Source: a virus
Lineage: Duplodnaviria; Caudoviricetes
DNA length: 64,000 nucleotides
Direction: 5' to 3' (one strand)
IMG/VR virus record: IMGVR_UViG_3300036802_000003
Location: 64,001-128,000 of that record
In this document: piece by piece, positions 1 through 64,000 of the stretch
How the letters are laid out: every line of letters starts with the position of its first letter
How positions within the stretch are numbered: position 1 is the first letter of the stretch
The notes under the pieces: generated by a model
What the model was told of the DNA's origin: nothing
Database searches by the model: none
What the model saw: the letters and a program-made list of their open reading frames with translations, nothing else
Position numbers and translations under genes: made by a program

Positions 1-2
1 TA

Positions 3-182
3 GAGGTCAGAACAGGAACTACAGTATTCCTAGTAGATGTAGAACACTTCCATAGAATAACAGAAGCAGATATAGAATCTATAGAAGGTCGTAGAGGGAC
101 TTTGGTTCTAAGTAGTAACCTCTACATAAGCCTTAGGAAGGAGGCTACACATGTCGGCAGACTTAGAGGAACTGAAGCGTAA
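3..182 (+). CDS. hypothetical protein, 3' fragment (5' end outside window)
   Basis: Open frame from the window edge to TAA at 180-182, overlapping the next gene. Confidence 0.5.
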   Translation, partial: EVRTGTTVFLVDVEHFHRITEADIESIEGRRGTLVLSSNLYISLRKEATHVGRLRGTEA

Positions 183-375
183 GGCACTCCTAGCACGAAA
201 CAGTAAGAAACAACCTAAAGGAGCTTCAGCCCTTACACAAGAGGATATGATGCTGGTACTTCATCCAGATGAGGCACAACTGATACTAGATTTCATGTAT
301 GGAGCTATCCAGTGTAAAGAACTAAAGGCTGACCACAAGTTAGCTCTTAATATAATTGACCATATGGAGGGGTAG
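151..375 (+). CDS. hypothetical phage protein
   Basis: ORF with AAGGAGG RBS. Confidence 0.75.
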   Translation: MSADLEELKRKALLARNSKKQPKGASALTQEDMMLVLHPDEAQLILDFMYGAIQCKELKADHKLALNIIDHMEG

Positions 376-378
376 ATA

Positions 379-690
379 ATGATGACAAATGGTGAAGTAA
401 GGGATGAAGCAGTAAAGGTATTGGAAGAGTGGGCACAAGAGAAGCCAGAAATGTTTGTATCTGGTGGAGAGCCTAGTTTCTGTTGGGAGATGAGACATTC
501 AGCTATCAGAAAGGTGCTAGAGGATAATAACCTTACTGAGTACATGGATGACATTGAACAGATTGATGGTTTCTTACACTATAGTCATCTAGCAACAGCA
601 AGAAAGTATGTAGAAGAGTACCTAGAAGAGGAACATGGTAAGTTTAGTAAGGTGGCTGAAGTAGGTCACAGACAATCAGACTTTATGTAG
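379..690 (+). CDS. hypothetical phage protein
   Basis: ORF, GGAGG RBS, tight packing. Confidence 0.75.
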   Translation: MMTNGEVRDEAVKVLEEWAQEKPEMFVSGGEPSFCWEMRHSAIRKVLEDNNLTEYMDDIEQIDGFLHYSHLATARKYVEEYLEEEHGKFSKVAEVGHRQSDFM

Positions 691-730
691 AAGGACATGA
701 AAAACTATTACACAAGTAAGGAGAAAGCAA

Positions 731-1027
731 ATGAAGACCGAAATAGCAAATAAGATTACGGAAGCACCAGAGGGGGTAAAGGAAGAGAGCCAAGCGGTAG
801 AGAGGGTTATGAACCGCTTGCCTTTACACCAAGCACCTCATGATAAGATGTTCCCTAAAGTTAATGGTTTACGTACCTTTAATGGAGAAGCATGGATTGA
901 CTTTGATATAGAGAGGTACGAACGATTAATACCTCTCACTAATAAGAGTCGGATTAAAAGGCGTATGCAGAAGGACATGGTCTTCATGAAGAAATACCGA
1001 GAAGACAGACTAAGGAGACAACTTTGA
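731..1027 (+). CDS. hypothetical phage protein
   Basis: ORF, AAGGAG RBS. Confidence 0.7.
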   Translation: MKTEIANKITEAPEGVKEESQAVERVMNRLPLHQAPHDKMFPKVNGLRTFNGEAWIDFDIERYERLIPLTNKSRIKRRMQKDMVFMKKYREDRLRRQL

Positions 1028-1064
1028 TGTTGTCTCCTTTTTTATTTACTGTAAGAGAATTGAT

Positions 1065-1093
1065 TTGCTTTTCTCTCTGTTTCGTGTGAAAAT
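1065..1093 (+). promoter_or_regulatory. putative sigmaA-type promoter
   Basis: TTGCTT-17nt-GAAAAT, similar -10 region to the 3830 promoter. Confidence 0.45.
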
Positions 1094-1144
1094 TGACTCA
1101 TGGAAGTCAGAAGTACATTGAGTCTAAAAGGAGAGGTGTATAAA

Positions 1145-1816
1145 ATGGATAGCTTAACAGTTGGTGAATGGAGAATACTTTTGCTTAGCAAGTGTGTAGA
1201 GGAAGACGCTGATCTGTACATGTACACTGATGTGTTACGCAGAGAAGGTAAGAGAGCGATTCTATCAATCACTAAGGAAGATGCTAAGGTTCTGAATGAG
1301 TACCTTGCAGATGGGCAGGGTGAACACTTTAGAGAGCAACTTAGAAAAGAGTGGATATTCACTGGTAAGGTAAAAGACAACGGTAGAGGTAATAAAACAA
1401 CATGTGAATACTGCCAACATCAGCAGATTAGATATAGATACTTATGCAAGAATACTAAAACTGGCGTGTATCTGGAACTTGGTAGCGTGTGCGTAGGTTA
1501 CATCGTACATGGGGAAGCTAAGATGAAGGATAAAGAGTTTAGTAAGAATTTCGTAGAAGGCTTAGATAGTCTTAGAAAGAAACCTTATACTCCAGACCCA
1601 CAAGATGTGGAGCATAGACGTAATCATCAGATGGATGCTATCCGATATGCAGCAGGAATTATACATAGTGCTGGGCATGGGGAGAATAGTTTCTTCCAAA
1701 GCCTACAAAAGCAATGGAACGAGGGTAATGCTCTATCTGATAAGCAGTTTGATGCTTTAAAGAATATGGCAATCAGAATACGTGAGGCACGTAAACGTAA
1801 GGAGGTAGCACAATAA
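1145..1816 (+). CDS. Zn-ribbon-containing hypothetical protein
   Basis: AAAGGAGAGG RBS before ATG 1145; CEYC...GSVC motif. Confidence 0.75.
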   Translation: MDSLTVGEWRILLLSKCVEEDADLYMYTDVLRREGKRAILSITKEDAKVLNEYLADGQGEHFREQLRKEWIFTGKVKDNGRGNKTTCEYCQHQQIRYRYLCKNTKTGVYLELGSVCVGYIVHGEAKMKDKEFSKNFVEGLDSLRKKPYTPDPQDVEHRRNHQMDAIRYAAGIIHSAGHGENSFFQSLQKQWNEGNALSDKQFDALKNMAIRIREARKRKEVAQ

Positions 1817-2076
1817 TGCCTGAGATGTATGTGATGTTTAAGCCAGGCTCTGTAATGTTATGTGCAAAGGAGATAGATTTTAGAGGCACCATTATACCAG
1901 CAGGCACTACTGGGGTAGTAGAAACTGTTAGCTTAGATGCGAAAGAGGGCAGACACTATACAATCTACTTTAAGGTAGTCCTAATGGATGGTTGGAGAAA
2001 AGAAGAGGATGTACCCTATATCTTTACAGAAGAGCGAATTAAGGAACTGGGTATTAAGCTTATTCAAACGCCATGA
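1816..2076 (+). CDS. hypothetical protein, paralog of 2864-3232
   Basis: Shares GTxGxxxxV, YxIxF, TxExxxELGIK with 2864-3232. Confidence 0.75.
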   Translation: MPEMYVMFKPGSVMLCAKEIDFRGTIIPAGTTGVVETVSLDAKEGRHYTIYFKVVLMDGWRKEEDVPYIFTEERIKELGIKLIQTP

Positions 2077-2420
2077 GGGTCTTATGTACGGGTAGTAGAG
2101 ACTTCGAGAACGTTGATATGGTAATAGATGCTCTACTGGAACTCCCAGTAGACTCTGTTATCATACACGGTGGTGCTAGGGGATTAGATAAGATAGTTGA
2201 TACGGTTGCTAGATACTTGGGCTTTAAAGTAGAAGTATATAAGGCTGAATGGAAAGGTGATAAGCGGGAGGGCTTATACCGTAATAGCCAAATGTTACAC
2301 GAGGGTAAACCTGAATATGGTCTAGGCTTCAGAAGTAAGCTGAACAGTAAAGGGACTAACGACATGCTCATGAAGATGGGGCAGGCAGGGATACCACATA
2401 AAATTTATAACGATTTCTAG
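2073..2420 (+). CDS. SLOG-superfamily (YspA/DUF2493-like) protein
   Basis: MRVLCTGSRDF, IIHGGARGLD, RNxQML, SKGTxDM motifs. Confidence 0.8.
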   Translation: MRVLCTGSRDFENVDMVIDALLELPVDSVIIHGGARGLDKIVDTVARYLGFKVEVYKAEWKGDKREGLYRNSQMLHEGKPEYGLGFRSKLNSKGTNDMLMKMGQAGIPHKIYNDF

Positions 2421-2432
2421 GGGGATATACCA

Positions 2433-2864
2433 ATGGGACTAGAGCATAGAAATGTATCTATAACTAATGAGGATTTAGACAAAGGAGAGAAGTTAATTAA
2501 GCTAACAACAGAGAAGGCATTCCAGAAGCTAATGGAAGGTAAGGAAATCTTTGCTAGATTCCAAACCGTTACCTATGAGCATATAAAAGGATGTAGGAGG
2601 TGTGATAAAGCAAGAAAGGGTAACTTCTGTAGTGAGTGCGGTTCCCAACTAACGGATAATCTACCTAGAGAAGTCATCAAGGATAAAAGATGGCTAGGTC
2701 TAGAGCTAAAGTGGAAAGAAGATAGTGAAGAGTTTAAGGAAGCTGAAAGAGAATTATGGGAATTCACTAACCATCCATTCTCTGGTGGACGCACATATAA
2801 GAAGTCTGGTGTGCAGTTAGGATACTTCACACAAATACAAGTTTGGTACTGGAGGGGTTATTAA
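2433..2864 (+). CDS. Zn-ribbon hypothetical protein
   Basis: CRRC...FCSECG. Confidence 0.75.
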   Translation: MGLEHRNVSITNEDLDKGEKLIKLTTEKAFQKLMEGKEIFARFQTVTYEHIKGCRRCDKARKGNFCSECGSQLTDNLPREVIKDKRWLGLELKWKEDSEEFKEAERELWEFTNHPFSGGRTYKKSGVQLGYFTQIQVWYWRGY

Positions 2865-3232
2865 TGAAGAATAGAGAAGGTAAAGAGATATTAGAGATTG
2901 GTAAGAGACCTTGGAATCTACAGATAACACCAGAGTTTAAGCCCGTATACACAATGAAGTGCATCATAATCTTGGGTACAGGAGTCACTGTTAGTAAGAG
3001 CCACTACCTAGATGACCAAGGTTCAGAGTTAAGGGAAGGTACTAAAGGGATAATTCAGGAAGTAAGGATAACAAAGGATAAGACAATGTACTCTATACTG
3101 TTTGAAGAAGTACACTGGATATTTGAAGATATGGGTGGAGCATATGGTAGTGTTGAAGCTAGCACCTTGTGGTACACTGTGGAGAAGATGGATGAGCTAG
3201 GTATTAAAGTAGATGGGAGAGATGTAAAGTGA
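2864..3232 (+). CDS. hypothetical protein, paralog of 1816-2076
   Basis: TAATG coupling with upstream gene; shared motifs. Confidence 0.75.
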   Translation: MKNREGKEILEIGKRPWNLQITPEFKPVYTMKCIIILGTGVTVSKSHYLDDQGSELREGTKGIIQEVRITKDKTMYSILFEEVHWIFEDMGGAYGSVEASTLWYTVEKMDELGIKVDGRDVK

Positions 3233-3840
3233 AGAGCACATTAGAAGAGGTAATAGGGGGTAAGCTTCAAAATAAGCCTAAACAGGCTGTACTAAAAGCT
3301 AATGGTGATCTGGAGATTATCCAGTATAATGACCAGATAGTGGAGTTCATTAACTGTCATGAGTGTAATTGTCAGCACCTTACTCATCAAGAGAGCTATC
3401 TAGAAATAATAGGTAACCTACATGTGGGGGGTGCCAATGGGGGTGGTCTTTTAGGTAATGGGGATTGGAAGAACATTGGTGTTCCTACTTATTACTTCTG
3501 TATAAATAATCATTGTCTGTCTGACTACATGCGTAGGGTAGAGCTGAAAGAGTTAACTGAACAAGGTCAGATACCAAACATACATCATAAGTCAAGGTTT
3601 TATGCTACTGTACCTTTGCCTATTTCAAGCACGGGTTATATAAAGAGTCATAACACCTTAGAGGTAGTAACTATTGATGAAAATGAGGTCAGAATTAGAA
3701 CTGATGTTTATATAGAGGGTGGAGGTAGAAAGCCTAGGGAGTTGACAATACAAGGGTTTATACTTCAAGGATGGTTAGAAGAAGGTAAACTAGAGGTACT
3801 TGAAGACACCGTAGTCCCTGACCCTACGGAACGTCCTTGA
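3229..3840 (+). CDS. hypothetical protein with Cys motifs
   Basis: ORF overlapping upstream stop; CHEC...FC. Confidence 0.7.
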   Translation: MKSTLEEVIGGKLQNKPKQAVLKANGDLEIIQYNDQIVEFINCHECNCQHLTHQESYLEIIGNLHVGGANGGGLLGNGDWKNIGVPTYYFCINNHCLSDYMRRVELKELTEQGQIPNIHHKSRFYATVPLPISSTGYIKSHNTLEVVTIDENEVRIRTDVYIEGGGRKPRELTIQGFILQGWLEEGKLEVLEDTVVPDPTERP

Positions 3841-3865
3841 TTTCTGTTTCCAGTCGTGAGAAAAT
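3830..3865 (+). promoter_or_regulatory. early promoter, AACGTCC-TTGA class
   Basis: AACGTCC TTGATT-17nt-GAAAAT. Confidence 0.7.
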
Positions 3866-3925
3866 GGTCTTGTGAGAGGGAGGGAAGCCTCCCCTACAGA
3901 CCAGAGCTAAAAGGAGAGGGTATTA

Positions 3926-5959
3926 GTGAGTAAATTTATTGATGGGTTAAACCCAAGCCAAGAGAAAGCAGTATTAGCAATAGATGGACGTGTTCAAATC
4001 AACGCAGTAGCAGGTTCAGGTAAGACTCGTGTTCTAACACACCGTACAGCACATATGGTTACTGACCTTAAAATCAAGCCTAAGAATATCATGTTAACAA
4101 CGTTTACTAAGAAGGCTAGTGAAGAGATGACTGAGCGTCTTAGCAAGTTGTTACCACAGATGAAGCTTATGCAGTTAACAATTGGTACTACACATTCCAT
4201 CGGTTACCGTATTCTGAAGAAGGAATATGAGGCTCTAGGTAATCCCCTATTCCAAGCGTTTAAGAAGAAGGATGGAGTACTAATGGGTGCATCTCAAAAG
4301 TACTTTGCTGAGAGTGTTATCAAGTCTATCATGATGGATAGAACTGTTGAGTTCAATATCAAAGAAGAGCTAAGAGATATGCCAGTTCCAGGGCTACTGA
4401 AGGTAGTAGGCTTAACTAAGAATGAAGGTAGAGACTACAAAGAGTTTGAGGAAGAGAATGCAGGTAAGGGTACTAGAATGGACTGCTATATTGAGTTCTT
4501 CAGACGCTATGAGCTTGCTAAAGCTAGTCAGAATAAGATTGATGGGGACGACATGCTTTACCTTACATGGAAGCTATTTAAAGAGCACCCAGAAATCCTT
4601 AAAAAGTACCAAGACATCTACAAATACATACTAGTGGATGAAGCACAAGATAGCAACTCATTACAATACGAACTAATGAGCATGCTGGCTTATCCAGAGA
4701 ATAACTTATTTATCGTAGGTGATGATGACCAGTCTATGTATGGTTTCCGTGGTGCAAGACCAGAACAGTTTATCGAATTTAGCTCTGCATTTGGTGGCGT
4801 ACAGTCTATTGCACTAGAGGATAACTACCGTAGTAACCCAGCAATCCTAGAGATTGCTAACAACCTTATCAAACATAATACTAAGCGTATTAAGAAGACG
4901 CTTAAAGCACATAAGCAAGATGATAGTGATTGCGTAGCATTATCTGTATTCAAGGATGAGACAGAGGAAGCTAAACAGGTAGTAGAGGATATCAAGATTC
5001 AGGTAGAGAAGAAAGGTAGAAACCACAAGGATATTGCAGTACTTTACCGTACTAATGCTCAATCTCGTGCTATTGAAGATGAGTTAATCATGGCAGGTCT
5101 ACCATACGTTATCCATGGAGGTATCTCTTTCTATGAACGTAAAGAGGTTAAAGACCTTGTATCCTACCTGCAATTAGCGGTTAACCCAGACAATAACCAA
5201 GCATTCAAACGTGTATACAATGTACCTAGTCGATACTTGGGTAAAGAGTTCTACGCTAAGGTAAGTGCTTTTGATGGATCACATTGGGAAGCTATTCTGT
5301 CTGGTAAGCTGAAGCTACAAAACTATCAAGTTAAAGGCTCTCTAGAGTTTGCAGGGGTTATTAAAGACCTACAAGAGATGTTGCAAGAGGGTGCAACTCC
5401 TACAGACTTAGTTAATCATCTGTTAGATAATGTTGGTTATAAGGACTACATCTTAGGTGAGGAAGAAGAGGAAGAGAGTAGCCGTATGGAGAATATTGCA
5501 ACTCTACAATATGTTCTAGACCGTTATGAGAACATTGAAGACTTCCTAGGCTACATCGAGTTAATGACTTCTCAAGCTAAACATAGTATTGATGGAGTTC
5601 AGTTAATGACTATCCATAAGAGTAAGGGTCTTGAGTTCCCTGTAGCATTCTGTGTGGGTGTATCTGAAGGAGTATTACCTCACTTTAGAGCAGTAGAGGC
5701 AGCAGAGAATGGTAAGCCTTTAGCGGTAGAGGAAGAGCGTAGATTACTATACGTTGGTATTACTAGAGCAGAGAGTGAAGTGTATGTATCTTGTCTACAA
5801 GGCTTCAATGGTAGACGTTGTAAGGTAAGTCGCTTTGCTAGAGAGTTAGGTATTGGTGCCTTCAATGCTAAGAAAATAAATGAAGAGTATCAAGGCAGAG
5901 TGCTAGACCCTATTCTTAGAGAACAGCAGGAGATTATGAGAGGTGCAGTGGGGGAGTAA
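3926..5959 (+). CDS. UvrD/PcrA/Rep family SF1 DNA helicase
   Basis: AVAGSGKT Walker A, LVDEAQD, VGDDDQSMYGFRGA, NYRS, MTIHKSKGLEF, EERRLLYVGITRA. Confidence 0.97.
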   Translation: MSKFIDGLNPSQEKAVLAIDGRVQINAVAGSGKTRVLTHRTAHMVTDLKIKPKNIMLTTFTKKASEEMTERLSKLLPQMKLMQLTIGTTHSIGYRILKKEYEALGNPLFQAFKKKDGVLMGASQKYFAESVIKSIMMDRTVEFNIKEELRDMPVPGLLKVVGLTKNEGRDYKEFEEENAGKGTRMDCYIEFFRRYELAKASQNKIDGDDMLYLTWKLFKEHPEILKKYQDIYKYILVDEAQDSNSLQYELMSMLAYPENNLFIVGDDDQSMYGFRGARPEQFIEFSSAFGGVQSIALEDNYRSNPAILEIANNLIKHNTKRIKKTLKAHKQDDSDCVALSVFKDETEEAKQVVEDIKIQVEKKGRNHKDIAVLYRTNAQSRAIEDELIMAGLPYVIHGGISFYERKEVKDLVSYLQLAVNPDNNQAFKRVYNVPSRYLGKEFYAKVSAFDGSHWEAILSGKLKLQNYQVKGSLEFAGVIKDLQEMLQEGATPTDLVNHLLDNVGYKDYILGEEEEEESSRMENIATLQYVLDRYENIEDFLGYIELMTSQAKHSIDGVQLMTIHKSKGLEFPVAFCVGVSEGVLPHFRAVEAAENGKPLAVEEERRLLYVGITRAESEVYVSCLQGFNGRRCKVSRFARELGIGAFNAKKINEEYQGRVLDPILREQQEIMRGAVGE

Positions 5960-6159
5960 TCCCCCTTCTTGCTTCTTTAGAAGAAGGGTATACATTAGTT
6001 AAATGTGGGAATTGTTACCACCCATACAGTACATCTCCAAAGTTTAGTGATACCCAGCCTGATGAAGTAGAGGATGGCTTGTGTCCTACCTGTGAGAAGT
6101 TAGAGAAAGAGCTAGATATAGTTTGGTAAACAGACAACCGAGAAAAAGGAGAGGTTCAG

Positions 6160-6915
6160 ATGAACACAACATATAAAGAGACTATCAAGAAGGTTAGTGA
6201 GTTGCTAAAGGAATCGAAAAAGACGGTGGTTCTGTCTGGTGCAGGGCTTTCGACTGAATGTGGTCTACAAGACTTTAGAAGCACTAATGGTCTGTACAGA
6301 GATAGCAATATTCAAGAGCTAGCAACAACTAGAGGGTTGTGGAATAACACGCATAAGTTTACCCAGTATTACAGGGAGCGTATTGGTCAAGTACTAGCTA
6401 ATGAGCCTGATGAGTCTTATATGTGTATTAATGACTGGGCTGAACAGGGCTTAGTCCACCATATTATCACTCAGAATGTAGATGGTTATCATGGACAGGT
6501 TAATACTGCTGATATTCCGATCCATATGTTACATGGGGACTTAGCTAATTGCTTCTGTGCTGAGTGTAAGAAAACTGTTGCTAGTTCCTATTATATGCAT
6601 AATATTAGATGTCCCCACTGTGGTAGTGGGTTGATGAGACCTAATGTTATCTTATTCAACGAGCAGTTATCCCAGAGAACTCTAGCATTATCATTATCTG
6701 CTGTACAGACTGCTGAACTAACTATTGTAATGGGTTCTTCCCTACAGGTAACCCCAGCAGCTATTCTACCTGCCTACACTAAGAAGAATGGTGGAAAGCT
6801 AGTAATCATTAACAATGAAGAGACGCCATTAGACCATATCGCTGATGTTATTATAAACTCTCCTCTGGGAGAAACAATAAGTGCAATCAATAAGGAACTA
6901 GGTACTTCAGCCTAG
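6160..6915 (+). CDS. Sir2/CobB family NAD-dependent deacylase
   Basis: GAGLSTECGLQDFR, TQNVDGYH, HG, two CxxC pairs, RPNVILFNE, GSSLQVTPA. Confidence 0.95.
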   Translation: MNTTYKETIKKVSELLKESKKTVVLSGAGLSTECGLQDFRSTNGLYRDSNIQELATTRGLWNNTHKFTQYYRERIGQVLANEPDESYMCINDWAEQGLVHHIITQNVDGYHGQVNTADIPIHMLHGDLANCFCAECKKTVASSYYMHNIRCPHCGSGLMRPNVILFNEQLSQRTLALSLSAVQTAELTIVMGSSLQVTPAAILPAYTKKNGGKLVIINNEETPLDHIADVIINSPLGETISAINKELGTSA

Positions 6916-6930
6916 TTCCTTTTCATTTGT

Positions 6931-6959
6931 TTGACTTCTCGTGGTGTTTCCTTCAAAAT
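6931..6959 (+). promoter_or_regulatory. putative sigmaA-type promoter
   Basis: TTGACT-17nt-CAAAAT. Confidence 0.55.
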
Positions 6960-7073
6960 GAAGTCATCGAGTTGAGTTGGTTGATTCACTCTACGGAGTA
7001 GCTAAGGATGGAGATTCCGTCCTTCGGGCAAACTAACTTCAAAAGATACCAAAGATAAAAGGAGCTGGTTATA

Positions 7074-7478
7074 ATGGCAGTAAAACAACGTAAGGTGACA
7101 AAAGCACTACAATCACAGGTGGATACTTATATAGTGGCATATGAAAAGATGAAAGAGCTTGAGAAGTTAACTAAGCAGTTACGTGAAAGTATTGAGTCTG
7201 AAATGGATGCACGTGGTATCTTTGCTATACCAGGTTCAGATAAAGGTGGTATTAAGATAGAATTCGGTGAGAGAGTTAGTACCTCTTCCCAGTACACAAC
7301 ATACTGCACCTCTCTACTTAGAAGTATCCCATTAAATCTAGCTAAGCAGTGTGAGACTTTGGTGGTGGATAAGAATGAGGTAGAAGACCTTATCAAGCGT
7401 GGGCACTTATCTAAGAGCCTATGTGAAGAGCACAAGATTAAGAACCCTAGCAGAACATTCAAAACTAGCATTAAATAA
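7074..7478 (+). CDS. hypothetical protein with N-terminal coiled coil
   Basis: AAAAGGAG RBS. Confidence 0.8.
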   Translation: MAVKQRKVTKALQSQVDTYIVAYEKMKELEKLTKQLRESIESEMDARGIFAIPGSDKGGIKIEFGERVSTSSQYTTYCTSLLRSIPLNLAKQCETLVVDKNEVEDLIKRGHLSKSLCEEHKIKNPSRTFKTSIK

Positions 7479-7500
7479 AACTACTAGGAGGTGGGTGTCT

Positions 7501-7881
7501 ATGGGTCTCTTTGGAGACATTTTTAGACGGTTGGGTGGGAAAGCTTATGAGCGAGATTTGCGTAAGCAGTACGATCATCGTAGGCGCAAGTGGACGGAAT
7601 ATGGGTACTGGAAAAACATCGGTACCCCTATCCATGATAACTGGGAATGGGTTGACCTTAAACCTGGAGAATATAAAGCCCCTAAGTGGCTTAACGTTAT
7701 AGAGATGCCTGAAGGTCATTACCTTATAAAGCTAACTGATGAAGCACTTCCTGATACAGAAGAGGTTGTCAAATGTGGATGTATAAGGGACGTAGAAATT
7801 AGCGTAGGGCTATTGAAAAGTTATTATGAGTGTCTAGGTGAAGTAATAGTTGACGTTAATACCGAGAAGAGAACAATTTAA
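7501..7881 (+). CDS. hypothetical protein
   Basis: AGGAGG RBS before ATG 7501. Confidence 0.75.
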   Translation: MGLFGDIFRRLGGKAYERDLRKQYDHRRRKWTEYGYWKNIGTPIHDNWEWVDLKPGEYKAPKWLNVIEMPEGHYLIKLTDEALPDTEEVVKCGCIRDVEISVGLLKSYYECLGEVIVDVNTEKRTI

Positions 7882-7917
7882 CCGTCCTCGTTTTATTAAT
7901 CAAAGGAGAGTGTCCAT

Positions 7918-8148
7918 ATGACAAACGTGATTGAGTTTACAGCTAAGAGTAATCGTAAGGGAGTAACATCAGTTCCAATACAGGGTGACCTTTTTGACCA
8001 GATGTTATCTAAAGAGATTGCAAACGTATTAAAGGCTACAGGTCTTCCAACTGAGGAGTCAGCACTAAAGTTCGTTAGCGACTTCTATAGAAAGTATCCA
8101 GCATTAGTAGAGCTTGCTCGTAGCCAAGAAAATTTACTAAGGAGGTAA
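7918..8148 (+). CDS. hypothetical protein
   Basis: AAAGGAG RBS. Confidence 0.75.
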   Translation: MTNVIEFTAKSNRKGVTSVPIQGDLFDQMLSKEIANVLKATGLPTEESALKFVSDFYRKYPALVELARSQENLLRR

Positions 8149-8153
8149 CTATT

Positions 8154-8405
8154 ATGGCTGACCAAATGATTATGCACTTTCGTAGGATGAGAGATATACC
8201 TGTAAGAGGTCGCTTGATACTAGAGGTTGACTATGAAGCAGGTACAGCTAATATGGTTAAAGAAGGTATAGATGAGAATGGTTCGGATATAGGCTTCCAT
8301 GATGACTTACCTGATGAGTGTAAGTACTGTGGTAAAGAAGTAGATAATGCAGGTGGAGTTGCTTGTAACAACTGTTTAGATAAACGTAAAGATACGTTGG
8401 AGTAG
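8154..8405 (+). CDS. Zn-finger hypothetical protein
   Basis: CKYC...CNNC; AAGGAGG RBS. Confidence 0.75.
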   Translation: MADQMIMHFRRMRDIPVRGRLILEVDYEAGTANMVKEGIDENGSDIGFHDDLPDECKYCGKEVDNAGGVACNNCLDKRKDTLE

Positions 8406-8553
8406 GAGGAAATTATTATGGATAACAATACTATGGGTGGATTAGCTAGAGCACTACGTAACTATCATTACTATGAGAAATCAGGACGTAACCCTGTCCT
8501 GTCACCTTTCTCACTAATCCGTAGACTATTCGTTAGCTAATCCCCTAAAGGGG

Positions 8554-8754
8554 GTGAGACCTGTGGGGAAACGTAAGGACACTTTAATAGCCTTTCAGCT
8601 AGAGGTAAGTGAAGCTATGAGGAAGAATAAGCATGGCTATAAGACCTTGCTGAAGCGAGTACAGAACAAGGTGTTCCGTAATATTACTAGGTCAGAGCAT
8701 GAGAGTACGTTGGAGAGTTTAGTAGTCAGAAAGTGGAGCAGTAAGGATGTTTGA
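8554..8754 (+). CDS. small basic hypothetical protein
   Basis: ORF, start uncertain. Confidence 0.5.
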   Translation: MRPVGKRKDTLIAFQLEVSEAMRKNKHGYKTLLKRVQNKVFRNITRSEHESTLESLVVRKWSSKDV

Positions 8755-8831
8755 CAACTGGGGATGAGACACAATATTTGGTTCTAACATCAGGGGATAA
8801 CATAAGTCCAATATAAAAAGGAGTGTGTCCA

Positions 8832-9008
8832 ATGAAAGGGAGAAGAGAAGCTGTAGTTACGTTGAATGTGATTAAGTTAGATATTGATTACCAGTTACAA
8901 ACTTTATTCGATGCTATGAAGTCTAATGATGACCAAGCTAAACAACAAGCTAAGGCTAAGCTCTATACCCTTCGCAACCAGTTGAATAATCATAAATTGG
9001 GGGTATAG
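8832..9008 (+). CDS. small helical hypothetical protein
   Basis: AAAAGGAG RBS before ATG 8832. Confidence 0.7.
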   Translation: MKGRREAVVTLNVIKLDIDYQLQTLFDAMKSNDDQAKQQAKAKLYTLRNQLNNHKLGV

Positions 9009-9010
9009 TC

Positions 9011-9271
9011 ATGAAAGGAGTCATCAAGTATATTCCATGGGCAGTACGGATAGCATCACTACTAATGTTGTTTATATACTTGGGTAATGTTAAAGACATG
9101 ATAGATATCTACAACACTAGAGTAGGAGATGCACAGTCTGCTATGCAGGCTACTCAGTTGTCAAGTGAGTCTATTATGCAGATGATAAGACATGTAGCAG
9201 TAGTGGTAACTTTTGGTTTATTGTGGATAGCATTAGAAATTAATGTGTTGCGTAACCTAGAGAAGAAGTAG
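9011..9271 (+). CDS. membrane protein, 2 predicted TM helices
   Basis: Two hydrophobic segments. Confidence 0.75.
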   Translation: MKGVIKYIPWAVRIASLLMLFIYLGNVKDMIDIYNTRVGDAQSAMQATQLSSESIMQMIRHVAVVVTFGLLWIALEINVLRNLEKK

Positions 9272-9352
9272 ACTTTGTTACATGCTTACCCCTTAGGGGG
9301 TGAGTATTATAGAGGGTCTAAGGCTCTAAGTATTAAAGGGGGAGAGGATTAG

Positions 9353-9655
9353 ATGAAACTAGAAAATAGTAAGGAAGACTTAATTGTATGTATCCGTTCA
9401 GCAATGATAGAAGGGGCAGAATGGATGGCTCTACTAGTAGTAATGCCAGAGCACCCAGCACCACAACTTATTATTGACCCTAAGGAGAACTTTACTGCAA
9501 GACTTAGCTTTCTCCGTAATACATACAACGATGAATTAGAACATGCACATAATCCAGCAGTAAGAATCGTAGGATTCTCTAGTGGGTCTAATATCTCTAA
9601 GGTATCTAAGATTTACAAACTATATATGAAAAAACTACAAGAGGGAGAGAAATAA
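9353..9655 (+). CDS. hypothetical phage protein
   Basis: ORF with RBS. Confidence 0.75.
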   Translation: MKLENSKEDLIVCIRSAMIEGAEWMALLVVMPEHPAPQLIIDPKENFTARLSFLRNTYNDELEHAHNPAVRIVGFSSGSNISKVSKIYKLYMKKLQEGEK

Positions 9656-9656
9656 T

Positions 9657-10082
9657 ATGAAACTAATTATTGGTAAGGTAGCATCAGGTAAGAGCCAGAA
9701 GGTTATTGATATAGCTAAAGAGCATGCTTCTAATGGGGAAGAGACATTAATTGTAACAAGCCTAGGAGAGGAACTAGGTGAGCGCTTTGGAGCAGCTAAA
9801 CGTGAACTAGGGGATGAGCATAAGGGTAACTTTATGGTGACTTCTATCAAGCCTCACTCATCAGATAACCCAGACTTTGCAGTAATAAAAGGTATGATTC
9901 CTGTATTCGGTGCTACCCCTGATGTTATCATAGTGCATGCTGAGGTCTTCTCTAGGGACTTAGTATTAGCTATTATGAATCTAGAGTCTGTAATGAAAGC
10001 CAAGGTTTATATGGTGGTACAAGCCAATAGTGAGTTTGCACCTGGAGTACAAGTAGTAGACGTAGAAGAGGTGATTAACTGA
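9657..10082 (+). CDS. P-loop-like protein (degenerate kinase fold)
   Basis: N-terminal LIIGKVASGKS resembles a Walker A. Confidence 0.6.
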   Translation: MKLIIGKVASGKSQKVIDIAKEHASNGEETLIVTSLGEELGERFGAAKRELGDEHKGNFMVTSIKPHSSDNPDFAVIKGMIPVFGATPDVIIVHAEVFSRDLVLAIMNLESVMKAKVYMVVQANSEFAPGVQVVDVEEVIN

Positions 10083-10345
10083 TGGTAGAAAATACTACTC
10101 AATTCCTATCCCTCCTAAAACTTGCTCAAGGTCATAGATTAAAGGATGCATCTGTTGTTAAGCATGATGATGCTAGTGGAGACTATGAAAGCATAGTACT
10201 GGAGTTCCAAGGGGACAATGGTGATGCAGTTAGCTTTACATTTACTTCCAATTTCCAAATATCCAACAGGGATAGAGATATCATAGATACAAGTATTGAT
10301 GTAGAATCTGCTCGTATAGTTGTGGACTTGCTAGAGAAAAAATAA
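10082..10345 (+). CDS. hypothetical protein
   Basis: TGATG coupling. Confidence 0.7.
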   Translation: MVENTTQFLSLLKLAQGHRLKDASVVKHDDASGDYESIVLEFQGDNGDAVSFTFTSNFQISNRDRDIIDTSIDVESARIVVDLLEKK

Positions 10346-10360
10346 AGGGGGACAAGCACT

Positions 10361-10642
10361 ATGGACAACATTAAAGATGCTAAATTAAAGAGGGTATTAA
10401 CACTACGACACACTATTGAAGAGACTAATAAGAACCTATCAGAGATGAGTGCAGAGTTAACAACACTAGAGAAGGAGTTATATATGGAGTGTGAACATGA
10501 ACGTATGACTCGTGTTTCTGAGTGGACTAAGGTGGATAGCGCTACTACTCTAGTGTTTATGCAGGCTAATTATAAGTGTGATGAGTGCGGTCACATAGAA
10601 TCCATTATGGGGAGAGCTGATAGCAATGTTATCAACCAATAA
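10361..10642 (+). CDS. coiled-coil/Zn-ribbon hypothetical protein
   Basis: CEH...CDECGH. Confidence 0.7.
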   Translation: MDNIKDAKLKRVLTLRHTIEETNKNLSEMSAELTTLEKELYMECEHERMTRVSEWTKVDSATTLVFMQANYKCDECGHIESIMGRADSNVINQ

Positions 10643-11033
10643 TGATAAAGCTATACAGGACATGCTTAACAATAATTGTGAGGTTCGGTTCATTCGTATA
10701 GTTAACGGTGAGGTAAGGGAGCTATGCATGGAGCGGTTTGGTAAAGCATTCATTATACGCTTCACACCATTTGGTCAGCCTATGGTAATGAAACCAGAGT
10801 ATTCTGTATACAAAATAGGTGGTAAGGGTAGAGAAATTAGAGTAGCAGCCTTTTTTGCAGAGGAACTAGAAGACAATATGAAAAACTTTGGTTTCCGTGA
10901 AGGAATGATAGAGGAATGGTATAATGAACTAGTAAGAAACCCTAAGGAGAGGTTTTATAACTCTAACCACACCTTCTACTTTACTAGAACCCCTGACGAT
11001 GAACGTGGATTTAAGAGCAATATACTATCATAA
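10626..11033 (+). CDS. hypothetical protein
   Basis: ORF, followed by terminator. Confidence 0.7.
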   Translation: MLSTNNDKAIQDMLNNNCEVRFIRIVNGEVRELCMERFGKAFIIRFTPFGQPMVMKPEYSVYKIGGKGREIRVAAFFAEELEDNMKNFGFREGMIEEWYNELVRNPKERFYNSNHTFYFTRTPDDERGFKSNILS

Positions 11034-11034
11034 T

Positions 11035-11062
11035 AGGACTCCTACGGGAGTCCTTTTCTTTT
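11035..11062 (+). terminator. rho-independent terminator
   Basis: AGGACTCC-TACG-GGAGTCCT then T-tract. Confidence 0.85.
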
Positions 11063-11255
11063 TGCTCTCCGTTGGTTTCCTCCCCTCTACAGAACTTTCT
11101 AACGAAGTTTCCAATCATCCCCCTATCTGAAACTTCCCCCGAATCCGTTTGCCTTTCAGAAAACTTCCCTACCAGACTTGATAAGGGTTTCTCCTGTTTG
11201 AATCAGTACCCATTTCCGCATATATTTCTTTGTAGTTGGTAACATTAGGAGGTGC

Positions 11256-11405
11256 ATGATGGAAGGACTAAAGAAAATAGTAGAAGCTACAGTAGACGGA
11301 GTACGGATCACAGGAGTCCTAGTTGCCAGTGAGAATGGCAAGTACGTAATACAGCTTGAGGATGGTAGCAGAGTAGTGTCTGATAATATCAAGGAGGTAG
11401 AATAG
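11256..11405 (+). CDS. 49-aa hypothetical protein (not in ORF track)
   Basis: AGGAGG RBS; MMEGLKKIVEATVDGVRITGVLV...; abuts next gene. Confidence 0.65.
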   Translation: MMEGLKKIVEATVDGVRITGVLVASENGKYVIQLEDGSRVVSDNIKEVE

Positions 11406-11406
11406 A

Positions 11407-12087
11407 ATGGCTAACTTTTTCTATATTACTGTCGATACTGTTGGTCCAGCTAACCCTACAGCTAGCATAGAGAGTGGAGCACAATACACTACTAAACAAC
11501 TTGTAAACATCGCTATAGGAACAACAGATGCTAGTACGGTTGGATACCAGATGAAGATTTGGGGAGATGTAGACAAGGCTTATGATTCTGATATTCAGGA
11601 TATAGAGGCATCGTCTAACTGGATTTCTTATACAACTACGAAACAAATTAAGCTAACAGCAGGTGACGCAGATAAGAACATTAGTATCAAGATTAGAGAT
11701 GATGTATTGAATGAATCAGCAGTAGCATCGGATGGTATCAAGCTTAGTGCAACGTTACCAAACGTTACTTCAGTTGCTTCTGATGTACGTGTGTCTAAGA
11801 AGGCTACTAAAGATGGATACACATTCACCTTCTCTGCTGATAAGCCATTTGTGGAGTACGCAGTTAAGGTAGTAGCTAATGCATCATCAGCACAGAACAC
11901 AGGTACTACTATCCCAACTACTAACGGTTCTATTAACACAGCTGGTACAGCAGGTAACTATGATACTTCTACTGTTCCTATCAACGTTACTATTAAGACA
12001 AATGACTTACTAGTAGCTAGCTCTGGTGATGGACAGAAGGGTATCAAAGTATTTGTTAAGGATGCCGCAGGGAACTGGAGTGCATAA
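11407..12087 (+). CDS. Ig-like domain protein, probably virion-associated
   Basis: TVDTVGP and VKDAAGNWS Ig-like boundary motifs; Thr/Ser/Ala-rich beta composition. Confidence 0.75.
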   Translation: MANFFYITVDTVGPANPTASIESGAQYTTKQLVNIAIGTTDASTVGYQMKIWGDVDKAYDSDIQDIEASSNWISYTTTKQIKLTAGDADKNISIKIRDDVLNESAVASDGIKLSATLPNVTSVASDVRVSKKATKDGYTFTFSADKPFVEYAVKVVANASSAQNTGTTIPTTNGSINTAGTAGNYDTSTVPINVTIKTNDLLVASSGDGQKGIKVFVKDAAGNWSA

Positions 12088-12089
12088 TT

Positions 12090-12542
12090 ATGGGTAACTT
12101 TTTCACTATAACCGTAGATACTACACCTCCAACTATTGAGATTACACATCCCAGACAACCTATCTATGGGGCTAATACAGAGATTATAGTGAAAGCTAAC
12201 GAAGAATTGGCAGAGTACCAGGGTCTGTACATTGTTGACAGTCTTGGTACTCGTCATTCTCTTATAGGTACGTTAGACTATGACACTATTACTTACAAGA
12301 CTAACTTCATCGGTATAGCTCTAGGTACTTGCAGAATCTATTGTACGGTAAAGGATGTTGTGGACAATATGTCAGAGGAATATGTATCAGTAATCAATCT
12401 AAGAACGTCAGCACTAGCTAATAAACAAGACTTAGAAGTAGGCAACTACTCACTGATAACCATGGAAGTATGGGAGACACCAATTGTAGACATGGAAGTA
12501 GGTGTGATGCCTAGAGTCATCATAGAGGAAGGGGAGTGGTAA
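12090..12542 (+). CDS. Ig-like domain protein
   Basis: MGNFFTITVDTTPP paralogous to 11407; VKDVVDNMS. Confidence 0.7.
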   Translation: MGNFFTITVDTTPPTIEITHPRQPIYGANTEIIVKANEELAEYQGLYIVDSLGTRHSLIGTLDYDTITYKTNFIGIALGTCRIYCTVKDVVDNMSEEYVSVINLRTSALANKQDLEVGNYSLITMEVWETPIVDMEVGVMPRVIIEEGEW

Positions 12543-12543
12543 T

Positions 12544-12858
12544 ATGTTACAGAAGAACCAAGGAGCTATAGTATACCAGACAGGTAATACTCAGCGTTTC
12601 TGGTGTATGTTTAGAGACCACAATAACAAGATTATAGAGCCAGACATGGTTAAGTTCCGTATCATGGATACAAAGACAGAGAAGCCAATAGAAGAGTTCG
12701 ATGTACCTAAGACACAGAGAATAGAAGGTGCATACTATTACGACTTCATACTGCCAGCTAAAGCTCAAATAATCACATACGAATGGTATAGCGAAACAGG
12801 AGGGTATCCAAACTTAAAGCGTAAGCAGTTCGACACTAAGTTCCTAGGACGTTGGTGA
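12544..12858 (+). CDS. small beta-rich protein, possibly structural
   Basis: In operon with the Ig-like genes. Confidence 0.65.
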   Translation: MLQKNQGAIVYQTGNTQRFWCMFRDHNNKIIEPDMVKFRIMDTKTEKPIEEFDVPKTQRIEGAYYYDFILPAKAQIITYEWYSETGGYPNLKRKQFDTKFLGRW

Positions 12859-12862
12859 GTAT

Positions 12863-13798
12863 ATGGGCGTAATAACAGATGGATTAATTGGATACTGGAA
12901 TGCACAGAAGGATTGTACACCTACTTTGTGGAAGAATATTGCTCCTGCTACTGTAGGAACACTAGATGCGATTCCACAAGGAGGTAACCTAGTCATCGAG
13001 GGGGATGGCGTGGTTAACATAGCACCAAGATATTTAACAGTACCAGGCATTAACCTGTCTACAGGTCAGTCTACTATGGAGATAGTATTTTCTCTTAGGA
13101 GACCAGAGGATGCTACTAAGATGACAATGATTATGTTCGGTGTAGGGTTCGAGATGTTAGCCTTAGCTAAGACAGGTACCCAATTAAATGCACTAGGTGC
13201 TATCACTAGACCTGTTCAGCTTAACGTGGACACAGTGTTGGATGGTAAGACTCAGTTAGCAATAGTTAATACTGGTGGTGCTGGTGATGTATACATGAAC
13301 GGTGTTAAGATTGGTACCATGCCTGGTCTAGGTAACTACACTAAGAACAACTATAATCTGTACCTTGGTGCATCATTCCTTAGTGGTACTGCTGGACAAC
13401 AGTTCGATGGTAAGATACATGTGGCTAGAATGTATAACAAGGCACTGACTCCTGCACAAATACTAGAGAACTATAACAGTTCCTCTGATATAGGACTCAC
13501 CAATCCTGCACCATTAGTGACTATCACTAACATAACAAGGACTACTGTGAGTAAGAAGCTAGGGGTAGACAAAGCTACTGTTACATTCAAGTTCGATAAG
13601 GATGTACAGAAGTATGAGTTTAGAGCAGGTGGTATGGGGCAAGGACTTGGTGTACTATTAGGTGCAGGTACAAGTAAGACTGCTAACCAAGTCATTACCG
13701 CTGACCTATACTATTCTGACCAACTATTAGAAGGTATCAACAAGATAAATATCTATGGACAAGATATGGCAGGCAACTGGACACCTTACGAATCCTAA
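12863..13798 (+). CDS. LamG/concanavalin-A-like plus Ig-like protein (putative carbohydrate binding)
   Basis: GLIGYW..., FDGKIxxARMYNKALTPAQIxENY LamG signature; C-terminal QDMAGNWT. Confidence 0.75.
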   Translation: MGVITDGLIGYWNAQKDCTPTLWKNIAPATVGTLDAIPQGGNLVIEGDGVVNIAPRYLTVPGINLSTGQSTMEIVFSLRRPEDATKMTMIMFGVGFEMLALAKTGTQLNALGAITRPVQLNVDTVLDGKTQLAIVNTGGAGDVYMNGVKIGTMPGLGNYTKNNYNLYLGASFLSGTAGQQFDGKIHVARMYNKALTPAQILENYNSSSDIGLTNPAPLVTITNITRTTVSKKLGVDKATVTFKFDKDVQKYEFRAGGMGQGLGVLLGAGTSKTANQVITADLYYSDQLLEGINKINIYGQDMAGNWTPYES

Positions 13799-13799
13799 G

Positions 13800-13839
13800 G
13801 GCAGGGCTACTCTTTCTAGAGTGTTCCTGCCTTTTCTTT
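13800..13839 (+). terminator. rho-independent terminator
   Basis: GGCAGG...CCTGCC stem then T-tract. Confidence 0.7.
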
Positions 13840-14294
13840 ATGTATAGAAATGGTAACCATACACAGATGTGTTTCGATGTAAAAGTTCAGGTGTCCAGAA
13901 TCGTTTTATTTGGTATAACTTTCAACCATTTGAATAATGTATCGAAATACCTATAGTTTATAACTGTAACCGTCAGTTAGGAAGCAGTTATTAAAAGTAA
14001 AGTTTAGTTCAGTACTCACTGACACACACTTTACTGTGATAGCAAGCATCCAGAACGGAGCTAGAAAACATACGTTTAACTAGTGTTTTCTTACATGGAG
14101 AGCTTGCTATCAAGCGTACATCTCCTTTATAGTTGCTAGACAATGAAGAGAGTTCTTTTATATAAGGACTCTCTTTTTTGTATGCCTTTATATCGTTACA
14201 ACTCATCACTTTTCTCAATCTCCTATTTCTAAATCAATAAACTAAGGAGATGAATCCTATAGGATTTATGAGAATCATTTGAGTAGAAACGATA

Positions 14295-14650
14295 TTTAGG
14301 GCATGTGCCCCAAAGGGGTGCTTGGTTACAAGGTAGCCAACACAACTGGCAACAGGGGCTACCGAGCATGTACACGGAGCATAGCGGAGGTGTCAGCGGA
14401 GCCATACGGATGCATAGCGGAGTATGGAGGTATCCAGCGGATTACCTGTAGCGTACCCTAGTTGACACTTGGGACAGGATAGTGTGGGTGGGAAACTATG
14501 CCTAAAAGTATAGGAATAGTTACTGAGTATATGGATGTACTCAGGGAATCCCAAGGATTTATAGGAATAGGAGAGTAGTTATGGATTCACAGTTCTATTA
14601 AGGTAGATGAGGACATACAGTAGGAAACAGAGTAGGGATTGGCGGAGAAC
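14295..14650 (+). other. non-coding GGA-repeat element with predicted structure
   Basis: About 20 GGA motifs by eye; phased CGGA repeats; stems TTTAGG(G)CAT/ATGCCTAAA and GGTAGCC/GGCTACC. Confidence 0.5.
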
Positions 14651-14806
14651 ACCCGTTTGGGGTGCCCGTACCGCCCCCTATAGGCACATCATAGCTAATT
14701 TTCCTACTCCAACTCACTTCTCTTATCTTACAAATTGCTACCTACACACAGCCAAGATATGGCATCACTCACGTATAAAACTACTAAAGGAGAGTGCCAC
14801 ACTATT

Positions 14807-15112
14807 ATGTCAGAGAATAACTTCATTACCAGTAAGCCTCATCTAGGTACTGACTCCTCATACGGAGCAGACAGAGACCATATAGATAAACAATTCAACA
14901 GTATACAACAGGGCACTGCCCCTACGTGCATTGTATGCACGAATACGGCAAGCTACAAACTAATACCCAAACACTCACACAACAATACAGCGGAGATACA
15001 GGATAGAGGATATGTGTGTGAACACTGTCTTAAGCAACAGTATTTTAAACCAGAAGAGTATGGTATTAGAGCAATACCTACTACTAACAACCCTGGAGGT
15101 AGCCTACTATGA
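14807..15112 (+). CDS. Zn-finger hypothetical protein
   Basis: CIVC...CEHC; AAAGGAG RBS. Confidence 0.7.
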   Translation: MSENNFITSKPHLGTDSSYGADRDHIDKQFNSIQQGTAPTCIVCTNTASYKLIPKHSHNNTAEIQDRGYVCEHCLKQQYFKPEEYGIRAIPTTNNPGGSLL

Positions 15113-15822
15113 CTCACAGAAAGAAGCTAAGTATTGAGGAGTTATCCACAGAAATGCTAGAAACAAGACACCATAAGCTAGAACGCCTAGTAAAGTGGGA
15201 ACATGGGGAAGAGGTTAATGAGATGCTGCTTACAGGGGTATCTCCCCATAAGGTATCCGACTGGTGTAAGGAGCGTGGCTTCAACATATCACACCCTAAG
15301 CTATATGAATACAAAGACATGTTGCAGGAAGCTATAACAAAGCAGATAACAGTAGAACGTATGTTAGGTATAGGGATGCCAAAGCGTAAACCTATAGTAC
15401 TTAATACCATAGCACTGCAAAACACTAAGCATATGGTAAAGAGTGAGATGGAAGTACTAGATGGTATCATACAGATTGGGATGAACAGTTTATATACCTC
15501 ACCCACAGTAAAACTACAAGATGCTATGAAGGCTATAGAGCTAAAGCATAAATTAACTGGTGGTAACCATGGAGCACTCACTAGCTACGGTCTAGACCAG
15601 CTGAGAGCAGTAGAGCAAGCTAAGTTCCAGGCTATTATAGAAGTGGTTATGAAATACTTACCAGAGGATAAGCACACTGAACTAGAGCAGGCAATACTAG
15701 ATGCAGAACGTAGCTACTATGAGAACTATGCACCAGAGCTATTAGAAGAGTATGAGAAGACTGTAGATGAGCAATACGGTGATGATAAAGATACAATAGT
15801 AGTATCAGATAGCCAATTCTAA
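15109..15822 (+). CDS. HTH protein, DUF3486/Mu gp27-like N-terminus (possible DNA-packaging factor)
   Basis: VSPHKVSDWCKERGFNISHPKLYEY helix-turn-helix pattern. Confidence 0.65.
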   Translation: MTHRKKLSIEELSTEMLETRHHKLERLVKWEHGEEVNEMLLTGVSPHKVSDWCKERGFNISHPKLYEYKDMLQEAITKQITVERMLGIGMPKRKPIVLNTIALQNTKHMVKSEMEVLDGIIQIGMNSLYTSPTVKLQDAMKAIELKHKLTGGNHGALTSYGLDQLRAVEQAKFQAIIEVVMKYLPEDKHTELEQAILDAERSYYENYAPELLEEYEKTVDEQYGDDKDTIVVSDSQF

Positions 15823-15837
15823 AGGGGGTACTCACAG

Positions 15838-16014
15838 ATGAAAGAGATAACACTAGGTAATACAACGGTAACACAGACTGCTACAGAGATTAAGCTAAAG
15901 GTAAAGGATAAAGAAATAGATAAGATGGTTAGCCTAAATGGTGAGGCAGATATACGCAAACTAGAGAACCTAACGCCTATTGGTAAGACAATGGACATGG
16001 ATCTATATAAATAG
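15838..16014 (+). CDS. 58-aa hypothetical protein (not in ORF track)
   Basis: AAAGGGGG RBS; MKEITLGNTTVTQTATEIKLKV... Confidence 0.6.
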   Translation: MKEITLGNTTVTQTATEIKLKVKDKEIDKMVSLNGEADIRKLENLTPIGKTMDMDLYK

Positions 16015-16091
16015 TAGGACTAGAGTATGGTACAAGAATGACAAGCCATACTCTATTTTTATTTCTGTTAGTATATTAAGGAGGGATAACA

Positions 16092-16346
16092 ATGAATAGT
16101 ATTAATGATATACAAAAGTCTATCAACCAGATTGGTATGGAAGGTGTAGTAAGGTATCTACCAAAGGGTATGAAGCTACATCCATGTGACCTACATGGGA
16201 TGTTCCTATCCCACTATAAGGCAGAGAACCCTGTATGTCCTCTGTGTGTACAGACTGGTACAGGTGAAGGTACTACTGCTACTGATGTAGAGCATTATAT
16301 TAACATTAGAGACATGCTAGCAGTACCTCATAACCCCCACGAGTAG
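16092..16346 (+). CDS. Zn-binding hypothetical protein
   Basis: CDLHG...CPLC; N-terminal IQKS. Confidence 0.7.
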   Translation: MNSINDIQKSINQIGMEGVVRYLPKGMKLHPCDLHGMFLSHYKAENPVCPLCVQTGTGEGTTATDVEHYINIRDMLAVPHNPHE

Positions 16347-16347
16347 G

Positions 16348-16390
16348 GTTTCTATGAGGGTTAGGTAGAAAATCGTTTCCAATTAACAAA
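16348..16390 (+). repeat. dispersed orientation-fixed element, copy 1 of 5
   Basis: TTTCTATGAGGGTTAGGTAGAAAATCGTTTCCAATTAA. Confidence 0.65.
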
Positions 16391-16520
16391 AAAGACTAGG
16401 GAAGAGATAGCGAAACCGCATCTCTTCCTTTTTTATTTTTTCTTTGCGTCCTATGTAGGTTACATCAGTAGCACATCAAAACCGTATAGGGTCAGCCAGT
16501 AGAGTAGGCTAGAGTAACAA

Positions 16521-16556
16521 AACGTCCTTGACTTCCTCACCTCACCATGACATAAT
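16521..16556 (+). promoter_or_regulatory. early promoter, AACGTCC-TTGA class
   Basis: AACGTCC TTGACT-17nt-CATAAT. Confidence 0.85.
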
Positions 16557-16632
16557 TGCTTCAAGCGAGAGGGGCACACCACACAAGGGAATCCCACTCA
16601 ACAAATATTCGAGAATAAAGGAGACGATAATT

Positions 16633-17451
16633 ATGGCATATCTAGTAAACGGTGAGGAAACAGTAGTAACAGTTAAAGAGGTAGGAGCTATCCTTGGTAT
16701 GAAGGTAACTAAGAAGGGTATCCTAGCAGGCGAGTATCCAGAGGTAGAGGTTGTAGAAGTAGAAGATACTAAGGAGGATGTTAATATGGAAGAGAATACT
16801 TTAGTAGAAGCAGCGGTAGAAGAAGGTAAGCTAGAAATCGTTATGGTAGGCGATGCACCTGCTACAGGTGAGCTAGAAGTAGTAGAGGAAGAGCAGGAGG
16901 AACTAGCTCTAGAAGAGGAGCCTATTGAGGAAGAGGTACATACTGAAGAGGAAGTACCTGCTCCTACTGAAGAAGAGCCTGTAGTAGAAGAGTCTAAAGA
17001 AGAGGTAGCAGACTGGAGAGCTATGGCTAAGAAACTTAAACAGCCAGAAGCTAAGGCTAAAGCTCCTAAGGTTAAGGAAGACCTAGCAGGTCAGGAAGTA
17101 GAGTACCCTGAAGTAGGACACTTTGACTCTATCGACGATATCAAGAAGTTCTACAAGCGCCTATCTATGGAGCAGGTTATGGAGTGGGCTGATATTGAGG
17201 GCTTAGAGTGGAAGGCTAACGATAACCCTGGTATCAATCGTATGAGAGTGTGCATGGCTATCAGTAACCACCACTTCCCTAAGAAGACTAGTGGTAAGAA
17301 GAAAGCTAAGTATGGTCACCTATCTACAGAGGATTTACTAGCAATGGCTATTGAGAACGATGTAGAGGTAAGAGAGCCTAAGGGCGATAACGAAAATATC
17401 CTACGCATGTACACTATCATGGCTTTACGTGAAGCAGGACTATTAGCATAG
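16633..17451 (+). CDS. acidic early protein with two C-terminal helical repeats (host-takeover candidate)
   Basis: Glu-rich N-half; C-half paralogous to 22258-22668 and 24095-24496. Confidence 0.85.
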   Translation: MAYLVNGEETVVTVKEVGAILGMKVTKKGILAGEYPEVEVVEVEDTKEDVNMEENTLVEAAVEEGKLEIVMVGDAPATGELEVVEEEQEELALEEEPIEEEVHTEEEVPAPTEEEPVVEESKEEVADWRAMAKKLKQPEAKAKAPKVKEDLAGQEVEYPEVGHFDSIDDIKKFYKRLSMEQVMEWADIEGLEWKANDNPGINRMRVCMAISNHHFPKKTSGKKKAKYGHLSTEDLLAMAIENDVEVREPKGDNENILRMYTIMALREAGLLA

Positions 17452-17455
17452 GTGT

Positions 17456-17523
17456 TGCTAGCATAGCCCCTACGGGGGCTGTAGCACTGGAACATTATAT
17501 GTTACCTAGATAAAAGGAGTGGT
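17456..17523 (+). promoter_or_regulatory. repeated structured intercistronic leader, copy 1
   Basis: TGCTAG-hairpin-TGG AACAT/ATGTT A CCTAG ATAAAAGGAGTGGT. Confidence 0.75.
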
Positions 17524-17527
17524 ATAT

Positions 17528-17839
17528 ATGAATATCCCTACAGAGGTAAAGGCTGGACAGTATTTCGTTACATTCAACTTTGGAGCGTCTTGTATAGTAG
17601 ATGGAGCTACAGGTGAGGTACTTTTCCTACACGATGAGGATGGGCTAGAAGATGGGGAAGGCTTTGTAATAGAGGAAGTATGTAATGAGGCTACTGGTGA
17701 GGAGCAACCGTGGTGCTTCCTAGTAAACAATAAGTTCTTCGTAGATAAGATGGTAGCAGAGGGTACATGGTACTGTGTAGTAAGCGGTAACGGTACTGAT
17801 GGCAACATTACAGGTATCTACAAAGGAGGTATGATTTAA
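17528..17839 (+). CDS. acidic early protein
   Basis: AAAAGGAGTGG RBS. Confidence 0.8.
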   Translation: MNIPTEVKAGQYFVTFNFGASCIVDGATGEVLFLHDEDGLEDGEGFVIEEVCNEATGEEQPWCFLVNNKFFVDKMVAEGTWYCVVSGNGTDGNITGIYKGGMI

Positions 17840-18159
17840 TGACTAGTGTACTAGTAAATAACAAATTGTTACCTGCTGAAGTAATGGAGGAGATAGCCTT
17901 AAAGTTAACTATGCAGTGTGTAGAGTGGGAGAACATAGAAGGGGATATGTACCTAGTGCCTCCTAATATGCACGAGAATAATATGATGACTGTATGGGCA
18001 CATGCTGATCATATGAACGAGATACCTGCACTAGATGACCTACCACTCACTCATACGGAGGATATAAGTACTCATGGGGTTACAGTATCAGTGTATGAGG
18101 AATTCTACATTGACGTTACCTTCCTACACGTACTGGTGGTGAATACAGATGCCTCTTAA
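17839..18159 (+). CDS. early hypothetical protein
   Basis: TAATG coupling, AGGAGG RBS. Confidence 0.75.
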   Translation: MTSVLVNNKLLPAEVMEEIALKLTMQCVEWENIEGDMYLVPPNMHENNMMTVWAHADHMNEIPALDDLPLTHTEDISTHGVTVSVYEEFYIDVTFLHVLVVNTDAS

Positions 18160-18379
18160 TATAGAGTACTCACAAGATGGGATAAGGGGTAGTAAGACAT
18201 ATGAGTCAATGAGTGCTATGCGTAGGTTTATAAAGACTAATGCACTCACTGATTACGCATTAGCTAGGTATATAGGGGATAACCCCTATGATAAGAGTAC
18301 CTACGCGATTATACAGCGTGGTAATGGCTATAAGCATAGTAGTGAGTATGACTATAAAAGGAGTGGATTGTATGAGTAA
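18149..18379 (+). CDS. early hypothetical protein
   Basis: ORF overlapping both neighbours. Confidence 0.65.
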   Translation: MPLNIEYSQDGIRGSKTYESMSAMRRFIKTNALTDYALARYIGDNPYDKSTYAIIQRGNGYKHSSEYDYKRSGLYE

Positions 18380-18716
18380 GAAGGAAATGTATACCAGAGA
18401 AGAAGTAGAGCAGTGGGTAATAAACTTTGTACAGGAGCGTATAGCTGCTATTAAGCATAATGATAGTAACTATGAGGTAGAGGTAGATGACCTAGGAGAC
18501 ATCCTAGTACAGTTTAGAGTAGATGATATGTTAACTAAGTATAGTGCTACCGTCCTACAAGGACTACTAGAGCACTACCACGAGCAGTGGCTATCGTTCT
18601 ACCAAGAGCACTATAGTGGGCTAGCCCTAATGAATCGTACCCATGATAGCCTAGCCTATTACTATGAAGCATGGTACTACTTCTGTAGACCTGGTACCTA
18701 TAAGCTAGACCTATAA
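18372..18716 (+). CDS. early hypothetical protein
   Basis: AAAAGGAGTGG RBS before ATG 18372. Confidence 0.75.
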   Translation: MSKKEMYTREEVEQWVINFVQERIAAIKHNDSNYEVEVDDLGDILVQFRVDDMLTKYSATVLQGLLEHYHEQWLSFYQEHYSGLALMNRTHDSLAYYYEAWYYFCRPGTYKLDL

Positions 18717-18738
18717 GCCCCTACATGGGGCTATTTTT
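18716..18738 (+). terminator. rho-independent terminator
   Basis: AGCCCC-TACAT-GGGGCT then ATTTTT. Confidence 0.75.
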
Positions 18739-18748
18739 ATGCCTAGAC

Positions 18749-18790
18749 GTCTCTATGGAGGGTAGGTAGAAAATCGCTTCAAATAAAACA
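18749..18790 (+). repeat. dispersed orientation-fixed element, copy 2 of 5
   Basis: TCTCTATGGAGGGTAGGTAGAAAATCGCTTCAAATAAA. Confidence 0.65.
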
Positions 18791-18834
18791 CTCCCACACT
18801 ATAGGGTCAGCCCGTAACTAGGATACCAGTAGGC

Positions 18835-18870
18835 AACGTCCTTGAGATTTTCTCCCCTCCGTGCGATAAT
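18835..18870 (+). promoter_or_regulatory. early promoter, AACGTCC-TTGA class
   Basis: AACGTCC TTGAGA-17nt-GATAAT. Confidence 0.85.
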
Positions 18871-18930
18871 TTTGTTACGGGGGACGGGAACAACGTCAAC
18901 CAGACTACAACACACTAGGAGGAAGATAAT

Positions 18931-19242
18931 ATGACAGTATCTAGAGAGGCAGTACAGGAAGCTTACCCTGTAGAGGTAGGAGTAGCAAACGTTCTTATAC
19001 TAGGGGAGGCTACCGAAACGTTTGGTGGTACCCTACAACAGGTTATACCGTATATCCAGGCTGGCTACAGCCACGTAGTAAGAGATAACTACCTAGACAC
19101 GTGGGTAGCCACAGAACCTTTACAGTTTACTGCTAGGGATATAGCAGATATTAAGAGAGCTGTATCTCCAGGTACATATGTTACCCTAGAGAACGACACT
19201 AAGGTAGCAGTATATACAGTGTGTCTAGAAGAAGATATGTAG
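18931..19242 (+). CDS. early hypothetical protein
   Basis: AGGAGG RBS. Confidence 0.8.
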   Translation: MTVSREAVQEAYPVEVGVANVLILGEATETFGGTLQQVIPYIQAGYSHVVRDNYLDTWVATEPLQFTARDIADIKRAVSPGTYVTLENDTKVAVYTVCLEEDM

Positions 19243-19244
19243 TC

Positions 19245-19314
19245 TGCTAGTACTTACCCTCAGGGGTAGGTATCCTGGAGCTTACATAAGAGCTACCTAG
19301 ATAAAAGGAGTGGT
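19245..19314 (+). promoter_or_regulatory. repeated structured intercistronic leader, copy 2
   Basis: TGCTAG-hairpin-TGG AGCT/AGCT A CCTAG ATAAAAGGAGTGGT. Confidence 0.75.
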
Positions 19315-19319
19315 ATATA

Positions 19320-19640
19320 ATGAGTACAGCTAAATTAACTTCAGTAACGGTGTGTGTAGAAAGAACTATTAAGGTAGGTACAATATGTCGTGTCAATACC
19401 AGCTATGGATACCTAGGACTGGATAGTGGTGAGGTAGAGGTTAAGAAGATTGTACCTACATCTGAGCTACCTAAGTATATCGACCTGTATGCATGGGAGC
19501 AGTTCCAAGACGACCCTAGCGATGTACAGAACTGGCAGTGGGTAGGGTTCCAGTATACAGACCCTAAGCAACGTGAGGACGATGACCACTACGAGTACTT
19601 CCCTGTAGAGGAGTTTGCAGACCATATGAGTCAGCTATAG
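19320..19640 (+). CDS. early protein, paralog of 20743-21039
   Basis: Shared ExP, EQ, WVxF/YxY, YxPxxxF. Confidence 0.8.
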   Translation: MSTAKLTSVTVCVERTIKVGTICRVNTSYGYLGLDSGEVEVKKIVPTSELPKYIDLYAWEQFQDDPSDVQNWQWVGFQYTDPKQREDDDHYEYFPVEEFADHMSQL

Positions 19641-19642
19641 GT

Positions 19643-19708
19643 TGCTAGGGCAGGCGATACTATCGCCTTCCTTATGGAGCTAATAGCTACCTAGATAAAA
19701 GGAGTGGT
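19643..19708 (+). promoter_or_regulatory. repeated structured intercistronic leader, copy 3
   Basis: TGCTAG-hairpin-TGG AGCT/AGCT A CCTAG ATAAAAGGAGTGGT. Confidence 0.75.
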
Positions 19709-19712
19709 ATAT

Positions 19713-20111
19713 ATGTTGAGTAAGAAGATGACACCGGTAGCGTACCTATATAGTGAGCGTGCTACAGCTACAGAGGTAGCAGAGTTTGTAAAGCGTGCTA
19801 TGGGTATAGGGCTAACTAAGTTTGTAGAGGATGGGGAGCAGTTTAACCTATTAGCGCTACCTGAGGAGTACCCAGATGACTGGGTAGAAGACCTTATAAA
19901 TGTAGTAATACCTACAGGAGCTATGCTACAAGAAGCAGTATGGCAGGGTAAGGATATCCCTGGTAAGACTCTATATGAGCACTATAGTGTGTGGGAAGTT
20001 AATAAGGTAGAGCGTAAGGGCGATGATAATAGAGCTATTATACGTAAGCAGAACGATAAGGATATCTACCTATTGTTCATAGACAACCCTTATGTGAGAA
20101 ACCCTAGATAG
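19713..20111 (+). CDS. early hypothetical protein
   Basis: RBS from leader copy 3. Confidence 0.8.
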   Translation: MLSKKMTPVAYLYSERATATEVAEFVKRAMGIGLTKFVEDGEQFNLLALPEEYPDDWVEDLINVVIPTGAMLQEAVWQGKDIPGKTLYEHYSVWEVNKVERKGDDNRAIIRKQNDKDIYLLFIDNPYVRNPR

Positions 20112-20124
20112 TCTAGGGTAGGGG

Positions 20125-20160
20125 AACGTCCTTGATGTTTCCCCTGCTCCATGGTATAAT
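20125..20160 (+). promoter_or_regulatory. early promoter, AACGTCC-TTGA class
   Basis: AACGTCC TTGATG-17nt-TATAAT with TG extension. Confidence 0.9.
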
Positions 20161-20211
20161 TTTTTCAAGAGGAGCAGGGGTGCTCCTACTAGAGGCTAGG
20201 AGGAGATAGTA

Positions 20212-20517
20212 ATGATAAAGGTAACATATAAATCGAATGTAGACTGTAATACTAAGGTGGCTATCATAGATGTAGATAAGGAGCAGGTAGTAAAGGATAC
20301 CTCTAACGACGGTACTAAGCTAGTAGATGTATCGGAAGATATGATCTGTACATTCGGTGTTATAGCCGATGGTAGGGACTATACTAGTTGGGGTACTGTG
20401 TACCACCTACTTATGAATAGCCTAGACGTTCCATATAAGGAGACACTAGGGCTAAACATAGAGGGTATCGAAGGCGTACCTATCCTAAAGCTAGAGCTAG
20501 CAGAGGAGGCAGAGTAG
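20212..20517 (+). CDS. early hypothetical protein
   Basis: AGGAGG RBS. Confidence 0.8.
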   Translation: MIKVTYKSNVDCNTKVAIIDVDKEQVVKDTSNDGTKLVDVSEDMICTFGVIADGRDYTSWGTVYHLLMNSLDVPYKETLGLNIEGIEGVPILKLELAEEAE

Positions 20518-20742
20518 TATGCACGAGTGTACCTACTGTGGGGTGTCTAGCCCCTCCCTATCATGGGATAGAGCTACTGCGGATGAGTTCCTAGGTGAGG
20601 GATACAGCATGGATATGATAGGTAGCATCAGTAAGCAGGAGGTAGATACTATCCACATATGTCCAAGTTGTAAAGCAGATACTATTATTAAATAGAGCTA
20701 GGGGCATAGCCCCTAGTACTTACATATAAGGGAGAGGTTAAT

Positions 20743-21039
20743 ATGAACGAACTAGGTAACGCAGAGGCACACATCACTATAGAGGTAAAGCCAGGTAGCG
20801 AGTGGGATATACACCCTACATTTACAAATGGTCTACAAGACCTAGAGCCAGGTGGGGTAGTAGTAGACCATATGGCTAGATATAGAGAGGTACCAGAGGA
20901 CTATCAAGCTCTATTTACTGAGCAGGCATATACTCATCCTAAGGACAGTGTATGGGTGGCATATAAGTACTGGGATGATAACTCTACACTATACTACCTG
21001 CCTACTAAAGTTTTCTTAGGAGCAGTAACTCACAAATAG
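20743..21039 (+). CDS. early protein, paralog of 19320-19640
   Basis: Shared motifs; RBS. Confidence 0.8.
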   Translation: MNELGNAEAHITIEVKPGSEWDIHPTFTNGLQDLEPGGVVVDHMARYREVPEDYQALFTEQAYTHPKDSVWVAYKYWDDNSTLYYLPTKVFLGAVTHK

Positions 21040-21043
21040 ATAT

Positions 21044-21106
21044 TGCTAGGTAGCCTTGTACGCAGGGCTACTCCTGGAATACCTATACTCACAGATAAAA
21101 GGAGAG
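21044..21106 (+). promoter_or_regulatory. repeated structured intercistronic leader, degenerate copy 4
   Basis: TGCTAG-GTAGCCTTG/CAGGGCTAC-TCCTGGAA...AGATAAAAGGAG. Confidence 0.55.
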
Positions 21107-21114
21107 AGTTGACT

Positions 21115-21345
21115 ATGATAAACCTATATGGAACAGTAACACCAGAGGTAAAGGAATGGATAGCAAAGGAGATACGTGGTAATATAGAGGGTACTAGTGC
21201 ATGGCTAGTAGGTAAGGGTAAAGACCCTATCAAGTATACGGAAGAGGATATTGAATGCCTAGTAATAGACTTCCTAAATGGGGTACATGAACAGGTTACT
21301 ATTGATATGGCTAGTAGATTCGAGATAGAGGGGGACTTACTATAA
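21115..21345 (+). CDS. early hypothetical protein
   Basis: RBS before ATG 21115; resembles 21345-21563. Confidence 0.75.
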   Translation: MINLYGTVTPEVKEWIAKEIRGNIEGTSAWLVGKGKDPIKYTEEDIECLVIDFLNGVHEQVTIDMASRFEIEGDLL

Positions 21346-21563
21346 TGGGTACTATTACAGATGAGCAGGTATTAGAATGGCTAAAGGAAAAGGTAGTAGC
21401 AGAGGCTAAGAACTGTAGGGAGCAGGGCTTCCATGTACCTAGTATGACACAGTATGATGTGGATAGGGCTGCTAGTAACTTATTAGAGGATATAGACCAA
21501 CACTTGGTAGCTAAGGCTATAGAGGACGCACTAGGTATAGACATGAATAACCCAGACTACTAG
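21345..21563 (+). CDS. early hypothetical protein
   Basis: TAATG coupling. Confidence 0.75.
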   Translation: MGTITDEQVLEWLKEKVVAEAKNCREQGFHVPSMTQYDVDRAASNLLEDIDQHLVAKAIEDALGIDMNNPDY

Positions 21564-21572
21564 ATAATATAC

Positions 21573-21606
21573 ACCCTATATACACAAACGTATATAGGGT
21601 TTTCTT
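21573..21606 (+). terminator. rho-independent terminator
   Basis: ACCCTATATAC/GTATATAGGGT stem then T-tract. Confidence 0.75.
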
Positions 21607-21612
21607 ATGCTC

Positions 21613-21670
21613 GTTTCTATGAGAGGTACCTACAAATGCACTTCCTATTAAAGCAACTCGGTTCGCTCAT
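21613..21670 (+). repeat. dispersed orientation-fixed element, copy 3 of 5
   Basis: TTTCTATGAGAGGTACCTACAAATGCACTTCCTATTAAAGCAA. Confidence 0.6.
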
Positions 21671-21842
21671 CAGAATCTCCTCCCACCATTCAATCCCCTC
21701 CACCAACCTTTCGCTCTACAAAAAGTTCTAACACTCACCTACTCGAATTTCTCCTGCTTCAATCTTCTGACCCTTTCTCCTTTCTGGTGGATCCACTTAC
21801 AGAGTTGATATAGCACTCACATAGGAGCAGAGGAGGGCATAG

Positions 21843-21871
21843 AAAAAGGGAGTACCAATTGGTACTCCCTT
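21843..21871 (-). terminator. terminator of leftward early operon
   Basis: AAAAAGGGAGTACCAATTGGTACTCCCTT perfect inverted repeat, T-tract on minus strand. Confidence 0.8.
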
Positions 21872-21879
21872 ACACTCAC

Positions 21880-22185
21880 TTACATAGGGGACACTATAGC
21901 TATAGGAGGCAGTGTCTCTACTTCAAATCCACGCTCCGTATACCACTCAGTAGTGGCACTTATCCACTCACTCATACTTGTCTCTACGTCATCTATCTCT
22001 TCATCTAGAGGGTCTAACCCACGCACTCGATACATGATAGCCTTAACATCTGGGTAGTCAACCTCAGGTATCTCACCCTCACCACTCACTAGCAGTAAAG
22101 ATACATACTCACTCTCACGTATGAAGTCACCTGCATCTAAATCATAATATCCAAATGGCTCAACTGCTACTACTAACTTACTCAT
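21880..22185 (-). CDS. acidic early protein
   Basis: GAGGAGTGG RBS of leader copy 5. Confidence 0.8.
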   Translation of the reverse strand: MSKLVVAVEPFGYYDLDAGDFIRESEYVSLLLVSGEGEIPEVDYPDVKAIMYRVRGLDPLDEEIDDVETSMSEWISATTEWYTERGFEVETLPPIAIVSPM

Positions 22186-22189
22186 ACTT

Positions 22190-22255
22190 ACCACTCCTCT
22201 TATCTAGGTAACCAATAGGTTCCATGATACCCCCTCCGTAGAGGGAGTACTAGCA
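22190..22255 (-). promoter_or_regulatory. repeated structured intercistronic leader, copy 5
   Basis: Minus strand: TGCTAG-hairpin-TGG AACC/GGTT A CCTAG ATAAGAGGAGTGGT. Confidence 0.75.
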
Positions 22256-22257
22256 AC

Positions 22258-22668
22258 TTACTGAATCTTACCAGCCGCACGTAGTGCCATAATAGTACGC
22301 ATTCTCATAATCTGCTCGCTATCAGTAAACTCTACTGCTATATCGTTATCTAAGCAGAGTGTCATAAGAGCCTCCATAGTATAGTCTGCATATTTAGCTT
22401 TCTTCTTAGTAGATGGCTCCTTAGGATAGTGGAAGTATAGGATAGCCATACATACTCTCATTCTATGAATTTGTTCGTTATCATTAGGTGTGAATACTAA
22501 TCCTTCTACTTGACACCAATCCTCTAGGATAGACACATCCAGTTGCTTATAGAATTTTTGTAGCCATTTCTTATCCTCGAAGATACCTACCTCAGGATAT
22601 CCATTATTACTAGTAATCCATTCCATAGCGTCTACCTTACCGTTGATGATATTCTCTTTTTTACTCAT
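22258..22668 (-). CDS. early protein with two helical repeats (paralog of 16633 and 24095 genes)
   Basis: YPEVG, KFYKQL, EGL, RMRVCMAI, KKKAKY, RMRTIMALR. Confidence 0.9.
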   Translation of the reverse strand: MSKKENIINGKVDAMEWITSNNGYPEVGIFEDKKWLQKFYKQLDVSILEDWCQVEGLVFTPNDNEQIHRMRVCMAILYFHYPKEPSTKKKAKYADYTMEALMTLCLDNDIAVEFTDSEQIMRMRTIMALRAAGKIQ

Positions 22669-22737
22669 ATCATATTCCTCCTATGCCTCTGTGGGCTGGT
22701 CTTGTAGGAGTCGGTGTGACCCGCTCCCCTTGAATAA

Positions 22738-22773
22738 ATTATATCACGGGTGTGCCGATAACTCAAGGACGTT
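22738..22773 (-). promoter_or_regulatory. early promoter, AACGTCC-TTGA class
   Basis: Minus strand AACGTCC TTGAGT-17nt-TATAAT. Confidence 0.9.
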
Positions 22774-22812
22774 TACTCGTATAGGATGGGGCATACACCT
22801 AGCCCTGTTGGG

Positions 22813-22872
22813 CTTTCTATGGGGGTTACCTACAAACTCCTTTCAAATAAAGCAATCGGAGTTCGCTTATCA
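22813..22872 (+). repeat. dispersed orientation-fixed element, copy 4 of 5
   Basis: TTTCTATGGGGGTTACCTACAAACTCCTTTCAAATAAAGCAA. Confidence 0.6.
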
Positions 22873-23153
22873 ATTACTTTCTCCCCACCAATATACCCAA
22901 CAACAACCCTTCGCTCATATATCTTTTGTATGTGAATTTCTCTCTTCTCTCTCTTTCATATACAAATGGTTCTGACTGATTTTGAAGCAGAAAACTGACA
23001 CAGAACAACACACCAAACACAATTTTTGAGCTACAACTTTTGTACCCAAATTTCTTGTTGAAACCGTTTTGAACCCTTTTGCCCTTCCACTCACAAAGAT
23101 GCGAAAACGGGCTAAAAGATGCCCTACACCCACAAACGCACAAAAATAGACAC

Positions 23154-23309
23154 CTACTTACTGTAGGTGTCTTGATACGCTTCTAACTGCTTCTCTACTC
23201 CAGGGTGTGTCCACGTCACTGCTGTATACACAAGGTTACAAGCTAGGTAAAGGAGCGTACACGCTCCTGTTACCACTAGCACTCGCTTAATCGTTCTAAC
23301 AGTCTTCAC
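23154..23309 (-). CDS. small single-TM membrane protein
   Basis: GGAGGTG RBS before GTG 23309; basic N-terminus then hydrophobic stretch. Confidence 0.65.
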   Translation of the reverse strand: MKTVRTIKRVLVVTGACTLLYLACNLVYTAVTWTHPGVEKQLEAYQDTYSK

Positions 23310-23441
23310 TAGGCTCACCTCCGTTACAGTCGTCACAGATGTCCATAGGGTCATCATACGCTGGGTCATTAGGGCACTGCTTCTGGAACATCTTACCACA
23401 CAGGTCACACGTTACACTCTCTAGATAGTACTTTACGTTAC

Positions 23442-23762
23442 TCACAGGATTCCACCTCCGATACTCACGATACCCTTACGAGCGTACCTCATCAGGTACT
23501 CTAGGTTGTTCCTAGCACTCTGCTCACTCACTACTCCAGTACTCATCAACGGTACTACACTGCCCACTAACGAGTCGTTCACTGCTACGATAGAGGCACA
23601 GAACTCATCCTCCTGCACTTGGTCTAGGATAACCACCCAGATAGACTCAGTACCTTCATACTCACGAGCATCACTGCCCACCATACGGAAGTAGTGCATC
23701 TCACTAGGTGAATTCTCCTCCAGAATAACCCACTCAGGGACGTACGTTTTAGTTTTACCCAT
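23442..23762 (-). CDS. early hypothetical protein
   Basis: RBS of leader copy 6. Confidence 0.8.
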   Translation of the reverse strand: MGKTKTYVPEWVILEENSPSEMHYFRMVGSDAREYEGTESIWVVILDQVQEDEFCASIVAVNDSLVGSVVPLMSTGVVSEQSARNNLEYLMRYARKGIVSIGGGIL

Positions 23763-23766
23763 ACTA

Positions 23767-23834
23767 ACCACTCCTTTTCACTAGGTAGCTAAGTAGCTCC
23801 AGGGCACCCACCCCCGTAGGGGTGAGCACTAGCA
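23767..23834 (-). promoter_or_regulatory. repeated structured intercistronic leader, copy 6
   Basis: Minus strand: TGCTAG-hairpin-TGG AGCT/AGCT A CCTAG TGAAAAGGAGTGGT. Confidence 0.75.
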
Positions 23835-23839
23835 GATAC

Positions 23840-24019
23840 TTACCCCACTAGGGACGCTACTAACTCAACGTCCTCGTAGTCCACTGACAGGGCAATCTTA
23901 GACCCATCAGTACACTCAATGATGATACCGTTCCACTCACCTTCACCGTCCCAGTTCTCACTCACGGTACTCACAGTCTTACCCTCTAAGGACTTCACAA
24001 GACTCCAAAACTTACTCAC
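23840..24019 (-). CDS. small early hypothetical protein
   Basis: RBS of leader copy 7; GTG start. Confidence 0.75.
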   Translation of the reverse strand: MSKFWSLVKSLEGKTVSTVSENWDGEGEWNGIIIECTDGSKIALSVDYEDVELVASLVG

Positions 24020-24022
24020 ACT

Positions 24023-24091
24023 AACCACTCCTTTTGTCTAGGTAGCTTACACAAGCTCCATGGGATACCCCCCGTAGGGGGTAGCCTAGCA
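24023..24091 (-). promoter_or_regulatory. repeated structured intercistronic leader, copy 7
   Basis: Minus strand: TGCTAG-hairpin-TGG AGCTT/AAGCT A CCTAG ACAAAAGGAGTGGT. Confidence 0.75.
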
Positions 24092-24094
24092 ACC

Positions 24095-24496
24095 CTAAGC
24101 TTTCTCGATGTGACCTGCTGCACGTAGCGCCATGATAGTTCGCATACGCATAATCTGTTCAGACTCTGTGTACTCCACCGCCACGTCGTTGTCTAGGCAC
24201 ATCTGCATAAGCTGTTCCATAGTGTAGTCTGCGTACTTAGCTTTTTTCTTAGCGGAAGGCTCCTTAGGGAAGTGTAGGTACAGGATAGCCATACACATCC
24301 GCATACGGTTGATAGCCTCAGAATCCTCACAAGGTTTGAACTCTAGTCCTTCGATACCAATCCAGTCACCTAGAGTTACATCATCAAGTTGTTTGTAGAA
24401 CTTCTGTAGGTCTTTTTTCTCTGTGAAGTGCCCTACCTCTGGAAAACCGTTTTCCTCTACGTGCTTCACTGCGTCTACCTTTTTCGCTTTAGCCAT
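24095..24496 (-). CDS. early protein with two helical repeats (paralog of 16633 and 22258 genes)
   Basis: Near-identical C-half to 22258-22668. Confidence 0.9.
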   Translation of the reverse strand: MAKAKKVDAVKHVEENGFPEVGHFTEKKDLQKFYKQLDDVTLGDWIGIEGLEFKPCEDSEAINRMRMCMAILYLHFPKEPSAKKKAKYADYTMEQLMQMCLDNDVAVEYTESEQIMRMRTIMALRAAGHIEKA

Positions 24497-24593
24497 AATC
24501 AATCAATCTCCTTTTCGCTCTTGAGTTTTTTGTGTAGGTCGTGGGTACCGTCCGTGTGTTGCTCTGGTGTGGTGCCCTCTTCCTCTTGAACTA

Positions 24594-24629
24594 AGTTTAC
24601 CACGAAACGGAGGTAAAGTCAAGGACGTT
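24594..24629 (-). promoter_or_regulatory. early promoter, AACGTCC-TTGA class
   Basis: Minus strand AACGTCC TTGACT-17nt-TAAACT with TG extension. Confidence 0.85.
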
Positions 24630-24667
24630 TCCCTACTTAGAGTGGGGGTATATCCCTAGCCCTAGGC

Positions 24668-24730
24668 GTTTCTATGGGGTCTAGGTAGAAACTTGCTTCA
24701 TATAAAGAAGAGCGAGGTATCGCTTCACCA
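24668..24730 (+). repeat. dispersed orientation-fixed element, copy 5 of 5
   Basis: TTTCTATGGGGTCTAGGTAGAAACTTGCTTCATATAAAG. Confidence 0.6.
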
Positions 24731-24822
24731 CCAGTTCCCCCACCACAACCCTTATCTTTAATATAAATATAATATAATGTTCTAATATCCTCTTTCTTCT
24801 ATATAATTTCCTTTTAGTATAC

Positions 24823-25002
24823 TAATAATACGATATATGCATATTACACACTTAATATATACACAAAACACAATATACTAAAACACATACTCTTAATAAG
24901 CGAATAATACGATATATACGGGCTATAACACTAAATCACAATAACACGATATCCTTGGGGCAGGACATTACTTGCAATATACGAATAATACGATATACAC
25001 GG
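24823..25002 (+). repeat. three direct repeats AATAATACGATATA
   Basis: Copies near 24825, 24903 and 24984 in an AT-rich gap. Confidence 0.7.
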
Positions 25003-25666
25003 ACTGTAGACATCGAGCATTTGCGTGGCGCAGGACAGGGCTTAGGGCGTACCTGATACAGCAGAGGCAGCGCTATAGTGCCTAAGCGTTCCAGCAGTCC
25101 GTGGGGCAGCACTAAGACGCTAGGCGTCCCCAGAATCCTTGGGGCAGTCTTAGATAGTAATCGACGTTCGTTATCACTTACTCTCTTCACCACCAATTAC
25201 CCCACCACCAACCTTTCGTACTAAATAGATATTATAAACTCTACTCTCTTATAACTTTCATCTGCTAACTATGTTCATCTTCCTTCCTCTTTTTCTTTTT
25301 GTGCCTTCAACTCCTACAACTATCAACTGTACACATTTTGTTACTGTATGTTTTCTCTCTTCTTCGTCTATGGTCTCGTTTTGACTGTACGTGGTATATG
25401 CCTCCGCATTTAAATTTTTTATTAAAGCTTAAAGATATAAATACTTAAAAGAGTCTTTTAATATACTCTTTTTTAAATTAAAAAATAAATACTTAAAAGC
25501 TTTAAATTACGTACGAAGTACGTAACTAAAAAGCGATAGCGACCATAGGAACGTCCCACCTGCAAGGAGTAGATTATAGGATGGTGGGTCATCCTCTACC
25601 AGTTTCGTAGGAAGGAGAAGATTTGGGACTTGTTCCCTTCTTTTAGTGCAAAGGGAGGTTGTGAGC

Positions 25667-26797
25667 ATGGGAGTGTTCAGTAACGAATTAATACAGAAAT
25701 TGAGAAACAAATACCTAGAAATCTGTAGCCATAAGGAGTTGTTGAAAGATATAAGTGGTGTATCAGAATTCAAAGAGTCAGAGCAAGCTATTAAATGGGA
25801 GCTAACTAAAGCCAAGGAAGATATGGGTACCTTGATGGATAAAGCTCTTAAGACTATGAAGTTAGCCAGTAACGTAGAGAGATTGTGGGATGACTGGTAT
25901 GTAGTACGTCATGTTAGACCAGGTGGTGAAACTGCTTTAGAGCTAAAGTGCCTAATACCTGGAGAAACTCCAAAGCTTCGTAGGGATGGTAGGAATGATA
26001 GAGAGTTAAGTAGAGCTGACTTAGACTTCTTCCTTCCAGCAATGGAGAATACCTTCAGTAAGCATTTATGGCAAGATGAGGTAAAGCTAGAGGTTGCTAA
26101 GTTGTACCCAATCTATGCTATAGAGAAGCCTAAGGTTGAAGTAGCTGACCAAGTGGTGATTAAACCTTTACCTAAGATAACAGTAGCTGAGGTCAATGGA
26201 GAATCCCAGATAGTAGTAGAGCCTAAGCCAGATAACAGCGTAACAGTACATGCTGGTGGTAGGTTCGTTCAACGTAAGTTGATGCTACATGTTAGCTCTT
26301 TAGATAAGGCTCAGAAGCATTTCCTACACAATGTAACAGAAATCAAGCCTAAGATTCTAGAAGCATTCCATGCTCCTACTACAGAGCTATTGTTTGAAGA
26401 TGAAGAAGGTATAGCGTACTACTTTGATGCTGATAACTTTGTATACCTTTGGGGTAAAGGCGATGGTAGAATCATTACCTTCTATGAAGAGGACTTTGGC
26501 TTTGCCAAGCATATCAACCGTAGCATTGTAATGCAACAGGTAGAAGAGTTGAAGAATGCCTATGAGTACTACTGTCAGCTTCAGGTAGAGAACGCTAATG
26601 AGCATGAGAATGCTAAATCATCCCTAGACTTGATAGCTGATGAGGAAGCGTTGCTACTAGCTAAGCTAGAAGCTCTTAGAGCACATAAGACAGAGATTAC
26701 TGCATCTCTTGACCTATCAGACAAGACTCTTGCTAGTCATAAGAAGGAATATGAAGCTGAACGTAATAAGCTATTCCGTAAATCCAAAACGAACTAG
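25667..26797 (+). CDS. hypothetical protein with C-terminal coiled coil
   Basis: GGGAGG RBS before ATG 25667. Confidence 0.85.
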   Translation: MGVFSNELIQKLRNKYLEICSHKELLKDISGVSEFKESEQAIKWELTKAKEDMGTLMDKALKTMKLASNVERLWDDWYVVRHVRPGGETALELKCLIPGETPKLRRDGRNDRELSRADLDFFLPAMENTFSKHLWQDEVKLEVAKLYPIYAIEKPKVEVADQVVIKPLPKITVAEVNGESQIVVEPKPDNSVTVHAGGRFVQRKLMLHVSSLDKAQKHFLHNVTEIKPKILEAFHAPTTELLFEDEEGIAYYFDADNFVYLWGKGDGRIITFYEEDFGFAKHINRSIVMQQVEELKNAYEYYCQLQVENANEHENAKSSLDLIADEEALLLAKLEALRAHKTEITASLDLSDKTLASHKKEYEAERNKLFRKSKTN

Positions 26798-26808
26798 GAG
26801 GAGATAGG

Positions 26809-27342
26809 ATGTATACATTAGAGAACTGTAAGGATTGTAGACATGAGAAGGTTTGTAAGTACATTGACGTATTCAAGAACATGAAGGATAACGGTGTACC
26901 AGTAGACTATGAAGACCCAAGCTTGTGTACTGCATTTGAACCTGATGTAGGTGATGCTGGGGTAGATGAACTCATTAAGACTATGCTCAAGACTAGCCCT
27001 AACGTACAGTTCATGTCTATGGATCAGTTTACTAAGGAAGCTAACGACAAGGTGATTCGTAGGCATGTAGGTAAGAAAGACCCAGATGAGGCTATACAAC
27101 AAATGAATGAGTATATCTTGAAGGGTATACGTGACTATCAAGTACAGGAAAAGATAGACCCTGATATGATTAAGTTCAACCCAGAGACCTTAGAGATGGT
27201 GGGACTTGAACTATCAGGTATATACTCTGTACCAGGCTTTGGTGACCTTGATGTGGAGTACGATGATGACATGGAGCTAGGTATGTTCTGGTTAGGTCAT
27301 ACTGAAGAGACTGAGGAAGACGGTGAGGAAGAAGAGTTCTAA
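26809..27342 (+). CDS. hypothetical protein, N-terminal Cys motif and acidic tail
   Basis: CKDCRHEKVC. Confidence 0.8.
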   Translation: MYTLENCKDCRHEKVCKYIDVFKNMKDNGVPVDYEDPSLCTAFEPDVGDAGVDELIKTMLKTSPNVQFMSMDQFTKEANDKVIRRHVGKKDPDEAIQQMNEYILKGIRDYQVQEKIDPDMIKFNPETLEMVGLELSGIYSVPGFGDLDVEYDDDMELGMFWLGHTEETEEDGEEEEF

Positions 27343-27360
27343 TAGAATAGTTGGTATAAC

Positions 27361-27390
27361 AGGCGTGTATCATTGATACACGTCTTTTTT
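27361..27390 (+). terminator. rho-independent terminator
   Basis: AGGCGTGTATC/GATACACGTCT then T-tract. Confidence 0.75.
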
Positions 27391-27418
27391 GTATTTTTTC
27401 AAAGAAAGGAGGGATACC

Positions 27419-27808
27419 ATGAAACGTCCAACACTGGTATCAAGCTTATCTGCGTCATTCCGAAAAGCTACCCTACCTGAGAATGCGGAGGAAGCTAAGT
27501 TAGAGCATAGGGCAACGGTCAGAAACCTGATTGATACCTATTTTGAAGACTTAGCCCAAAACAAGGTAGAGGGCATTAGGAATGCTAAGGAGCTTGCTGA
27601 GATTATTAAGCTAGACTTACTTCTTATGGGTGATGTAACTGAGCGTACTGAACAGCTTAGTGAACTGGATGAAGTGAAAATCAATAAGGTGGCTGAGCTT
27701 ATTGATATGGATGACCCTCATATTAGTGACTTACTTGCTAATATGATGAAGGAGCTTAACAAGGCTAATGACGATGCTGATATGTCTGTAGCTAAGAAGG
27801 GGGTGTAG
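27419..27808 (+). CDS. putative terminase small subunit
   Basis: Helical 129-aa gene directly upstream of TerL; assignment positional. Confidence 0.55.
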   Translation: MKRPTLVSSLSASFRKATLPENAEEAKLEHRATVRNLIDTYFEDLAQNKVEGIRNAKELAEIIKLDLLLMGDVTERTEQLSELDEVKINKVAELIDMDDPHISDLLANMMKELNKANDDADMSVAKKGV

Positions 27809-27837
27809 CCCCCTTTATCTATTAAGGAGGGAGAAAG

Positions 27838-29514
27838 ATGCAAATATCCAAAGCACAACTGCAAGAGATGCTAATAAACAAAACACCATCTCTCTATGCA
27901 TTACGACATCGTTTCATCAAGGGAAACCCCCTTACATTCCATAGTACGAAGAATGCAATCAAACATAGACCTTGGCAAATAGACATCCTCAATGACCAGC
28001 ACCCTGATAAGGTAGTACGTAAGTCACGTCAGTTAGGTCTGTCAGAGATGGCTATCACAGAGTTCACATGGTTCTTGGATACTCATCCAAATACTAAGGC
28101 TATGTACACGTTCCCACGTAAAGAGCAAATGGAGGATTTTAGTAACACTCGTATAACTCCTATCTTCACTGAGTCAGACTACTTGAACAGTCGTCTTGAC
28201 CCTAAGATGAACAACGTTCGTCTTAAAAAGCTTACTAACCAGAGTGTATTGTTCCTACGTTCAGCGTGGGGTAGTGCACTGGGTGAGGGTACCGATATTG
28301 ATATGCTAGGACTGGATGAGTATGACCGTATGAAAGATGGAGTAGAGCTAGCCTTCCGTGAGTCTATGAAGTCATCTGCGTATGGTCTAATGAGACGTTG
28401 GAGTACTCCTACTATACCTGGTCGTGGTGTGGATTTACTATTCCAGAAGAGTGACCAACGCTTCTACCACCACAAGTGTGAGAAGTGTGGGCATTGGCAA
28501 TTCCTTACAGTTGAGGATAACATCCTACAGGTTAAGGATGATGGTGTTGATATAGTAAGGGAACAGATAAAGGATGGAACATTCATATTCATTTGTAGTG
28601 GTTGTAAGCAACCTCTTAACCGTTGGCATCAAGGTGAGTACGTAGCAAAGCACCCAGATGTGCATGAGATACGTGGCTACCACATCAGTCAGTTAGATGC
28701 TGTATGGATTAATGCTGATGAGATTATGCGTAACCAATTCCAGTATAAGATTAAGCAATTGTTCTATAACTACGTTATTGGTATACCTTATGCGTCTGAA
28801 GGCTTGCTTATCACTGACCAAGACATACTTGCGTGTAAGAAGTATGAAGAGCCAATAGGTTACAGGGATTATTCAAAGTATCAGAAGATTGTAGCTGGAG
28901 TAGACTGGGGTTACTTCAACTGGATGGTAGTGTTGGGTCTTACTCATGACAACCGTGTAGACCTATTAGACCTGCATTGGGTGGCTGATAACCCTAACAA
29001 ACCTCTAGAGAGCGTTAACATCTTCACAGCCCTATTGAAGCCATTTGACCCTGACGTTATTGTTGCCGATAATGGTTTTGGAGCTGACCGTAATAGTTAC
29101 TTAATGCAACAGTTCCCTGGTAGAGTGTATGCATGTGACTGGGATACCCCAAGGAACTCAATACCTCTAGTGGATGCATGGAATGACAAAGGTAGACGTG
29201 TAAGGGTTGACAAAACTACTAAGATGAAGCGTACTCTATACAACCTGAAAGCAAGAGCAATAGGGATGTTTGGTCAGTGTGAGAAGCTGGACATGTTAAC
29301 CAAGCATTTAAAGAACGTGAGAACTATCATGGAAGAGGAAGATGGAGAAGTGTATGAAAGGGTAACACGTGTAGGTGATGACCACTTAGCCTGTTCATTA
29401 ACATATGCGTATATAGCTCTTGACAGAATACTTGCTCTACATGAGCCTAACACTAACCTTGACTTTGACTTTATGCCAACAGGACAAGGAACACATGGAT
29501 ACGATAGGATGTGA
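27838..29514 (+). CDS. terL: terminase large subunit
   Basis: VVRKSRQLGLSE, LGLDEYD, STPT, Zn-ribbon, VAGVDWG nuclease domain, GDDH. Confidence 0.95.
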   Translation: MQISKAQLQEMLINKTPSLYALRHRFIKGNPLTFHSTKNAIKHRPWQIDILNDQHPDKVVRKSRQLGLSEMAITEFTWFLDTHPNTKAMYTFPRKEQMEDFSNTRITPIFTESDYLNSRLDPKMNNVRLKKLTNQSVLFLRSAWGSALGEGTDIDMLGLDEYDRMKDGVELAFRESMKSSAYGLMRRWSTPTIPGRGVDLLFQKSDQRFYHHKCEKCGHWQFLTVEDNILQVKDDGVDIVREQIKDGTFIFICSGCKQPLNRWHQGEYVAKHPDVHEIRGYHISQLDAVWINADEIMRNQFQYKIKQLFYNYVIGIPYASEGLLITDQDILACKKYEEPIGYRDYSKYQKIVAGVDWGYFNWMVVLGLTHDNRVDLLDLHWVADNPNKPLESVNIFTALLKPFDPDVIVADNGFGADRNSYLMQQFPGRVYACDWDTPRNSIPLVDAWNDKGRRVRVDKTTKMKRTLYNLKARAIGMFGQCEKLDMLTKHLKNVRTIMEEEDGEVYERVTRVGDDHLACSLTYAYIALDRILALHEPNTNLDFDFMPTGQGTHGYDRM

Positions 29515-29518
29515 TGAT

Positions 29519-31375
29519 ATGGAACTGTATATAAACATAAGCAAAGGGATGCACACACTCAACACTGGTAAGCTGACACGTAAGCGTGTAATGGTTAAGG
29601 GGAAGAATGGGAGAACGTTCTATCGTATGCAATGGGTGAATCCATGGGATGCTAGTACTGGTCATGGTGTGAGGGCAATACACAATGGCAAACAGTTAGA
29701 TGAGGCAATACGACATGGCATTACCAGACAGCCTAACCTACAGCAACACCTATCTCATCAAGGTATACACTCAACACTAGACTTAAAGGATAAACTACAC
29801 TTTGACCATCCTCTGTTCTTACCTGAGACAGAGGAATCATCACAAGGGGCAATGTTCTTAGCCAACCATATACAGCATGGTAGTCAGAAGTACCTTGGTA
29901 TGTTTGATAACGACATCTACCAACACTCCAGAGAGATGAGCAAGATAGATGACATAACAGGTATGGAAGAGGCTGAACGCATGAGTTCACTAGGGGCTAA
30001 GCTACCTAGCTCTTTCCTTGAGACCTTAGATGAAGGCTCAACAGTGGATATAGGCTGGTCTGTATCTAAGATGAATGGTGCTGATATGGACAGAGCCAAG
30101 GAGTTAGCTAAGATGACCTATGGTGAGGACAGTATCCAGTATAATGCCATTAAGGATATGGAGCCAGACCCAGATAAGCAAGAGCAAGGGGAACAGAAGG
30201 TAGAGCATGTAATAGAGCCTAAGGATGAGAAGCCTGCATACGGCACACCAGAGGACTACCGCCCACATTACCATACTCATGATGAGAAGATTAACAACAT
30301 GACTGAGTGGCGTAGGGAAGCCACTGAGAAGGAGATGCAAGGGAAGAACAAAAAGGAAGCAATCACCCAGAGTATAGACTTTGATGAGTTGGAGAGTATG
30401 GATGAGGATACAGTAGCTGACATGCTAGAAGACCAAGACAAGTATGGTGACCTGCATGAGCAACATGAGACAGCAATGAAGCATATGCTTAACAGTCAGC
30501 TAGAGGCTGCTAAGGAGTCAGCTAAGGATGTCTTTGGTGAGCTATCACCTACAGCCATTGAGCATGTGTTCAGCTCACCTGAAGGTAAGTATACTGCTCA
30601 CATATCATCCATTAAGCCTGACATAATGAACTTGGGTATGGGCAAGTATGATGTCAACTGGTCTATGAGTATCAAGCTTAAATCAAAGGATGGATACCAT
30701 GCTGGTAACATCAACCGTACAGTTGGACGTGACCATGATGGTTCACTGGTGGTGCATAACGACTTGCTAGAGGTGGATGAGGACTACCAGAACATAGGCA
30801 TTGCAAGCAATGTGTATAACAGAAGTGAACAGATGTGGAAGCATATGGCAAAGGGCAACAAGGTTAAGATAAGCATATGTGCTAACATCACAGTAGGTGC
30901 TTATGCATGGGCTGACAAGAGCAAGGGCTTTGACTTTGCTGATAGCTATGAGCTAAAGGCTGCTAGGTCTGAGCTTAAGGACTTCATAAGTAACAACAAT
31001 TGGGATGAAGAGGAAGTCATGCAAGCCTGTGGATATGAGAATGTGGATGAGCTAGAGCATGCTTGGGAGTTCGCTGAACTGGATGATGGATACAGGTATG
31101 ACCTAACACCACATGCCTTTGAGGATATCAAGGGTGATGCCCACTTGGGCAAGGCATTCATGCTTACTAGTAAGTCCTCATGGGAAGCTGAGAAGCATAT
31201 CAATACTGATGGCAAGGCATACCAAGAGCAACTACGTGATGATAAGGTTGATGACTATCTAGCTGACACAGGGGATGAAGACCTAGACTATCTAGACCTA
31301 GATGATGACATGGATGATATCAGTGATGAAGAGCTAGAGCAATACTCAAGACTAATGGACAAGGAGAAGATGTAG
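29519..31375 (+). CDS. shared-module protein with C-terminal GNAT-like domain (putative head-packaged effector)
   Basis: N-terminal LYINISKG..LNTGKL..RMQW; VDEDYQNIGIA acetyl-CoA-type motif; paralog of 54780-56093. Confidence 0.8.
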   Translation: MELYINISKGMHTLNTGKLTRKRVMVKGKNGRTFYRMQWVNPWDASTGHGVRAIHNGKQLDEAIRHGITRQPNLQQHLSHQGIHSTLDLKDKLHFDHPLFLPETEESSQGAMFLANHIQHGSQKYLGMFDNDIYQHSREMSKIDDITGMEEAERMSSLGAKLPSSFLETLDEGSTVDIGWSVSKMNGADMDRAKELAKMTYGEDSIQYNAIKDMEPDPDKQEQGEQKVEHVIEPKDEKPAYGTPEDYRPHYHTHDEKINNMTEWRREATEKEMQGKNKKEAITQSIDFDELESMDEDTVADMLEDQDKYGDLHEQHETAMKHMLNSQLEAAKESAKDVFGELSPTAIEHVFSSPEGKYTAHISSIKPDIMNLGMGKYDVNWSMSIKLKSKDGYHAGNINRTVGRDHDGSLVVHNDLLEVDEDYQNIGIASNVYNRSEQMWKHMAKGNKVKISICANITVGAYAWADKSKGFDFADSYELKAARSELKDFISNNNWDEEEVMQACGYENVDELEHAWEFAELDDGYRYDLTPHAFEDIKGDAHLGKAFMLTSKSSWEAEKHINTDGKAYQEQLRDDKVDDYLADTGDEDLDYLDLDDDMDDISDEELEQYSRLMDKEKM

Positions 31376-31540
31376 ATGAGTGATAAACTGAGACAGTTCA
31401 CAAGTGTTAAGCCTAAGCATAAGATTGAGGGCACAGAGGGATTAATCAAGACTAAGGATGGCAAGACAATAAGAGATGACAGCTGGCTCCACCCTAGTGC
31501 TGGAGTGAAGAGGAAGAACCCAGAGGTACGGGGTGGGTAG
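31376..31540 (+). CDS. 54-aa basic peptide (not in ORF track), homolog of the N-terminus of 56065-59325
   Basis: AAGGAG RBS; MSDKLR...GTEGL...DDSWLHP. Confidence 0.7.
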   Translation: MSDKLRQFTSVKPKHKIEGTEGLIKTKDGKTIRDDSWLHPSAGVKRKNPEVRGG

Positions 31541-31760
31541 GCACCACCCCCCCCTATCTCTAACCCCCACCCCCTAAAGTTTTCTTTTTTGCCGTAGGTA
31601 GGAGTCCCGTTTCCTTTGGGAGTCTCACACCTGCCCCAACCCGACCGCCTTACACACCAACTTGTATCTTTTCGCATCCCCACATCACCCCCTACCCCCG
31701 ACACTCCCCAATATACCCCCACCCACCTTTTCTAACCCCCCCCACCCTTATTTTCACCCT
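31541..31760. other. C-rich non-coding tract (G-runs on minus strand)
   Basis: More than ten runs of 3-7 C. Confidence 0.75.
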
Positions 31761-31842
31761 ATAAAAAAGTACGTCACCTCCTTTTTCGTAGAAAAGAAAA
31801 CTTTTTTCTTTCGCATTCTTTTTAGTAAGGAGGGAAGAGAGC

Positions 31843-32187
31843 ATGCCTAACATAAAGTCAGAACCACCTACTCTTAACATTCACGGTATGGATATTCCTA
31901 TAATCATACCTGGCAACATGAGATTTCAGATAAGGAATAGAACTGCCTACTTTGAACTGCATAGGATAATGCTACCTAAGGAGCTTATGGGAGTGCTGAC
32001 CAACCATGTGTGGGCTGAAGGATACTTGAAAGTATTCATCGGTGTAATGTTTGCAGGAGAAGAGTATAACTATATGTCCTATAGAGGTCACATAGGAATT
32101 AGTAGCTACGAAGAGAAATCCGTAGAACGAGATATGTTGGTTCTAGAACATGTTCACTTTGTATTACATTTGATAGGAGGAGAATAA
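31843..32187 (+). CDS. tandem paralog array member 1
   Basis: LNIHGMDIP...IMLP. Confidence 0.8.
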   Translation: MPNIKSEPPTLNIHGMDIPIIIPGNMRFQIRNRTAYFELHRIMLPKELMGVLTNHVWAEGYLKVFIGVMFAGEEYNYMSYRGHIGISSYEEKSVERDMLVLEHVHFVLHLIGGE

Positions 32188-32188
32188 A

Positions 32189-32539
32189 ATGGGAATTACT
32201 GTTACTGATAAGAGTAGTCTTACTATTAAAGGCGTAGAGATAGACCACGAGGGGTTAAGGCTGGAAATGGCACCAAATGGAGGGGCTATTATCCATGTCA
32301 AGTCTATAACCTTACCTGAGGGGGACTGGAACCGCATACGAGAAAGTAAGACAGAGGTCTCTGCTATGCATACTAAGACTGTAGTTACTGACGGTAGCAA
32401 AGGGAGCACTTCTATAGCAAACAGAGCATTTACAGGTAAATTAGCTTCTGCTAGCTACTACTCAAAGCATACATCTGATTACATGGACGTTATCGGAGGG
32501 GTTACTCTTCGAGTTAATCCTAGTTGGGTGGTGGAGTAA
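32189..32539 (+). CDS. tandem paralog array member 2
   Basis: LTIKGVEIDH...ITLP. Confidence 0.8.
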   Translation: MGITVTDKSSLTIKGVEIDHEGLRLEMAPNGGAIIHVKSITLPEGDWNRIRESKTEVSAMHTKTVVTDGSKGSTSIANRAFTGKLASASYYSKHTSDYMDVIGGVTLRVNPSWVVE

Positions 32540-32877
32540 TGCACGTAACACACAGTGAGCTAACAATTGATGGGCTAGATATACCACACGTGGCTGAAGA
32601 GATGCTGATATCAGGCAAGGTGTTTCACGTACAATTTATGGGGGATGGTGGAGCTAAGGTATTCAACGATAATCTAACTATCCCTACCTACATCTATGAG
32701 AGGCAGGCAGAAGGGTTACCGTTTAAGCTAGTTCGACACTACAACTTTGGTGCCACTACAGGCACTATCACTACACAGGGAATGCTTAGATACATCCACT
32801 GTGAGGACAGTCACAATCCGACAGAAGGTAGTATTCATCTGTCAAAAGCTGTCTTTAGAATAGAGGAGGCACTATAA
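32539..32877 (+). CDS. tandem paralog array member 3
   Basis: LTIDGLDIPH...LTIP. Confidence 0.8.
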   Translation: MHVTHSELTIDGLDIPHVAEEMLISGKVFHVQFMGDGGAKVFNDNLTIPTYIYERQAEGLPFKLVRHYNFGATTGTITTQGMLRYIHCEDSHNPTEGSIHLSKAVFRIEEAL

Positions 32878-33233
32878 TGGAAGTAAGCACGCTAGCAATT
32901 GGTGGGTTTAATATACCCCATACTCAAAAGGCTGATTTGGTATTGGGCAAGCCCTTTTATATTGAAAGAGTACTAGGAGACAGATGGGACATATTCACTC
33001 ATAGTATTACTCTGCCTGCTGGCTTATATGATAAGATAAATGAGCCAGGTGGTCGTCAGCACTTTGCCTTACTACACCAAGCATCTCCAGAGGATAAAGA
33101 GAACTATACCCTGCATCAGGGATTCACTGAATACTGTGCTGCTACTACAGTGGAACGTGACGGAGACAGTGTTCATTTAAAACAAGCACGTTTCCGTATT
33201 ACTCCATACTTAGGGAGGAAAAGTGATGAGTAA
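32877..33233 (+). CDS. tandem paralog array member 4
   Basis: LAIGGFNIPH...ITLP. Confidence 0.8.
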   Translation: MEVSTLAIGGFNIPHTQKADLVLGKPFYIERVLGDRWDIFTHSITLPAGLYDKINEPGGRQHFALLHQASPEDKENYTLHQGFTEYCAATTVERDGDSVHLKQARFRITPYLGRKSDE

Positions 33234-33540
33234 ATCTATTGTCTTGTTTGGTACTACTTCTGTCGTTCACAGGGGATGTTCTGTTGAGGTATTGCCTGAT
33301 GGGGGTGCCTTGGTGAGAGTGGATAGGATGACCATCCCAGCAGACCTATGGAACAAGTCCATTTGTGACAGGGACTTTAGGGTAAAGATAATTCTCTCTA
33401 AGGAGGAACATGTTGTAGGTACATCAGGTATAGTAACTAGTGCAACCTATGACAAGGGAGATGGCATTCAGAACCTAGGAGTAATGAGAAATGTATCCCT
33501 TGGCTTGGCACGAGTGATACAATCAGGAGGTGGCAGATAA
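33226..33540 (+). CDS. tandem paralog array member 5
   Basis: IVLFGTTSVVH...MTIP. Confidence 0.75.
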   Translation: MSKSIVLFGTTSVVHRGCSVEVLPDGGALVRVDRMTIPADLWNKSICDRDFRVKIILSKEEHVVGTSGIVTSATYDKGDGIQNLGVMRNVSLGLARVIQSGGGR

Positions 33541-33890
33541 TGGCTAACCAAGAAGTAGACTTATCCTTCATGCATAGATTTAAGAGAGAAATGGAAGTAG
33601 TACCCTCTAACCTATGGTTGGGAGGGGTAGAAATCAAGCATCAAATGGAGCCACAAATGATAGACCTTAGCAGCCCTTTATCAACACATGTCAGAATAAA
33701 GAGAATGGTTATTCCTACACCAATCATGGATTCTTTTATGAATAATGAGATAGTCAGCTTTAAACTAGAGCACACCAGTAATACTCATGCTTTGGAAGGG
33801 GAATGTTGCTTACACTCCTGCATGGAGGGTCATGCTAGCAACCACTACCGAGCATTAGAAGATGTACTACTAACCGTCAGAGTTAAATGA
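33540..33890 (+). CDS. tandem paralog array member 6
   Basis: LWLGGVEIKH...MVIP. Confidence 0.8.
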   Translation: MANQEVDLSFMHRFKREMEVVPSNLWLGGVEIKHQMEPQMIDLSSPLSTHVRIKRMVIPTPIMDSFMNNEIVSFKLEHTSNTHALEGECCLHSCMEGHASNHYRALEDVLLTVRVK

Positions 33891-33948
33891 TACGAGGGAG
33901 AGGACTTTTGGTCTTCTCCTTCTTTTAATGTGAAGGGAGGGAGAGACG

Positions 33949-34158
33949 ATGAAGAAGGTGGAAAACATAGAGTGGGCTGGACATTGTGCCGAGTGCTTTA
34001 CGTGTGGGGCGTTTGCACCTAATATGAAGGAGTTCCACAAGCAATTAGACAAAGGACATTGGAGTAAGCGTCCATTAGCAGTAAACAATATGAGAATCAG
34101 TCAGCAATATATGCATAACTGTGAGAAAGCAAAGGAGGATAACAATGGGCAATTATAA
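33949..34158 (+). CDS. small Cys/His hypothetical protein
   Basis: GGGAGG RBS; CFTC. Confidence 0.65.
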   Translation: MKKVENIEWAGHCAECFTCGAFAPNMKEFHKQLDKGHWSKRPLAVNNMRISQQYMHNCEKAKEDNNGQL

Positions 34159-34450
34159 AGGAGCGCATCCGTGTCTATACTGGCACTTAAAGCCAGGGTA
34201 TTTCATGTACATGACTTCTGGTGTGAAGAAACAGATTAAGCTATTTGGTATTCCATTATTTAAGGTTAGGAAGTGGGAAATGTTTGAGGTACTAGACACA
34301 TCAGATAAGCGTGATGGCATGATAACAGTGCACGCTAAAGGTACTGAAACTGGCATAGAAATGAAGTTTACTCGTCGTAGCACAGCAGAGACAAGCTATT
34401 ATGTTATAGAGAAAACTGAAATTATTAAGCAAGGAGTGATTGACGTATGA
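34145..34450 (+). CDS. hypothetical protein
   Basis: AAGGAGG RBS before ATG 34145. Confidence 0.75.
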   Translation: MGNYKGAHPCLYWHLKPGYFMYMTSGVKKQIKLFGIPLFKVRKWEMFEVLDTSDKRDGMITVHAKGTETGIEMKFTRRSTAETSYYVIEKTEIIKQGVIDV

Positions 34451-34770
34451 GAAAGTCACTAATAGGCTTGGGAGTGTTTGCTTTACTAATAGCTGGGTGC
34501 TCTACTGGTGCTGAAGCTAAGAAGAAAGAGAAGGAACGTCCTCTAATGAGCTACCGTGATAAGCAGTTTAAGAACGATACTGGTCCAGGGTATACCTTTA
34601 ATAACTGGGTTGTGGACACACGTACAGGTTGCTTAATATCCTCTGTTGCTTGGGGCAAGGATGATTCAGGGATGACACAGGTTTTAGACCCAGAAGGTAA
34701 GCCTGTAGGGTGTTACAAAGCTGGTGGGATGTCTGTAGAAGATTACTTCAACCTACCACAGGATAAATAG
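34447..34770 (+). CDS. lipoprotein
   Basis: Signal peptide with lipobox LIAGC. Confidence 0.8.
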   Translation: MRKSLIGLGVFALLIAGCSTGAEAKKKEKERPLMSYRDKQFKNDTGPGYTFNNWVVDTRTGCLISSVAWGKDDSGMTQVLDPEGKPVGCYKAGGMSVEDYFNLPQDK

Positions 34771-34781
34771 GAGGTAAGGAG

Positions 34782-35045
34782 ATGAGCAGAATCATGACAC
34801 CATTCTTTGGTAAGTGGGATGATAATGAAGACAAGAATACTGTGGAACCTAAAGAACCTAGCCAACCTAGAAAGCATGTAAATATGTCAGAGAAGGACTT
34901 CAGGGTATCAGTATTAAAAGGTCTTGTAGCAATTGAGCATGCAATTCGTACTGGTAATAGACACTACTGGGCAAGTGATATGGAGATGGCAGTGCGCATG
35001 GCACAGTCTATGAGGGAGGATGATGGTAATGAACAAGGCAGTTAA
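34782..35045 (+). CDS. hypothetical protein
   Basis: ORF with RBS. Confidence 0.7.
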   Translation: MSRIMTPFFGKWDDNEDKNTVEPKEPSQPRKHVNMSEKDFRVSVLKGLVAIEHAIRTGNRHYWASDMEMAVRMAQSMREDDGNEQGS

Positions 35046-35340
35046 GGTACTGGAAGCTCTTATGTATGGTATTGATGTGAAGATGGATGGTCATGAATTA
35101 GTCTACTCTAGGGAGCATGAAGGGGTATTCATTAAGGGTGAGAAGTTTGAGCATGGTCAATTAGTCGAGCAAGGCAAAGGTACTCCAGTGCTACTAAATG
35201 CCGACTTTGACCTTAACTATTTCATTCGTAAGTGTGAAGAGATGCCTGACCATGAGATACTAGGTATCTGTGGCAGTCTTGCACTTACTAAACAGGTTCA
35301 TGCTAAGAGGAAGCCTAGGAAGGGGGTAGGGGATGAATAA
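35020..35340 (+). CDS. hypothetical protein
   Basis: ORF with RBS. Confidence 0.7.
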   Translation: MMVMNKAVKVLEALMYGIDVKMDGHELVYSREHEGVFIKGEKFEHGQLVEQGKGTPVLLNADFDLNYFIRKCEEMPDHEILGICGSLALTKQVHAKRKPRKGVGDE

Positions 35341-35463
35341 GGTAACTATTGCCTACTTTGTTGTAGTTGCTGTACTGGTTTGTGCCTTCTTCTACTGCAT
35401 GGGCAGGTCAGATGGTAACATGGAAATGTATCATAAACTGGTAGAGGAAGGGCTGATAAAGGA

Positions 35464-35661
35464 ATGAAGTACTTCTGGGGTGGTTTTGCTGGTGCTTTCT
35501 TGTGTGTAATCGTTAGCTTGGGAACGTGGTCAGTATTAGATTCTCTGTATGATAAAGGCTATGACAAAGGCGTTAAGGTAGGCATCGAGCAAGGCAAGAA
35601 GGATGCTATGAAAGACATTGAACTTAGCTACGATATGTGTGTTAAGAAGAAAGGGGAGTAA
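35464..35661 (+). CDS. small membrane protein
   Basis: N-terminal TM helix; GxxxG repeats. Confidence 0.7.
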   Translation: MKYFWGGFAGAFLCVIVSLGTWSVLDSLYDKGYDKGVKVGIEQGKKDAMKDIELSYDMCVKKKGE

Positions 35662-35664
35662 CAC

Positions 35665-35970
35665 ATGCAGGTAATATTTGCATTAGCTTTAGCTGCCTGT
35701 ATAGGCATGACATACTTCACAGACAACATGGCAGTCATAACCCTAGTTATTATTATTAACAGTATCTTTGCTCTGTTTGTGCTGAAAAATGAGGATTTAG
35801 CCTACCCTTCCACGTTCCTGTTAGTTACAGGGATAGTGGTTGGTCTGGTTGGAATGTGCCTAGCAATTATACTAGGCAATTACTATCTCATAGTTCTTGC
35901 ACTACCTTGGAGCGGTCTAGTAGTAAGTAGCTTTATACTAATGTTTAAAGAAGATAGGAGTGAATGGTAA
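35665..35970 (+). CDS. multi-TM membrane protein
   Basis: About four hydrophobic segments. Confidence 0.75.
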   Translation: MQVIFALALAACIGMTYFTDNMAVITLVIIINSIFALFVLKNEDLAYPSTFLLVTGIVVGLVGMCLAIILGNYYLIVLALPWSGLVVSSFILMFKEDRSEW

Positions 35971-36239
35971 TGAGAACAATGGACATGAAAATAGTAGATG
36001 AAAATGGGGTACTGGTAAACAAGCATAGTGATGGAGGTGACCATTATGGATGGGAAAACCCATTAGCTTTTGTACCAAGAGAAGGTGAGCTATTGACTCA
36101 TAAGAGATTTAGTCGAGAAGGAACTGGAGAGGAAAAGACCTACCGAGTTATTCGGGTGGTATATCACACTGAAGAAGATTATAACCATTCTTATAAGGGT
36201 TGGGTTGAGATTCGGGTTAGTGAGGTGACAGGAGCATGA
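35964..36239 (+). CDS. hypothetical protein
   Basis: ORF. Confidence 0.7.
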   Translation: MVMRTMDMKIVDENGVLVNKHSDGGDHYGWENPLAFVPREGELLTHKRFSREGTGEEKTYRVIRVVYHTEEDYNHSYKGWVEIRVSEVTGA

Positions 36240-36589
36240 AGCCATTCCTAGGTGAGGAGTTTCATCTAGATAAGAATACAGCTATCACGATGCTTGGAAT
36301 TAGCCTAAGGTTTTCATCTCGTATGCAACCTGTATATACTAATGGAATCAACGCTGAACCCCCTAGACAGGTTGACAGTCTTGATGGTCATATAAAGATA
36401 CAACAACGTAGTAAGGGTAACGAGGAGGTATGTAGGATATTTGGTAGTGCTCCACGTAGACGCTCTCATCTAGATGTACACGATATATCTATCCGTGAGC
36501 TTCCTTGGGAGCTACAAGAAAAGCTAGTAAATACCTGGGCTGAAGTGGAGAAGTACTTAAAAGATAGGACTAAGAAGGAGGAAGATTAA
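36236..36589 (+). CDS. hypothetical protein
   Basis: ATGA coupling. Confidence 0.7.
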   Translation: MKPFLGEEFHLDKNTAITMLGISLRFSSRMQPVYTNGINAEPPRQVDSLDGHIKIQQRSKGNEEVCRIFGSAPRRRSHLDVHDISIRELPWELQEKLVNTWAEVEKYLKDRTKKEED

Positions 36590-36822
36590 TGCTGATAGCA
36601 AGACTGACTCTACTATTCACTATTCTTGGTATGATGGGTGGAGCAATATATTTATTTACTCAAGGAGGTATAGGGTACTTCTTTGGCGCTATCTTGATGA
36701 TAGTAGCAGCCTACTTTGCAGAGGACTTCTATACTGATGAGAGCAAGAAGCCAGTCATGGTTACTATTGACCCTAAGGGCGACTGGAAACCAGTAAAAGG
36801 AGATGACACAAAATGGAAATAA
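36589..36822 (+). CDS. membrane protein, 2 TM
   Basis: Hydrophobic hairpin. Confidence 0.7.
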   Translation: MLIARLTLLFTILGMMGGAIYLFTQGGIGYFFGAILMIVAAYFAEDFYTDESKKPVMVTIDPKGDWKPVKGDDTKWK

Positions 36823-37130
36823 GAATCCCAGTTAAGAAAGAACCAGTTAGTAGCACCCCTTTACCAGAGAGGGTTGGAACTATAATAGTAGATGAAGATA
36901 CTGGACAAGCTTATCTGTTGGCAGTAAACCCTGCCGACCAAAACACTCCATACTTGGCTAGTTTGTACGGAGATAAGTACTGGACTATACAGAGAACTCA
37001 TTCTGAACCATGTGAACAGTTGTGTTACGGAGATATTGAGAATACTCTAGGAACTCCTGAAATCACACTATACACAACAGAAGAATACGTTTTAGACTTG
37101 GTAGCAAAGAAAAGACAAAAGCGCTCTTAG
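36813..37130 (+). CDS. hypothetical protein, paralog of 37218-37499
   Basis: GTIIVD..YLL..IExxLGT..T.EEY.L.LV. Confidence 0.75.
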   Translation: MEIRIPVKKEPVSSTPLPERVGTIIVDEDTGQAYLLAVNPADQNTPYLASLYGDKYWTIQRTHSEPCEQLCYGDIENTLGTPEITLYTTEEYVLDLVAKKRQKRS

Positions 37131-37217
37131 GAGTGCTTTTTCTTTTTGTATGAGACTTTTTCCATATAAAGGAAATTAATAATTGCTGGACGATACTTAA
37201 TTAAGGGAGCGGATTGT

Positions 37218-37499
37218 ATGCAAGTGATTGCACCTAAAGAAACTGTTGTGTCTCAGATTCCTATTGGTAGTGTTATTATTGACAGTGCTGGGTTCGAATA
37301 TCTTTTAACTGGACGTATGGCTGAAGAGGTTGGGGAGTATGATAAAGCTGTCCTACATAGATTCAGTGGTCAAGGTCGCCATGAGTGGGGTCATGACCTA
37401 TCTAAGCCTGTAGCTCCTGAAGAGATAGAAGGGGCACTGGGTACCAGCTTCAAAGTATTCACTCCAGATGAGTATATGTTACAGTTAGTTAAGAAATAG
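37218..37499 (+). CDS. hypothetical protein, paralog of 36813-37130
   Basis: GSVIID..YLL..IExxLGT..T.DEY.L.LV. Confidence 0.75.
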   Translation: MQVIAPKETVVSQIPIGSVIIDSAGFEYLLTGRMAEEVGEYDKAVLHRFSGQGRHEWGHDLSKPVAPEEIEGALGTSFKVFTPDEYMLQLVKK

Positions 37500-37584
37500 A
37501 CCCCTAGTGGGTCTTTTTCTATGATATGACCTGTGCATTGAGGATACGAATTTTATACTTGATTACGAAAAAGGAGGTATTCTC

Positions 37585-37782
37585 ATGCCAAAACCATATC
37601 CTGGTTCTAAGTATATTCCTGGTTTAGGAAAGAGTGTCAAAATCATGGGTAACGAGATTGATGTACCAAGTGTGAAAACTGCCTTAGGTTTAGGTGGCAC
37701 ACCTGCTAAAATCCTTCCTACTGACATTGACATGGCTAAGCTATTAGTTGAACTGGACAAGACTTACACTCGTAAGCCATAA
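37585..37782 (+). CDS. small hypothetical protein, apparently monocistronic
   Basis: AAAGGAGG RBS; flanked by terminator hairpins. Confidence 0.75.
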   Translation: MPKPYPGSKYIPGLGKSVKIMGNEIDVPSVKTALGLGGTPAKILPTDIDMAKLLVELDKTYTRKP

Positions 37783-37789
37783 GCCACTT

Positions 37790-37820
37790 AAAAAGACTAC
37801 TCTTAAGAGTAGTCTTTTTT
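37790..37820 (+). terminator. bidirectional terminator
   Basis: AAAAAGACTACTC-TTAA-GAGTAGTCTTTTTT. Confidence 0.8.
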
Positions 37821-37894
37821 ATTTTTAAGTATAAAAGAGAAAAGTTTTAAAAGGTTAATTATTTAATTTTGAATTTAAAGGAGGTATTTTTAAT

Positions 37895-38050
37895 ATGAAA
37901 AGTAATAAAGAAATTAAAAGACCTACCCTAAATAGCATTAGAGAAGAACTTGGTATGAAACGTATAGATTTAAAAGAAGTTCAGTTAGTACAGTCTTACA
38001 GTGACCACATTAAGAATTTAAATTTAAACCTACCAGAGAGAAGAAATTAA
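37895..38050 (+). CDS. 51-aa hypothetical protein (not in ORF track)
   Basis: AAAGGAGG RBS; MKSNKEIKRPTLNSIREELGMKRI... Confidence 0.6.
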   Translation: MKSNKEIKRPTLNSIREELGMKRIDLKEVQLVQSYSDHIKNLNLNLPERRN

Positions 38051-38095
38051 GCTCTCTGGTTTTTTCATTTTGAAAGCCCAAAGGAGGAATGATTT

Positions 38096-38473
38096 ATGAA
38101 TCCAAACTATCCATTTAATGACAGTGCAGACAGAGTGTGGGGTTGTATTAACTACAAGAATTATAACAACGGTGTATGGGTTATTACTATCGAGTACAAA
38201 GAGTTAGAAGAGTCAAAGGGTAACCGATTAGCAGTAACTTTAGGGACTAAAGCAGAAACAATTAACTATATTGCCAGCCTATCCATACCAGTTGAAAGCC
38301 CTGCAACTATAACAAGTATTGTTCATATTCAGAACAATGGTGCCATCTTCCGTTATGCACTTACTATTGATGACGAAACAAACACATTTGGCTTACTGGA
38401 GACAACAAGATTATCATGTGCAACTACTTCAGTAAGACCTACTGCACCAAGAAATCCTAACAAGAATGACTGA
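38096..38473 (+). CDS. hypothetical protein
   Basis: AAAGGAGG RBS. Confidence 0.75.
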   Translation: MNPNYPFNDSADRVWGCINYKNYNNGVWVITIEYKELEESKGNRLAVTLGTKAETINYIASLSIPVESPATITSIVHIQNNGAIFRYALTIDDETNTFGLLETTRLSCATTSVRPTAPRNPNKND

Positions 38474-38654
38474 ATAACAGGAGAGACAGAAATGATAGAC
38501 AAAATAATCCTACTAGTAATCGGACTAGTGACGTTAACATCAGGAATAGTAATGAGTTACTTTGATACAGGTTTAGCAAGAGCAATCGGCATACTGATTG
38601 TAGCTTGCTGCCTGTGTCTTTTTGCAATCACCATACTGTATGGGTGGGGTAAAC

Positions 38655-39311
38655 GTGAAAGAAAATGAGATGTATAAGTATGTTAAAGAGCTACTTGAAG
38701 GCATTGGCTACGATGTCTATGCCGAGGTGGAAGTTAATTCTTGGGGTGGTAGTGGTAGAGCTGACGTAATTGGTTACAACAAGCCTGCCGTATGTATCGT
38801 GGAGATGAAGACTTCTCTGTCTATGGAACTGATTGAGCAAGCGTATAAGTGGAAGCGTTTTGGTCATTACATCTATATTGCCATACCTAAACGTAAGAAG
38901 CAAATACCCACATTTGTGTGTAACATGCTGTCTAGTATGGGAATTGGCATCATAGAGGTCGGTGACCGTGTGTGGGGTACACGCATAGTGCTGAAAGCTA
39001 AGTTCAACAGACCCTATAAGAATACTAAATGGGATGATGTATTGAAACCCGAACACCAGACATGGCTAGAAGGTGGCTCAAGTGGTGGGGGGTATGTAAC
39101 CAACTACAAGCTGACTATAGATAGGGTGAAGAGGTATCTAAAGTCGAAGAAGAGTTGGATTTCTATGAACGAAATACTAGAGCATTGTGAAACGCACTAC
39201 TCTAACCCTAAGAACTCCCTAGCAAAGGCTCTTAGGGAGTTTGAATCGAATTGGTGTGAGACAAAGGTAATAGACAGAAGAGTACACTTTAAATACAAGG
39301 AGGGTAAATAA
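38655..39311 (+). CDS. PD-(D/E)xK nuclease-fold protein
   Basis: E...RADVIG...IVEMKT...EQA motif. Confidence 0.75.
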   Translation: MKENEMYKYVKELLEGIGYDVYAEVEVNSWGGSGRADVIGYNKPAVCIVEMKTSLSMELIEQAYKWKRFGHYIYIAIPKRKKQIPTFVCNMLSSMGIGIIEVGDRVWGTRIVLKAKFNRPYKNTKWDDVLKPEHQTWLEGGSSGGGYVTNYKLTIDRVKRYLKSKKSWISMNEILEHCETHYSNPKNSLAKALREFESNWCETKVIDRRVHFKYKEGK

Positions 39312-39511
39312 TGGCTGGACTTACCGTAACTCTTAGCCCTGCTGAGATTAAAGAAATACTTATTAAGCACTTGAAAGAGGAATATCCTAGCCTGACTATT
39401 AAAGATGTTGACTTTAATGTAGACAAGCAACTAGAAGGCTATGGAATGCAGGAACATTATGTAACAAGATTTAATGGTGCTACTTGTAGCCTAAGAAAGG
39501 GGAATGCATAA
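39311..39511 (+). CDS. hypothetical protein
   Basis: TAATG coupling. Confidence 0.7.
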   Translation: MAGLTVTLSPAEIKEILIKHLKEEYPSLTIKDVDFNVDKQLEGYGMQEHYVTRFNGATCSLRKGNA

Positions 39512-40014
39512 TGACGACAACCCATACCCTAGAGGAAAATGGGTATAGATCTGTAACCTACCAGCCCAGACCCATCCAGTTTATCATAACCTCTACTAGT
39601 TGTTGGGAGTGTGTGAGTCACAAGAAAGATAAATATGGATACACAGTAGTAAATAGGTGGGACTCTAAGATTAAATTGCACAGATATAGCTACATGTTGC
39701 ATACAAAGGAGTCCTTGACTAAAGAAGACATAATAAGGCATACCTGTGACAACCCAGCTTGCCTTAACCCCTCTCATCTTATAAAGGGTACTGTACAGGA
39801 TAACAACCAAGATATGGTTGACAGGGATAGGTACCGTAAAGGTAATAAACATATTTTAGCCACTCTTACTGAGGAGAAATACTTTGAAATAATGAAGGAA
39901 ATATCTTTAGGTAGAAGTGGTGTAGACATAGAGTCTATAACTGGAGTCTCAAGAGATATTGTTTACAAGATAAAGAAGGGAACTCATTGGAGTTGTAAGG
40001 AGTTTACCAAATAG
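39511..40014 (+). CDS. HNH homing endonuclease with C-terminal HTH
   Basis: CWE..LHRYSY..IRHTCDNPACLNPSHLIKGTVQDN. Confidence 0.9.
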   Translation: MTTTHTLEENGYRSVTYQPRPIQFIITSTSCWECVSHKKDKYGYTVVNRWDSKIKLHRYSYMLHTKESLTKEDIIRHTCDNPACLNPSHLIKGTVQDNNQDMVDRDRYRKGNKHILATLTEEKYFEIMKEISLGRSGVDIESITGVSRDIVYKIKKGTHWSCKEFTK

Positions 40015-40084
40015 ACACTGAGGGGAGGAATTTCGATTCTTCCTCTTTTATTTTTGTGAAGACGTTGAGAAGGAGGAATCAGTA

Positions 40085-40357
40085 GTGAGCAGATTGAAAT
40101 TAAGTAAATTTGGTGGAGGATTTTTAAGTGGGGTTATCATCACAGATACTGAAACTAACAAGAATGTGGAGCTTATGGCAATGCAGTTAAAGGCTCTAAT
40201 CAGAAACCCAGAAAGTGGTACTTTTCCACATGGGGGATATGACCAAGAGGGTGATGTTATCACTGTATACCATGACGATGACAGAGAGAAACATGAAGTA
40301 TCATTCACTCTAGAGGAACTAAATGAAACTTTGGAGGGGGCTATTGCAAATGGCTAA
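40085..40357 (+). CDS. hypothetical protein
   Basis: AAGGAGG RBS. Confidence 0.7.
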   Translation: MSRLKLSKFGGGFLSGVIITDTETNKNVELMAMQLKALIRNPESGTFPHGGYDQEGDVITVYHDDDREKHEVSFTLEELNETLEGAIANG

Positions 40358-40694
40358 AATTGATTGCACATTCCATAGAACAAGCAACCACAATGTAGAA
40401 GTACACAGCCCTATGGGAGATTTCCGTATCATGAAGATGAAACATGAGTATGAGGATATAAAGAAAGCAGGATTCCTTAAAAGTAATAAAGAGCCTGCCT
40501 ATAAGGTATCCTCAGTGTGTGACAGCTTAGTGACTATGCTTAACTTATATAATGAGTCTGGTCAACTTACAGGAGACGTTTTCAATAACTTAATAAATGC
40601 ATACAGACCGTTCATACTGAACTACATGGTTTATGCCATGATAAATCAGCGTGTTAAAGAGGCTAAGAATCCTGAAGGGTGGTTAGACGCATGA
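40350..40694 (+). CDS. hypothetical protein
   Basis: GGAGG RBS before ATG 40350. Confidence 0.7.
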   Translation: MAKIDCTFHRTSNHNVEVHSPMGDFRIMKMKHEYEDIKKAGFLKSNKEPAYKVSSVCDSLVTMLNLYNESGQLTGDVFNNLINAYRPFILNYMVYAMINQRVKEAKNPEGWLDA

Positions 40695-40927
40695 GTAATG
40701 AAATCTATGTATTGCATGACGCTTGGGGCAACCCTGTAATGTCAGCAGGAAAGACTAGGTCAGTAGTGAAAAGCTACACTACTACTCATGGAGCAAACAT
40801 TGCTAGAACTAATATGGGTGGTAAAGGTCATATGAAGATTGCAGTGTATAAGCCAGCAGGATATGTAACAGAGATTAATGGTAAGAAGGAGGAATGTCTC
40901 AATGAAGAAGATTTTAACCGCAGTTAG
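40691..40927 (+). CDS. hypothetical protein
   Basis: ATGA coupling. Confidence 0.65.
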   Translation: MSNEIYVLHDAWGNPVMSAGKTRSVVKSYTTTHGANIARTNMGGKGHMKIAVYKPAGYVTEINGKKEECLNEEDFNRS

Positions 40928-41159
40928 TCTATCTGCATTGCTACTTTCAGGGTGCTCTAGTGTAACTAAGGATAAGGAGGCTATCATGGGAGAAGGGGTT
41001 AAGTTACCTTCTGGATATGATGTCATTAGCTCTGACAGAATTGACTCTAATGTGTATGTGTTTGAGCTAGTTCACAAGAAAACTAAGAAACACTACTCTG
41101 TAGTCTGTTATGCAGGAAGTGGAGTTACTATGTATGAGTTAGATGGGGAGGATAAATAA
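40902..41159 (+). CDS. lipoprotein
   Basis: MKKILTAVSLSALLLSGC lipobox. Confidence 0.8.
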   Translation: MKKILTAVSLSALLLSGCSSVTKDKEAIMGEGVKLPSGYDVISSDRIDSNVYVFELVHKKTKKHYSVVCYAGSGVTMYELDGEDK

Positions 41160-41485
41160 TGGTAGTCTTTGGAGAAGGTTGTGCATGGGTACACCCAGAA
41201 GTATTATCCTCAATAGAGGATGGTTACGATTATGATGAAGTAGGTCTTAAGCATATAGAAGACTTGGGTTGGACAGTGGAACACAAGATGCAGAGTAAGG
41301 CTGTTATATTCCAGTCTAGGGCATCTGGAAAGTTCTATATGCTAGAACTAAATAGAGAAGGTGACGACTTCAAGGGTTATGAGCACCTGGACTACATGGA
41401 TACTACAGATTCAGAAGGACGTATCAAATGTAGTGAAGTTACTAAGGAAGAGGTCATCTCTCATATTTGGAAGGGGGTGAAGTAA
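41159..41485 (+). CDS. hypothetical protein
   Basis: TAATG coupling. Confidence 0.75.
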   Translation: MVVFGEGCAWVHPEVLSSIEDGYDYDEVGLKHIEDLGWTVEHKMQSKAVIFQSRASGKFYMLELNREGDDFKGYEHLDYMDTTDSEGRIKCSEVTKEEVISHIWKGVK

Positions 41486-41561
41486 TGAACGCATACACTG
41501 AAAATGGAGTATATGAGATCACTAAGCTTTTAGCTGAAGCTAAAGGAAATAAGTAAGTAGT

Positions 41562-41589
41562 AAAGGAGGGGCTAAAACCCCTCCTTTTT
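41562..41589 (+). terminator. rho-independent terminator
   Basis: AAAGGAGGGG/CCCCTCCTTT then T-tract. Confidence 0.8.
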
Positions 41590-41673
41590 CATTTCTATTT
41601 ATCCTCCAATATTTTATAGTTAGACGTAGTAATGAGACAAGTTCCTCATGAATAATAAAAGAAGGAGGTCTTT

Positions 41674-44508
41674 GTGATGAGCAGAGGTAGAAAGTGTTAT
41701 ATTCGCATAGACAACCCTAAAGGTACTAAAAAGAAGGATAAAAAGAAAGATGAATTAGTACACGAGTTAGGACTAGAGAATTTCAAGAATGACCTACGCC
41801 CAGAGGTATGGAAGAGTAATGAGCCAGAGCTGATTATTAAGTCTGATGAGGAGTACATAGAAGAGTACTTTGACTTAGAGAAAATAATCCACGAGGAAGA
41901 GGTAGCAAAGGCAGGACGAGTCCATCTTCCTAGGGGTGCTAGACGTCACGCTTACAAAGTGCATTCTGACCACGGTGTAATTTACATTCCAGTCAATCGT
42001 TTGAAGCAGGTGTACCAAACTCACCTAGCACTTCATAGGAGAAAAATCGCCCAAAACAAAGTTTCGATGCGAATGGGTAAGCCACTTCAACCCGTTGAAA
42101 TCGGATATAATTATGATGTTCACGATGGGCATCATAGATGGGAAGCCTCCAAAGAGCTAGGATACACACACGTTCCTTGTAAGGTAGTAGGGGATGACCC
42201 AGACAAGTTAAGGGACGCAAAAGAGAAGTATCGTGCTGTATGGAAAGCAGAAACACCTGAACAGTTAGCAGAGACTTTACTACAGGACTTTGTAGATAAG
42301 CTAACGGGTAAGAAACCTGTGTCCTTGGTACTTGACATTAACAAAGCCACTCTTAACAGAGGAAAGTTAGTTAAGAGACGTGTAATGGTTAAGGGTAAGG
42401 ATGGAAAGGTCTTCTATCGCATGCAGTGGATTGACCCTAATGATGAGAAGGCAGATATCCACCAAAAAGTACCTGACCAAGAGAATCACACAACATACAA
42501 GCATGATGATAAGTCAGTAAAGGAAATAGAAAAAAGACAGCATAACCGTTTTCCAGTAGTACAACATGAGGTAAAGCACTTCAAGAATAAGGAACACAAT
42601 TACTCTACTGACAAGGAAGCCTACAATGAAGCTAAGGAGAAATACCACAGAGGTGAGAAGCTACAGCCTGTTAAGGTCAACCATAAAGGGGAGATACTTG
42701 AGGGACATCACCTTGTAGACCTAGCTAGAGAGTTAGGATTAACTCATGCTCCTGCAATTGTATTAGGTAATCCTAAATTGAAGAAAGAGTATGAGGATGC
42801 ACTAAAAGAGGACGTAATGACTGAAGTTACTGACGAGGAAGGTAATAAGAAGGAAGTATCCGCTTCTGGTAAAGGTACCTCTGCTGATGGAACACAACGT
42901 GGTCAGCATATGGTCGTAGACGTTCCTGTAGAATATGTAGATGATATGGAACACTTCAAGCGTTATGTCAATAAGATGTATACTAAATCATACATCATGG
43001 ATTGTGCAGAAAAGGCTGGCATTACATGGAATGATAAGAAGGCAGACGGAACTCTACTAACAGATGAGAAGATTCTATGGACTAGGGTTTTCAACTCTAT
43101 ATCTGAACACATAGCTGCTGGTAATAAGTTTGAAGTGCCTCATGATGATAAGGACTCTAGTGCAAAGATGAAACAGATTAAGAAGGATGATGACCACAAG
43201 TTCTTCCTTATGTTCTGTAATAAGTTTAACTTTGACAGGGAAAAGATTAAGGACTGGTGTAGAGACCATGACCTTCTATGGAAAGAGAACCATAAAGACC
43301 CTGATATTGATTGGAAAAACTGTGCTATGGCTATCAAGAAAGAATTATCTAAAGGTAAGATGCTGAATGGGGTACGTACAAGACGTAAACACCTTATGGA
43401 GGAAGCAAATACTATTGTAACAGATGCAGTTCGTGAACAGGTTAAAGCCCTTGGTAAGAAGTATGGCAAGACAGCTTTAGAAGAACAAGCACTAAAACAA
43501 GGTATTGAAGTAGACCTTCTAGATAAGAAAGGTAACGTAGTAGAACACCCAGCTATCAGATGGATGAGGGTAGCGACTGCTATTCAGAAGCATATTGCCA
43601 AAGGTAATAAGTTTAAGATGACTAATGACGATTTCGGTACAGAGGGAAGAATTCAAGCTGAAGAGTTTGATTATGGTGACAACGTTACTCTGACTCCACA
43701 TGAGCGAGTAGGTATCGATAGAGCCAAGCTTAACAGTAAGAAATTTGAACAACGTGCTAAGAAGTGGGCTACCAAGTCATTAGCTCTTGACCACGGTATT
43801 GACCCTAGCAATACAGTAATGGTAGATGAAGTGTACGATGCCTTTGTTGAAGGTGCTCGTAATGCTAAGTTAATGGTGCACTTTGACCCTACAGAATTAC
43901 TGGATAGTGGTACGTCTATGCTAGAGGAAATGATGTCTTCAGGTAAGCTAAAGAACGATTTCCAACTAGATAGAGGGTATGATAATGAGCATAGAGAGGT
44001 TATCGAACGTGATATCTACGGTGATGACTTTGATGGTGCAGAAGACCATGAGCGCCCAGTATATGGTGTGCTAGACATATTCAATCAAGGCTTGAGCCTA
44101 GGACAACATGGTGGAGCAGCCTTAGTAATGAAGGAAGATGTTAAGAAACGTGCCTCTGGTACACCAAATGACTCTAACTCAATCCCTTATGGCAAAGAGG
44201 GCAAACTAGTGCACTCTGCTACAGACCCACATCACCTAGTAATACACCGTTGGTTTGGGCGTTGGAAAGAGCCTAAGAATGCTGATGGTAAGCGTAGACG
44301 TGCTATGAACTCCGTTATTGAGGGTACAACATTCAATGACGATAAAGAGTACTTTGAAGCACAGGTACTTGGGGGAGTGGACTTGGCTAAGGATGTAGAC
44401 CATATTCTAGTACCAGAACACTGGCAAAGTAACTCAGAGTGGCAAGACCATCATGAGCTAATGAAAATGTTTGCAGAGTCACAAGGGATAGGATTAAGAT
44501 ATGAGTGA
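41674..44508 (+). CDS. multidomain protein: ParB-like x2, shared module, helical repeats x3, DUF3626-like C-terminus
   Basis: VHDGHHRWEA; ILEGHHLV; LVLDINKA..RMQW; VHFDP..ERPVYG..YFEAQVLGGVDLAKDV. Confidence 0.85.
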   Translation: MMSRGRKCYIRIDNPKGTKKKDKKKDELVHELGLENFKNDLRPEVWKSNEPELIIKSDEEYIEEYFDLEKIIHEEEVAKAGRVHLPRGARRHAYKVHSDHGVIYIPVNRLKQVYQTHLALHRRKIAQNKVSMRMGKPLQPVEIGYNYDVHDGHHRWEASKELGYTHVPCKVVGDDPDKLRDAKEKYRAVWKAETPEQLAETLLQDFVDKLTGKKPVSLVLDINKATLNRGKLVKRRVMVKGKDGKVFYRMQWIDPNDEKADIHQKVPDQENHTTYKHDDKSVKEIEKRQHNRFPVVQHEVKHFKNKEHNYSTDKEAYNEAKEKYHRGEKLQPVKVNHKGEILEGHHLVDLARELGLTHAPAIVLGNPKLKKEYEDALKEDVMTEVTDEEGNKKEVSASGKGTSADGTQRGQHMVVDVPVEYVDDMEHFKRYVNKMYTKSYIMDCAEKAGITWNDKKADGTLLTDEKILWTRVFNSISEHIAAGNKFEVPHDDKDSSAKMKQIKKDDDHKFFLMFCNKFNFDREKIKDWCRDHDLLWKENHKDPDIDWKNCAMAIKKELSKGKMLNGVRTRRKHLMEEANTIVTDAVREQVKALGKKYGKTALEEQALKQGIEVDLLDKKGNVVEHPAIRWMRVATAIQKHIAKGNKFKMTNDDFGTEGRIQAEEFDYGDNVTLTPHERVGIDRAKLNSKKFEQRAKKWATKSLALDHGIDPSNTVMVDEVYDAFVEGARNAKLMVHFDPTELLDSGTSMLEEMMSSGKLKNDFQLDRGYDNEHREVIERDIYGDDFDGAEDHERPVYGVLDIFNQGLSLGQHGGAALVMKEDVKKRASGTPNDSNSIPYGKEGKLVHSATDPHHLVIHRWFGRWKEPKNADGKRRRAMNSVIEGTTFNDDKEYFEAQVLGGVDLAKDVDHILVPEHWQSNSEWQDHHELMKMFAESQGIGLRYE

Positions 44509-44518
44509 GGTGGACTAA

Positions 44519-44806
44519 ATGAAAATGGTAGTGGAAGGTATCAAGCTGACCAAAGACCATAAAGATGATAAGATTCTCTATCGTAAGAATGGTAAGTACT
44601 ATGTCAGGAGGGCATCAGATGGCTTTACCAAAGGTGAGGCTATTAGACAACACGTATCCTCTTACTTTACTAAGTGGGGTTTTAGAAAGGTAGAGGGCGT
44701 AGCGGAGTTTGATAATGCAGAGGATATACAGGCGAATATTGATAGATTCGAGCCTGCTAAAGGTTATATAGCCAAATATGCAGAGTCGGTACTTCCGAGG
44801 GGTTGA
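44519..44806 (+). CDS. small protein downstream of the DUF3626-like gene (candidate partner/immunity)
   Basis: GAGGTG RBS; 10 nt after upstream stop; terminator follows. Confidence 0.75.
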   Translation: MKMVVEGIKLTKDHKDDKILYRKNGKYYVRRASDGFTKGEAIRQHVSSYFTKWGFRKVEGVAEFDNAEDIQANIDRFEPAKGYIAKYAESVLPRG

Positions 44807-44890
44807 TTTCCAAACCCCTCCTTTTTTTATGCTGAAAGGGAGTTCCCCAATTGGCACTCTCTAATAAAGTTGAGGAAGGAAGTGTATAGC

Positions 44891-45607
44891 ATGTTTGCTG
44901 TTGGAGGTATCGTTGCTGAGTACAAGCATAATAACGAGGACTTATTCGCACAACTAGAGAGTGCTAAAACGGAAGAGGAACGTAAAGAAGTAGTGGGAAT
45001 TATTTATCTGAACAATGTAAGAATCATACATAAAGCTATAGGTAAATGGTTCCCTGGAGAAGCCCTTAATAGGTTCTGTCAAAGACACAGATTGACTCCA
45101 GAGGATGTTTTTAGTGAGGTTAGTTACAGTCTACTTAGAGCTATACAAACCTTTAATGGAGGTAAGTTCACTTCATATGCTGGTTTCTGTATGGATAACC
45201 AACTAAAGATGCTGTACCGAACTGTTAAGAGAAAAGGCGATATGACTAGTCTACAGTCAGAAGTGAATGAAGAGTCAGACAATGATAAGAAGAGTCTAAC
45301 TATAGAGGAAGCATTTCTATCTGCTGAAGATAAAGGCTATTCTGCTCTATGGGATACTGAAGAATTCAATACAATAGTCCCTCACTTAAAGAGATGCTTT
45401 AGACGTGGTAATGAGGCTAAGGTGTTAACTATCTTCCTGAAAGAAGTACAGAAGGATGCAGGAGATATGATGTCACAGAAAGAAATGGCTGAAGTGATAG
45501 GTGTTAGTAAGTCTACTGTCAACAAGACAGTAACTAAAATAAATAAACAGGCTAGAGAAATTAGGAGGGAACTATATGAAAGCGAATTACAGCGACAGAC
45601 TAGTTGA
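44891..45607 (+). CDS. RNA polymerase sigma factor (SigE/SigK-like)
   Basis: Region 2 EDVFSE..LLRAIQTF..KFTSYAGFCMDNQL; region 4 HTH SQKEMAEVIGVSKSTV. Confidence 0.85.
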   Translation: MFAVGGIVAEYKHNNEDLFAQLESAKTEEERKEVVGIIYLNNVRIIHKAIGKWFPGEALNRFCQRHRLTPEDVFSEVSYSLLRAIQTFNGGKFTSYAGFCMDNQLKMLYRTVKRKGDMTSLQSEVNEESDNDKKSLTIEEAFLSAEDKGYSALWDTEEFNTIVPHLKRCFRRGNEAKVLTIFLKEVQKDAGDMMSQKEMAEVIGVSKSTVNKTVTKINKQAREIRRELYESELQRQTS

Positions 45608-45935
45608 TAAGAGAATGGTACTGACAACCCTGACAAAGGTAGAGGATACATCACTTTCTACAGTGTATGTAACCAATAACCCAGAGGTATTCCTTGTGGT
45701 ATTCCATAATCAGGCTGCTCTAACAGACTACATTAAGCAGAACGTAGATGGACTGTTTGGTATACGTTTAATTAGAGAAGGTAAGAAGTACTGTAGCTAT
45801 AACATTCCTTTAGGGTCTGGAGAAGAAGTACTAGCAAGAACTATTGCAGAAGCATATAATGTTCTAAATAAGGACAATGACGAGCCTGTGATTATGTCCA
45901 CGGATGAAGTAACAGGGTTGCCTATAATAGAATGA
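45576..45935 (+). CDS. hypothetical protein
   Basis: AGGAGG RBS. Confidence 0.75.
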   Translation: MKANYSDRLVDKRMVLTTLTKVEDTSLSTVYVTNNPEVFLVVFHNQAALTDYIKQNVDGLFGIRLIREGKKYCSYNIPLGSGEEVLARTIAEAYNVLNKDNDEPVIMSTDEVTGLPIIE

Positions 45936-45995
45936 CCTCAATCCCCCTAGATTTTTATAACTAGGGGGCTTTTTAATTAAAAACGAGGTGATAAT

Positions 45996-46457
45996 ATGAA
46001 GGGTATCAATCATTACAAGGTTCTCTCTAATGCCTATGGCAGAAAAGAACTATTAGAAATGGGTAAGAACAATGGTCTTAGTTGGCAGGAGGATAACGGA
46101 CGTGAAGGTGTCAACTGGATGAGATTTAGTAGGGCGTTAGTAAAGCACCTAGATGAGGACAAACACTTTGACACTGACAGTACAGATACAGAGTCCCTAC
46201 AGTCAATGCTGGATCAGTATACTCAGTTGAGAGATATGCATAAGCAAACTATGATTCCTCATGTAAGAGCTGGGTTGTCTAAGTTGTACTCTCAAGGAGA
46301 TGCAACTAGCAAAGACCCTATGGAATATCTCCCTAAAGTATATGACCACTTAGATGCCAATGGTGGACACGTGTGGGCTGAGAAAGTAAGGACTCTGGGT
46401 AGTCTTAATAGTCAGATTAAGGGTATAACTGAAAAACTCTCTACGAGACAAGTTTAG
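45996..46457 (+). CDS. protein with one copy of the helical repeat
   Basis: GRKELLEMGKNNGLSWQED..EGVNWMRFSRALVKHL. Confidence 0.8.
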   Translation: MKGINHYKVLSNAYGRKELLEMGKNNGLSWQEDNGREGVNWMRFSRALVKHLDEDKHFDTDSTDTESLQSMLDQYTQLRDMHKQTMIPHVRAGLSKLYSQGDATSKDPMEYLPKVYDHLDANGGHVWAEKVRTLGSLNSQIKGITEKLSTRQV

Positions 46458-46505
46458 GTTGGCAATGAGCCAACCTTAATTTTTTGCACTTTTAAGTGGG
46501 ACGAT

Positions 46506-46534
46506 TTGACAAAGGGACAAGCCCGTGACAAAAT
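46506..46534 (+). promoter_or_regulatory. putative sigmaA-type promoter
   Basis: TTGACA-17nt-CAAAAT with TG extension. Confidence 0.65.
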
Positions 46535-46579
46535 GAGAGTGTGATTTTCATTTCCGAGAAAACAAGGGAGGAATACAAG

Positions 46580-47500
46580 ATGGTTAGAACAGGATTAGAT
46601 AGATTTAATGCTAGGCAAGGTAAGGCAAAGGGTGACGAGAAGGCTATACATGAGGCTTCTATGAAAAAACAGATGACTGCTGATATGTACGATGAGCTTA
46701 AAGATGCAGGTAATATAGAAGAAGCAGCTATGGTAGTAAGCAGAGATGGCATGAAGCTATTAGGGCAGATGCTTACTAACTCAATAGAGGGCTCTATTGA
46801 CAGAGTACTTGACCGTAAACTAGATGAGAAGCTAGGACAGTTACTGGCAGGGTTTAGCAAGGGTATACAAGAAGGCTTACTTGCAATGCAGGATAAAGCA
46901 GTAGCTGAGGCAGAAGAGAAGATAGAGGAAGTAGTTTCTAAAGCTAGTGAGCAAATAGTTGCAGAGATTAACCTATCAGCAACACCGTCCATTGACAAAA
47001 CAATAGATAAGGTTAAGAAGAATATGGGAATTGATTTAGGAGATAAGGTGACTGCACCTGACCTAGGAAAGCTGGAGAATATAGTGGCACCTACCCAGAG
47101 ACCTAAAAAGCCTGCACCTACTAAGCCCTATGTGGAGAAGAGAATAGAAGAGGGCAAGAGCGCACAGGCACAAAAGGTAGATAAGGTAATGAGCAAGGCA
47201 CTGCAACCAGATACAGCTCCTAAAGAGCCTTTCAAGTGGGGTGCAGTACCAACAGAGAAACGTGCTACTGTGCATACACTACGCTCTAATAAAGCTATGT
47301 TCATTGAATACTGTCCAATCATTATGGAATACCTAGAGACACACAAAAATCAACCAGTAGCATTTAAAGATATTAACGAGTATGCTATAGAAAAATATAA
47401 TATCTCTTATGGAACAAAAGCCACTAAGTTCATGGACTTTGTAATGCTAAAGGACAGCAGGGTTGCACGACACTCTTACGGTCACTACATTTTGAACTAA
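46580..47500 (+). CDS. hypothetical protein, coiled coil plus possible C-terminal winged helix
   Basis: GGGAGG RBS before ATG 46580. Confidence 0.8.
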   Translation: MVRTGLDRFNARQGKAKGDEKAIHEASMKKQMTADMYDELKDAGNIEEAAMVVSRDGMKLLGQMLTNSIEGSIDRVLDRKLDEKLGQLLAGFSKGIQEGLLAMQDKAVAEAEEKIEEVVSKASEQIVAEINLSATPSIDKTIDKVKKNMGIDLGDKVTAPDLGKLENIVAPTQRPKKPAPTKPYVEKRIEEGKSAQAQKVDKVMSKALQPDTAPKEPFKWGAVPTEKRATVHTLRSNKAMFIEYCPIIMEYLETHKNQPVAFKDINEYAIEKYNISYGTKATKFMDFVMLKDSRVARHSYGHYILN

Positions 47501-47775
47501 AGGTGGAGAAGACTTTTCGCAAGGGGGCTTTTTTTAAAGCGAACAGGGCGAGAGAGTTAACATTACTCGACTGGGACACGACAAGGTAGGAAGCCTACCT
47601 TCCCCTTGCTAGGGGTTCAGGATTTGTGTTAAAAACTATAACTCAAGTATATTCTAACCTGAGCCTCTAGCAAGGGGTGGATAGTCCCCCACCTCTTTCC
47701 CTAATAGGATATTCCCCATATTCTATCCCATACCTTTGTTGGTGGGAGGAACGTTACCCTCCTACCACTCTTTTT

Positions 47776-47846
47776 GGAGCCTTAGTTTAATGGTAAAACA
47801 GGGTGCTCATAACACTCCATCGTAGGTTCGATACCTACAGGCTCCA
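47776..47846 (+). tRNA. tRNA-Met(CAT) (Met versus Ile2 not resolved)
   Basis: Acceptor GGAGCCT/AGGCTCC, D-arm GTTT-AATGGT-AAAC, loop CTCATAA, T-arm GTAGG-TTCGATA-CCTAC. Confidence 0.9.
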
Positions 47847-48064
47847 TCAGTAAGTTGGAAATGTGACAGTGGTAGATGCAGTAGTGTCATGGGGTCACAT
47901 AGTACGCATGAAGGGGTTTAGGGCGTACATACTAAACGAGCACATGTTCGTTGTCTTTTTAACAATACTGTTTGTTTTCGTGAGTATTGTTCTACTGAAC
48001 GTATGTGTAGTGTGGAAAGCTTACATACACCCGATAGTGGGTGTGGAAAGCCCACTATCATCTT

Positions 48065-48136
48065 TACCCCATAGCTCAAAGGTAAGAGCAACTAGTCAAG
48101 GCTAGGAAGGTGCAAGTTCGAAACTTGTTGGGGTAG
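48065..48136 (+). tRNA. tRNA-like gene with aberrant anticodon loop
   Basis: Acceptor TACCCCA/TGGGGTA, D-arm GCTC/GAGC, T-arm CAAG-TTCGAAA-CTTG; CTAG-TCAAGG-CTAG anticodon arm lacks a 7-nt loop. Confidence 0.65.
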
Positions 48137-48300
48137 TAAGGTATAAGTGTATAGATCTGCCATGGTATACTTACCCTCTGGAGCGTTATACTATACGAGT
48201 GTGCAGGGGTGACCACACTTCCCTACGTCAGGGCTAACAGGCGTACCCTTATCTCTGGTCAGTAGATTAACAGAACTGACCTTCACCCCATCTTAATATG

Positions 48301-48393
48301 GCTGTGATGTGTGCTTGGGAGCACTACTATAACATCTCGAAACTCCACGGGTTGTAAATATGGAGTCTGTAGGTTCGAATCCTACTCACAGCG
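48301..48393 (+). tRNA. atypical tRNA-like element (TTGTAAA loop, Tyr-like)
   Basis: Acceptor GCTGTGA/TCACAGC, T-arm GTAGG-TTCGAAT-CCTAC; D and anticodon arms non-canonical. Confidence 0.5.
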
Positions 48394-48473
48394 TTGTGCG
48401 GGAGCACATCTCTATTGTTTGTGGGAGGACAATAGGTGATTATCTCTATAGTAGTGAACTGAGGACACTACTA

Positions 48474-48568
48474 TAGAGAGGTGGGCATTGCGAGTGCCTA
48501 CCAATCATGAGAGGGCAGGTGCTATATAGCGACGGCTTATGGGGGGTTCAAGTCCCTCATCTCTCTAC
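48474..48568 (+). ncRNA. tRNA-like element (acceptor and T-arm only)
   Basis: TAGAGAG/CTCTCTA with GGGG-TTCAAGT-CCCT. Confidence 0.4.
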
Positions 48569-48750
48569 TATTATGAAGGTGACTATGAATTGGTCATGGT
48601 AATTTGTGGGGGCATCCCCCTACCACCTTCTCCTATCATGGGCATTAGCCCACCGTCTACTATCCCATTAAACGGTTTGAAACGGTCTGCCAACCATAGA
48701 ATCTATTGTAGATTCAACAACTACTTGTAGGGGTCACTCCCTACATCCCT

Positions 48751-48822
48751 GGGGGTATAGTTTAACAGGTAAAACAGTGGTCTCCAAAACCACCGTCCTA
48801 GGTTCGAATCCTAGTACCCTCG
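48751..48822 (+). tRNA. tRNA-Trp(CCA)
   Basis: Acceptor GGGGGTA/TACCCTC, anticodon arm GTGGT-CTCCAAA-ACCAC, T-arm CTAGG-TTCGAAT-CCTAG. Confidence 0.92.
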
Positions 48823-48829
48823 TTACCTA

Positions 48830-49375
48830 CATTAACAGTAAGAGACAGTAGACTGTCAGGGTTACAAACTAGACTAAGTGGCTTGTAGGTCAATGCCTAA
48901 GTCTTGTACCTGATTGGTGTAGCAGCAGCCACGATGACCACTAGACCATAGCTGTTTTTGTAGGATTCACAGCATGTAAGAGTGTTGTATACTAACTATA
49001 CTAAGTGTGGTTAGAAAGTCAAATTTTTAGCTTACTGGTGACGGAAAACACCAACAAGCACCCCACTAAAGGTAGGAAAGGTACCCTACACGCTAGTGCC
49101 TTTAGCATTAGTTACCAGAGATGCAGGATACACCGCCCTGCTTAGTGGAAGTCACTTTGCCAGTATGTACTGGCACTATCACATATCACAAAGATATGTT
49201 TGTAAATTTTATTAGCTCAATTAATCTTGAGTGCTAACACTAGGTAGAGCAGACTACCGAATATAAAAAGCATTCCACACTATCAAGCCAGATTGATAGA
49301 CGCACATAGGGGGCGTACCTGTGGTCTTAAACGGGGGTAAAGGCAGACTGGTGAGTCCGATACCTCTGGGTTCCC
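48830..49375 (+). ncRNA. candidate large ornate ncRNA (GOLLD/ROOL-type context)
   Basis: About 550 nt with no tracked ORF after tRNA-Trp; a dozen consecutive or nested helices. Confidence 0.55.
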
Positions 49376-49382
49376 TATTACT

Positions 49383-49594
49383 ACATAATATTTTCCCCAA
49401 GGCTCTGCTAGATGACGGTTTCGATGTCCGTTACAAGTACAGGGAGTAGCTACCCTAGGAACGTATAAAATGGCAGCCTTCTAGTATCCCCCAGATTAGG
49501 GTTCGATTCCCTGTTACTACTTAACTAGTACTGGTCTAGCTAACCGTGGAACGTGTAGTAATATCTTGGAGAAGTCTTGGGGAAGGTATTATGT
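49383..49594 (+). ncRNA. candidate ~210-nt structured RNA with long closing helix and T-loops
   Basis: ACATAATATTTTCCCCAAGGCT pairs with AGTCTTGGGGAAGGTATTATGT. Confidence 0.55.
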
Positions 49595-49788
49595 GTCTTC
49601 CCACATAGTAGCTTCACTGTACTGAAACTGGGACTACATCCCCAGATTTGTGTCCAGATGACTCAACTTTTGATACAATCTTGTCAACTGCGGTAGGGCT
49701 TGAACAACCCCTACCCCTCTTTATGTCTACAACATCACAGAATACTCACACCTTAGATACTGATTTCGATTTTAAATCACAGGGGGTA

Positions 49789-51849
49789 ATGTATTTGAAA
49801 CCACAAGTAGTTATTTACGGACTAGATTCCAGACCAGTTAACACAGAGTTTGTTAAGAAGATTGCTGATATTGGTGGAGCTTTTGAGTTAGTTTTTGCTC
49901 CAGACTACCTAGTAGGGAAAGAACTAGTTGACTGGATTAAGGAAAATGTACCAGCAGTAAAAGAATTTATCTTCTCTATTGATGCTATTGCATATGGTGA
50001 TTTAGTAAGCTCTAGGTACTACTATGATATCCAAGATGCTAATAACAGACTCCATAACACTTTTGAGCCATTACGTGAAGCTTTTCCAAATATTCCTGTA
50101 ACAGCCTTTAACAGCATACTACAGTTAGCACCAAACCCTACGTCAGAAGCAGGGCGTAAAGATGTTAATCTAATACGTGAGTGGCACATTAATAATGACC
50201 TAATAAACAATGACTTAATAGGTCAAGAAAGAAATGATGCTATTAACCGTAACATTCAAATAGAAAATGAAGTAAACCCAGACAAGTTCTGGAATTGGCA
50301 GAAAACAATAGACCGTAACTTAGAAATCAATAGAAAAATGCTAAGTTGGACGGATTTAGGATACATCAAAAAACTTGTATTCTTTGTAGATACCTCTAAT
50401 AAGTATGGACATACAAGCCTGAATAGAAAGTATCTAGAGAAGAAAGTTGCTTCTTTACCATCTACTCTAGGTGGAAAAGTCCATTTCGTAGCAGGTGAAT
50501 ATGGAACATCTACTCTACTAGTAGGGGGATTACAACAGAAATACTCTGGTATAGATTTGTCAATCAATATCTCTTATACAGACCCAGACCTAGAAAAGGA
50601 ATGGATTGATATAAATGAGTCTCTTACTTTAAACGAAAGTATAGTAAACCATGCTGGTGCTATTGGCATTAGAACTAACTTTACTACTGATCCTAATGCA
50701 ATCATTTATGCTCACACTCCTTATTCTAAGGATGATGAATTAATTCGTCTTATACAGGAGAACGTGAGTAAAGCTATAGTAGTTGTTCCTAGTCAGTCTA
50801 CAGGATTTATCTCTAGACTACAAAAGGAAGTAGACATTAGTAAGCTACTTGCTTTCTGTGGAACTGGTAACCCTGGCTCGCAGATTGGTATTGCTATGGG
50901 GCATGCAATTTCTAGATTGATTGCCTTGAAGACAGCCGTGTCTAATGGTAACGGTGGGTTAGCAACGACAACTCACGTTGATATATTACTCAAGCAGTTC
51001 TCTAATGTAATCTATATGAAGAAGTTATTTGGGCATATCAATGACTTTGCTCGCTCAAAAGGTGTTGAGATATTCCAGCTAAGTTCTATTGAGGAAGAAT
51101 TATACGCTTACATAGATAAGCTCATGAGACCACGGGTTGTAAGCCTTTATGCCTCTAAGTTCCATCATAAGAAGATTGCAGTAGATGACGTGGTTAAGTA
51201 TAACGTGCTGGATAGTAAGTTTACTGGTATCAGAATTCCTCTAAATCACATTACAGAGGTGGATATGGAATCTAACTTAGATGTTAGAGTTAATGTACCT
51301 TTCTCTAAGGACTTTACGGATGTCCCTTCTAGTCACTGGGCTTATAACTTTGTTATGACACTTCGTAAGTTAAAGGTATTCCCTACTGGAGACTATTTCT
51401 ATCCAGACGCTCCAATGCTACGACATCAATTAGTGTCAACTATATTCTCTTTATTTAAATTTGACACTAACATAACATCTATACCTAATCCTATGTTTAA
51501 GGATGTTCCTAACACTCATCCTCTGTATAAGGAGATTGTTATAATCAATCATTTAGGTATAATGAAAGGTGCAGGAAATGGCACATTTGTACCAGACGGA
51601 GAACTAACTAGAGCGGATGTTGCAGTTGTATTATCAAACCTATTCTCTCTAAAAACAACTCTGAAACATGATAATGTACCAAACTATTTCAGTGACTCTG
51701 GAGTAGTTAGTTCAGCACAAGAGTCTATAAACTTTATAGCTCATGTAGGAATTGCTTCTGTACCTGACAATAAGCTATTTAATCCAACTGGAACAGCAAC
51801 TAAAGCTATGGTTGCTACCTTCCTTGGAAGATCACTAGAAGTACTATAA
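49789..51849 (+). CDS. DUF4127-like domain plus three SLH repeats
   Basis: LDSRPVN, SIDAIAYGDLVSSR; FTDVPSSHWA, FKDVP..GIMKG..GTFVPDGELTRA, FSD..FNPTGTATKA. Confidence 0.85.
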   Translation: MYLKPQVVIYGLDSRPVNTEFVKKIADIGGAFELVFAPDYLVGKELVDWIKENVPAVKEFIFSIDAIAYGDLVSSRYYYDIQDANNRLHNTFEPLREAFPNIPVTAFNSILQLAPNPTSEAGRKDVNLIREWHINNDLINNDLIGQERNDAINRNIQIENEVNPDKFWNWQKTIDRNLEINRKMLSWTDLGYIKKLVFFVDTSNKYGHTSLNRKYLEKKVASLPSTLGGKVHFVAGEYGTSTLLVGGLQQKYSGIDLSINISYTDPDLEKEWIDINESLTLNESIVNHAGAIGIRTNFTTDPNAIIYAHTPYSKDDELIRLIQENVSKAIVVVPSQSTGFISRLQKEVDISKLLAFCGTGNPGSQIGIAMGHAISRLIALKTAVSNGNGGLATTTHVDILLKQFSNVIYMKKLFGHINDFARSKGVEIFQLSSIEEELYAYIDKLMRPRVVSLYASKFHHKKIAVDDVVKYNVLDSKFTGIRIPLNHITEVDMESNLDVRVNVPFSKDFTDVPSSHWAYNFVMTLRKLKVFPTGDYFYPDAPMLRHQLVSTIFSLFKFDTNITSIPNPMFKDVPNTHPLYKEIVIINHLGIMKGAGNGTFVPDGELTRADVAVVLSNLFSLKTTLKHDNVPNYFSDSGVVSSAQESINFIAHVGIASVPDNKLFNPTGTATKAMVATFLGRSLEVL

Positions 51850-51856
51850 AAGAGTT

Positions 51857-51890
51857 AAAAACCCTAAGATACTAAATCTTAGGGTTTTTT
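51857..51890 (+). terminator. rho-independent terminator
   Basis: AAAACCCTAAGAT/ATCTTAGGGTTTT. Confidence 0.85.
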
Positions 51891-51950
51891 CTATTATAAG
51901 GGGAAAACTCACATCCACTCGACTTTCTTTTATTAAAGGAGTGGTGATAG

Positions 51951-52859
51951 ATGAAGCACTGGGAACATACAGAAGTGGTAGACATGCCTGCGTACAAGGA
52001 GTTCTTGCAGTTTGGTACTCCTATTATACCTAGCACTCAATTACCCTTCAATACAGCAGTTTACGTAGTTTGTGAAGGTGGCTCTAAGCAGTTAGAAGGT
52101 ATCTATGACAAGACTGTCAATGGTATCAGACCTCTTAAAGACACTAAAGCTCCAAACCGTGACCTAAGACTGTATAAAGATGCAATCCAATCAGAGAATA
52201 TCACAGTACTAGCAGTGGATGGATTAATGGGAACAGGTAAGACATCTACCATTGTTGAAGCATTAATTAAGAAGCATCTAAGTAATGTTCATTTACCAGA
52301 CCACATATTTGATAGTGGTAACTGGAAACCAGACCCAGATGTACACAAGATACTCATCTCTAAGCCTGCTGTAAACGCTGGTGAAGAGGAATATGGTTTC
52401 TTACCTGGGGATATTAATGAGAAGATGATTCCTACTCTTCGTAACTACACCCAATATTTTGATAGAAACCATCAAGCAGGTTTCCATAGTCTTAACAGAG
52501 CACAGTATGTAGAGGTACTACCTTTAGGATTCGTTCGTGGTATGGATGCAATGAATACTGACTTAGTAGTCGATGAATGTCAGAATACTAAAGAGTTAGT
52601 AACAATCGTATCTAGAAGGGCAGAGAATTCTAGAATATTTTTAATAGGGGATACTTCTCCATTCCAAATAGACCTTAAAGGGAATACCCCAACTAAGAAT
52701 GGTCTCAATGACATCATTGACCTCTTACAGGGAGCAGAATACTTCCAGTATATTGAAATGAAATCCCTAGAAAACATCGTCAGAAGTTACGAGGTAAGGG
52801 ATTTAGTGAGAAGACTGTTTAAGAAGCATGGTGCTAACCCTCAAGAGTGGCGTTCTTAG
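51951..52859 (+). CDS. phoH: PhoH family ATPase
   Basis: GLMGTGKT, GFLPGDINEK, PLGFVRG, VVDECQN, IGD..QID, VRS. Confidence 0.92.
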   Translation: MKHWEHTEVVDMPAYKEFLQFGTPIIPSTQLPFNTAVYVVCEGGSKQLEGIYDKTVNGIRPLKDTKAPNRDLRLYKDAIQSENITVLAVDGLMGTGKTSTIVEALIKKHLSNVHLPDHIFDSGNWKPDPDVHKILISKPAVNAGEEEYGFLPGDINEKMIPTLRNYTQYFDRNHQAGFHSLNRAQYVEVLPLGFVRGMDAMNTDLVVDECQNTKELVTIVSRRAENSRIFLIGDTSPFQIDLKGNTPTKNGLNDIIDLLQGAEYFQYIEMKSLENIVRSYEVRDLVRRLFKKHGANPQEWRS

Positions 52860-52927
52860 GTATTTCCAAGGTACACAAGGTGGAGTATTTGTTGCTCCAC
52901 CTTATATTAATGTAAGGGGGACTACAC

Positions 52928-53110
52928 ATGGCTATGACAAAGGTTCAGCTAATTACAGGTATTATCTATACTGAAGAGCCTGCTGCTAAACTACGCTCAT
53001 TCCTACAGGGTGGGGTTAAAACAGGAACATTCGTAGGGTATACTGATGAGAATAAGACTGATAAGGTTATCGTAGCGGTTCATGCAATGGAATATATTTT
53101 TGTTAAGTAA
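52928..53110 (+). CDS. small hypothetical protein
   Basis: RBS; terminator follows. Confidence 0.7.
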   Translation: MAMTKVQLITGIIYTEEPAAKLRSFLQGGVKTGTFVGYTDENKTDKVIVAVHAMEYIFVK

Positions 53111-53203
53111 GGGTCTCTAAAAAGAGACCTTTTCTTATGCAGGAGAGAGGTTTTGAGAATCTCTTTCTTTTAAGGTAAAAATCAAAGGAATGGAGAGATT
53201 CAC

Positions 53204-53782
53204 ATGACTTGTGAACGTGTAGCACCAAAGACTATTAGCTTAGTACCAAAATCCTATAATAATCCTAGAACACTAAGAGGGACTTGGATTTACTCTCACC
53301 CTATTAAGCCAATGCCTTCCCACCCATTTGTACACAGACTTAGAGAAATGATAGCCTTAGGCAGACAGATGGGAGGATATCAGCAATTAAGATTTGATGC
53401 AATCACTAAATATCCTACTTTAACTAATAAGGTCAATTTAACCATAGAACAAGTGGTGGAGGATATGATATTCATGAGGAAAATGAATTACATGGAGGGT
53501 TCTCTAACTCTAAGTGCCAGTGAGGACAATTTCTTAGCAGCAGCTAAGGAAGTAATAGATGCCCACTTTGCAAGCCAACACTACAAGTATATCAGGAGTG
53601 GAACGGTAGCTAATTTAAAGATTCTTACCACTAGTCCAGCTATATACTGTATGACTTATGAGTTAAATAAACTATTAAATAAGGTAGTGCTCGGTGAAGG
53701 AAAATTGAGTGCGAGTGATGTATATAAAGTGTTAGGAATCATGGACAAGAATTTTGAACGGTTACAGGGGGAATTGGAATGA
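53204..53782 (+). CDS. hypothetical protein
   Basis: GGAG RBS. Confidence 0.75.
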   Translation: MTCERVAPKTISLVPKSYNNPRTLRGTWIYSHPIKPMPSHPFVHRLREMIALGRQMGGYQQLRFDAITKYPTLTNKVNLTIEQVVEDMIFMRKMNYMEGSLTLSASEDNFLAAAKEVIDAHFASQHYKYIRSGTVANLKILTTSPAIYCMTYELNKLLNKVVLGEGKLSASDVYKVLGIMDKNFERLQGELE

Positions 53783-53979
53783 TTACACTTTTAGTGTTAT
53801 GTATAGGATTATTTTTAGGTGCAGGTGCAATTTTGGTGTTAACAGGTATACAAATAAAGGGAGACAGTGAGTACATTGTTAACTTTACAATCGTGTGTAT
53901 TCTCTTCATAGTGTTCTGGTTGTCCCTTGGGGGTATAATTCAGAGCATAGTATATTTAATCACAGGGAGGTTTATATAA
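53779..53979 (+). CDS. membrane protein, 2 TM
   Basis: Two hydrophobic segments. Confidence 0.7.
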   Translation: MITLLVLCIGLFLGAGAILVLTGIQIKGDSEYIVNFTIVCILFIVFWLSLGGIIQSIVYLITGRFI

Positions 53980-54194
53980 TGGCTTTTACGATTTTAAAAT
54001 GGAATTCTAAGTACGGTGGAGACGCTAAGTTTGTGGTGAGAGATGATGATACAGGTAAGCAGAGCTTATTTACTCCAGGTAGGGCACAGGACGTAATATT
54101 CACTAATACTGATATCTCTAATTCCCCAGAGATTAGTAAGTGGGAAGATTTTGGCAACGAAACAGTAGACAATCTTGAGGACGTAGCATTCTAA
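53979..54194 (+). CDS. hypothetical protein
   Basis: GGGAGG RBS, TAATG coupling. Confidence 0.7.
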   Translation: MAFTILKWNSKYGGDAKFVVRDDDTGKQSLFTPGRAQDVIFTNTDISNSPEISKWEDFGNETVDNLEDVAF

Positions 54195-54715
54195 TGAAGA
54201 ATAGCTATGAGGTGAGAGGGGATGTAACTGCTATCTTTCTTAAGAAGAAGGATGGCACGGTTTTAGAGACTCTGATTGATACCTCTGATTTAGAATTTGT
54301 AGGTTCTATACGTGGAACATGGTATGCTAACTGGGATAAAACCATACAAGGATATTATGTGAAAGCAGGAATCTCTAGAGATGGTACAGTGAAGAAGATA
54401 CCCTTACACAGATTTATAATGGGTGAACCAAAAGGACTTACCATAGACCATAGGAACCATGATACTCTTAATAACACTAAAAATAACCTAAGACCACTCA
54501 CTTCCAAACAGAATCAACAAAATAGGAAGAGGGTTAGTAATAGGAACACTAGTGGAGAGCGTGGGGTTTCTTGGCACAAAAGAGACCAGAAATGGATAGG
54601 TCAGGTAGTAGTTGATGGAGTTAGGCATTGGATAGGTGGCTTCGAGGATAAGCAAGAGTGTATAGAAGCTGTCAGAAAGGCAAGAAAAGAGCTACTACCA
54701 TATTCCACAAACTAG
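54194..54715 (+). CDS. HNH-AP2 homing endonuclease
   Basis: LHRFIM..IDHRNHDTLNNTKNNLR..NQQN; NTSGERGVSWHKRDQKW AP2 domain. Confidence 0.92.
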   Translation: MKNSYEVRGDVTAIFLKKKDGTVLETLIDTSDLEFVGSIRGTWYANWDKTIQGYYVKAGISRDGTVKKIPLHRFIMGEPKGLTIDHRNHDTLNNTKNNLRPLTSKQNQQNRKRVSNRNTSGERGVSWHKRDQKWIGQVVVDGVRHWIGGFEDKQECIEAVRKARKELLPYSTN

Positions 54716-54779
54716 GTATAAGCAGAGCATAGACGCTCTGCTTATTTTTATTTAAAGAGAAGTCTGGAGGTGGGTTAAA

Positions 54780-56093
54780 TTGGAACTAATAATAGACGTA
54801 TCCAAGGCAAGAGTACTTAACACAGGTAAGCTAGTCAAACGTGCGGTACAGGTAAAAGGACAGGGTGGTAGAACATTCACTCGTATGCAATGGATAAATC
54901 CTGATAAAGGTAAACCAGTAATGGAGACATCACATGAAGGACATGAAGACCCTCATGCACATAGAGTAGCTAGTATGAGTCCTGAACAGAAGCATTCTAT
55001 GGTTAATCACTTTGTATCTAATAATAGGGATGAAGCGAATGACCTAGCAATGACTACAGGACAGAAGAGAGCACCTTATGTAGCAGACCATCAGGTTGCC
55101 CAGCACTTAATGGATCATGCACACAAGATACCCCATGAATACGTGAAAGACCACTTAGACAGTAAAGAGTCAAAGCCTAGTCTAAATGTAGTGGGAAGTG
55201 ACCTTCCAGAGAAGGAAGTTAACAAGCGTATGGGTAAGGAAGGTAGCTTAGACTTGTCCAAACTCAATACAGGGGCTTCAATGTATGATGATGACATCTT
55301 TAAAGAAGATACAGAGTATGCCCAAGATGAAGGTCTTAACCCAGAGAAGGAATTTAGGCATGTATTCAAAGACGTTACTAAAGCTGGTATTGAGAATGTA
55401 TTTTCTGACCCTAAGGGTAACTGGACTGCACAGGTATCAGGTTATGACCTATTCCAGGATGGGGATAACGTGAACTGTGGCTTAAACATGACCCTATACG
55501 ACAAGGATGGGGAGAAGATGGGACACATCATACGTTCAGCTTACCATGATGCAGATGGTACTCTACAGATACACAATGATGAGATGGAGTTAAAGACACA
55601 GTATCATGGTAAAGGGGTAGCACAAACTATATACGACAGGTCTGAGCAATTATGGAGACACCTATCAGGTGGACATAAAGTAGAGATAAATCTGACAGCC
55701 AATATTAGTGTTGGTGCCTATGCGTGGTCTAAGAAAGGCTTTGATTTTGCTAATGACAAGGAGTTAAAGATGGCTAGGGAAGAACTGAAACACTTCTGTA
55801 GAGGTAACGATATTAGTCTAGCGGATGTGCTCAAAAAGAGTGGATACAAGGGTATAGATGACCTCAACCACTCATGGCAGTTCTCTACACTACAGAATGG
55901 TAAATCTTATGAACTTGACAAAGTTATAGACCCTAAATATAAAAAGGATGTTGAGGGTAGAGAAGGTCATTTTGGTAAGGCTTTCATGCTAGGCGGATTG
56001 GGTATATGGGACGGTAAAAAGACACTAAACGATGACCATTCTTCAGAAAAAGTAGGTGAAATACATGGCAGAGCAACTAAAAAGAACAGCTAG
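54780..56093 (+). CDS. shared-module protein with C-terminal GNAT-like domain
   Basis: LIIDVSKA..LNTGKL..RMQW; QYHGKGVA; ANISVGAYAW; paralog of 29519-31375. Confidence 0.85.
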   Translation: MELIIDVSKARVLNTGKLVKRAVQVKGQGGRTFTRMQWINPDKGKPVMETSHEGHEDPHAHRVASMSPEQKHSMVNHFVSNNRDEANDLAMTTGQKRAPYVADHQVAQHLMDHAHKIPHEYVKDHLDSKESKPSLNVVGSDLPEKEVNKRMGKEGSLDLSKLNTGASMYDDDIFKEDTEYAQDEGLNPEKEFRHVFKDVTKAGIENVFSDPKGNWTAQVSGYDLFQDGDNVNCGLNMTLYDKDGEKMGHIIRSAYHDADGTLQIHNDEMELKTQYHGKGVAQTIYDRSEQLWRHLSGGHKVEINLTANISVGAYAWSKKGFDFANDKELKMAREELKHFCRGNDISLADVLKKSGYKGIDDLNHSWQFSTLQNGKSYELDKVIDPKYKKDVEGREGHFGKAFMLGGLGIWDGKKTLNDDHSSEKVGEIHGRATKKNS

Positions 56094-59000
56094 AAAAGTA
56101 CCTCCTTACCGTCACGGTAGAGAAGGTATGAGTAGTGAAGGTGATGCTTGGATGCATCCAGAAGTGTTTGATGACGATTACGAACGAAAAACGAATTCTG
56201 ACATAAGACGTTATATGGGTTCTCTGACGAAATCCAATCGTTTGGTTGTTGACATTAACAAGGCTGAAGCACCGAAAACTGGTAGGTCTTTGAATAGAGG
56301 AAAATTGGTCAAGAGAGCGGTACAAGTAAAAGGGAAAGATGGTAAGATGTTCACTCGTATGCAATGGGTAGACCCGAATGATGACCACCAAATACAATCA
56401 CACCCTCTACACCAAGAGCCTTCACTGGAGGGTACTAAGCCTACTTCTTCTAAAGACCCTAGTGAGATGTCACGAGAAGAATACGTAGACCATCACGTTC
56501 GTAAGAAAATGTCTAAAGAAGAGAAGTACGATATGCTAGAGAAACATGGTGTCGAGTGGAAGCGAAATAACCATGAAGCTATTGACCATAAGAATGCTGT
56601 AATGGCTCTTAAAAACCATCTATTAAAGAATCCTCACCTTATTGGTGCACACAACAATAAGGAAGCAAAGGATATTGAGAAGCCAATAACAGGTACAGAT
56701 GATGAGAATGAGTTTTGGAATATGTGGGATAAGGCTGACAGAGAGGGTTCATATGAGCTTATGCGTAAGCTGGGTATCATCGACAAGGATGAGCAAGACC
56801 CTAGATTCGACCCTAATGTAAAGGAAAATATGAAGCCTATTAAACATTTACTGAATGTTACTCGTTTGAAGAAGCATCTACGTGAGAATAGACATCTCAT
56901 GACTGACCCTGAGTATCTTCCTACAAAGGATACAAATGCAACTAAGGCTGCTAAAAAGCAATTAGAAGATAAGAAACAAGGTATTAAGCCATCTCCTGCA
57001 CAAGCAGGTGGTAATGATGTCCACACTATTTTAGCTAATATGCCAAGGGAACAGTTGTATAAGCTGATGAAGGATGCAGGTGTATCAGATGAAGACCCAC
57101 TTATCACAGGAGATAAGATGGCAGGGGTTAAGCACCACCTTAATATGATTAAGTTCAAGAAGCACCTAGAACAACACCCTGAAATACTAACTCACAATCC
57201 TGATGGTTCTCTTACAGAAGGTGAGAAGGAACGTATTGCTTCCCTACCTGAAGAGGCTAAAGAACGTGACCGTATTAAGAGCTTTGTGTCTGATATGTCT
57301 CAAGAGGACGTAGAGGATGCACTAGACAAATACGCTGACCATGATGCAGTTAAGAGCAGGATTAAATCTGACCATGAGGGTATTAACAGTATGCATGCAA
57401 AGGGTGCTCTAGTTAAAGTATTCTCTGAAGATAAGGAAAGAATGAAACCTTATCAAAAAGAGGTAAGTGCTGACAGACTAATGAAGATGCGTATTGGTAA
57501 TAAGGTTATGGGTAAATTCCTACGTCATGCATTTGGCTTCAAGGGTATAGGAGACCTAAAAAGACCTGAAGACGATGAGTTCCGTACTACAGAGTGGCAA
57601 TGGCATGGTAATGGTGGTAGTGGCTCTGCTATGATGGAGAAGAACGATGATGGAGATGCAGTACTAACTGTTATAGACTATGGGGAAGATGGTCAAGGGT
57701 GGAACGAATTCCAAGTCCCTCTACAGGAGGTTAAGGACTTTGTAGACGATTTGAGAAAAGGGAACGAACAAAAGAAAAAGGTTGAGCAGAAGGAAGTTCC
57801 CCTACAGAAGAAGCCAGCAGACCAGATAGAAAAAGCCCTAAACGAGAGTTTCGAAAAGAACTACACTCCAGAGGTTGGAGAGGTCATGAAGTCCCACTTT
57901 ACTAAACTGTGGAATAATGCAGACCGCTCTGGAAAGATTAGTGACATCGTGAAGAAGTCTATGAATATGACTAAGGGTACTATGAGGAACTTACTTAAAG
58001 AATGGGGTGTTCCAGTCTCCCCTACAGGAGATATTATCAAGACTAATGACCCTAACTTCAAGTCCATGGTATTCAAGGATGAGATTCAGGATAAGAAGTC
58101 TAAGAGTGCTATGGATTACCTTAAAGCAGCAGACATAGGAGTAGACCGCAAAGCTACACCTGATGCTCCCTATGACCCTTATGTACTACACGAATCAGCT
58201 AAGAACTGGACAGAAGGAGAGAAGGCACAGGCACGTAAGGAGCTATTAAAGAATGCAATTCATGTTAAGACTGGTATCACACATGAAGACCATGACAAAC
58301 GTATAGCAAAACTTACAGACCACCTTCACTCATCTACAACTCATATTCCATTTGACTTGATGAGTCACCTAATGGCAAATGGTATGAAAGTTAAGTTCTC
58401 TGATGTAGATGCTCACGGTAATGCTCATACAGGGGCTAACTATAATGGTAAGGACAATGCTATTTATCTTGACTCTCAATACTATCATGATAAGTCTGTA
58501 TTCAAAGACCACCCACATGACCACATACCAGAGAAGACAGAACATCCTACTATCAAGGGAGCTAAATACGGTCACTGGAGTATAGGCGAGAATATGGTGC
58601 ATGAATCTGCCCACGCTATTGACAGATTCCTAAGTGGTGGGGATTCCTACTTAAACTGGGATAAAGGTCAAGGTACTACTTATGCTAAAGACCATTTAAA
58701 TACTGTTCCTGAACATTATAAGAAGAAAGTTGAACAGTCTAACCCTGATAAGGAGATTAGATATAGCAAGGAAGGAAAGTATTTTTATGTTTTAGATGAG
58801 TGGATGTCCAACTATGAAGGACGTGTCTACGGGGAGTACCAAAAGCTAAATCCTGATTATGTTCACTCTGACAATGATACAGGTAAGATGTATGATAAGA
58901 AGTTCCAAGGTGTGGAAGGTATGCATGGTACTGAACACTGGGCTGAATCGGTAGCAGGTTATGGTAATGCTATTCACTCTTACCAACGTTGGAAAGATAT

Positions 59001-59325
59001 GAATCCAGGTAATAAGTCTACATCCATGGATGAGTGGGCTGAACAGATGCATAAGCAGTATTCACAAAAGGGCTTTGGTACAGCTAATGCAGAAGGTCAA
59101 AACTATAAAGCTGGTACAAGCACTAGACCAATGGAATCTTATGGATGGCAATACCACACAATGAAACAACACTATCCTGAACTATTTGGTGCAATGCAGT
59201 CCATCTTTAATAGACCCGACTTTTTAGGAAGTAAGGGACAGAGCCGAACAGAGTCAATCCAGCATGGAAACTCAGCTAAGAAATCTCTAGGCTTATTCGT
59301 TGATTTGGGAGGGAGCAAGGCATGA
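56065..59325 (+). CDS. shared-module protein with helical repeats and C-terminal zincin metallopeptidase-like domain
   Basis: LVVDINKA..LNRGKL..RMQW; MVHESAHAID; distal EHWAES. Confidence 0.85.
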   Translation: MAEQLKRTARKVPPYRHGREGMSSEGDAWMHPEVFDDDYERKTNSDIRRYMGSLTKSNRLVVDINKAEAPKTGRSLNRGKLVKRAVQVKGKDGKMFTRMQWVDPNDDHQIQSHPLHQEPSLEGTKPTSSKDPSEMSREEYVDHHVRKKMSKEEKYDMLEKHGVEWKRNNHEAIDHKNAVMALKNHLLKNPHLIGAHNNKEAKDIEKPITGTDDENEFWNMWDKADREGSYELMRKLGIIDKDEQDPRFDPNVKENMKPIKHLLNVTRLKKHLRENRHLMTDPEYLPTKDTNATKAAKKQLEDKKQGIKPSPAQAGGNDVHTILANMPREQLYKLMKDAGVSDEDPLITGDKMAGVKHHLNMIKFKKHLEQHPEILTHNPDGSLTEGEKERIASLPEEAKERDRIKSFVSDMSQEDVEDALDKYADHDAVKSRIKSDHEGINSMHAKGALVKVFSEDKERMKPYQKEVSADRLMKMRIGNKVMGKFLRHAFGFKGIGDLKRPEDDEFRTTEWQWHGNGGSGSAMMEKNDDGDAVLTVIDYGEDGQGWNEFQVPLQEVKDFVDDLRKGNEQKKKVEQKEVPLQKKPADQIEKALNESFEKNYTPEVGEVMKSHFTKLWNNADRSGKISDIVKKSMNMTKGTMRNLLKEWGVPVSPTGDIIKTNDPNFKSMVFKDEIQDKKSKSAMDYLKAADIGVDRKATPDAPYDPYVLHESAKNWTEGEKAQARKELLKNAIHVKTGITHEDHDKRIAKLTDHLHSSTTHIPFDLMSHLMANGMKVKFSDVDAHGNAHTGANYNGKDNAIYLDSQYYHDKSVFKDHPHDHIPEKTEHPTIKGAKYGHWSIGENMVHESAHAIDRFLSGGDSYLNWDKGQGTTYAKDHLNTVPEHYKKKVEQSNPDKEIRYSKEGKYFYVLDEWMSNYEGRVYGEYQKLNPDYVHSDNDTGKMYDKKFQGVEGMHGTEHWAESVAGYGNAIHSYQRWKDMNPGNKSTSMDEWAEQMHKQYSQKGFGTANAEGQNYKAGTSTRPMESYGWQYHTMKQHYPELFGAMQSIFNRPDFLGSKGQSRTESIQHGNSAKKSLGLFVDLGGSKA

Positions 59326-59699
59326 AGGTAGTTATTCACAAAGACGGAAAATTAGGTACGGTAAAATATAGTAAAGATGGTCAAGCTATGGTGAGCCACC
59401 CTGATGCTAAGGTTAGGAAGGATGTAAAGGACTACTTGGATACTGAACGAGAGTTTACTGTAGCAAACCCTAATACAGACCCTGATGTAGTTGGTTCTAG
59501 GAGGAAGCTTTATGCTTCCCCTAAAGCCAATGAAGATACAATGTCTATGGCTTTGTGTGAGATGTTCCACCATACAGGGGTGCATGTAGACTGGTCTGGC
59601 AAGTTATCTAAGGATTTCTTAGGACAGAAGGACAAGAACAGTAAGACAGATAAGCCTATTGAAAAATCAACAGTAGACGATTTCGATATTATAAACTAG
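59322..59699 (+). CDS. small protein coupled to the metallopeptidase gene (candidate partner)
   Basis: ATGA overlap; C-terminal IEKS. Confidence 0.75.
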   Translation: MKVVIHKDGKLGTVKYSKDGQAMVSHPDAKVRKDVKDYLDTEREFTVANPNTDPDVVGSRRKLYASPKANEDTMSMALCEMFHHTGVHVDWSGKLSKDFLGQKDKNSKTDKPIEKSTVDDFDIIN

Positions 59700-59709
59700 G
59701 AGGGCTAAC

Positions 59710-60252
59710 ATGAACGATGACACTTTGTTGGTAATATCGCCCAAGCTTATGGACATCCAGAAGGGTAAGAGTGACCGTAATGGATTAGTACAACAGATAC
59801 TAACATATGTACGAGATGGTAGAACAATAACTCGTAAACAGTGGGTACGTAGTGAGTTTGCAGACCACGCTAAGAAAAATGAGGAAGAAAAGAAAGACGT
59901 ACTATTACGTGAGCAAGAAAGGGAAAGACGTAAGGAAGCTAAGAAGAATGATGAACAGAATGCGAAAATGGCTACTCAAGATAAACGAGCACGTAAAAAG
60001 AAGGTAAAAGAGAAGGAAAAGATGGAAGGACATGGGGAAGGTACTAAGCATGTTATCCATGTAGGGGAATACGCTAAGAAGCTAGCAGACCAAAAGAAAA
60101 AGCGTATGCAGGAAGAGAAGGATAAGAAGCATAAGCAACAAGGCGATAAGAAGAAGGATAACAAGAAGAAGGATAAACATGGCTCCTTTGGACAGGCTAA
60201 ACAGACCAGAGAAGATAATAAAGCAAGTGACAATATGTCTCTTGGTAAGTAG
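59710..60252 (+). CDS. Lys-rich protein with a diverged shared module
   Basis: IQKG..GLVQQILTYVRDGRTITRKQW; highly basic C-half. Confidence 0.8.
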   Translation: MNDDTLLVISPKLMDIQKGKSDRNGLVQQILTYVRDGRTITRKQWVRSEFADHAKKNEEEKKDVLLREQERERRKEAKKNDEQNAKMATQDKRARKKKVKEKEKMEGHGEGTKHVIHVGEYAKKLADQKKKRMQEEKDKKHKQQGDKKKDNKKKDKHGSFGQAKQTREDNKASDNMSLGK

Positions 60253-60351
60253 CGTACACGTAAGTGTATGCTATTTTTATTGGCTTTGCGAATTTTATTC
60301 TAAGAGAATAATGTGTATACCCCTTTTAATTTATGGTAGGAGGTGCTAGTA

Positions 60352-61932
60352 ATGGGGCTTTGGAACTCACTAGGTAATTTACTAAACGTAAATATGCCGA
60401 ACTACTCTGATTCGACAGACCTAAGCAAGTCTATGAATCAGCATGAAGACATAATGAAATCTGAAAGAGCACGTGACCCTAAGTTTGTTATAGAAGATCC
60501 ACTATCAATGCTATCTCAACTAGGATTCAAGGATAAACCGTCATCATTGACATTCGATACGTTGAAGAAGATGGCAGTACGAAATTCAGTGGTTGCTTCT
60601 ATTATTACAACGAGGGTTAACCAGGTGGCTAGTTTTTCACAGCCATCTAGATTTACTAAGGATGGTGTAGGGTTTGAAATAACACTACGTGACCCTAACA
60701 AAACTCCCTCTAAAGAAGAAATGAGCATGATTCTATCCCTAGAGTCATTTATAGAGAATTGTGGTTTCACCTATGACCCTGCTAGGGACAACTTTGATAC
60801 ATTCCTTCGTAAGATAACTAGGGACTCCCTAACGTATGACCAGTTGAACTTTGAGACTGTACCTGATAGAAGAGGATTACCAGCAGAGATATATGCGGTA
60901 GATGCTTCTACAATTAGGGCAGCAGAGATGGAAGACCCTACTCCAGATACTGGGGTTACTTTTGCTGACTTTAAAGGTAACAGTACACAGAACAAGTTCG
61001 TACAGGTACTTAATGGTGCTATCATTGCAGAGTTCACAGGATTAGAATTAGCGTTTGCTGTACGTAATCCTAGAACAGACATCAATATTCAGCCATATGG
61101 TCACTCTGAGCTAGAGGTTCTTATACATCAGATAACTGCACATTTATGGGCAGAAGAGTATAACTCTAAGTACTTCTCCCAAGGAGGTACTACAAAAGGT
61201 ATCTTAAATATCAAAGGTCAGAATATAAGTAAGGAACAGTTAGACGCTTTCCGTAGACAGTGGACTGCTCAAATTGCTGGTATGACTGGTGCATGGAAGA
61301 CTCCTGTGGTATCTGTTGATGGCTTAGAATACGTTAACGTATCTCAATCTAACAGAGAGATGGAGTACGAGATGTGGATGAACTACCTTATCAACATCTG
61401 TTGTGCAGTATACCAAATTGACCCTGCTGAGATAAACTTCCCTAACCGTGGAGGTGCTGGAGGTTCTGGTGGAGGACTAGGAGAAGGTGGTATTGAAGAC
61501 CGTCTTAAAAACTCTAAGGACAAGGGATTAAGACCAATGTTAAGCTTCTTATCTAACGTAATTAATCGTTATATTGTTCGTAGATTCTCCAATAAGTTTG
61601 TATTCAACTTTGTAGGACTTGATAAGGAATCTGAGAAGTCTAGATTAGAGGTACAGGATAAACAAGTACGCTCATTTAAGACTATTAACGAGTTACGTAA
61701 GCAACGTGGTATGGAGCCTATTGAAAATGGAGATGTTATTCTAGACCCAACATTTATCAACTATGTAATGCAGAAGGAAATGGCACAAGAGGCAGAGCAA
61801 CAAGGTGACCCTAATGACCCTAATGCAGGAGCAGGAGAAGAGCCACAAGAGGAGCAAAGCCCAGAAGAGGTACAACAGGCACAAGAGGATGACCAAATAC
61901 ATCAGTCTATAGACCAGCAGTACAGTCAATGA
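60352..61932 (+). CDS. portal protein
   Basis: [36 protein letters not shown]; upstream of the protease. Confidence 0.95.
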
Positions 61933-61993
61933 TAGTATATGTGTTATAAGGTCTATAACTGATTTTATACTTTAGATACAAGGGGGTGAAGTG

Positions 61994-62755
61994 ATGGCAG
62001 ATTTATTTAAGTTTAGCGTAAGTGCTGATGCTGATATACAGAAATCTTCAGAAGAGGGTAAGCGTATTATACGTGGTTATGCTTCTACTGAAGATGAGGA
62101 TAGACAAGGTGAGTCTATGGTTCAGAAGGGCTTAGACATTTCTGACTTCCTTAATCACGGGTACTTCAACTACGACCACGATAACAGTGTAATCATGGGT
62201 TACCCTTATCCTACATGTAGGGTGGATGACAAAGGATTATATGTTGAGGGTGAGTTGTTCAAGGGAATACCACAGGCAGATAGGCTTTGGGAGTTAGCTA
62301 TAGCTTTGAAGAAGTCTAATGCTCCTAGGAAAGTAGGATTCTCTGTCGAGGGTAAGGTTATGGAGCGTGATGGAAGTCGTATTCTAAAGGCTAAAATTTA
62401 TAATGTGGCAATTACAACCAACCCAGTCAATACCCATACATCATGGGAGGCGGTTGTTAAGTCTTTCAATGCACCTTCTCACATACATGTAGATGAGGTA
62501 GAGAAAGCCCTATCCGCAGGTTATGAAACTGACCCAGAGGATATGGAAGGTGGAGAGACGTTTCGTAAGGAAAGCCTAGACAAAGACTTAAAGAACTTGT
62601 CGTATGTGATAGATAACGACGATAAGAAGAAAATTCTTAAAGAGAAACTTGCTAAGAAGTCGTTAACTACACGAGAAACAATTGTATACTTACAGTTAAC
62701 TAAGGGCTACTCTAGAGCAGAAGCTGAAGCCTTCATTAAAAAGGCTATAAATTAA
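61994..62755 (+). CDS. prohead protease
   Basis: GYASTEDEDRQGE, NYDH, GFSVEG, VAITTNPVN. Confidence 0.95.
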   Translation: MADLFKFSVSADADIQKSSEEGKRIIRGYASTEDEDRQGESMVQKGLDISDFLNHGYFNYDHDNSVIMGYPYPTCRVDDKGLYVEGELFKGIPQADRLWELAIALKKSNAPRKVGFSVEGKVMERDGSRILKAKIYNVAITTNPVNTHTSWEAVVKSFNAPSHIHVDEVEKALSAGYETDPEDMEGGETFRKESLDKDLKNLSYVIDNDDKKKILKEKLAKKSLTTRETIVYLQLTKGYSRAEAEAFIKKAIN

Positions 62756-62768
62756 GGGGGTATATAGA

Positions 62769-63590
62769 ATGGCTAATATCAATCCGTTAGATGCAGATAT
62801 CAACAAGTCATTAGATGAATTAGAGCAGTTGGCAGAGAACGTAAAGAAGAGTACGGCAGAGACTACTGAAAAGCTATCTAAAGGTTTAGATAATGATGAG
62901 GTAGCACCTGAAGAGGTATCTGAGGATTCTCCTGAACAGGGTAACGAGGGAGAAGAAGCACCTGAAGAAGGCGCACCAGAGGGTAATGAAGCTCCAGCAG
63001 AAGACGGAGATGTAGATGCTGATACAGAAGCTGAAGAAGATGCTAACGAAGATGAGCCTGTAGAGAAGTCATTAGAAGACACTTTAAAATCTAATGATGG
63101 CGTTCGTAAGGCACTAGAAGTTAGCGAATTCTTAGATGAGTTAGTTAAAGGCTTATCTTCAGTACTTACTGGACACTCTGATGAGTTACAGAAGTCTATC
63201 GATAGCACTAACCAATCTAACCAGATCATAGCTAAGTCTATGTTAGGTATTGTTAAGTCTCACCAAACAATCGTATCTAGCCAAGAGAACCTAGCTAAGT
63301 CTATTGCTGAGTTAAGCAACCGTATGGTGAAAGTTGAAACAACTCCAACTGTACGTAAATCAGTACCATCTGCTAACACTAAAGTGTTACAAAAATCCTT
63401 TGAAGCTTCTAATGGTGAAGCACCTAAGCAAGAAGAAGGACTAAGCAAGTCGATGGCTATGTCTAAGTTGACTGATGCGATACAAAAAGGACAAGGCGAC
63501 TTGACTATTGATGTACTAGCATTAGAGTCTGGCGCTAATATTAGTGACCTATCATCTAACGCTAAATTACTATTAGGTTCTAACAATTAA
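62769..63590 (+). CDS. capsid scaffold-like protein
   Basis: Acidic, helical, between protease and MCP; many hydrophobic-x-KS sites. Confidence 0.8.
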   Translation: MANINPLDADINKSLDELEQLAENVKKSTAETTEKLSKGLDNDEVAPEEVSEDSPEQGNEGEEAPEEGAPEGNEAPAEDGDVDADTEAEEDANEDEPVEKSLEDTLKSNDGVRKALEVSEFLDELVKGLSSVLTGHSDELQKSIDSTNQSNQIIAKSMLGIVKSHQTIVSSQENLAKSIAELSNRMVKVETTPTVRKSVPSANTKVLQKSFEASNGEAPKQEEGLSKSMAMSKLTDAIQKGQGDLTIDVLALESGANISDLSSNAKLLLGSNN

Positions 63591-63607
63591 TCGGAGGTGC
63601 AAAGCAC

Positions 63608-64000
63608 ATGTTTCCTAACTTAGAAAACGGACAAGGTTTCGGTACGGCTACTCAGGCAGATGTGGATAATCTTAATAAAGCCTTATCAGCAGGTCATGAG
63701 GTCAACCCTCTTGAACTACAGGGCGGTGGAGCGTTCCGAGTTGAATCTTTAGAGAACAGCTTAAAGGTTCTAACTTATGGCGACCAACATATTAAATTCT
63801 GGAAGAAGATTCCTAAACAGACTGCATACTCTACTGTAGAGCAATACGGTCAATTACTAGACTACGGACGTAACCAAGGAGCGTTCGTTGGTGAGGGTAT
63901 GTTACCAGATACTAACGACTCTACTTACGCACGTAAGGCAGCATTCGTTAAGTTCTTAGGGACTACTCGTGAAGTTACACACCCAATGACATTAGTAAAT
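63608..64000 (+). CDS. major capsid protein (3' truncated, not in ORF track)
   Basis: GGAGG RBS; MFPNLENG...LNKALSAGH...GGGAFRVESLE...STVEQY, SPO1/Twort-like capsid pattern. Confidence 0.93.
   Translation, partial: MFPNLENGQGFGTATQADVDNLNKALSAGHEVNPLELQGGGAFRVESLENSLKVLTYGDQHIKFWKKIPKQTAYSTVEQYGQLLDYGRNQGAFVGEGMLPDTNDSTYARKAAFVKFLGTTREVTHPMTLVN

Follow-up and report, generated by a model that had tools for sequence, protein, structure and literature searches.

Seven copies of a structured RNA element separate adjacent genes in the window, the 64,000-nt stretch analysed here from the 139,244-bp genome of a CP-51-like (Siminovitchvirus-like) Bacillus phage. They appear to be intercistronic mRNA-processing signals of the SP82/SPO1 type, located in early, host-takeover-like operons of the terminal repeat and serving as substrates of the host RNase III (the Bs-RNase III orthologue), a reading to which we assign a probability of about 0.75. 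The elements are not a new kind of system. The SP82/SPO1 RNase III signal family has been known since 1983 and is said to be treated by Panganiban and Whiteley (1983), Mitra and Bechhofer (1994) and Stewart et al. (1998).

The pattern UGCUAG-N20-40-UGG-N8-25-CCUAG gave six matches in the window compared with 0.36 expected, and none of 100 shuffles reached six. The six lie exactly where an earlier note on this DNA had placed them, and a seventh, degenerate copy at 21044 was picked up by a covariance model (R1) built from the seven window copies only. In the window, R1 returned these seven copies at 56–77 bits, with the next best match at 12 bits, and no eighth copy was found by it anywhere in the 139,244-bp genome. 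Pattern search and covariance model, the latter proposed in the earlier note, together confirm its description of seven copies that follow transcript orientation and start just past a stop codon. All lie on the coding strand, UGCUAG begins 2–5 nt past the upstream stop codon, and the distance from stop to start is 72–77 nt.

On the plus strand, c1 (17448..17530; 60.1 bits) lies between a 307-aa ORF (16528-17451) and ORF 17528-17839. Its stop codon TAG is at 17449-17451, the long hairpin described below spans 17448-17499, UGCUAG is at 17456-17461 and UGGAA at 17488-17492; hairpin 2 and ACCUAG extend to 17509, followed by the Shine–Dalgarno (SD) sequence GGAG (17516-17519) and ATG at 17528. Between ORFs 18931-19242 and 19320-19640, c2 (19237..19322; 62.9 bits) comprises the stop TAG (19240-19242), the long hairpin (19237-19287), UGCUAG (19245-19250), UGGAG (19276-19280), CCUAG ending at 19300, the SD at 19307-19310 and ATG at 19320. 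The next junction, from ORF 19320-19640 to ORF 19713-20111, contains c3 (19635..19715; 56.8 bits), with TAG at 19638-19640, the long hairpin at 19635-19686, UGCUAG at 19643-19648, UGGAG at 19675-19679, the end of CCUAG at 19694, the SD at 19701-19704 and ATG at 19713. The degenerate c4 (21036..21117; 56.3 bits), between ORFs 20743-21039 and 21115-21345, has UGCUAG (21044-21049), hairpin 1, UGGAA (21075-21079), a lower stem at 6/7, the SD (21101-21104) and ATG (21115). It has no 3′ arm of hairpin 2, and CACAG replaces CCUAG; this variant form is also kept in Shanette, JL and CP-51.

Three copies are on the minus strand. Copy c5 (22183..22263; 77.5 bits) is flanked by ORFs 22668-22258 and 22185-21880, with TAA at 22260-22258, the long hairpin at 22263-22213, UGCUAG at 22255-22250, UGGAA at 22224-22220, CCUAG ending at 22204, the SD at 22197-22194 and ATG at 22185. 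Copy c6 (23760..23842; 61.1 bits) joins ORF 24019-23840 to ORF 23762-23442 through TAA (23842-23840), the long hairpin (23842-23790), UGCUAG (23834-23829), UGGAG (23801-23797), the CCUAG end (23781), the SD (23774-23771) and ATG (23762). In c7 (24017..24099; 69.6 bits), between ORFs 24502-24095 and 24019-23840, the corresponding parts are TAG at 24097-24095, the long hairpin at 24099-24049, UGCUAG at 24091-24086, UGGAG at 24060-24056, the CCUAG end at 24038, the SD at 24031-24028 and an in-frame GTG start at 24019-24017. The 3′ end of each element is a strong ribosome-binding site, and the A/G-rich sequence AAAAGGAG is present 7 nt after CCUAG in all copies. The proposed fusion of the element to a strong SD holds for every copy, but the SD is not specific to the element, since it also occurs at 18354 without one (family D8); these early genes have strong SDs in general.

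All copies are inside operons, between sigma-A-like promoters and terminators, and their region corresponds by homology to the 16-kb terminal repeat found in Shanette and JL. Five extended −10 promoters are located at 16528, 18842, 20132, 22766 and 24622, and a promoter scan (at least 9 of 12 hexamer matches) found no site within the seven element spans. No phage-encoded RNase III (PF14622) was found, and none of the ten flanking proteins tested matched a Pfam family.

The assignment to the RNase III signals derives from SPO1. R1 gave six intergenic matches in the SPO1 terminal redundancy at 33–39.5 bits (E 1e-8 to 6e-7). A refined model (R2) was run on GenBank AF031901.1, the only record with RNase III features, the full SPO1 records having none; these annotations presumably rest on mapping in SP82. 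The R2 match at 11032-11088 overlaps the annotated ‘RNAse III site’ RS-A (11043-11095), and those at 10737-10794, 10110-10166 and 5424-5479 overlap RS-B (10750-10799), RS-C (10123-10170) and RS-D (5415-5473), respectively. Two of the six SPO1 matches have no RNase III annotation, and RS-E and RS-F were not matched by the model. Since a model made from the window alone finds RS-A to RS-D, the window copies and the SPO1 RNase III sites form one family, and the suggestion that the window elements differ in architecture from the SPO1 sites has to be abandoned. As judged by this homology, the elements are SP82/SPO1-type RNase III processing signals in a Siminovitchvirus-like phage. The idea in the earlier note of an RNA-level processing or stabiliser element between the cistrons of early mRNAs is supported. 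Both groups share the conserved GUUGCUAG, a variable GC-rich upper stem, (N)AUGGAGC and GCUAC, a lower stem built from the flank of the upstream stop codon, a location between cistrons of early operons in the terminal redundancy, and a strong SD that follows closely. They differ in that the host here belongs to the B. cereus group and the phage to another genus. At the 3′ end, ACCUAG and then the fixed AUAAAAGGAGUGGU are seen in the window copies and ACUAAAU or ACCACAG in SPO1, and UACG tetraloops dominate in the window-type copies. SP82 RNAs, which contain internal loops, are targets of Bs-RNase III and receive a single cut, located on the stem's downstream side (PMC1935012; PMC4838370), and RNase III cleavage sites are mentioned for the SPO1 terminal redundancy in a passage of PMC3896407 that cites Stewart 1998.

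Covariation was assessed with 34 distinct copies from the window phage, Shanette, JL, CP-51, IMG/VR contigs and SPO1. In hairpins 1 and 2, 92.9% of cells are paired, compared with 64.9% when shuffled and 35–48% with slid partners, and 12 of the 13 pairs show double changes, which upholds the covariation reported earlier for the second hairpin and extends it to hairpin 1. The orthologues of c5 in JL and CP-51, for example, have a compensatory change in hairpin 2 from AACC/GGUU to AGCC/GGCU. There are 38 G-U versus 9 A-C cells, and pairing is 92.9% on the sense strand versus 86.2% on the antisense strand; the G-U excess on the sense strand points to selection on RNA of the transcript strand. In a further stem, the lower stem, the 7 nt that follow UGGAR pair with the 5′ flank, of which the stop codon is part. 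Positions −1 to −7 and +1 to +7 are 78–80% paired, compared with 54% for permuted partners and 34–47% for shifted registers, a level matched by 0 of 2,000 and 0 of 5,000 permutations. The annotated ends fall at −8 and +8 of this stem for RS-A, and at −6 and +6 for RS-B. With 12 nt of 5′ flank, the long hairpin is the minimum free energy fold in six of the seven copies (~22 bp in c2), and for c3 it has −26.8 kcal/mol versus −20.0 kcal/mol for hairpin 1 plus hairpin 2. It consists of a stem, an internal loop and a stem, about two helical turns in all, within which the 5′ CUAG pairs with YUGG. The long hairpin (~22 bp) and hairpin 2 are mutually exclusive folds and both covary; hairpin 2 as a covarying alternative fold lies outside the GenBank annotation of the SPO1 sites. 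The three-way junction closed by two CUAG motifs that had been envisaged is discarded for the family as a whole. None of the six SPO1 copies has the 3′ CUAG, nor do two distant copies, so that the junction is at most genus-specific, and the long hairpin with its internal loop fits better.

We propose that, while the transcript is still polycistronic, the terminal nucleotides of the upstream gene, stop codon included, would pair with the 7 nt after UGGAR. Lower stem, CUAG/YUGG and hairpin 1 would then make up a single irregular hairpin, about two helical turns long and containing a conserved internal loop, the putative nuclease substrate. By analogy with SP82, RNase III may cut once, on the 3′ side near UGG. 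Hairpin 1, in which a UACG tetraloop is frequent, would stay on the upstream mRNA and cap its 3′ end, and the downstream mRNA, having lost its pairing partner, could refold its first nucleotides into hairpin 2 (GG-ARNN...NNYU-A-CC) beside the SD. Hairpin 2 and the very strong SD might then shield the new 5′-monophosphate end against RNase J1 in the manner of the SP82 polypurine ‘5′ stabiliser’. Copy c4 would work without hairpin 2, if it is functional at all.

The conserved bases and the proximity to the SD would also suit an operator for an RNA-binding translational regulator, of phage or host origin, that reads the invariant UUGCUAG, AUGGAGC and GCUAC and controls the SD without cleavage. 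The invariant loop nucleotides persist across phages of 33–60% local GC, and conserved unpaired nucleotides suit another sequence-specific factor equally well. RNAalifold moreover proposes a helix between GCUACCU and GGAGUGG that would mask the SD whenever another partner occupies the 5′ arm of hairpin 2. However, the columns of this helix never vary and so provide no covariation, and ACCU is absent from the SPO1 copies, which leaves the SD-sequestering helix unsupported. Against an operator, furthermore, the homologous elements in SPO1 bear an RNase III site annotation, and a two-turn hairpin with covarying stems is what a double-strand-specific nuclease needs; we consider this alternative unlikely. 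The compact branched fold with invariant unpaired nucleotides might instead suggest a small self-cleaving ribozyme able to sever the polycistronic mRNA unaided by any host enzyme. No catalytic core of a known type stands out, and SP82 sites reportedly need purified enzyme, as attributed to Panganiban and Whiteley (1983). A search of Rfam, as the earlier note had advised, found no family that reached gathering score in the window or in the terminal repeats of relatives, and in 16000-25500 even a cutoff of E up to 1 brought no match; Hammerhead_3 gave a single sub-threshold match in 14 related large phage genomes. The element family is absent from Rfam, and the ribozyme reading, which we consider very improbable, was dropped. 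Two hairpins with conserved bases repeated along operons also recall the two-hairpin put RNAs, but a processive antitermination or attenuation signal acting on RNA polymerase is most unlikely given one copy per cistron junction directly past the stop codons, operons that still end at ordinary terminators, and homology to annotated RNase III sites. A tRNA-like structure or RNase P substrate was discarded because the bases after hairpin 1 are not RCCA-like.

Selection at the DNA level was weighed through the mosaic structure of the region. Homology to Shanette, JL and CP-51 breaks at element or ribosome-binding-site edges, at 17532, 19300, 22178, 23834 and 24016. The JL and CP-51 breakpoint at c2 is at 19300/19301, that at c5 is at 22178, homology to Shanette and JL stops at 23834 in c6, and homology to all three phages resumes at 24016 in c7. 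Between c7 and c6 the window has an additional gene; at this place Shanette has just one element, and the gene found there in CP-51 is unrelated. These breakpoints agree with the idea that the element promotes gene-cassette shuffling, and the ~80-nt repeated unit probably marks cassette exchange and mediates it. They would also favour a DNA-level recombination module or mobile regulatory cassette, PeSL-like, with only incidental RNA folds. PeSLs, reportedly described by Arbiol et al. in 2010 as mobile regulatory cassettes of T4-type phages, are likewise repeated intergenic stem-loops that border swapped early-gene cassettes. An early promoter is part of the PeSL unit, whereas the window elements contain no promoter-scan site and are selected as RNA: their stems change sequence yet stay paired, the G-U asymmetry marks the transcript strand, and covariation links the lower stem to the 3′ end of the particular gene upstream. 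Phage mosaics are in any case expected to have breakpoints at gene borders. As a complete explanation recombination is quite improbable, and it would be a secondary effect only, if RNA processing were demonstrated.

The order of stop, element, SD and start is also kept in distant copies from a 33%-GC contig and a 158-kb phage. No match was found in 22 Herelleviridae-like records (portal identity 40–68%; 13 at least 90% complete). A strict pattern occurs at 34 loci in bacterial chromosomes with only two marginal scores (26 bits), and these two, without the hairpin and SD context, look like chance. In phage T7, R0.3-R1.3 have a stem, internal loop and stem between early cistrons and a single 3′-side cut that leaves a hairpin as a 3′ stabiliser (PMC1935012). 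The window elements share this arrangement and position, and the cut and 3′-stabiliser role proposed here would be alike, but the conserved nucleotides and the enzyme differ. We know of no sequence relationship between the two groups. The SP82 polypurine 5′ stabiliser (Hue, Cohen and Bechhofer 1995) shares with the window elements a strong SD-like purine run directly downstream of the RNase III site, and by this parallel the run would be expected to protect the downstream cleavage product. PMC7509114, in a statement citing Hue et al. 1995, notes that the half-life of SP82 mRNA falls when an RBS-like sequence is mutated. Unlike the SP82 stabiliser, the window elements have an additional covarying hairpin 2, putatively at the very 5′ end of the product.

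A possible but doubtful extension is that the element acts as an RNA switch coupled to processing, with both folds under selection, and is also a cassette recombination joint. Before the cut, the RNase III substrate would hold the 5′ arm of hairpin 2 paired to the stop-codon flank, leaving GCUACCU free to pair weakly with the SD, and the substrate would sense ribosomes terminating on the upstream gene. After the cut, the 5′-terminal hairpin would form, free the SD and block RNase J1. Bacillus RNase III has been described as narrow in specificity, and at least 20 covarying variants with invariant internal-loop bases would then define this long-unexplained sequence specificity, with the 80-nt unit doubling as the recombination joint of early-gene cassettes.

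On the processing reading, the CP-51-like phages of the B. cereus group would be a second genus with the SP82/SPO1 RNase III signal, and a few uncultured phages would have it as well. With about 21 independent natural variants, invariant bases can be told apart from those for which pairing is enough, covariation now backs the published long-hairpin substrate, and a second, mutually exclusive hairpin is revealed that could cap the cleavage product. In practice, the elements may aid the annotation of early operons and cistron borders in CP-51-like phages and may provide compact, portable cut-and-stabilise modules for Bacillus expression design.

The earlier note had described, from the sequence alone, seven copies of an intercistronic RNA element (UGCUAG, hairpin 1, UGG, hairpin 2 and ACCUAG), here termed c1–c4 on the plus strand (17448–17530, 19237–19322, 19635–19715 and 21036–21117) and c5–c7 on the minus strand (22183–22263, 23760–23842 and 24017–24099). 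This seven-copy repeat is real and strongly non-random. The sequence pattern occurs six times in the window compared with 0.36 expected by chance, and the degenerate seventh copy, c4, was picked up by a covariance model (R1) built from the seven window copies with the two hairpins given as structure. R1 scores the seven copies at 56–77 bits and the next match at 12 bits, and a search of the whole genome with it yielded no further copies. The orientation and position originally described also hold, as every copy lies on the coding strand, starts 2–5 nt after the upstream stop codon and is followed by CCUAG, 6 nt, GGAG and the start codon, with a stop-to-start spacing of 72–77 nt.

The 139,244-bp IMG/VR source record, of which the window covers bases 64001–128000, has direct terminal repeats, and its element region is 84–86% identical to the Bacillus phages Shanette, JL and CP-51 (Herelleviridae, Spounavirinae, Siminovitchvirus). 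The counterpart in Shanette and JL falls within the terminal repeat of 16 kb annotated for these phages, and CP-51 contains the same gene block. The genes around the elements are small ORFs, in which no Pfam families were found, arranged in two convergent sets like those of the SPO1 host-takeover module. In a scan for promoters and terminators, all seven copies fell inside operons bounded by ordinary terminators and five extended −10 promoters (16528, 18842 and 20132, plus strand; 22766 and 24622, minus strand). These early sigma-A-type promoters (16518–16568, 18832–18882 and 20122–20172, plus; 22766–22738 and 24622–24594, minus) have in common a TG-extended −10 as well as AACGTCCTTGA. At 20142–20180 the −10 box and likely start site are enclosed by a perfect 10-bp inverted repeat, CCCCTGCTCC...GGAGCAGGGG, and the remaining early promoters have different, weaker inverted repeats at the same place; such a repeat may act as an operator or, in read-through RNA, form a hairpin. 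A 42-nt direct repeat, GTTTCTATGRGGG..TAGGTAG/TACCTAC..AAA, occurs five times between the operons (16348–16389, 18749–18790, 21613–21654, 22813–22854 and 24668–24709), always in plus orientation regardless of gene direction, with the central heptamer TAGGTAG in three copies and TACCTAC in two. Three 40-nt repeats at 24809–25008 (..AATAATACGATATA..), spaced by about 80 nt, lie in the AT-rich gap that follows the early block and could represent iterons or an array of binding sites. Elsewhere in the window are three tRNA genes with a skipping-rope RNA (RF02924; full-length match, 66.4 bits) just downstream (47776–47846, 48065–48136, 48751–48822 and 49062–49149).

The covariation claimed for the two hairpins is borne out. 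Among 34 distinct sequences, standard pairs occupy 92.9% of the pair cells, compared with 64.9% after shuffling and 35–48% for slid partners, and 12 of the 13 pairs show double changes. Compensatory change is also seen between orthologues, with hairpin 2 of c5 reading AACC/GGUU here versus AGCC/GGCU in JL and CP-51. Since G-U cells outnumber A-C cells (38 versus 9) and pairing is better on the sense than on the antisense strand (92.9% versus 86.2%), the element is selected as RNA.

With regard to its identity, the earlier interpretation was right in kind, but the proposal of an architecture different from that of the SPO1 RNase III sites was wrong. R1, which contains window sequences only, has six intergenic matches in the SPO1 terminal redundancy (E 1e-8 to 6e-7). 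The SPO1 terminal-redundancy record AF031901.1, which we take to be that of Stewart et al. 1998, annotates RS-A to RS-F, each as an 'RNAse III site', and matches of the refined model R2 at 11032–11088, 10737–10794, 10110–10166 and 5424–5479 overlap RS-A, RS-B, RS-C and RS-D, respectively. Two SPO1 elements that lack this annotation, one downstream of promoter PE5 in the gene 44 leader (4115–4170, plus) and the other between genes 58 and 57 at the annotated terminator TL2.7 (10533–10587, minus), have scores (51.6 and 53 bits) on a par with those of RS-A to RS-D. RS-E and RS-F in this record gave no R2 match; by sequence, RS-F has one hairpin and is missing the second, and RS-E bears only a weak resemblance. 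Judged by these sequence matches, the window element is a member of the known SP82/SPO1 RNase III-site family. The single-hairpin form of RS-F is resembled by a simple intercistronic hairpin at 20696–20742 (GCUAGGGGC-AUA-GCCCCUAG), which lies directly after the stop of ORF 20519–20695 and before the SD of ORF 20743, and which gave no covariance-model match. Among the non-native targets of B. subtilis RNase III are the SP82 RNAs (PMC4838370), which contain internal loops and are cut once, in the downstream strand of the stem (PMC1935012); SP82 mRNA is stabilized by its RBS-like sequence (PMC7509114).

RS-A is annotated from 7 nt, and RS-B from 5 nt, upstream of GUUGCUAG, and both finish within hairpin 2. 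Pairing was therefore tested between the stop-codon flank (−1 to −7, the seven nucleotides that directly precede UUGCUAG, stop codon included) and the nucleotides after UGGAR (+1 to +7). This lower stem, which with hairpin 1 makes up a long hairpin, is paired in 78% of cells among 41 distinct copies and 80% among 21 representative variants, compared with 54% for permuted partners (observed value reached in 0/2000 and 0/5000 permutations) and 34–47% in shifted registers. The stem sequences differ wholly between copies, as in c2 (AUGUAG × UUACAU) and a copy in a contig of 33% GC (UUUAAAGG × CUUUUAAA). With 12 nt of 5′ flank included, the long hairpin is the MFE fold of six of the seven copies, and that of c2 spans about two helical turns with 7 + 2 + 4 + 9 pairs. 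In this fold CUAG pairs with CUGG, and C/U2-U3 with the A-R of UGGAR, which fits the presence of G at the R position in all copies with C at position 2. The lower stem competes with hairpin 2 for some of the same nucleotides, making the two mutually exclusive; their energies are similar, and both covary. Copy c4 lacks hairpin 2 yet keeps 6/7 of the lower stem, a variant conserved in all relatives, and the long hairpin thus looks to be the indispensable part of the element. The three-way junction suggested earlier, closed by the two CUAGs, is not characteristic of the family, as the 3′ CUAG is missing from all SPO1 copies and two distant copies.

The earlier note had also proposed covariance-model searches of phage genomes and Rfam. 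The element matches no Rfam family; in addition to those in SPO1, copies were found in Shanette (6), JL (5) and CP-51 (7), all in the same block. It also occurs in seven further IMG/VR contigs, and single copies with the stop, element, SD, start layout are present in the 33%-GC contig (8.5 kb) and a 158-kb phage. The element was absent from 22 other Herelleviridae-like records (13 near-complete; portal identity 40–68%), and none of the matches to a strict pattern across 185,579 bacterial and archaeal genomes was a credible copy.

A role in cassette shuffling had been suggested as well. BLAST homology with Shanette, JL and CP-51 stops or restarts at 17532, 19300/19301, 22177/22178, 23834 and 24016, coinciding with the edges of element-plus-RBS units. 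The window has an extra small gene (24019–23840) with c7 on one side and c6 on the other, at a place occupied in Shanette by just one element; in CP-51 an annotated gene lies between two elements at the corresponding position, with no DNA similarity to the window gene by BLAST. Copies c1, c5 and c7 each follow paralogous gene 3′ ends (the 3′ part of 16528–17451, plus; 22258–22668 and 24095–24502, minus), the minus-strand pair sharing 205 nt at 75% identity, and the element appears to have been duplicated along with the upstream gene end. Recombination between repeated units would fit these data. Gene borders are, however, where breakpoints would be expected in any case, and exchange is therefore regarded as a plausible side effect.

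We propose that, as transcription proceeds, the long hairpin is the first fold to form and that it serves as the RNase III substrate. The phage has no RNase III gene, which implies the host enzyme. A single cut about 10–11 bp below the loop, in the 3′ strand close to UGG and the bulge, would leave the upstream mRNA ending in hairpin 1. The released downstream RNA, starting at or next to GG-ARNN...NNYU-A-CC, would fold into hairpin 2 with its bulged A, which together with a ribosome on the adjacent strong SD may shield the 5′-monophosphate end from RNase J1. The added value of the analysis is modest and lies in the covariation of both folds, the definition of a set of invariant bases, and the breakpoints at element edges.

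Follow-up and report, generated by a model that had tools for sequence, protein, structure and literature searches.

Five head-cluster proteins of a Bacillus myophage share a basic hairpin module and, judging from sequence comparison and structure prediction, are probably enzymes that the capsid takes up and delivers along with the DNA. The window, by which we mean the whole 64-kb stretch of DNA that was analysed, belongs to a phage of the CP-51/JL/Shanette type, related to CP-51 and SPO1, with a genome of 139 kb.

A shared hairpin module beside the head genes

A nearly identical module of ~42 amino acids was present in four open reading frames (29519-29650, 42322-42444, 54780-54905, and 56239-56382), in each case where an earlier note on this DNA had placed it. 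A profile of these four copies, searched against the six-frame translation of the window, matched only these four (E 5e-31 to 1e-27), with a fifth candidate at 59710 scoring E 0.012 and the next match E 0.7. The note's suggestion that 59710 carries a diverged copy was borne out by a profile of 158 family copies, which detected the fifth copy (59710-60252) at E 1.3e-6 in a protein homologous to SPO1 gp5.3; the same profile found no member beyond these five among the ORFs of the 139-kb genome. The four module copies are 59-72% identical in nucleotide sequence and use different codons at about half of the identical residues, indicating that their likeness has been kept by selection at the protein level rather than by recent gene conversion.

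The module is a strongly basic beta-hairpin with a net charge of +6 to +8. In an AlphaFold model of member 3 it forms a lone hairpin (pLDDT 53-73) preceded by a disordered leader, which is what one would expect if it folds upon binding a partner. It is internal in the ParB protein (member 2) and begins ~60 residues from the start of the zincin protein (member 4). The note had not recognised the module as a named family and had suggested a profile search with a tabulation of the fused C-terminal domains; this search matched 183 protein clusters with varied cargos. The clusters apparently all derive from phages or metagenomes; named families gave no match, and neither did the Pfam LPD models. 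A comparison with the RNA-binding tail of ribosomal protein L27a gave a weak, non-significant likeness (E 0.58), and the module was absent from 185,579 species genomes. It occurs on phages of different hosts, Bacillus and Exiguobacterium, and is more conserved across them than any cargo.

The members adjoin the gene for the large terminase subunit (TerL) and the portal-protease-scaffold-capsid genes in the window and in its relatives, all on the + strand in the window. The 3' end of TerL (27838..29514; PHROG 675, E 1e-193) overlaps the start of member 1 (29495..31375, with an alternative start at 29519), and members 3, 4, and 5 lie just upstream of the portal gene (60343..61932), as the note had described in placing one member directly after TerL and three just before the portal. 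The portal gene is followed by those for the prohead (head maturation) protease (61991..62755; PHROG 1028, E 4e-113), the scaffolding protein (62769..63590; PHROG 15087), and the major capsid protein (63608..64000, continuing past the window end), which is 88% like SPO1 Gp6.1. Between members 4 and 5 stands a conserved 125-aa gene (59322..59699; PHROG 26403) that lacks the module and is syntenic in locus L040 and phage EalM-132. Gene order is kept as member 3-member 4-125-aa gene-member 5-portal-protease-scaffold-capsid and as TerL-member 1-member 2, and in L040 TerL is located within the member/head block. A terminator-like hairpin (54718..54745, + strand; 11-bp stem and T run) lies just 5' of member 3, with no comparable + strand site from there to the window end.

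The putative prohead-protease site

Every module copy is immediately preceded by a [DN]-[ILVM]-[NSQ]-K-[AGS] motif, and four head proteins carry it close to their N-termini: the major capsid protein (DNLNK/A, the slash marking the putative cut), the scaffold (DADINK/S at residue 11), the prohead protease (DADIQK/S), and the portal (TDLSK/S at residue 27, not conserved in all relatives). The resemblance that the note saw between the hydrophobic-x-K[AG] sequence before the modules and a capsid LNKA site is real, with a match to the capsid N-terminal LNK/A. The sites read ELYINISK/G, strand included, in member 1 (Lys codon 29543-29545; module core 29558-29644), LVLDINK/A in member 2 (Lys codon 42343-42345; core 42352-42438), ELIIDVSK/A, including the N-terminal strand, in member 3 (Lys codon 54804-54806; core 54816-54902), LVVDINK/A in member 4 (Lys codon 56260-56262; core 56290-56376), and LMDIQK/G in member 5 (Lys codon 59761-59763; diverged module ~59779-59847).

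The strict motif was observed 14 times in the genome, compared to 2.4 ± 1.4 times in shuffles. Nine instances fall in the five members and the portal, protease, scaffold, and capsid proteins, near N-termini or directly before a module, and five fall in unrelated genes. The inferred capsid cut, K24/A25, coincides in the alignment with the start of the 439-aa chain 9row_B (a Staphylococcus-phage capsid); compared to the 463-aa chain 5lii_P, this chain is missing its 24 N-terminal residues. From the motif enrichment and this one PDB deposit pair, we infer that the prohead protease cuts after the Lys. The same site rule holds in a 116-kb phage of independent lineage (G006) and in loci L040, L049, and L053; K-[AGS] stands at the same profile position in 134 of 158 family copies, and 104 of the 122 full motifs, strand and site together, are immediately adjacent to a module. 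Eleven of the 18 that lie away from modules directly precede a ParB domain. Within the protease, a C-terminal stretch (62459-62635) repeats the capsid N-arm, VEK/ALSAGY included.

In T4, loaded and injected internal proteins and Alt carry an N-terminal leader of ~9-10 residues that ends at a prohead-protease site and is common to unrelated cargos; T4 gp21 cuts after Glu, and we know of no conserved domain after the cut in T4 cargos. The window proteins are alike in that a short N-terminal leader, nine residues plus the site in members 1 and 3 and most family members, ends at a putative prohead-protease site on unrelated cargos. They differ in that the site follows Lys, may be internal, and precedes a basic hairpin of ~30 residues that would be retained. 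The note had named the removed T4 peptide as a known case. Here, the conserved module follows the site and no conserved second site was found 3' of it among the family copies, so that the hairpin would stay on the mature protein. What corresponds better to the T4 peptide is the short hydrophobic strand that precedes the Lys.

Because module and site are nearly always adjacent, and because metagenomic fusions (P0009, P0018, and P0131) place one module ahead of each domain block, the module could instead be a docking element that makes the adjacent site cleavable by the prohead protease and splits multidomain precursors, with no role in loading or delivery. We consider this very improbable: the sites in capsid, scaffold, and protease and those preceding ParB domains lack a module, and in most family members the part upstream of the site is only 8-10 residues, leaving nothing to split. 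In another reading, the proteins are packaged but the module is not the loading signal: strand and site would direct loading and cutting, and the retained hairpin would act after injection by taking the different enzymes to a single target in the host, for example DNA, RNA, or a ribosome surface. The position of the module downstream of the cut with no second site after it, the module-free cassettes directly before ParB domains, the sites without modules in capsid, scaffold, and protease, the high positive charge, and the faint likeness to L27a are all consistent with such a role. Nevertheless, in SPO1 gp5.3 and member 5 no enzyme follows the module, which better fits a structural or loading function, and the conservation of the module above that of the cargos across Bacillus and Exiguobacterium phages suggests that its partner is DNA or encoded by the phage, and not a host protein; we regard this reading as rather unlikely.

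Cargo domains

The C-termini of the members differ, as the note had described. Member 1 has an acidic middle and a C-terminal GNAT-like domain paralogous to that of member 3; PHROG 27103 matches it from residue 26, and its C-terminal domain matches PHROG 4611 ('minor head protein'). In member 3 (54780..56093), a helical middle is followed by a GNAT-fold domain at the C-terminus, where HGKGVA is encoded from 55605. In the AlphaFold model of member 3 this domain spans residues 210-437 with pLDDT mostly >85, and a Foldseek search with it returned GNATs in all top rows (probability up to 1.00, E 3e-3). Pfam GNAT models gave no hit to the C-termini of members 1 and 3, which carry HGKGVA and QNIGIA at the expected acyl-CoA-binding loop and, on the modelled fold, are predicted acyltransferases.

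Member 2 (41674..44508) consists of a first ParB-like domain, the site and module, a second ParB-like domain, three helical repeats, and DUF3626. The first ParB-like domain has the N-terminal-type domain and GxxR/DGHHR pocket of the ParB/Srx superfamily, with DGHHR at 42124-42141 (residue 151), and the second copy reads EGHHL. The ParB assignment has a PHROG 26754 match (E 1e-55) and a Pfam ParB_N score of 19.4 bits, below the cut-off of 26.3. DUF3626 (PF12294) scored 31.8 bits against a gathering cut-off of 27, over profile positions 2-117 of 301, and the hit is also precomputed on orthologues of member 2. A degenerate extra site, ELIIK/S, occurs at 41833-41847.

Member 4 (56056..59325, probable ATG 56065) has helical repeats followed by a C-terminal zincin-like domain (58306-59322) with HESAH at 58600-58614, in which all 27 homologues keep the H, E, and H and a downstream Asp is the predicted metal ligand. 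Its model (pLDDT 89.9) aligned to the catalytic domain of lethal factor with Z 9.7 (rmsd 3.5, 155 residues aligned) and to PPEP-2 with Z 8.7. Pfam models gave no hit to this C-terminus, which by its modelled zincin fold, HExxH motif, and putative metal ligand is a predicted metallopeptidase, perhaps M34-like. Member 5 (59710..60252) ends in a long K/E-rich tail and shares 66-71% identity with SPO1 gp5.3 over its N-terminal ~55 residues. This orthologue, for which we found no characterisation, agrees with member 5 in its site, its diverged module, and its place directly before the portal gene; SPO1 differs in having this one member only and no enzyme-bearing members.

Across the wider family, the cargos comprise GNAT folds, zincin peptidases, ParB with DUF3626, ~10 unassigned types, and one ART-PolyVal and InPase protein, P0131, with the order module-ART-PolyVal-module-InPase-LPD1. 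The interchangeability of cargos proposed in the note is thus seen across the 183 clusters; within the CP-51-type group, in contrast, the members form a stable orthologous set. The note also pointed to MuF head proteins. In Bacillus phage PBC5 a MuF/minor-capsid-2 protein encoded beside TerL ends in the same GNAT cargo (30% identity, E 3e-26); members 1-5 gave no Pfam hit to MuF (PF04233) or minor capsid protein 2 domains at E 0.1. MuF (SPP1 gp7) proteins similarly join one head-associated N-terminal element to interchangeable C-terminal enzymes; the window module differs in its length (~40 compared to 100-300 residues), its link to a cleavage site, and its several copies per genome.

The five proteins could also be unpackaged, late intracellular enzymes or assembly helpers. 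The module would then be a common type of domain for binding nucleic acid or protein, and the motif likeness would have no functional meaning. Database records call the members hypothetical rather than structural, five strict motifs lie in unrelated genes, and SPO1-like head clusters also contain genes without a structural role, PhoH and ribonucleotide reductase among them. However, head proteins and members hold nine of the 14 motifs when 2.4 were expected in all, the motif position before the module is exact in 134 of 158 copies, the GNAT cargo sits on MuF elsewhere, and P0131 has hallmark polyvalent-protein domains. We therefore judge an unpackaged set of proteins to be improbable.

Packaging, delivery, and known systems

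We lean, with modest confidence, towards the members being protease-processed, head-packaged, and injected effectors of the polyvalent-protein kind. The five proteins would be made together with the head proteins and incorporated into the prohead, where the protease would cut after the Lys of [LIV]-x-[LIV]-[DN]-[LIV]-x-K/[AGS], a site of the type that also appears to be used for trimming the capsid protein, the scaffold, and the protease itself. This cut would remove a short hydrophobic leader or, in the ParB protein, the whole upstream ParB domain, leaving the basic hairpin as the new N-terminus of each cargo, with a flexible linker between them. The cargos (predicted GNAT-fold acyltransferases in two members and, in the others, a ParB-like domain plus DUF3626, a predicted zincin peptidase, or a K/E-rich tail) would remain in the filled head, exit with the DNA at infection, and act early in the host, as proposed for polyvalent proteins. 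Our leading guess is that the hairpin first binds a conserved component of the head, while this is being assembled, and later the packaged DNA. Counting against packaging and injection, proteins of 944 and 1089 residues are large for passage through the tail, a retained basic hairpin would serve a post-injection role equally well, the portal motif is not conserved in all relatives, and the member genes of CP-51, JL, and Shanette are recorded as hypothetical.

The system fits the polyvalent-protein concept already described (PMC5512222): large late-encoded proteins beside virion genes, with zincin (HExxH and Asp), ParB-like, and GNAT domains in the window and ART-PolyVal, InPase, and LPD1 in relatives, predicted in both cases to be packaged, injected, and proteolytically processed. 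Unrelated activities are combined in one polypeptide in member 2 (two ParB-like domains and DUF3626), member 4 (helical repeats and zincin), and P0131, whereas members 1, 3, and 5 carry a single cargo each, making the window a split form of the polyvalent repertoire. It differs in that this repertoire is divided among four or five genes, all of which have a hairpin module and a prohead-protease-type site of their own, and in that processing is predicted to be by the prohead protease, not a zincin domain. We found no such module mentioned in that paper's main text (Iyer et al., 2017). Phage P1 DdrB, with a ParB-like domain and a zincin peptidase, is processed and carried in the head (summarised in PMC5512222); in the window, ParB and zincin are on separate proteins and the packaging signal is different. 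No sequence relation of the window members to the phage P1 Dar proteins was found.

More speculatively, and tentatively, leader, site, and basic hairpin may together be a self-sufficient, portable, and previously unnamed head-loading and delivery cassette of SPO1-like phages, a Gram-positive-phage counterpart of the T4 targeting peptide, with SPO1 gp5.3 as its ancestral enzyme-free member; any protein fused behind it would then be encapsidated, trimmed by the prohead protease, kept on the DNA through the hairpin, and passed into the host. To our knowledge, little has been described outside T4 of how phages select proteins for head loading and injection, and we know of no loading signal defined for the predicted polyvalent effectors. 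A 40-residue element found over 183 clusters and tied to a recognisable maturation site provides a handle that can be tested by fusion. The predicted specificity of the Herelleviridae prohead protease is cutting after Lys and before Ala, Gly, or Ser. The module could explain how SPO1-like phages deliver early-acting enzymes and, if this is true, would give SPO1 gp5.3 a role and could be used to load foreign proteins into Bacillus phage capsids.

The module family and its cargos

The earlier note had read one basic hairpin of ~40 residues, here called the module, at 29519, 42325, 54780 and 56242, with a diverged fifth copy at 59710. ORF translations bore out these positions, and a profile of the four strong copies recovered only those four from a six-frame translation of the window (E 5e-31 to 1e-27). 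With this profile the 59710 ORF scored E 0.012, with nothing else below 0.7; a profile of 158 family copies scored it at E 1.3e-6, confirming it as the fifth copy, and detected exactly five module-bearing ORFs in the whole genome. These encode P1 (adjacent to TerL), P2 (ParB/DUF3626), P3 (GNAT), P4 (zincin) and P5 (the 59710 ORF). P5 is the orthologue of gp5.3, a small protein of phage SPO1: the two are 66–71% identical over the first ~55 residues, both genes lie directly before the portal gene, and gp5.3 is the only SPO1 ORF matching the four-copy profile (E 6e-5). The four strong copies have 62–83% of residues in common but only 59–72% of bases, and about half of their identical residues are encoded by different codons; it is selection on the peptide that keeps them alike. 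Recent gene conversion, considered as a cause of this likeness, is ruled out by codon usage.

Searching 1.84 billion cluster representatives with the four-copy profile returned 183 proteins at a cut-off of E ≤ 1e-3, and 68 of these also passed E ≤ 1e-10. Across 158 aligned copies the rough consensus is E-L-Y-I-D-L-x-K-[AGS], a variable stretch of 0–8 residues, and then L-N-T-x-K-L-V-K-K-x-V-Q-V-[KR]-G-K-N-G-K-x-F-T-R-M-Q-W-V-D-P; Gly30 and Trp38 are invariant, and 134 copies have K-[AGS] at the expected position. The module starts within the first 15 residues in 70 copies, at residues 16–130 in 65 and further in in 23. A second subfamily, with the sequence L-x-K-A-M-N-K-A-G-L-V-Q-K-E-V-Q-V-K-G-K-N-G-Q-T-F-T-R-K-Q-W-V, bridges the strong form to the P5/gp5.3 type. 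Among sequenced phages, the strong form was confined to CP-51, JL, Shanette, S4-1 and Exiguobacterium phage vB_EalM-132, each of which has three or four copies. No copy turned up among representative genomes covering 185,579 bacterial and archaeal species, which rules out a prophage or cellular origin. As the earlier note had supposed, it falls outside any named family: Pfam, NCBIfam and PADLOC yielded no match to it, neither the module profile nor SPO1 gp5.3 had a significant match among PDB sequences, and an ESM Atlas search with the module gave no usable one.

The cargo, meaning the variable part behind or beside the module, does differ from protein to protein. We sorted 154 retrieved family proteins by this cargo: 31 carry a GNAT-like domain, 27 the zincin architecture and 13 ParB with DUF3626; eight are shuffled or fused forms, such as ParB-module-GNAT or a P1-like and a P2-like part in one ORF with two modules; 61, in about ten sequence clusters, bear no likeness to the window's enzymes; and 14 are short fragments. 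One family protein of 1502 residues (P0131) reads module, ART-PolyVal, module, InPase, DUF5661, DUF6582, LPD1. Set beside polyvalent proteins, the multi-domain proteins of phages and conjugative elements described by Iyer et al., 2017 (PMC5512222), it is a textbook example, with one module ahead of each of two enzymatic domains.

Two metagenomic proteins, P0009 (1480 residues) and P0018 (1430 residues), fuse a P1-like and a P2-like protein in one frame with two modules; the two TerL-adjacent genes are therefore functionally linked, unless these fusions are assembly or gene-calling artefacts. A helical unit of ~45 residues, with the pattern G-[IV]-x-W-K ... [IL]-N-W-M-R, occurs three times in P2 (residues ~420–700) and three or four times in P4 (residues ~150–420). 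It matched no named family, and in the second subfamily it is the only conserved part apart from the module.

A cleavage-type site before the module

Each of the five modules in the window is preceded by a K|[AGS] site. The window contains 11 instances of the strict motif, [DN]-[ILVM]-[NSQ]-K-[AGS], always on the + strand, and the genome 14, compared to 2.4 ± 1.4 (maximum 8) in 200 residue shuffles. Nine of the 14 lie in the five module proteins and in the N-termini of the portal (residue 27), protease (16), scaffold (11) and capsid protein (22). Enrichment is limited to the strict motif; the full pattern of a short hydrophobic strand plus site, taken by itself, is not enriched (8 observed, 3.2 expected genome-wide). 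The same kinds of site recur in relatives that are further removed, the IMG/VR loci L040, L049 and L053 and the 116-kb phage G006, which is complete, as LNK|A in the capsid protein, [IV]-x-K|S in the protease, [IL]-[NS]-K|S in the scaffold and L-x-K|[AG] in the module proteins.

The N-terminus of the window's capsid protein can be aligned to two Staphylococcus-phage capsid chains, 5lii_P (463 residues) and 9row_B (439 residues). The first residue of 9row_B is residue 25 of 5lii_P, directly after D-V-V-K, and this column is K24|A25 of the window's protein. Because 9row_B begins there, these two PDB deposits, which are Staphylococcus-phage sequences rather than an N-terminal sequence of the phage studied here, indirectly suggest that in this phage family the prohead protease cuts the capsid protein after that Lys. 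Literature searches yielded no published N-terminus of a Herelleviridae capsid protein.

The retrieved family proteins contain 122 full strand-plus-site cassettes. A module lies next to 104 of them, and among the other 18 there are 11 directly before a ParB domain. Thus, the cassette marks domain junctions and can stand without the module.

Several further sequences resemble this site. Most P2 orthologues (P0012, P0013, P0036, P0092, P0103) have a second cassette, L-x-I-D-L-x-K|A-D-N-x-H-L-P, directly before the first ParB domain, and only a degenerate form of it, ELIIK|SD, is left in the window (41833–41847). The last residues of P4 (59290–59322) read L-G-L-F-V-D-L-G-G-S-K-A, resembling the strand before the module, and its homologues end alike. 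Residues 157–215 of the prohead protease (62459–62635) are 35% identical to the capsid N-arm (63608–63800; E 8e-13), a likeness that includes the cleavage motif (VEK|ALSAGY and LNK|ALSAGH) and is also present in relatives. Judged from this resemblance, imitation of the capsid N-arm may be what brings the protease into the prohead, where it would then undergo cleavage at a site of the same type.

Predicted enzymes and gene order

An AlphaFold model of P3 built from 24 sequences (mean pLDDT 83) has a disordered leader (residues 1–15), the module as a lone hairpin (strands 19–26 and 32–40, pLDDT 53–73), a central helical region and a confidently modelled C-terminal domain, for which the best Foldseek matches are all GNAT acetyltransferases. 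The model of the C-terminal 339 residues of P4 (pLDDT 89.9) matches zincin peptidases, closest to the lethal factor catalytic domain (Z 9.7) and the Pro-Pro endopeptidase PPEP-2 (Z 8.7); Foldseek alone gave weak matches. The HExxH of P4 is invariant across 27 homologues and an Asp three residues after it nearly so, in agreement with the widespread phage-type polyvalent peptidase (PMC5512222). P2 carries two ParB-like domains, marked by DGHHR in the first and EGHHL in the other, and its DUF3626 match exceeds the Pfam cut-off.

At the DNA level the window (bases 64001–128000 of a 139,244-base virus record) is 86–90% identical to the Bacillus phages CP-51, JL and Shanette, which belong to Siminovitchvirus, a genus of the SPO1-like family Herelleviridae. 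It contains TerL (27838–29514), a sigma-like gene, PhoH and HNH endonuclease, and a head block of portal (60343), prohead protease (61991), scaffold (62769) and major capsid protein (63608 onwards). Taking genomic context from IMG/VR loci, we found that the orders P3, P4, a 125-residue gene, P5, portal, protease, scaffold, capsid and TerL, P1, P2 are both kept in vB_EalM-132 and in IMG/VR contigs at 35–55% protein identity. In L040, TerL lies between P4 and the 125-residue gene. In a more distant lineage (TerL 50% identical), TerL is followed by three or four module proteins and an SNF2-type helicase, and the portal is preceded by two further module proteins.

In locus L054 of the distant module-bearing lineage, the gene directly 3′ of TerL (4606–6741) encodes an SNF2-type helicase domain (PHROG 62, E 1e-74) without a module, resembling those of giant polyvalent proteins. 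P1 and P2 are adjacent in vB_EalM-132 and in loci L028 and L047; in the window ~10 kb with some 30 small ORFs (31843–41485) sets them apart. A repeat region is annotated in the corresponding interval of the Shanette record, and on this basis the block may be terminal redundancy carrying early genes.

An HNH endonuclease gene directly before P3 (ORF 54194–54715; region 54000–54745) lacks a counterpart in CP-51, JL and Shanette, whose DNA match starts at ~54746; it is probably a mobile insertion. A strong terminator-like hairpin (54718–54745) follows this gene and precedes P3, with none comparable after P3 before the window ends. Expression class is inferred from gene order only, because the SPO1 late-promoter consensus had no match in the window and a sigma-70 promoter scan gave matches at background level.

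Pointers to head loading

In the Bacillus siphophage PBC5, a 667-residue protein encoded two genes after TerL has the same GNAT-like cargo as P1 and P3 for its C-terminal domain (E 3e-26), and its N-terminal half is a MuF/minor capsid protein 2 domain. MuF proteins are head components known for variable effector domains. One enzyme type is therefore found on a recognised head anchor in PBC5 and behind the module in another B. cereus phage, and the fusion is an independent pointer to putative head delivery of this cargo. Literature searches for virion mass spectrometry of CP-51 or Shanette yielded nothing usable, and the Goe2/Goe3 paper contains none.

The earlier note's candidate capsid-packaged effectors are thus supported in part, and its likening of the module to the T4 targeting peptide needs correction: what resembles that peptide is the 8–10-residue hydrophobic leader ending at Lys. 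The module, located after the predicted cut and without a conserved second site behind it, should stay on the mature protein. Its basic charge (net +6 to +8), a conservation above that of every cargo and its presence in gp5.3/P5 without any enzyme lead us to think that it has a constant binding partner within the head: a conserved head protein while the head assembles, DNA afterwards, or both. Less likely rival readings are that the hairpin acts only once injected, that the proteins never enter the capsid, or that the hairpin does no more than help the protease. The most economical reading is that the module proteins are putative effectors loaded into the head, trimmed by its protease and injected, and they would then represent the polyvalent-protein strategy in split form.

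Follow-up and report, generated by a model that had tools for sequence, protein, structure and literature searches.

What does a phage protein that carries a partition label actually do when most of its length lies outside its ParB-like domains? The window analyzed here, a 64,000-nucleotide stretch of viral DNA, belongs to a CP-51/JL-like Bacillus cereus phage (Siminovitchvirus); this phage is lytic. On its plus strand, to which all coordinates below refer, we identified an ORF of 944 open codons (41674..44508) that matches PHROG 26588 over its full length and is orthologous to JL gp68 and to the 'ParB-like partition nuclease' of CP-51. In GenBank/RefSeq the product, hereafter the ParB-ART protein, is labeled either 'partition protein' or 'ParB-like partition nuclease'. 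Since phage JL and the Atlas record have the same start, translation probably begins at the ATG at 41677 (GTGATG), giving a protein of 943 residues. Directly 3' lies an open frame of 95 codons (44519..44806; JL gp69, phrog_26341), conserved in this position. Read from the sequence, the two genes form a unit bracketed by intrinsic-terminator-like hairpins, the upstream one having a 10-bp stem with six GC pairs and a T run (41562..41587) and the other lying at the end of the 95-aa gene (44797..44820). No recognizable late promoter was found upstream of the ParB-ART gene, and this upstream region has no k-mer in common with other intergenic regions. The late promoter logic of SPO1 (-35 CGTTAGA) proved inapplicable, as GTTAGA is not enriched (48 observed vs. 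56 expected), and matches to sigma-70-type promoters fell under the shuffle expectation.

The N-terminal part of the protein contains two ParB/Srx-like domains. ParB1 (41941..42249), identified by phrog_26754 (E 1e-55) and by Foldseek, contains DGHHR at residues 151–155 and ends in a VWK|A site. ParB2 (42541..42807), with EGHHL at residues 343–347, was identified by phrog_620 and phrog_940 and by its match to ParB1, the two domains finding each other in tblastn at an E-value of about 1e-7 (4e-8). Pfam ParB_N reached 19.4 bits against a cut-off of 26.3, below the gathering score, while Foldseek matched the ParB-like domains to Noc, ParB, sulfiredoxin, and SbnI with probabilities of 0.98–1.0. 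These results support the assignment of both domains as divergent ParB/Srx members, recognized by fold and PHROG profiles only. The initial annotation had taken the DGHHR motif of ParB1 as intact; the motif is indeed present in this phage, but of the 16 homologues having the domain only 10 retain that Arg, and ParB1 is missing altogether from five of 21 homologues. Catalysis by ParB1 is thus not a constant of the family. The loss of the Arg from ParB2, also noted initially, extends to all 21 homologues, and ParB2 is therefore probably non-catalytic.

Were the existing label correct, the protein would be a partition protein or nuclease of ParB type that helps to segregate the phage genome, and its C-terminus would be accessory. 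The GenBank/RefSeq annotation and the genuine ParB/Srx fold speak for this, but Pfam detected neither a ParB helix-turn-helix nor a dimerization domain in the protein, and ParB_N stays below threshold. No ParA-like product was found among the neighboring genes matching a family, the surroundings consisting of hypothetical small genes and a sigma-factor-like gene. Furthermore, conservation is highest in a shared module, in the helical repeats, and in the ADP-ribosyltransferase (ART) domain described below, and not in ParB1, and the phage is lytic. We therefore rejected the partition reading, which is very improbable, on the missing helix-turn-helix and dimerization domains and the absence of an adjacent ParA-like gene.

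The C-terminal ~240 residues (43792..44505; H736, Y797, and E895) were assigned using Pfam, profile searches, and an AF2 model. All the motifs listed for this region at the outset were located, VHFDP at residues 735–739, ERPVYG at 793–798, DS at 833–834, and YFEAQVLGGV at 893–902, and its recognition as DUF3626 (PF12294) was borne out by Pfam scores of 31.8 bits (whole protein) and 37.4 bits (domain alone), the cut-off being 27. All 38 aligned relatives of the domain are likewise DUF3626. A single-sequence search of the PDB gave no match for the domain, and the word-indexed homologue search returned no stand-alone relatives; diverse DUF3626 proteins, once aligned, differed too much for the alignment to seed a locus search. 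Only by a full HMMER scan and a profile was Salmonella SopF reached, as the sole PDB match of the family profile (E 1e-28). SopF (PDB 7DN8/7DN9) is the founding characterized member of DUF3626. The AF2 model (pLDDT 89) matched SopF with a Foldseek E-value of 2e-10 (2.4e-10) and a VIA-align Z-score of 15.0 over 217 residues (rmsd 3.4), which confirms the ADP-ribosyltransferase-like fold ascribed to DUF3626 in the initial annotation. Among the 40 VIA-align matches listed, the top eleven and nearly all others are ART-fold or closely related NAD-using proteins. After SopF come DarT (Z 9.4 and 9.3), followed by Tpt1/tRNA 2'-phosphotransferase (Z 7.7) and OspC3/CopC. In BFVD, the structural matches are in keeping with delivery, as large phage proteins are among them, one being a 'minor capsid protein'.

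SopF itself has been established as an ADP-ribosyltransferase, and its triad is I-Y-E (PMC10333799). In the phage domain, E895 (the Glu of YFEAQ) aligns with the SopF Glu for which the NAD-bound crystal form 7DN9 has an Asp, and Y797 aligns with the Tyr of the SopF RPxY motif. Y797 and E895 occur in all 21 homologues and H736 in 19 of them, and the ERPxYG and FE[AST][QH] motifs are invariant or nearly so across the same set at ~40–50% identity. This invariance argues for retention of SopF-type catalysis. Profile and model together demonstrate that the C-terminal domain belongs to the SopF-family (DUF3626) mono-ADP-ribosyltransferases, with the active site intact. The domain could in principle be no transferase at all, but an NAD+ glycohydrolase or a binding domain devoid of catalysis, given that ART folds include NADases such as SPN (a weak match to the model, Z 2.2) and that R774, which never changes across the alignment of the wider family, is variable in the phage subfamily. 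With Y797, E895, and both motifs so strictly maintained, we regard this as unlikely.

A related possibility is that the enzyme modifies nucleic acid in the manner of DarT or Tpt1, the ParB/Srx domains bringing it to DNA, where it would either mark or block the DNA of the host or modify the genome of the incoming phage. DarT and tRNA 2'-phosphotransferase are the nearest structures after SopF, and the ParB/Srx domains are closest to phage ParB-methyltransferase fusions (phrog_498), a class reported as DNA-nicking (PMC5512222). In addition, phages of the CP-51 group carry a dUMP hydroxymethylase (PMC4528723) and make hydroxymethyl-dU DNA. However, sequence places the domain in the SopF family, whose sole characterized member has protein glutamine as its acceptor (PMC10333799), and the gap in Z-score between SopF (15) and DarT (9) is large. 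ParB1 is missing from five of the 21 homologues and has often lost its Arg where present, and no DNA-binding helix-turn-helix was detected by Pfam. A nucleic acid target is a doubtful option, if somewhat less so than an NADase or a silent binding domain.

The ParB-ART protein had also been likened to T4 Alt, of which the NAD-using ART fold stands, here in its SopF-family form, and the closer kinship does not. Membership of the Alt (R-S-E, Alt/VIP2) clade was rejected as the Tyr and Glu, together with the His/Val on strand 1, are of SopF type, and no ADPrib_exo_Tox match was obtained; Pfam matched neither ADPrib_exo_Tox nor Phage_Mu_F anywhere in the ParB-ART protein.

Upstream of the ART domain, several features point to loading of the protein into the phage head. 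The N-terminal ~89 residues (41674..41940) are predicted to be disordered, with mean pLDDT values of 27–53 per 10-residue block over residues 1–89 and values below 50 over residues 1–21, 31–34, and 36–89, and they contain hydrophobic-x-K-[S/A] sites at 45, 54, and 77. ParB1 is followed by a linker modeled with low confidence (42250..42354), which ends in INK|A directly before a beta-hairpin module, LNRGKLVKRRVMVKGKDGKVFYRMQWIDP (42355..42441; residues ~227–255, with modeled strands at 233–240 and 246–253), the candidate head-targeting tag. As first described, this module is internal to the protein and shared: three further large ORFs in the window contain copies of it (29507–29650, 54780–54905, and 56212–56385), and a weak copy is found at 59746–59847. 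The other module-bearing ORFs adjoin the TerL gene or sit just upstream of the portal gene. Within the phage collection, the module was found only in Siminovitchvirus and vB_EalM-132, at three to four copies per genome.

The protease-type sites VWKS45, IIKS54, VAKA77, VWKA189, and INKA222 are all present and, as proposed, cluster in the N-terminal quarter and flank ParB1. The first 236 residues contain five such hydrophobic-x-K-[A/S/G] sites where 1.3 are expected (P about 0.012 by shuffling), the enrichment over the whole protein being marginal (nine vs. 5.2 expected, P 0.07). The sites at 77, 189, and 222 are conserved in homologues: the VWK[SAG] site closing ParB1 is kept in 16 of 21, and the [LIV]xK[ASG] site directly before the module in all 21. 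In each of the four tagged proteins of the window, too, the motif stands ahead of the module. When 187 ORFs were ranked genome-wide by enrichment of this motif, the scaffold came first, with 14 sites vs. 1.3 expected (P 1e-10). The prohead protease came second (nine vs. 1.7 expected), and the major capsid protein has LNK|A at residues 22–25. The K[ASG] before the module could, on the other hand, be part of the module itself and not a cleavage site.

Between ParB2 and the ART domain, three helical repeats (42934..43623; phrog_22909) were resolved by alignment and model at about residues 425–500, 508–566, and 584–650. The count of three given initially was upheld, repeats 1 and 3 matching each other at an E-value of 2.5e-7 and the middle repeat being read from the alignment and model. 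The repeats are also found in orf153 (45996–46457); they gave only chance-level matches in the PDB profile search and no usable match in the Atlas.

Gene context adds to the evidence from tag and protease-type sites. In six diverged relatives (vB_EalM-132, L012, L013, L014, L015, and L041) the ParB-ART gene lies directly after the TerL gene or after one tagged gene, while in the window phage about 10 kb of small ORFs separate it from TerL. Phage_Mu_F (P0067, P0070, and P0063) and eCIS_core (P0072) occur as fusions with related DUF3626 domains, and P0025, a minimal tag-plus-DUF3626 protein that was not found in IMG/VR or JGI metagenomes, joins such a domain to the same tag alone. Taken together, these comparative observations on gene context, tag, protease-type sites, and fusions suggest that the ParB-ART protein may be head-loaded and delivered into the host, and they make the Alt-like injection proposed initially more credible. 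Literature searches returned nothing relevant on CP-51 virion proteomics or on SopF-like enzymes in phages.

The same enzyme may instead remain unpackaged, as an intracellular ART made during infection in the manner of T4 ModA/ModB and modifying host or phage proteins, with the module an interaction motif unrelated to head loading. The arrangement in the window is compatible with this, since terminators of its own delimit the gene pair, TerL is 10 kb away, the small ORFs around the pair are of a type that is typically expressed early, and a sigma-factor-like gene comes next. Against it stand the position of the gene beside the terminase gene in the six diverged relatives, the restriction of the module to products of genes neighboring TerL and the portal gene, the conserved protease-type site before every module, and the fusion of sister domains to MuF and eCIS cargo domains. 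We consider an unpackaged ART a real but minority possibility.

Of the suggestion that the 95-aa gene encodes a partner or immunity protein, the pairing of the two genes was borne out and the immunity role was not supported. The gene is found directly downstream in every diverged locus extending past the large gene, so co-occurrence was seen wherever it could be checked. As the entire block is syntenic, this co-occurrence does not establish a specific partnership, and adjacency within that block is all that speaks for an immunity function. The 95-aa protein has no Pfam match, its PDB-profile matches are at chance level, and its Atlas scores are below 0.8.

On balance we favor, at a probability of roughly one half, a multidomain ('polyvalent') ART effector that is loaded into the head by its module, trimmed by protease, and ejected with the DNA, the small gene acting on it. 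Ancestrally, the gene is a member of the terminase operon. Its product would be synthesized together with the head proteins and would enter the procapsid by means of the 29-residue beta-hairpin module, which recurs in three further large proteins whose genes neighbor those for terminase and portal. Trimming by the prohead protease at the hydrophobic-x-K|[A/S/G] sites would follow; it would remove the disordered N-terminus and could free ParB1, leaving a fragment that comprises the module, ParB2, the repeats, and the ART domain. Ejected with the DNA, this fragment may act at the start of infection like T4 Alt, the ART domain using NAD+ to modify a host target and the helical repeats probably binding target or DNA. 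The 95-aa product would be co-transcribed and most likely act on the large protein, either inhibiting it in the producing cell or helping it to load or fold.

A bolder version, which we put forward tentatively, has a whole set of enzymes head-loaded by one tag and cut as a polyprotein. Here, a portable tag of ~29 residues would load GNATs, a zincin peptidase, and the ParB-ART protein into CP-51-like capsids, and cuts at hydrophobic-x-K|[A/S/G] would release free ParB1 and a tag-ParB2-repeats-ART fragment. Such phage-delivered ARTs, acting on a bacterial target and without ARF, might be the ancestors of the eukaryote-directed SopF family, and the 95-aa neighbor a dedicated inhibitor silencing the enzyme in the producing cell.

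The favored reading, a packaged and ejected effector, has parallels in several known systems. The phage domain has the Pfam family and fold of SopF in common with it (profile E 1e-28; Z 15.0 over 217 residues), along with the aligned RPxY[GA] Tyr and Y-[IF]-E-A catalytic Glu, and delivery into a target cell is known for SopF and proposed for the phage protein. SopF is a 374-residue T3SS effector that is ARF-activated and ADP-ribosylates Gln124 of host ATP6V0C in eukaryotic cells. Its activation requires the eukaryotic ARF GTPase, and bacteria are without ARF. The phage domain differs in being only 13–15% identical, in having a His in place of the SopF Asn on strand 1 (MVHF vs. TINF), in forming the end of a 944-residue protein, and in its bacterial setting, which lacks ARF and V-ATPase. 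With T4 Alt, the proposed likeness is that of an NAD-using enzyme carried in the head, which the prohead protease trims and which, once ejected, modifies host proteins at the onset of infection. Alt, however, is a single-domain member of the R-S-E (Alt/VIP2) clade with a short capsid-targeting sequence, and its packaging and targets are known by experiment, whereas the phage protein here is known from sequence and models.

In phages and conjugative elements, polyvalent proteins are well established, some of them combining ParB with ART domains (Iyer et al. 2017, PMC5512222), and the ParB-ART protein likewise unites two ParB/Srx domains, helical repeats, and an ART domain in one polypeptide. 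Linkage to virion or packaging genes, another trait of those proteins, was found here in the six relatives with TerL, the window gene lying 10 kb from it. Neighboring GNAT and zincin-peptidase proteins and a predicted delivery in the earliest phase of infection are further points in common. The proteins described in that work have ARTs of the Tox-ART-HYD2 clade, DdrB-type ParB domains, and MPTase processing, and DUF3626 is not mentioned (PMC5512222); in the present phage, the effector set is instead spread over four separately encoded proteins with one short tag. Related ART domains also occur as C-terminal cargo of MuF (SPP1 gp7-like) toxin fusions (P0067, P0070, and P0063) and of eCIS (P0072), but the ParB-ART protein has neither MuF nor eCIS_core, for which the lineage-specific beta-hairpin module may substitute. 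DarT, the DNA ADP-ribosyltransferase toxin of DarTG, is the second-closest structure (Z about 9; Foldseek E 2.5e-4) and an ART acting in bacteria; it differs in that no sequence-level relationship was detected, no macrodomain antitoxin is nearby, and the architecture is another.

To our knowledge, SopF has so far been known only as a Salmonella effector needing a eukaryotic cofactor. The conserved SopF-family enzyme in lytic Bacillus phages suggests that the family may also take part in conflict between phage and bacterium, and the phage enzyme, together with the MuF and eCIS fusions, offers a tractable system in which to seek a bacterial target. The enrichment of the motif in scaffold and prohead protease, ranked first and second, predicts the specificity of the maturation protease in this phage group. 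If the scheme of tag plus protease site is true, it would correct the misleading 'partition protein' label propagated through the CP-51, JL, and Shanette records, and would explain how cargo enzymes are loaded into the heads of SPO1-like phages.

The region 41674-44806 shares 90-93% DNA identity with the Bacillus phages JL, Shanette, CP-51 and S4-1, which are classified as Siminovitchvirus (Spounavirinae, Herelleviridae), and the window comprises bases 64001-128000 of a phage genome of 139,244 bp. Both ORFs, at 41674 and 44519, are open as initially annotated, and every motif quoted from the large protein was found at its listed position. The large ORF (41674-44508, 944 codons) is the orthologue of JL gp68, labeled 'partition protein' or 'ParB-like partition nuclease' in the databases, and the small ORF (44519-44806, 95 aa) is the orthologue of JL gp69, labeled hypothetical. 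Three features suggest that translation of the large ORF begins at ATG 41677, not at 41674: the GTGATG at 41674, a good ribosome-binding site, and the JL protein, whose sequence starts with MSR. Residue numbers follow the initial annotation and are counted from 41674.

The C-terminus had been recognized as DUF3626 with an ADP-ribosyltransferase-like fold, and both profile and structure searches agree. The domain exceeds the Pfam gathering score for DUF3626. When 1.8 billion representatives were scanned in full with HMMER, 74 relatives emerged, including 14 scoring below 1e-30 (13 long proteins of 716-1480 aa and one 229-aa piece), after which came a tail of stand-alone proteins of 260-400 residues. 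All 38 aligned relatives are DUF3626 by Pfam, and the profile made from this alignment had a single match in the PDB, the Salmonella effector SopF (E 1e-28). A separate model of the domain (pLDDT 89, pTM 0.89) matched SopF in Foldseek (E 2e-10) and in VIA-align (Z 15.0, 217 residues), followed in the latter by DarT (9.4), tRNA 2'-phosphotransferase (7.7), CopC/OspC3 (7.5) and CteC (5.6). Of the 40 VIA-align matches listed, the top eleven without exception and almost all overall have the ADP-ribosyltransferase fold or are closely related NAD-using proteins. SopF bears DUF3626 (PMC6682159). This ADP-ribosyltransferase has an I-Y-E triad, modifies ATP6V0C at Gln124 and has ARF GTPases as its activators (PMC10333799). 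The target of the phage enzyme would be a host protein; that it modifies nucleic acid instead is improbable. Relative to SopF crystal form 7DN8, the NAD-bound form 7DN9 has Glu changed to Asp within Y-I-E-A, and this Glu position aligns with E895 in the phage YFEAQ; Y797 aligns with the Tyr of the SopF R-P-I-Y. Y797 and E895 are invariant across the 21 homologues (about 40-55% identity) and H736 is present in 19 of them; in strand 1, SopF has T-I-N-F where the phage domain has M-V-H-F. R774 shows no variation in the alignment of the wider family but differs among members of the phage subfamily, and was therefore given no catalytic weight. In the accessible literature, DUF3626 turns up in just two papers, both of them Salmonella work, and no link between SopF-type enzymes and phages was found.

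The large protein is a real, conserved multidomain protein, in which two ParB/Srx-like domains are combined with an ADP-ribosyltransferase domain of the SopF family that retains its key residues. Its full-length AlphaFold model, built with 21 homologues as input (mean pLDDT 73), contains a disordered N-terminus (residues 1-89), a first ParB/Srx domain (ParB1, ~90-192), a low-confidence linker (193-227), a beta-hairpin (228-256, strands 233-240 and 246-253) that is the 'shared module' of the initial annotation, a second ParB/Srx domain (ParB2, ~290-378), a second disordered stretch (399-418), three helical repeats (425-650), a long helix (675-706) and the compact C-terminal alpha/beta domain (707-944). 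Both ParB domains match Noc, ParB, sulfiredoxin and SbnI in Foldseek (probability 0.98-1.0), an assignment backed by PHROG profiles, and they match each other (E about 1e-7). ParB_N scored under the Pfam cut-off, and the Pfam scan found neither a ParB helix-turn-helix nor a dimerization domain in the protein; the database annotation as a partition protein is not supported. The window protein has the intact DGHHR ascribed to ParB1, which could well be functional in this phage, but catalysis by ParB1 appears not to be a family constant, since the domain is absent from 5 of the 21 homologues and the Arg is found in only 10 of the 16 that possess it. ParB2, by comparison of the same sequences, looks non-catalytic, the proposed loss of its active-site Arg extending to all 21 homologues. 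The helical repeats had no match among solved structures or in the Atlas. They recur in orf153 (45996-46457; phrog_22909), two to three genes downstream, which is syntenic with the large gene in the five diverged loci reaching far enough (L012, L013, L015/16, L041 and vB_EalM-132, where the counterpart is the JL gp72 homologue). Most diverged homologues (P0004, P0006-P0009, P0011 and P0012; alignments A1/A3) carry an extra N-terminal segment of ~70 residues (MTKTHIVAV...YKG), which the CP-51-like proteins lack.

Terminator-like hairpins (41562-41587 and 44797-44820) frame the gene pair, which lies 10 kb 3' of the large terminase gene (TerL, 27838-29514). About 35 small ORFs, at 31400-41500, separate the large gene from the module-bearing (tagged) gene after TerL, and look like small accessory genes inserted into the terminase operon. 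This block is absent from six diverged relatives, namely Exiguobacterium phage vB_EalM-132 and the IMG/VR contigs of L012, L013, L014, L015/16 and L041 (large-protein identity 44-50%), in which the tagged and large genes are adjacent. The large gene directly follows TerL in L012, L014 and L041, and in vB_EalM-132, L013 and L015 the two are separated by a homologue of the 651-residue tagged protein; the terminase operon is the ancestral place of the large gene. The module recurs beside TerL, at the N-terminus of the next ORF (29420-31375), and in two ORFs (54780-56093 and 56056-59325) just 5' of the portal gene (60343-61932), with a weak match at 59710-60252. The large protein and packaging-region proteins have this short module in common; in the phage collection it was found nowhere outside these phages, whose genomes have 3-4 copies each. 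A sigma-factor-like gene (phrog_351) directly follows the small gene (window 44870-45607, L013:9930-10748, L041:4280-5026) and is therefore in or beside the terminase-headed block, an odd location for a transcription factor. In vB_EalM-132, a NadR-like NAD biosynthesis protein (L003 1-598) is encoded a few kilobases 5' of the terminase and ADP-ribosyltransferase block, which could matter for an effector that consumes NAD.

The small protein and the ADP-ribosyltransferase domain occur in exactly the same eight records of the phage collection. In each of the 13 IMG/VR loci that the small protein retrieved, the large gene lies immediately 5', and the small gene comes next in every diverged locus extending beyond the large gene. 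Small-protein identity is 31-41% vs. 44-50% for the large protein. The downstream sigma-like gene, orf119, orf153 and orf319 are likewise syntenic, so that adjacency by itself does not establish the proposed partnership as specific. Searches of families, structures and the Atlas gave no lead on the small protein, which would be an inhibitor or helper.

Several of the more distant relatives of the C-terminal domain are fused to known delivery domains: Phage_Mu_F (P0067, E 6e-21; P0070; P0063), which is that of minor head proteins of the SPP1 gp7 type, and eCIS_core (P0072), which is the cargo domain in extracellular contractile injection systems. Among the structural matches in BFVD are a 'minor capsid protein' from a siphovirus, giant-virus proteins and several large proteins of uncultured phages, one of which has a GNAT domain. 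DUF3626 is thus used repeatedly as delivered cargo. A 2017 survey of polyvalent proteins linked combinations of ParB and ADP-ribosyltransferase domains to virion genes and predicted their injection in the earliest phase, with DUF3626 unmentioned (PMC5512222). Many stand-alone relatives (P0030, P0041, P0054, P0059, P0077, P0081 and P0082; alignment A2) carry a near-identical Gly-rich motif, GGPGSGN[FW]GHAGRPGxVGGS, upstream of the enzyme domain, which might serve other delivered proteins as a linker or processing element.

The motif [LIVMFWY]-x-K-[ASG] was counted in 187 genome ORFs against a composition-based expectation. Enrichment was highest in the scaffolding protein (14 sites vs. 1.3 expected, P 1e-10), followed by the prohead protease (9 vs. 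1.7, P 9e-5), both identified by PHROG and located at 61991-63590, and the major capsid protein (L002:2608-4011) has LNK|A at residues 22-25. The HK97 maturation protease cuts after Lys, and the pattern is that expected of an HK97-type recognition site. The large protein has 9 sites vs. 5.2 expected overall (P 0.07); the clustering proposed for its N-terminal quarter is borne out (residues 1-236, 5 vs. 1.3, P 0.012), as is the flanking of ParB1, by VAK|A before and VWK|A after, each in 16 of 21 homologues. INK|A precedes the module in all 21, each of the other three tagged proteins has a like site directly before its module, and another stands directly before the tag of P0025, a 392-residue metagenomic protein consisting only of tag and DUF3626. 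Judged by its distribution, the motif behaves like a maturation-protease site and marks domain boundaries of the large protein. An intracellular enzyme that is not packaged is an unlikely reading; under the composite delivery model, to which we assign a probability of about one half, the large protein would be packaged in the head, proteolytically processed and then ejected. From the hydrophobic-x-K-[A/S/G] enrichment, the maturation protease is predicted to have this motif as its cleavage specificity.
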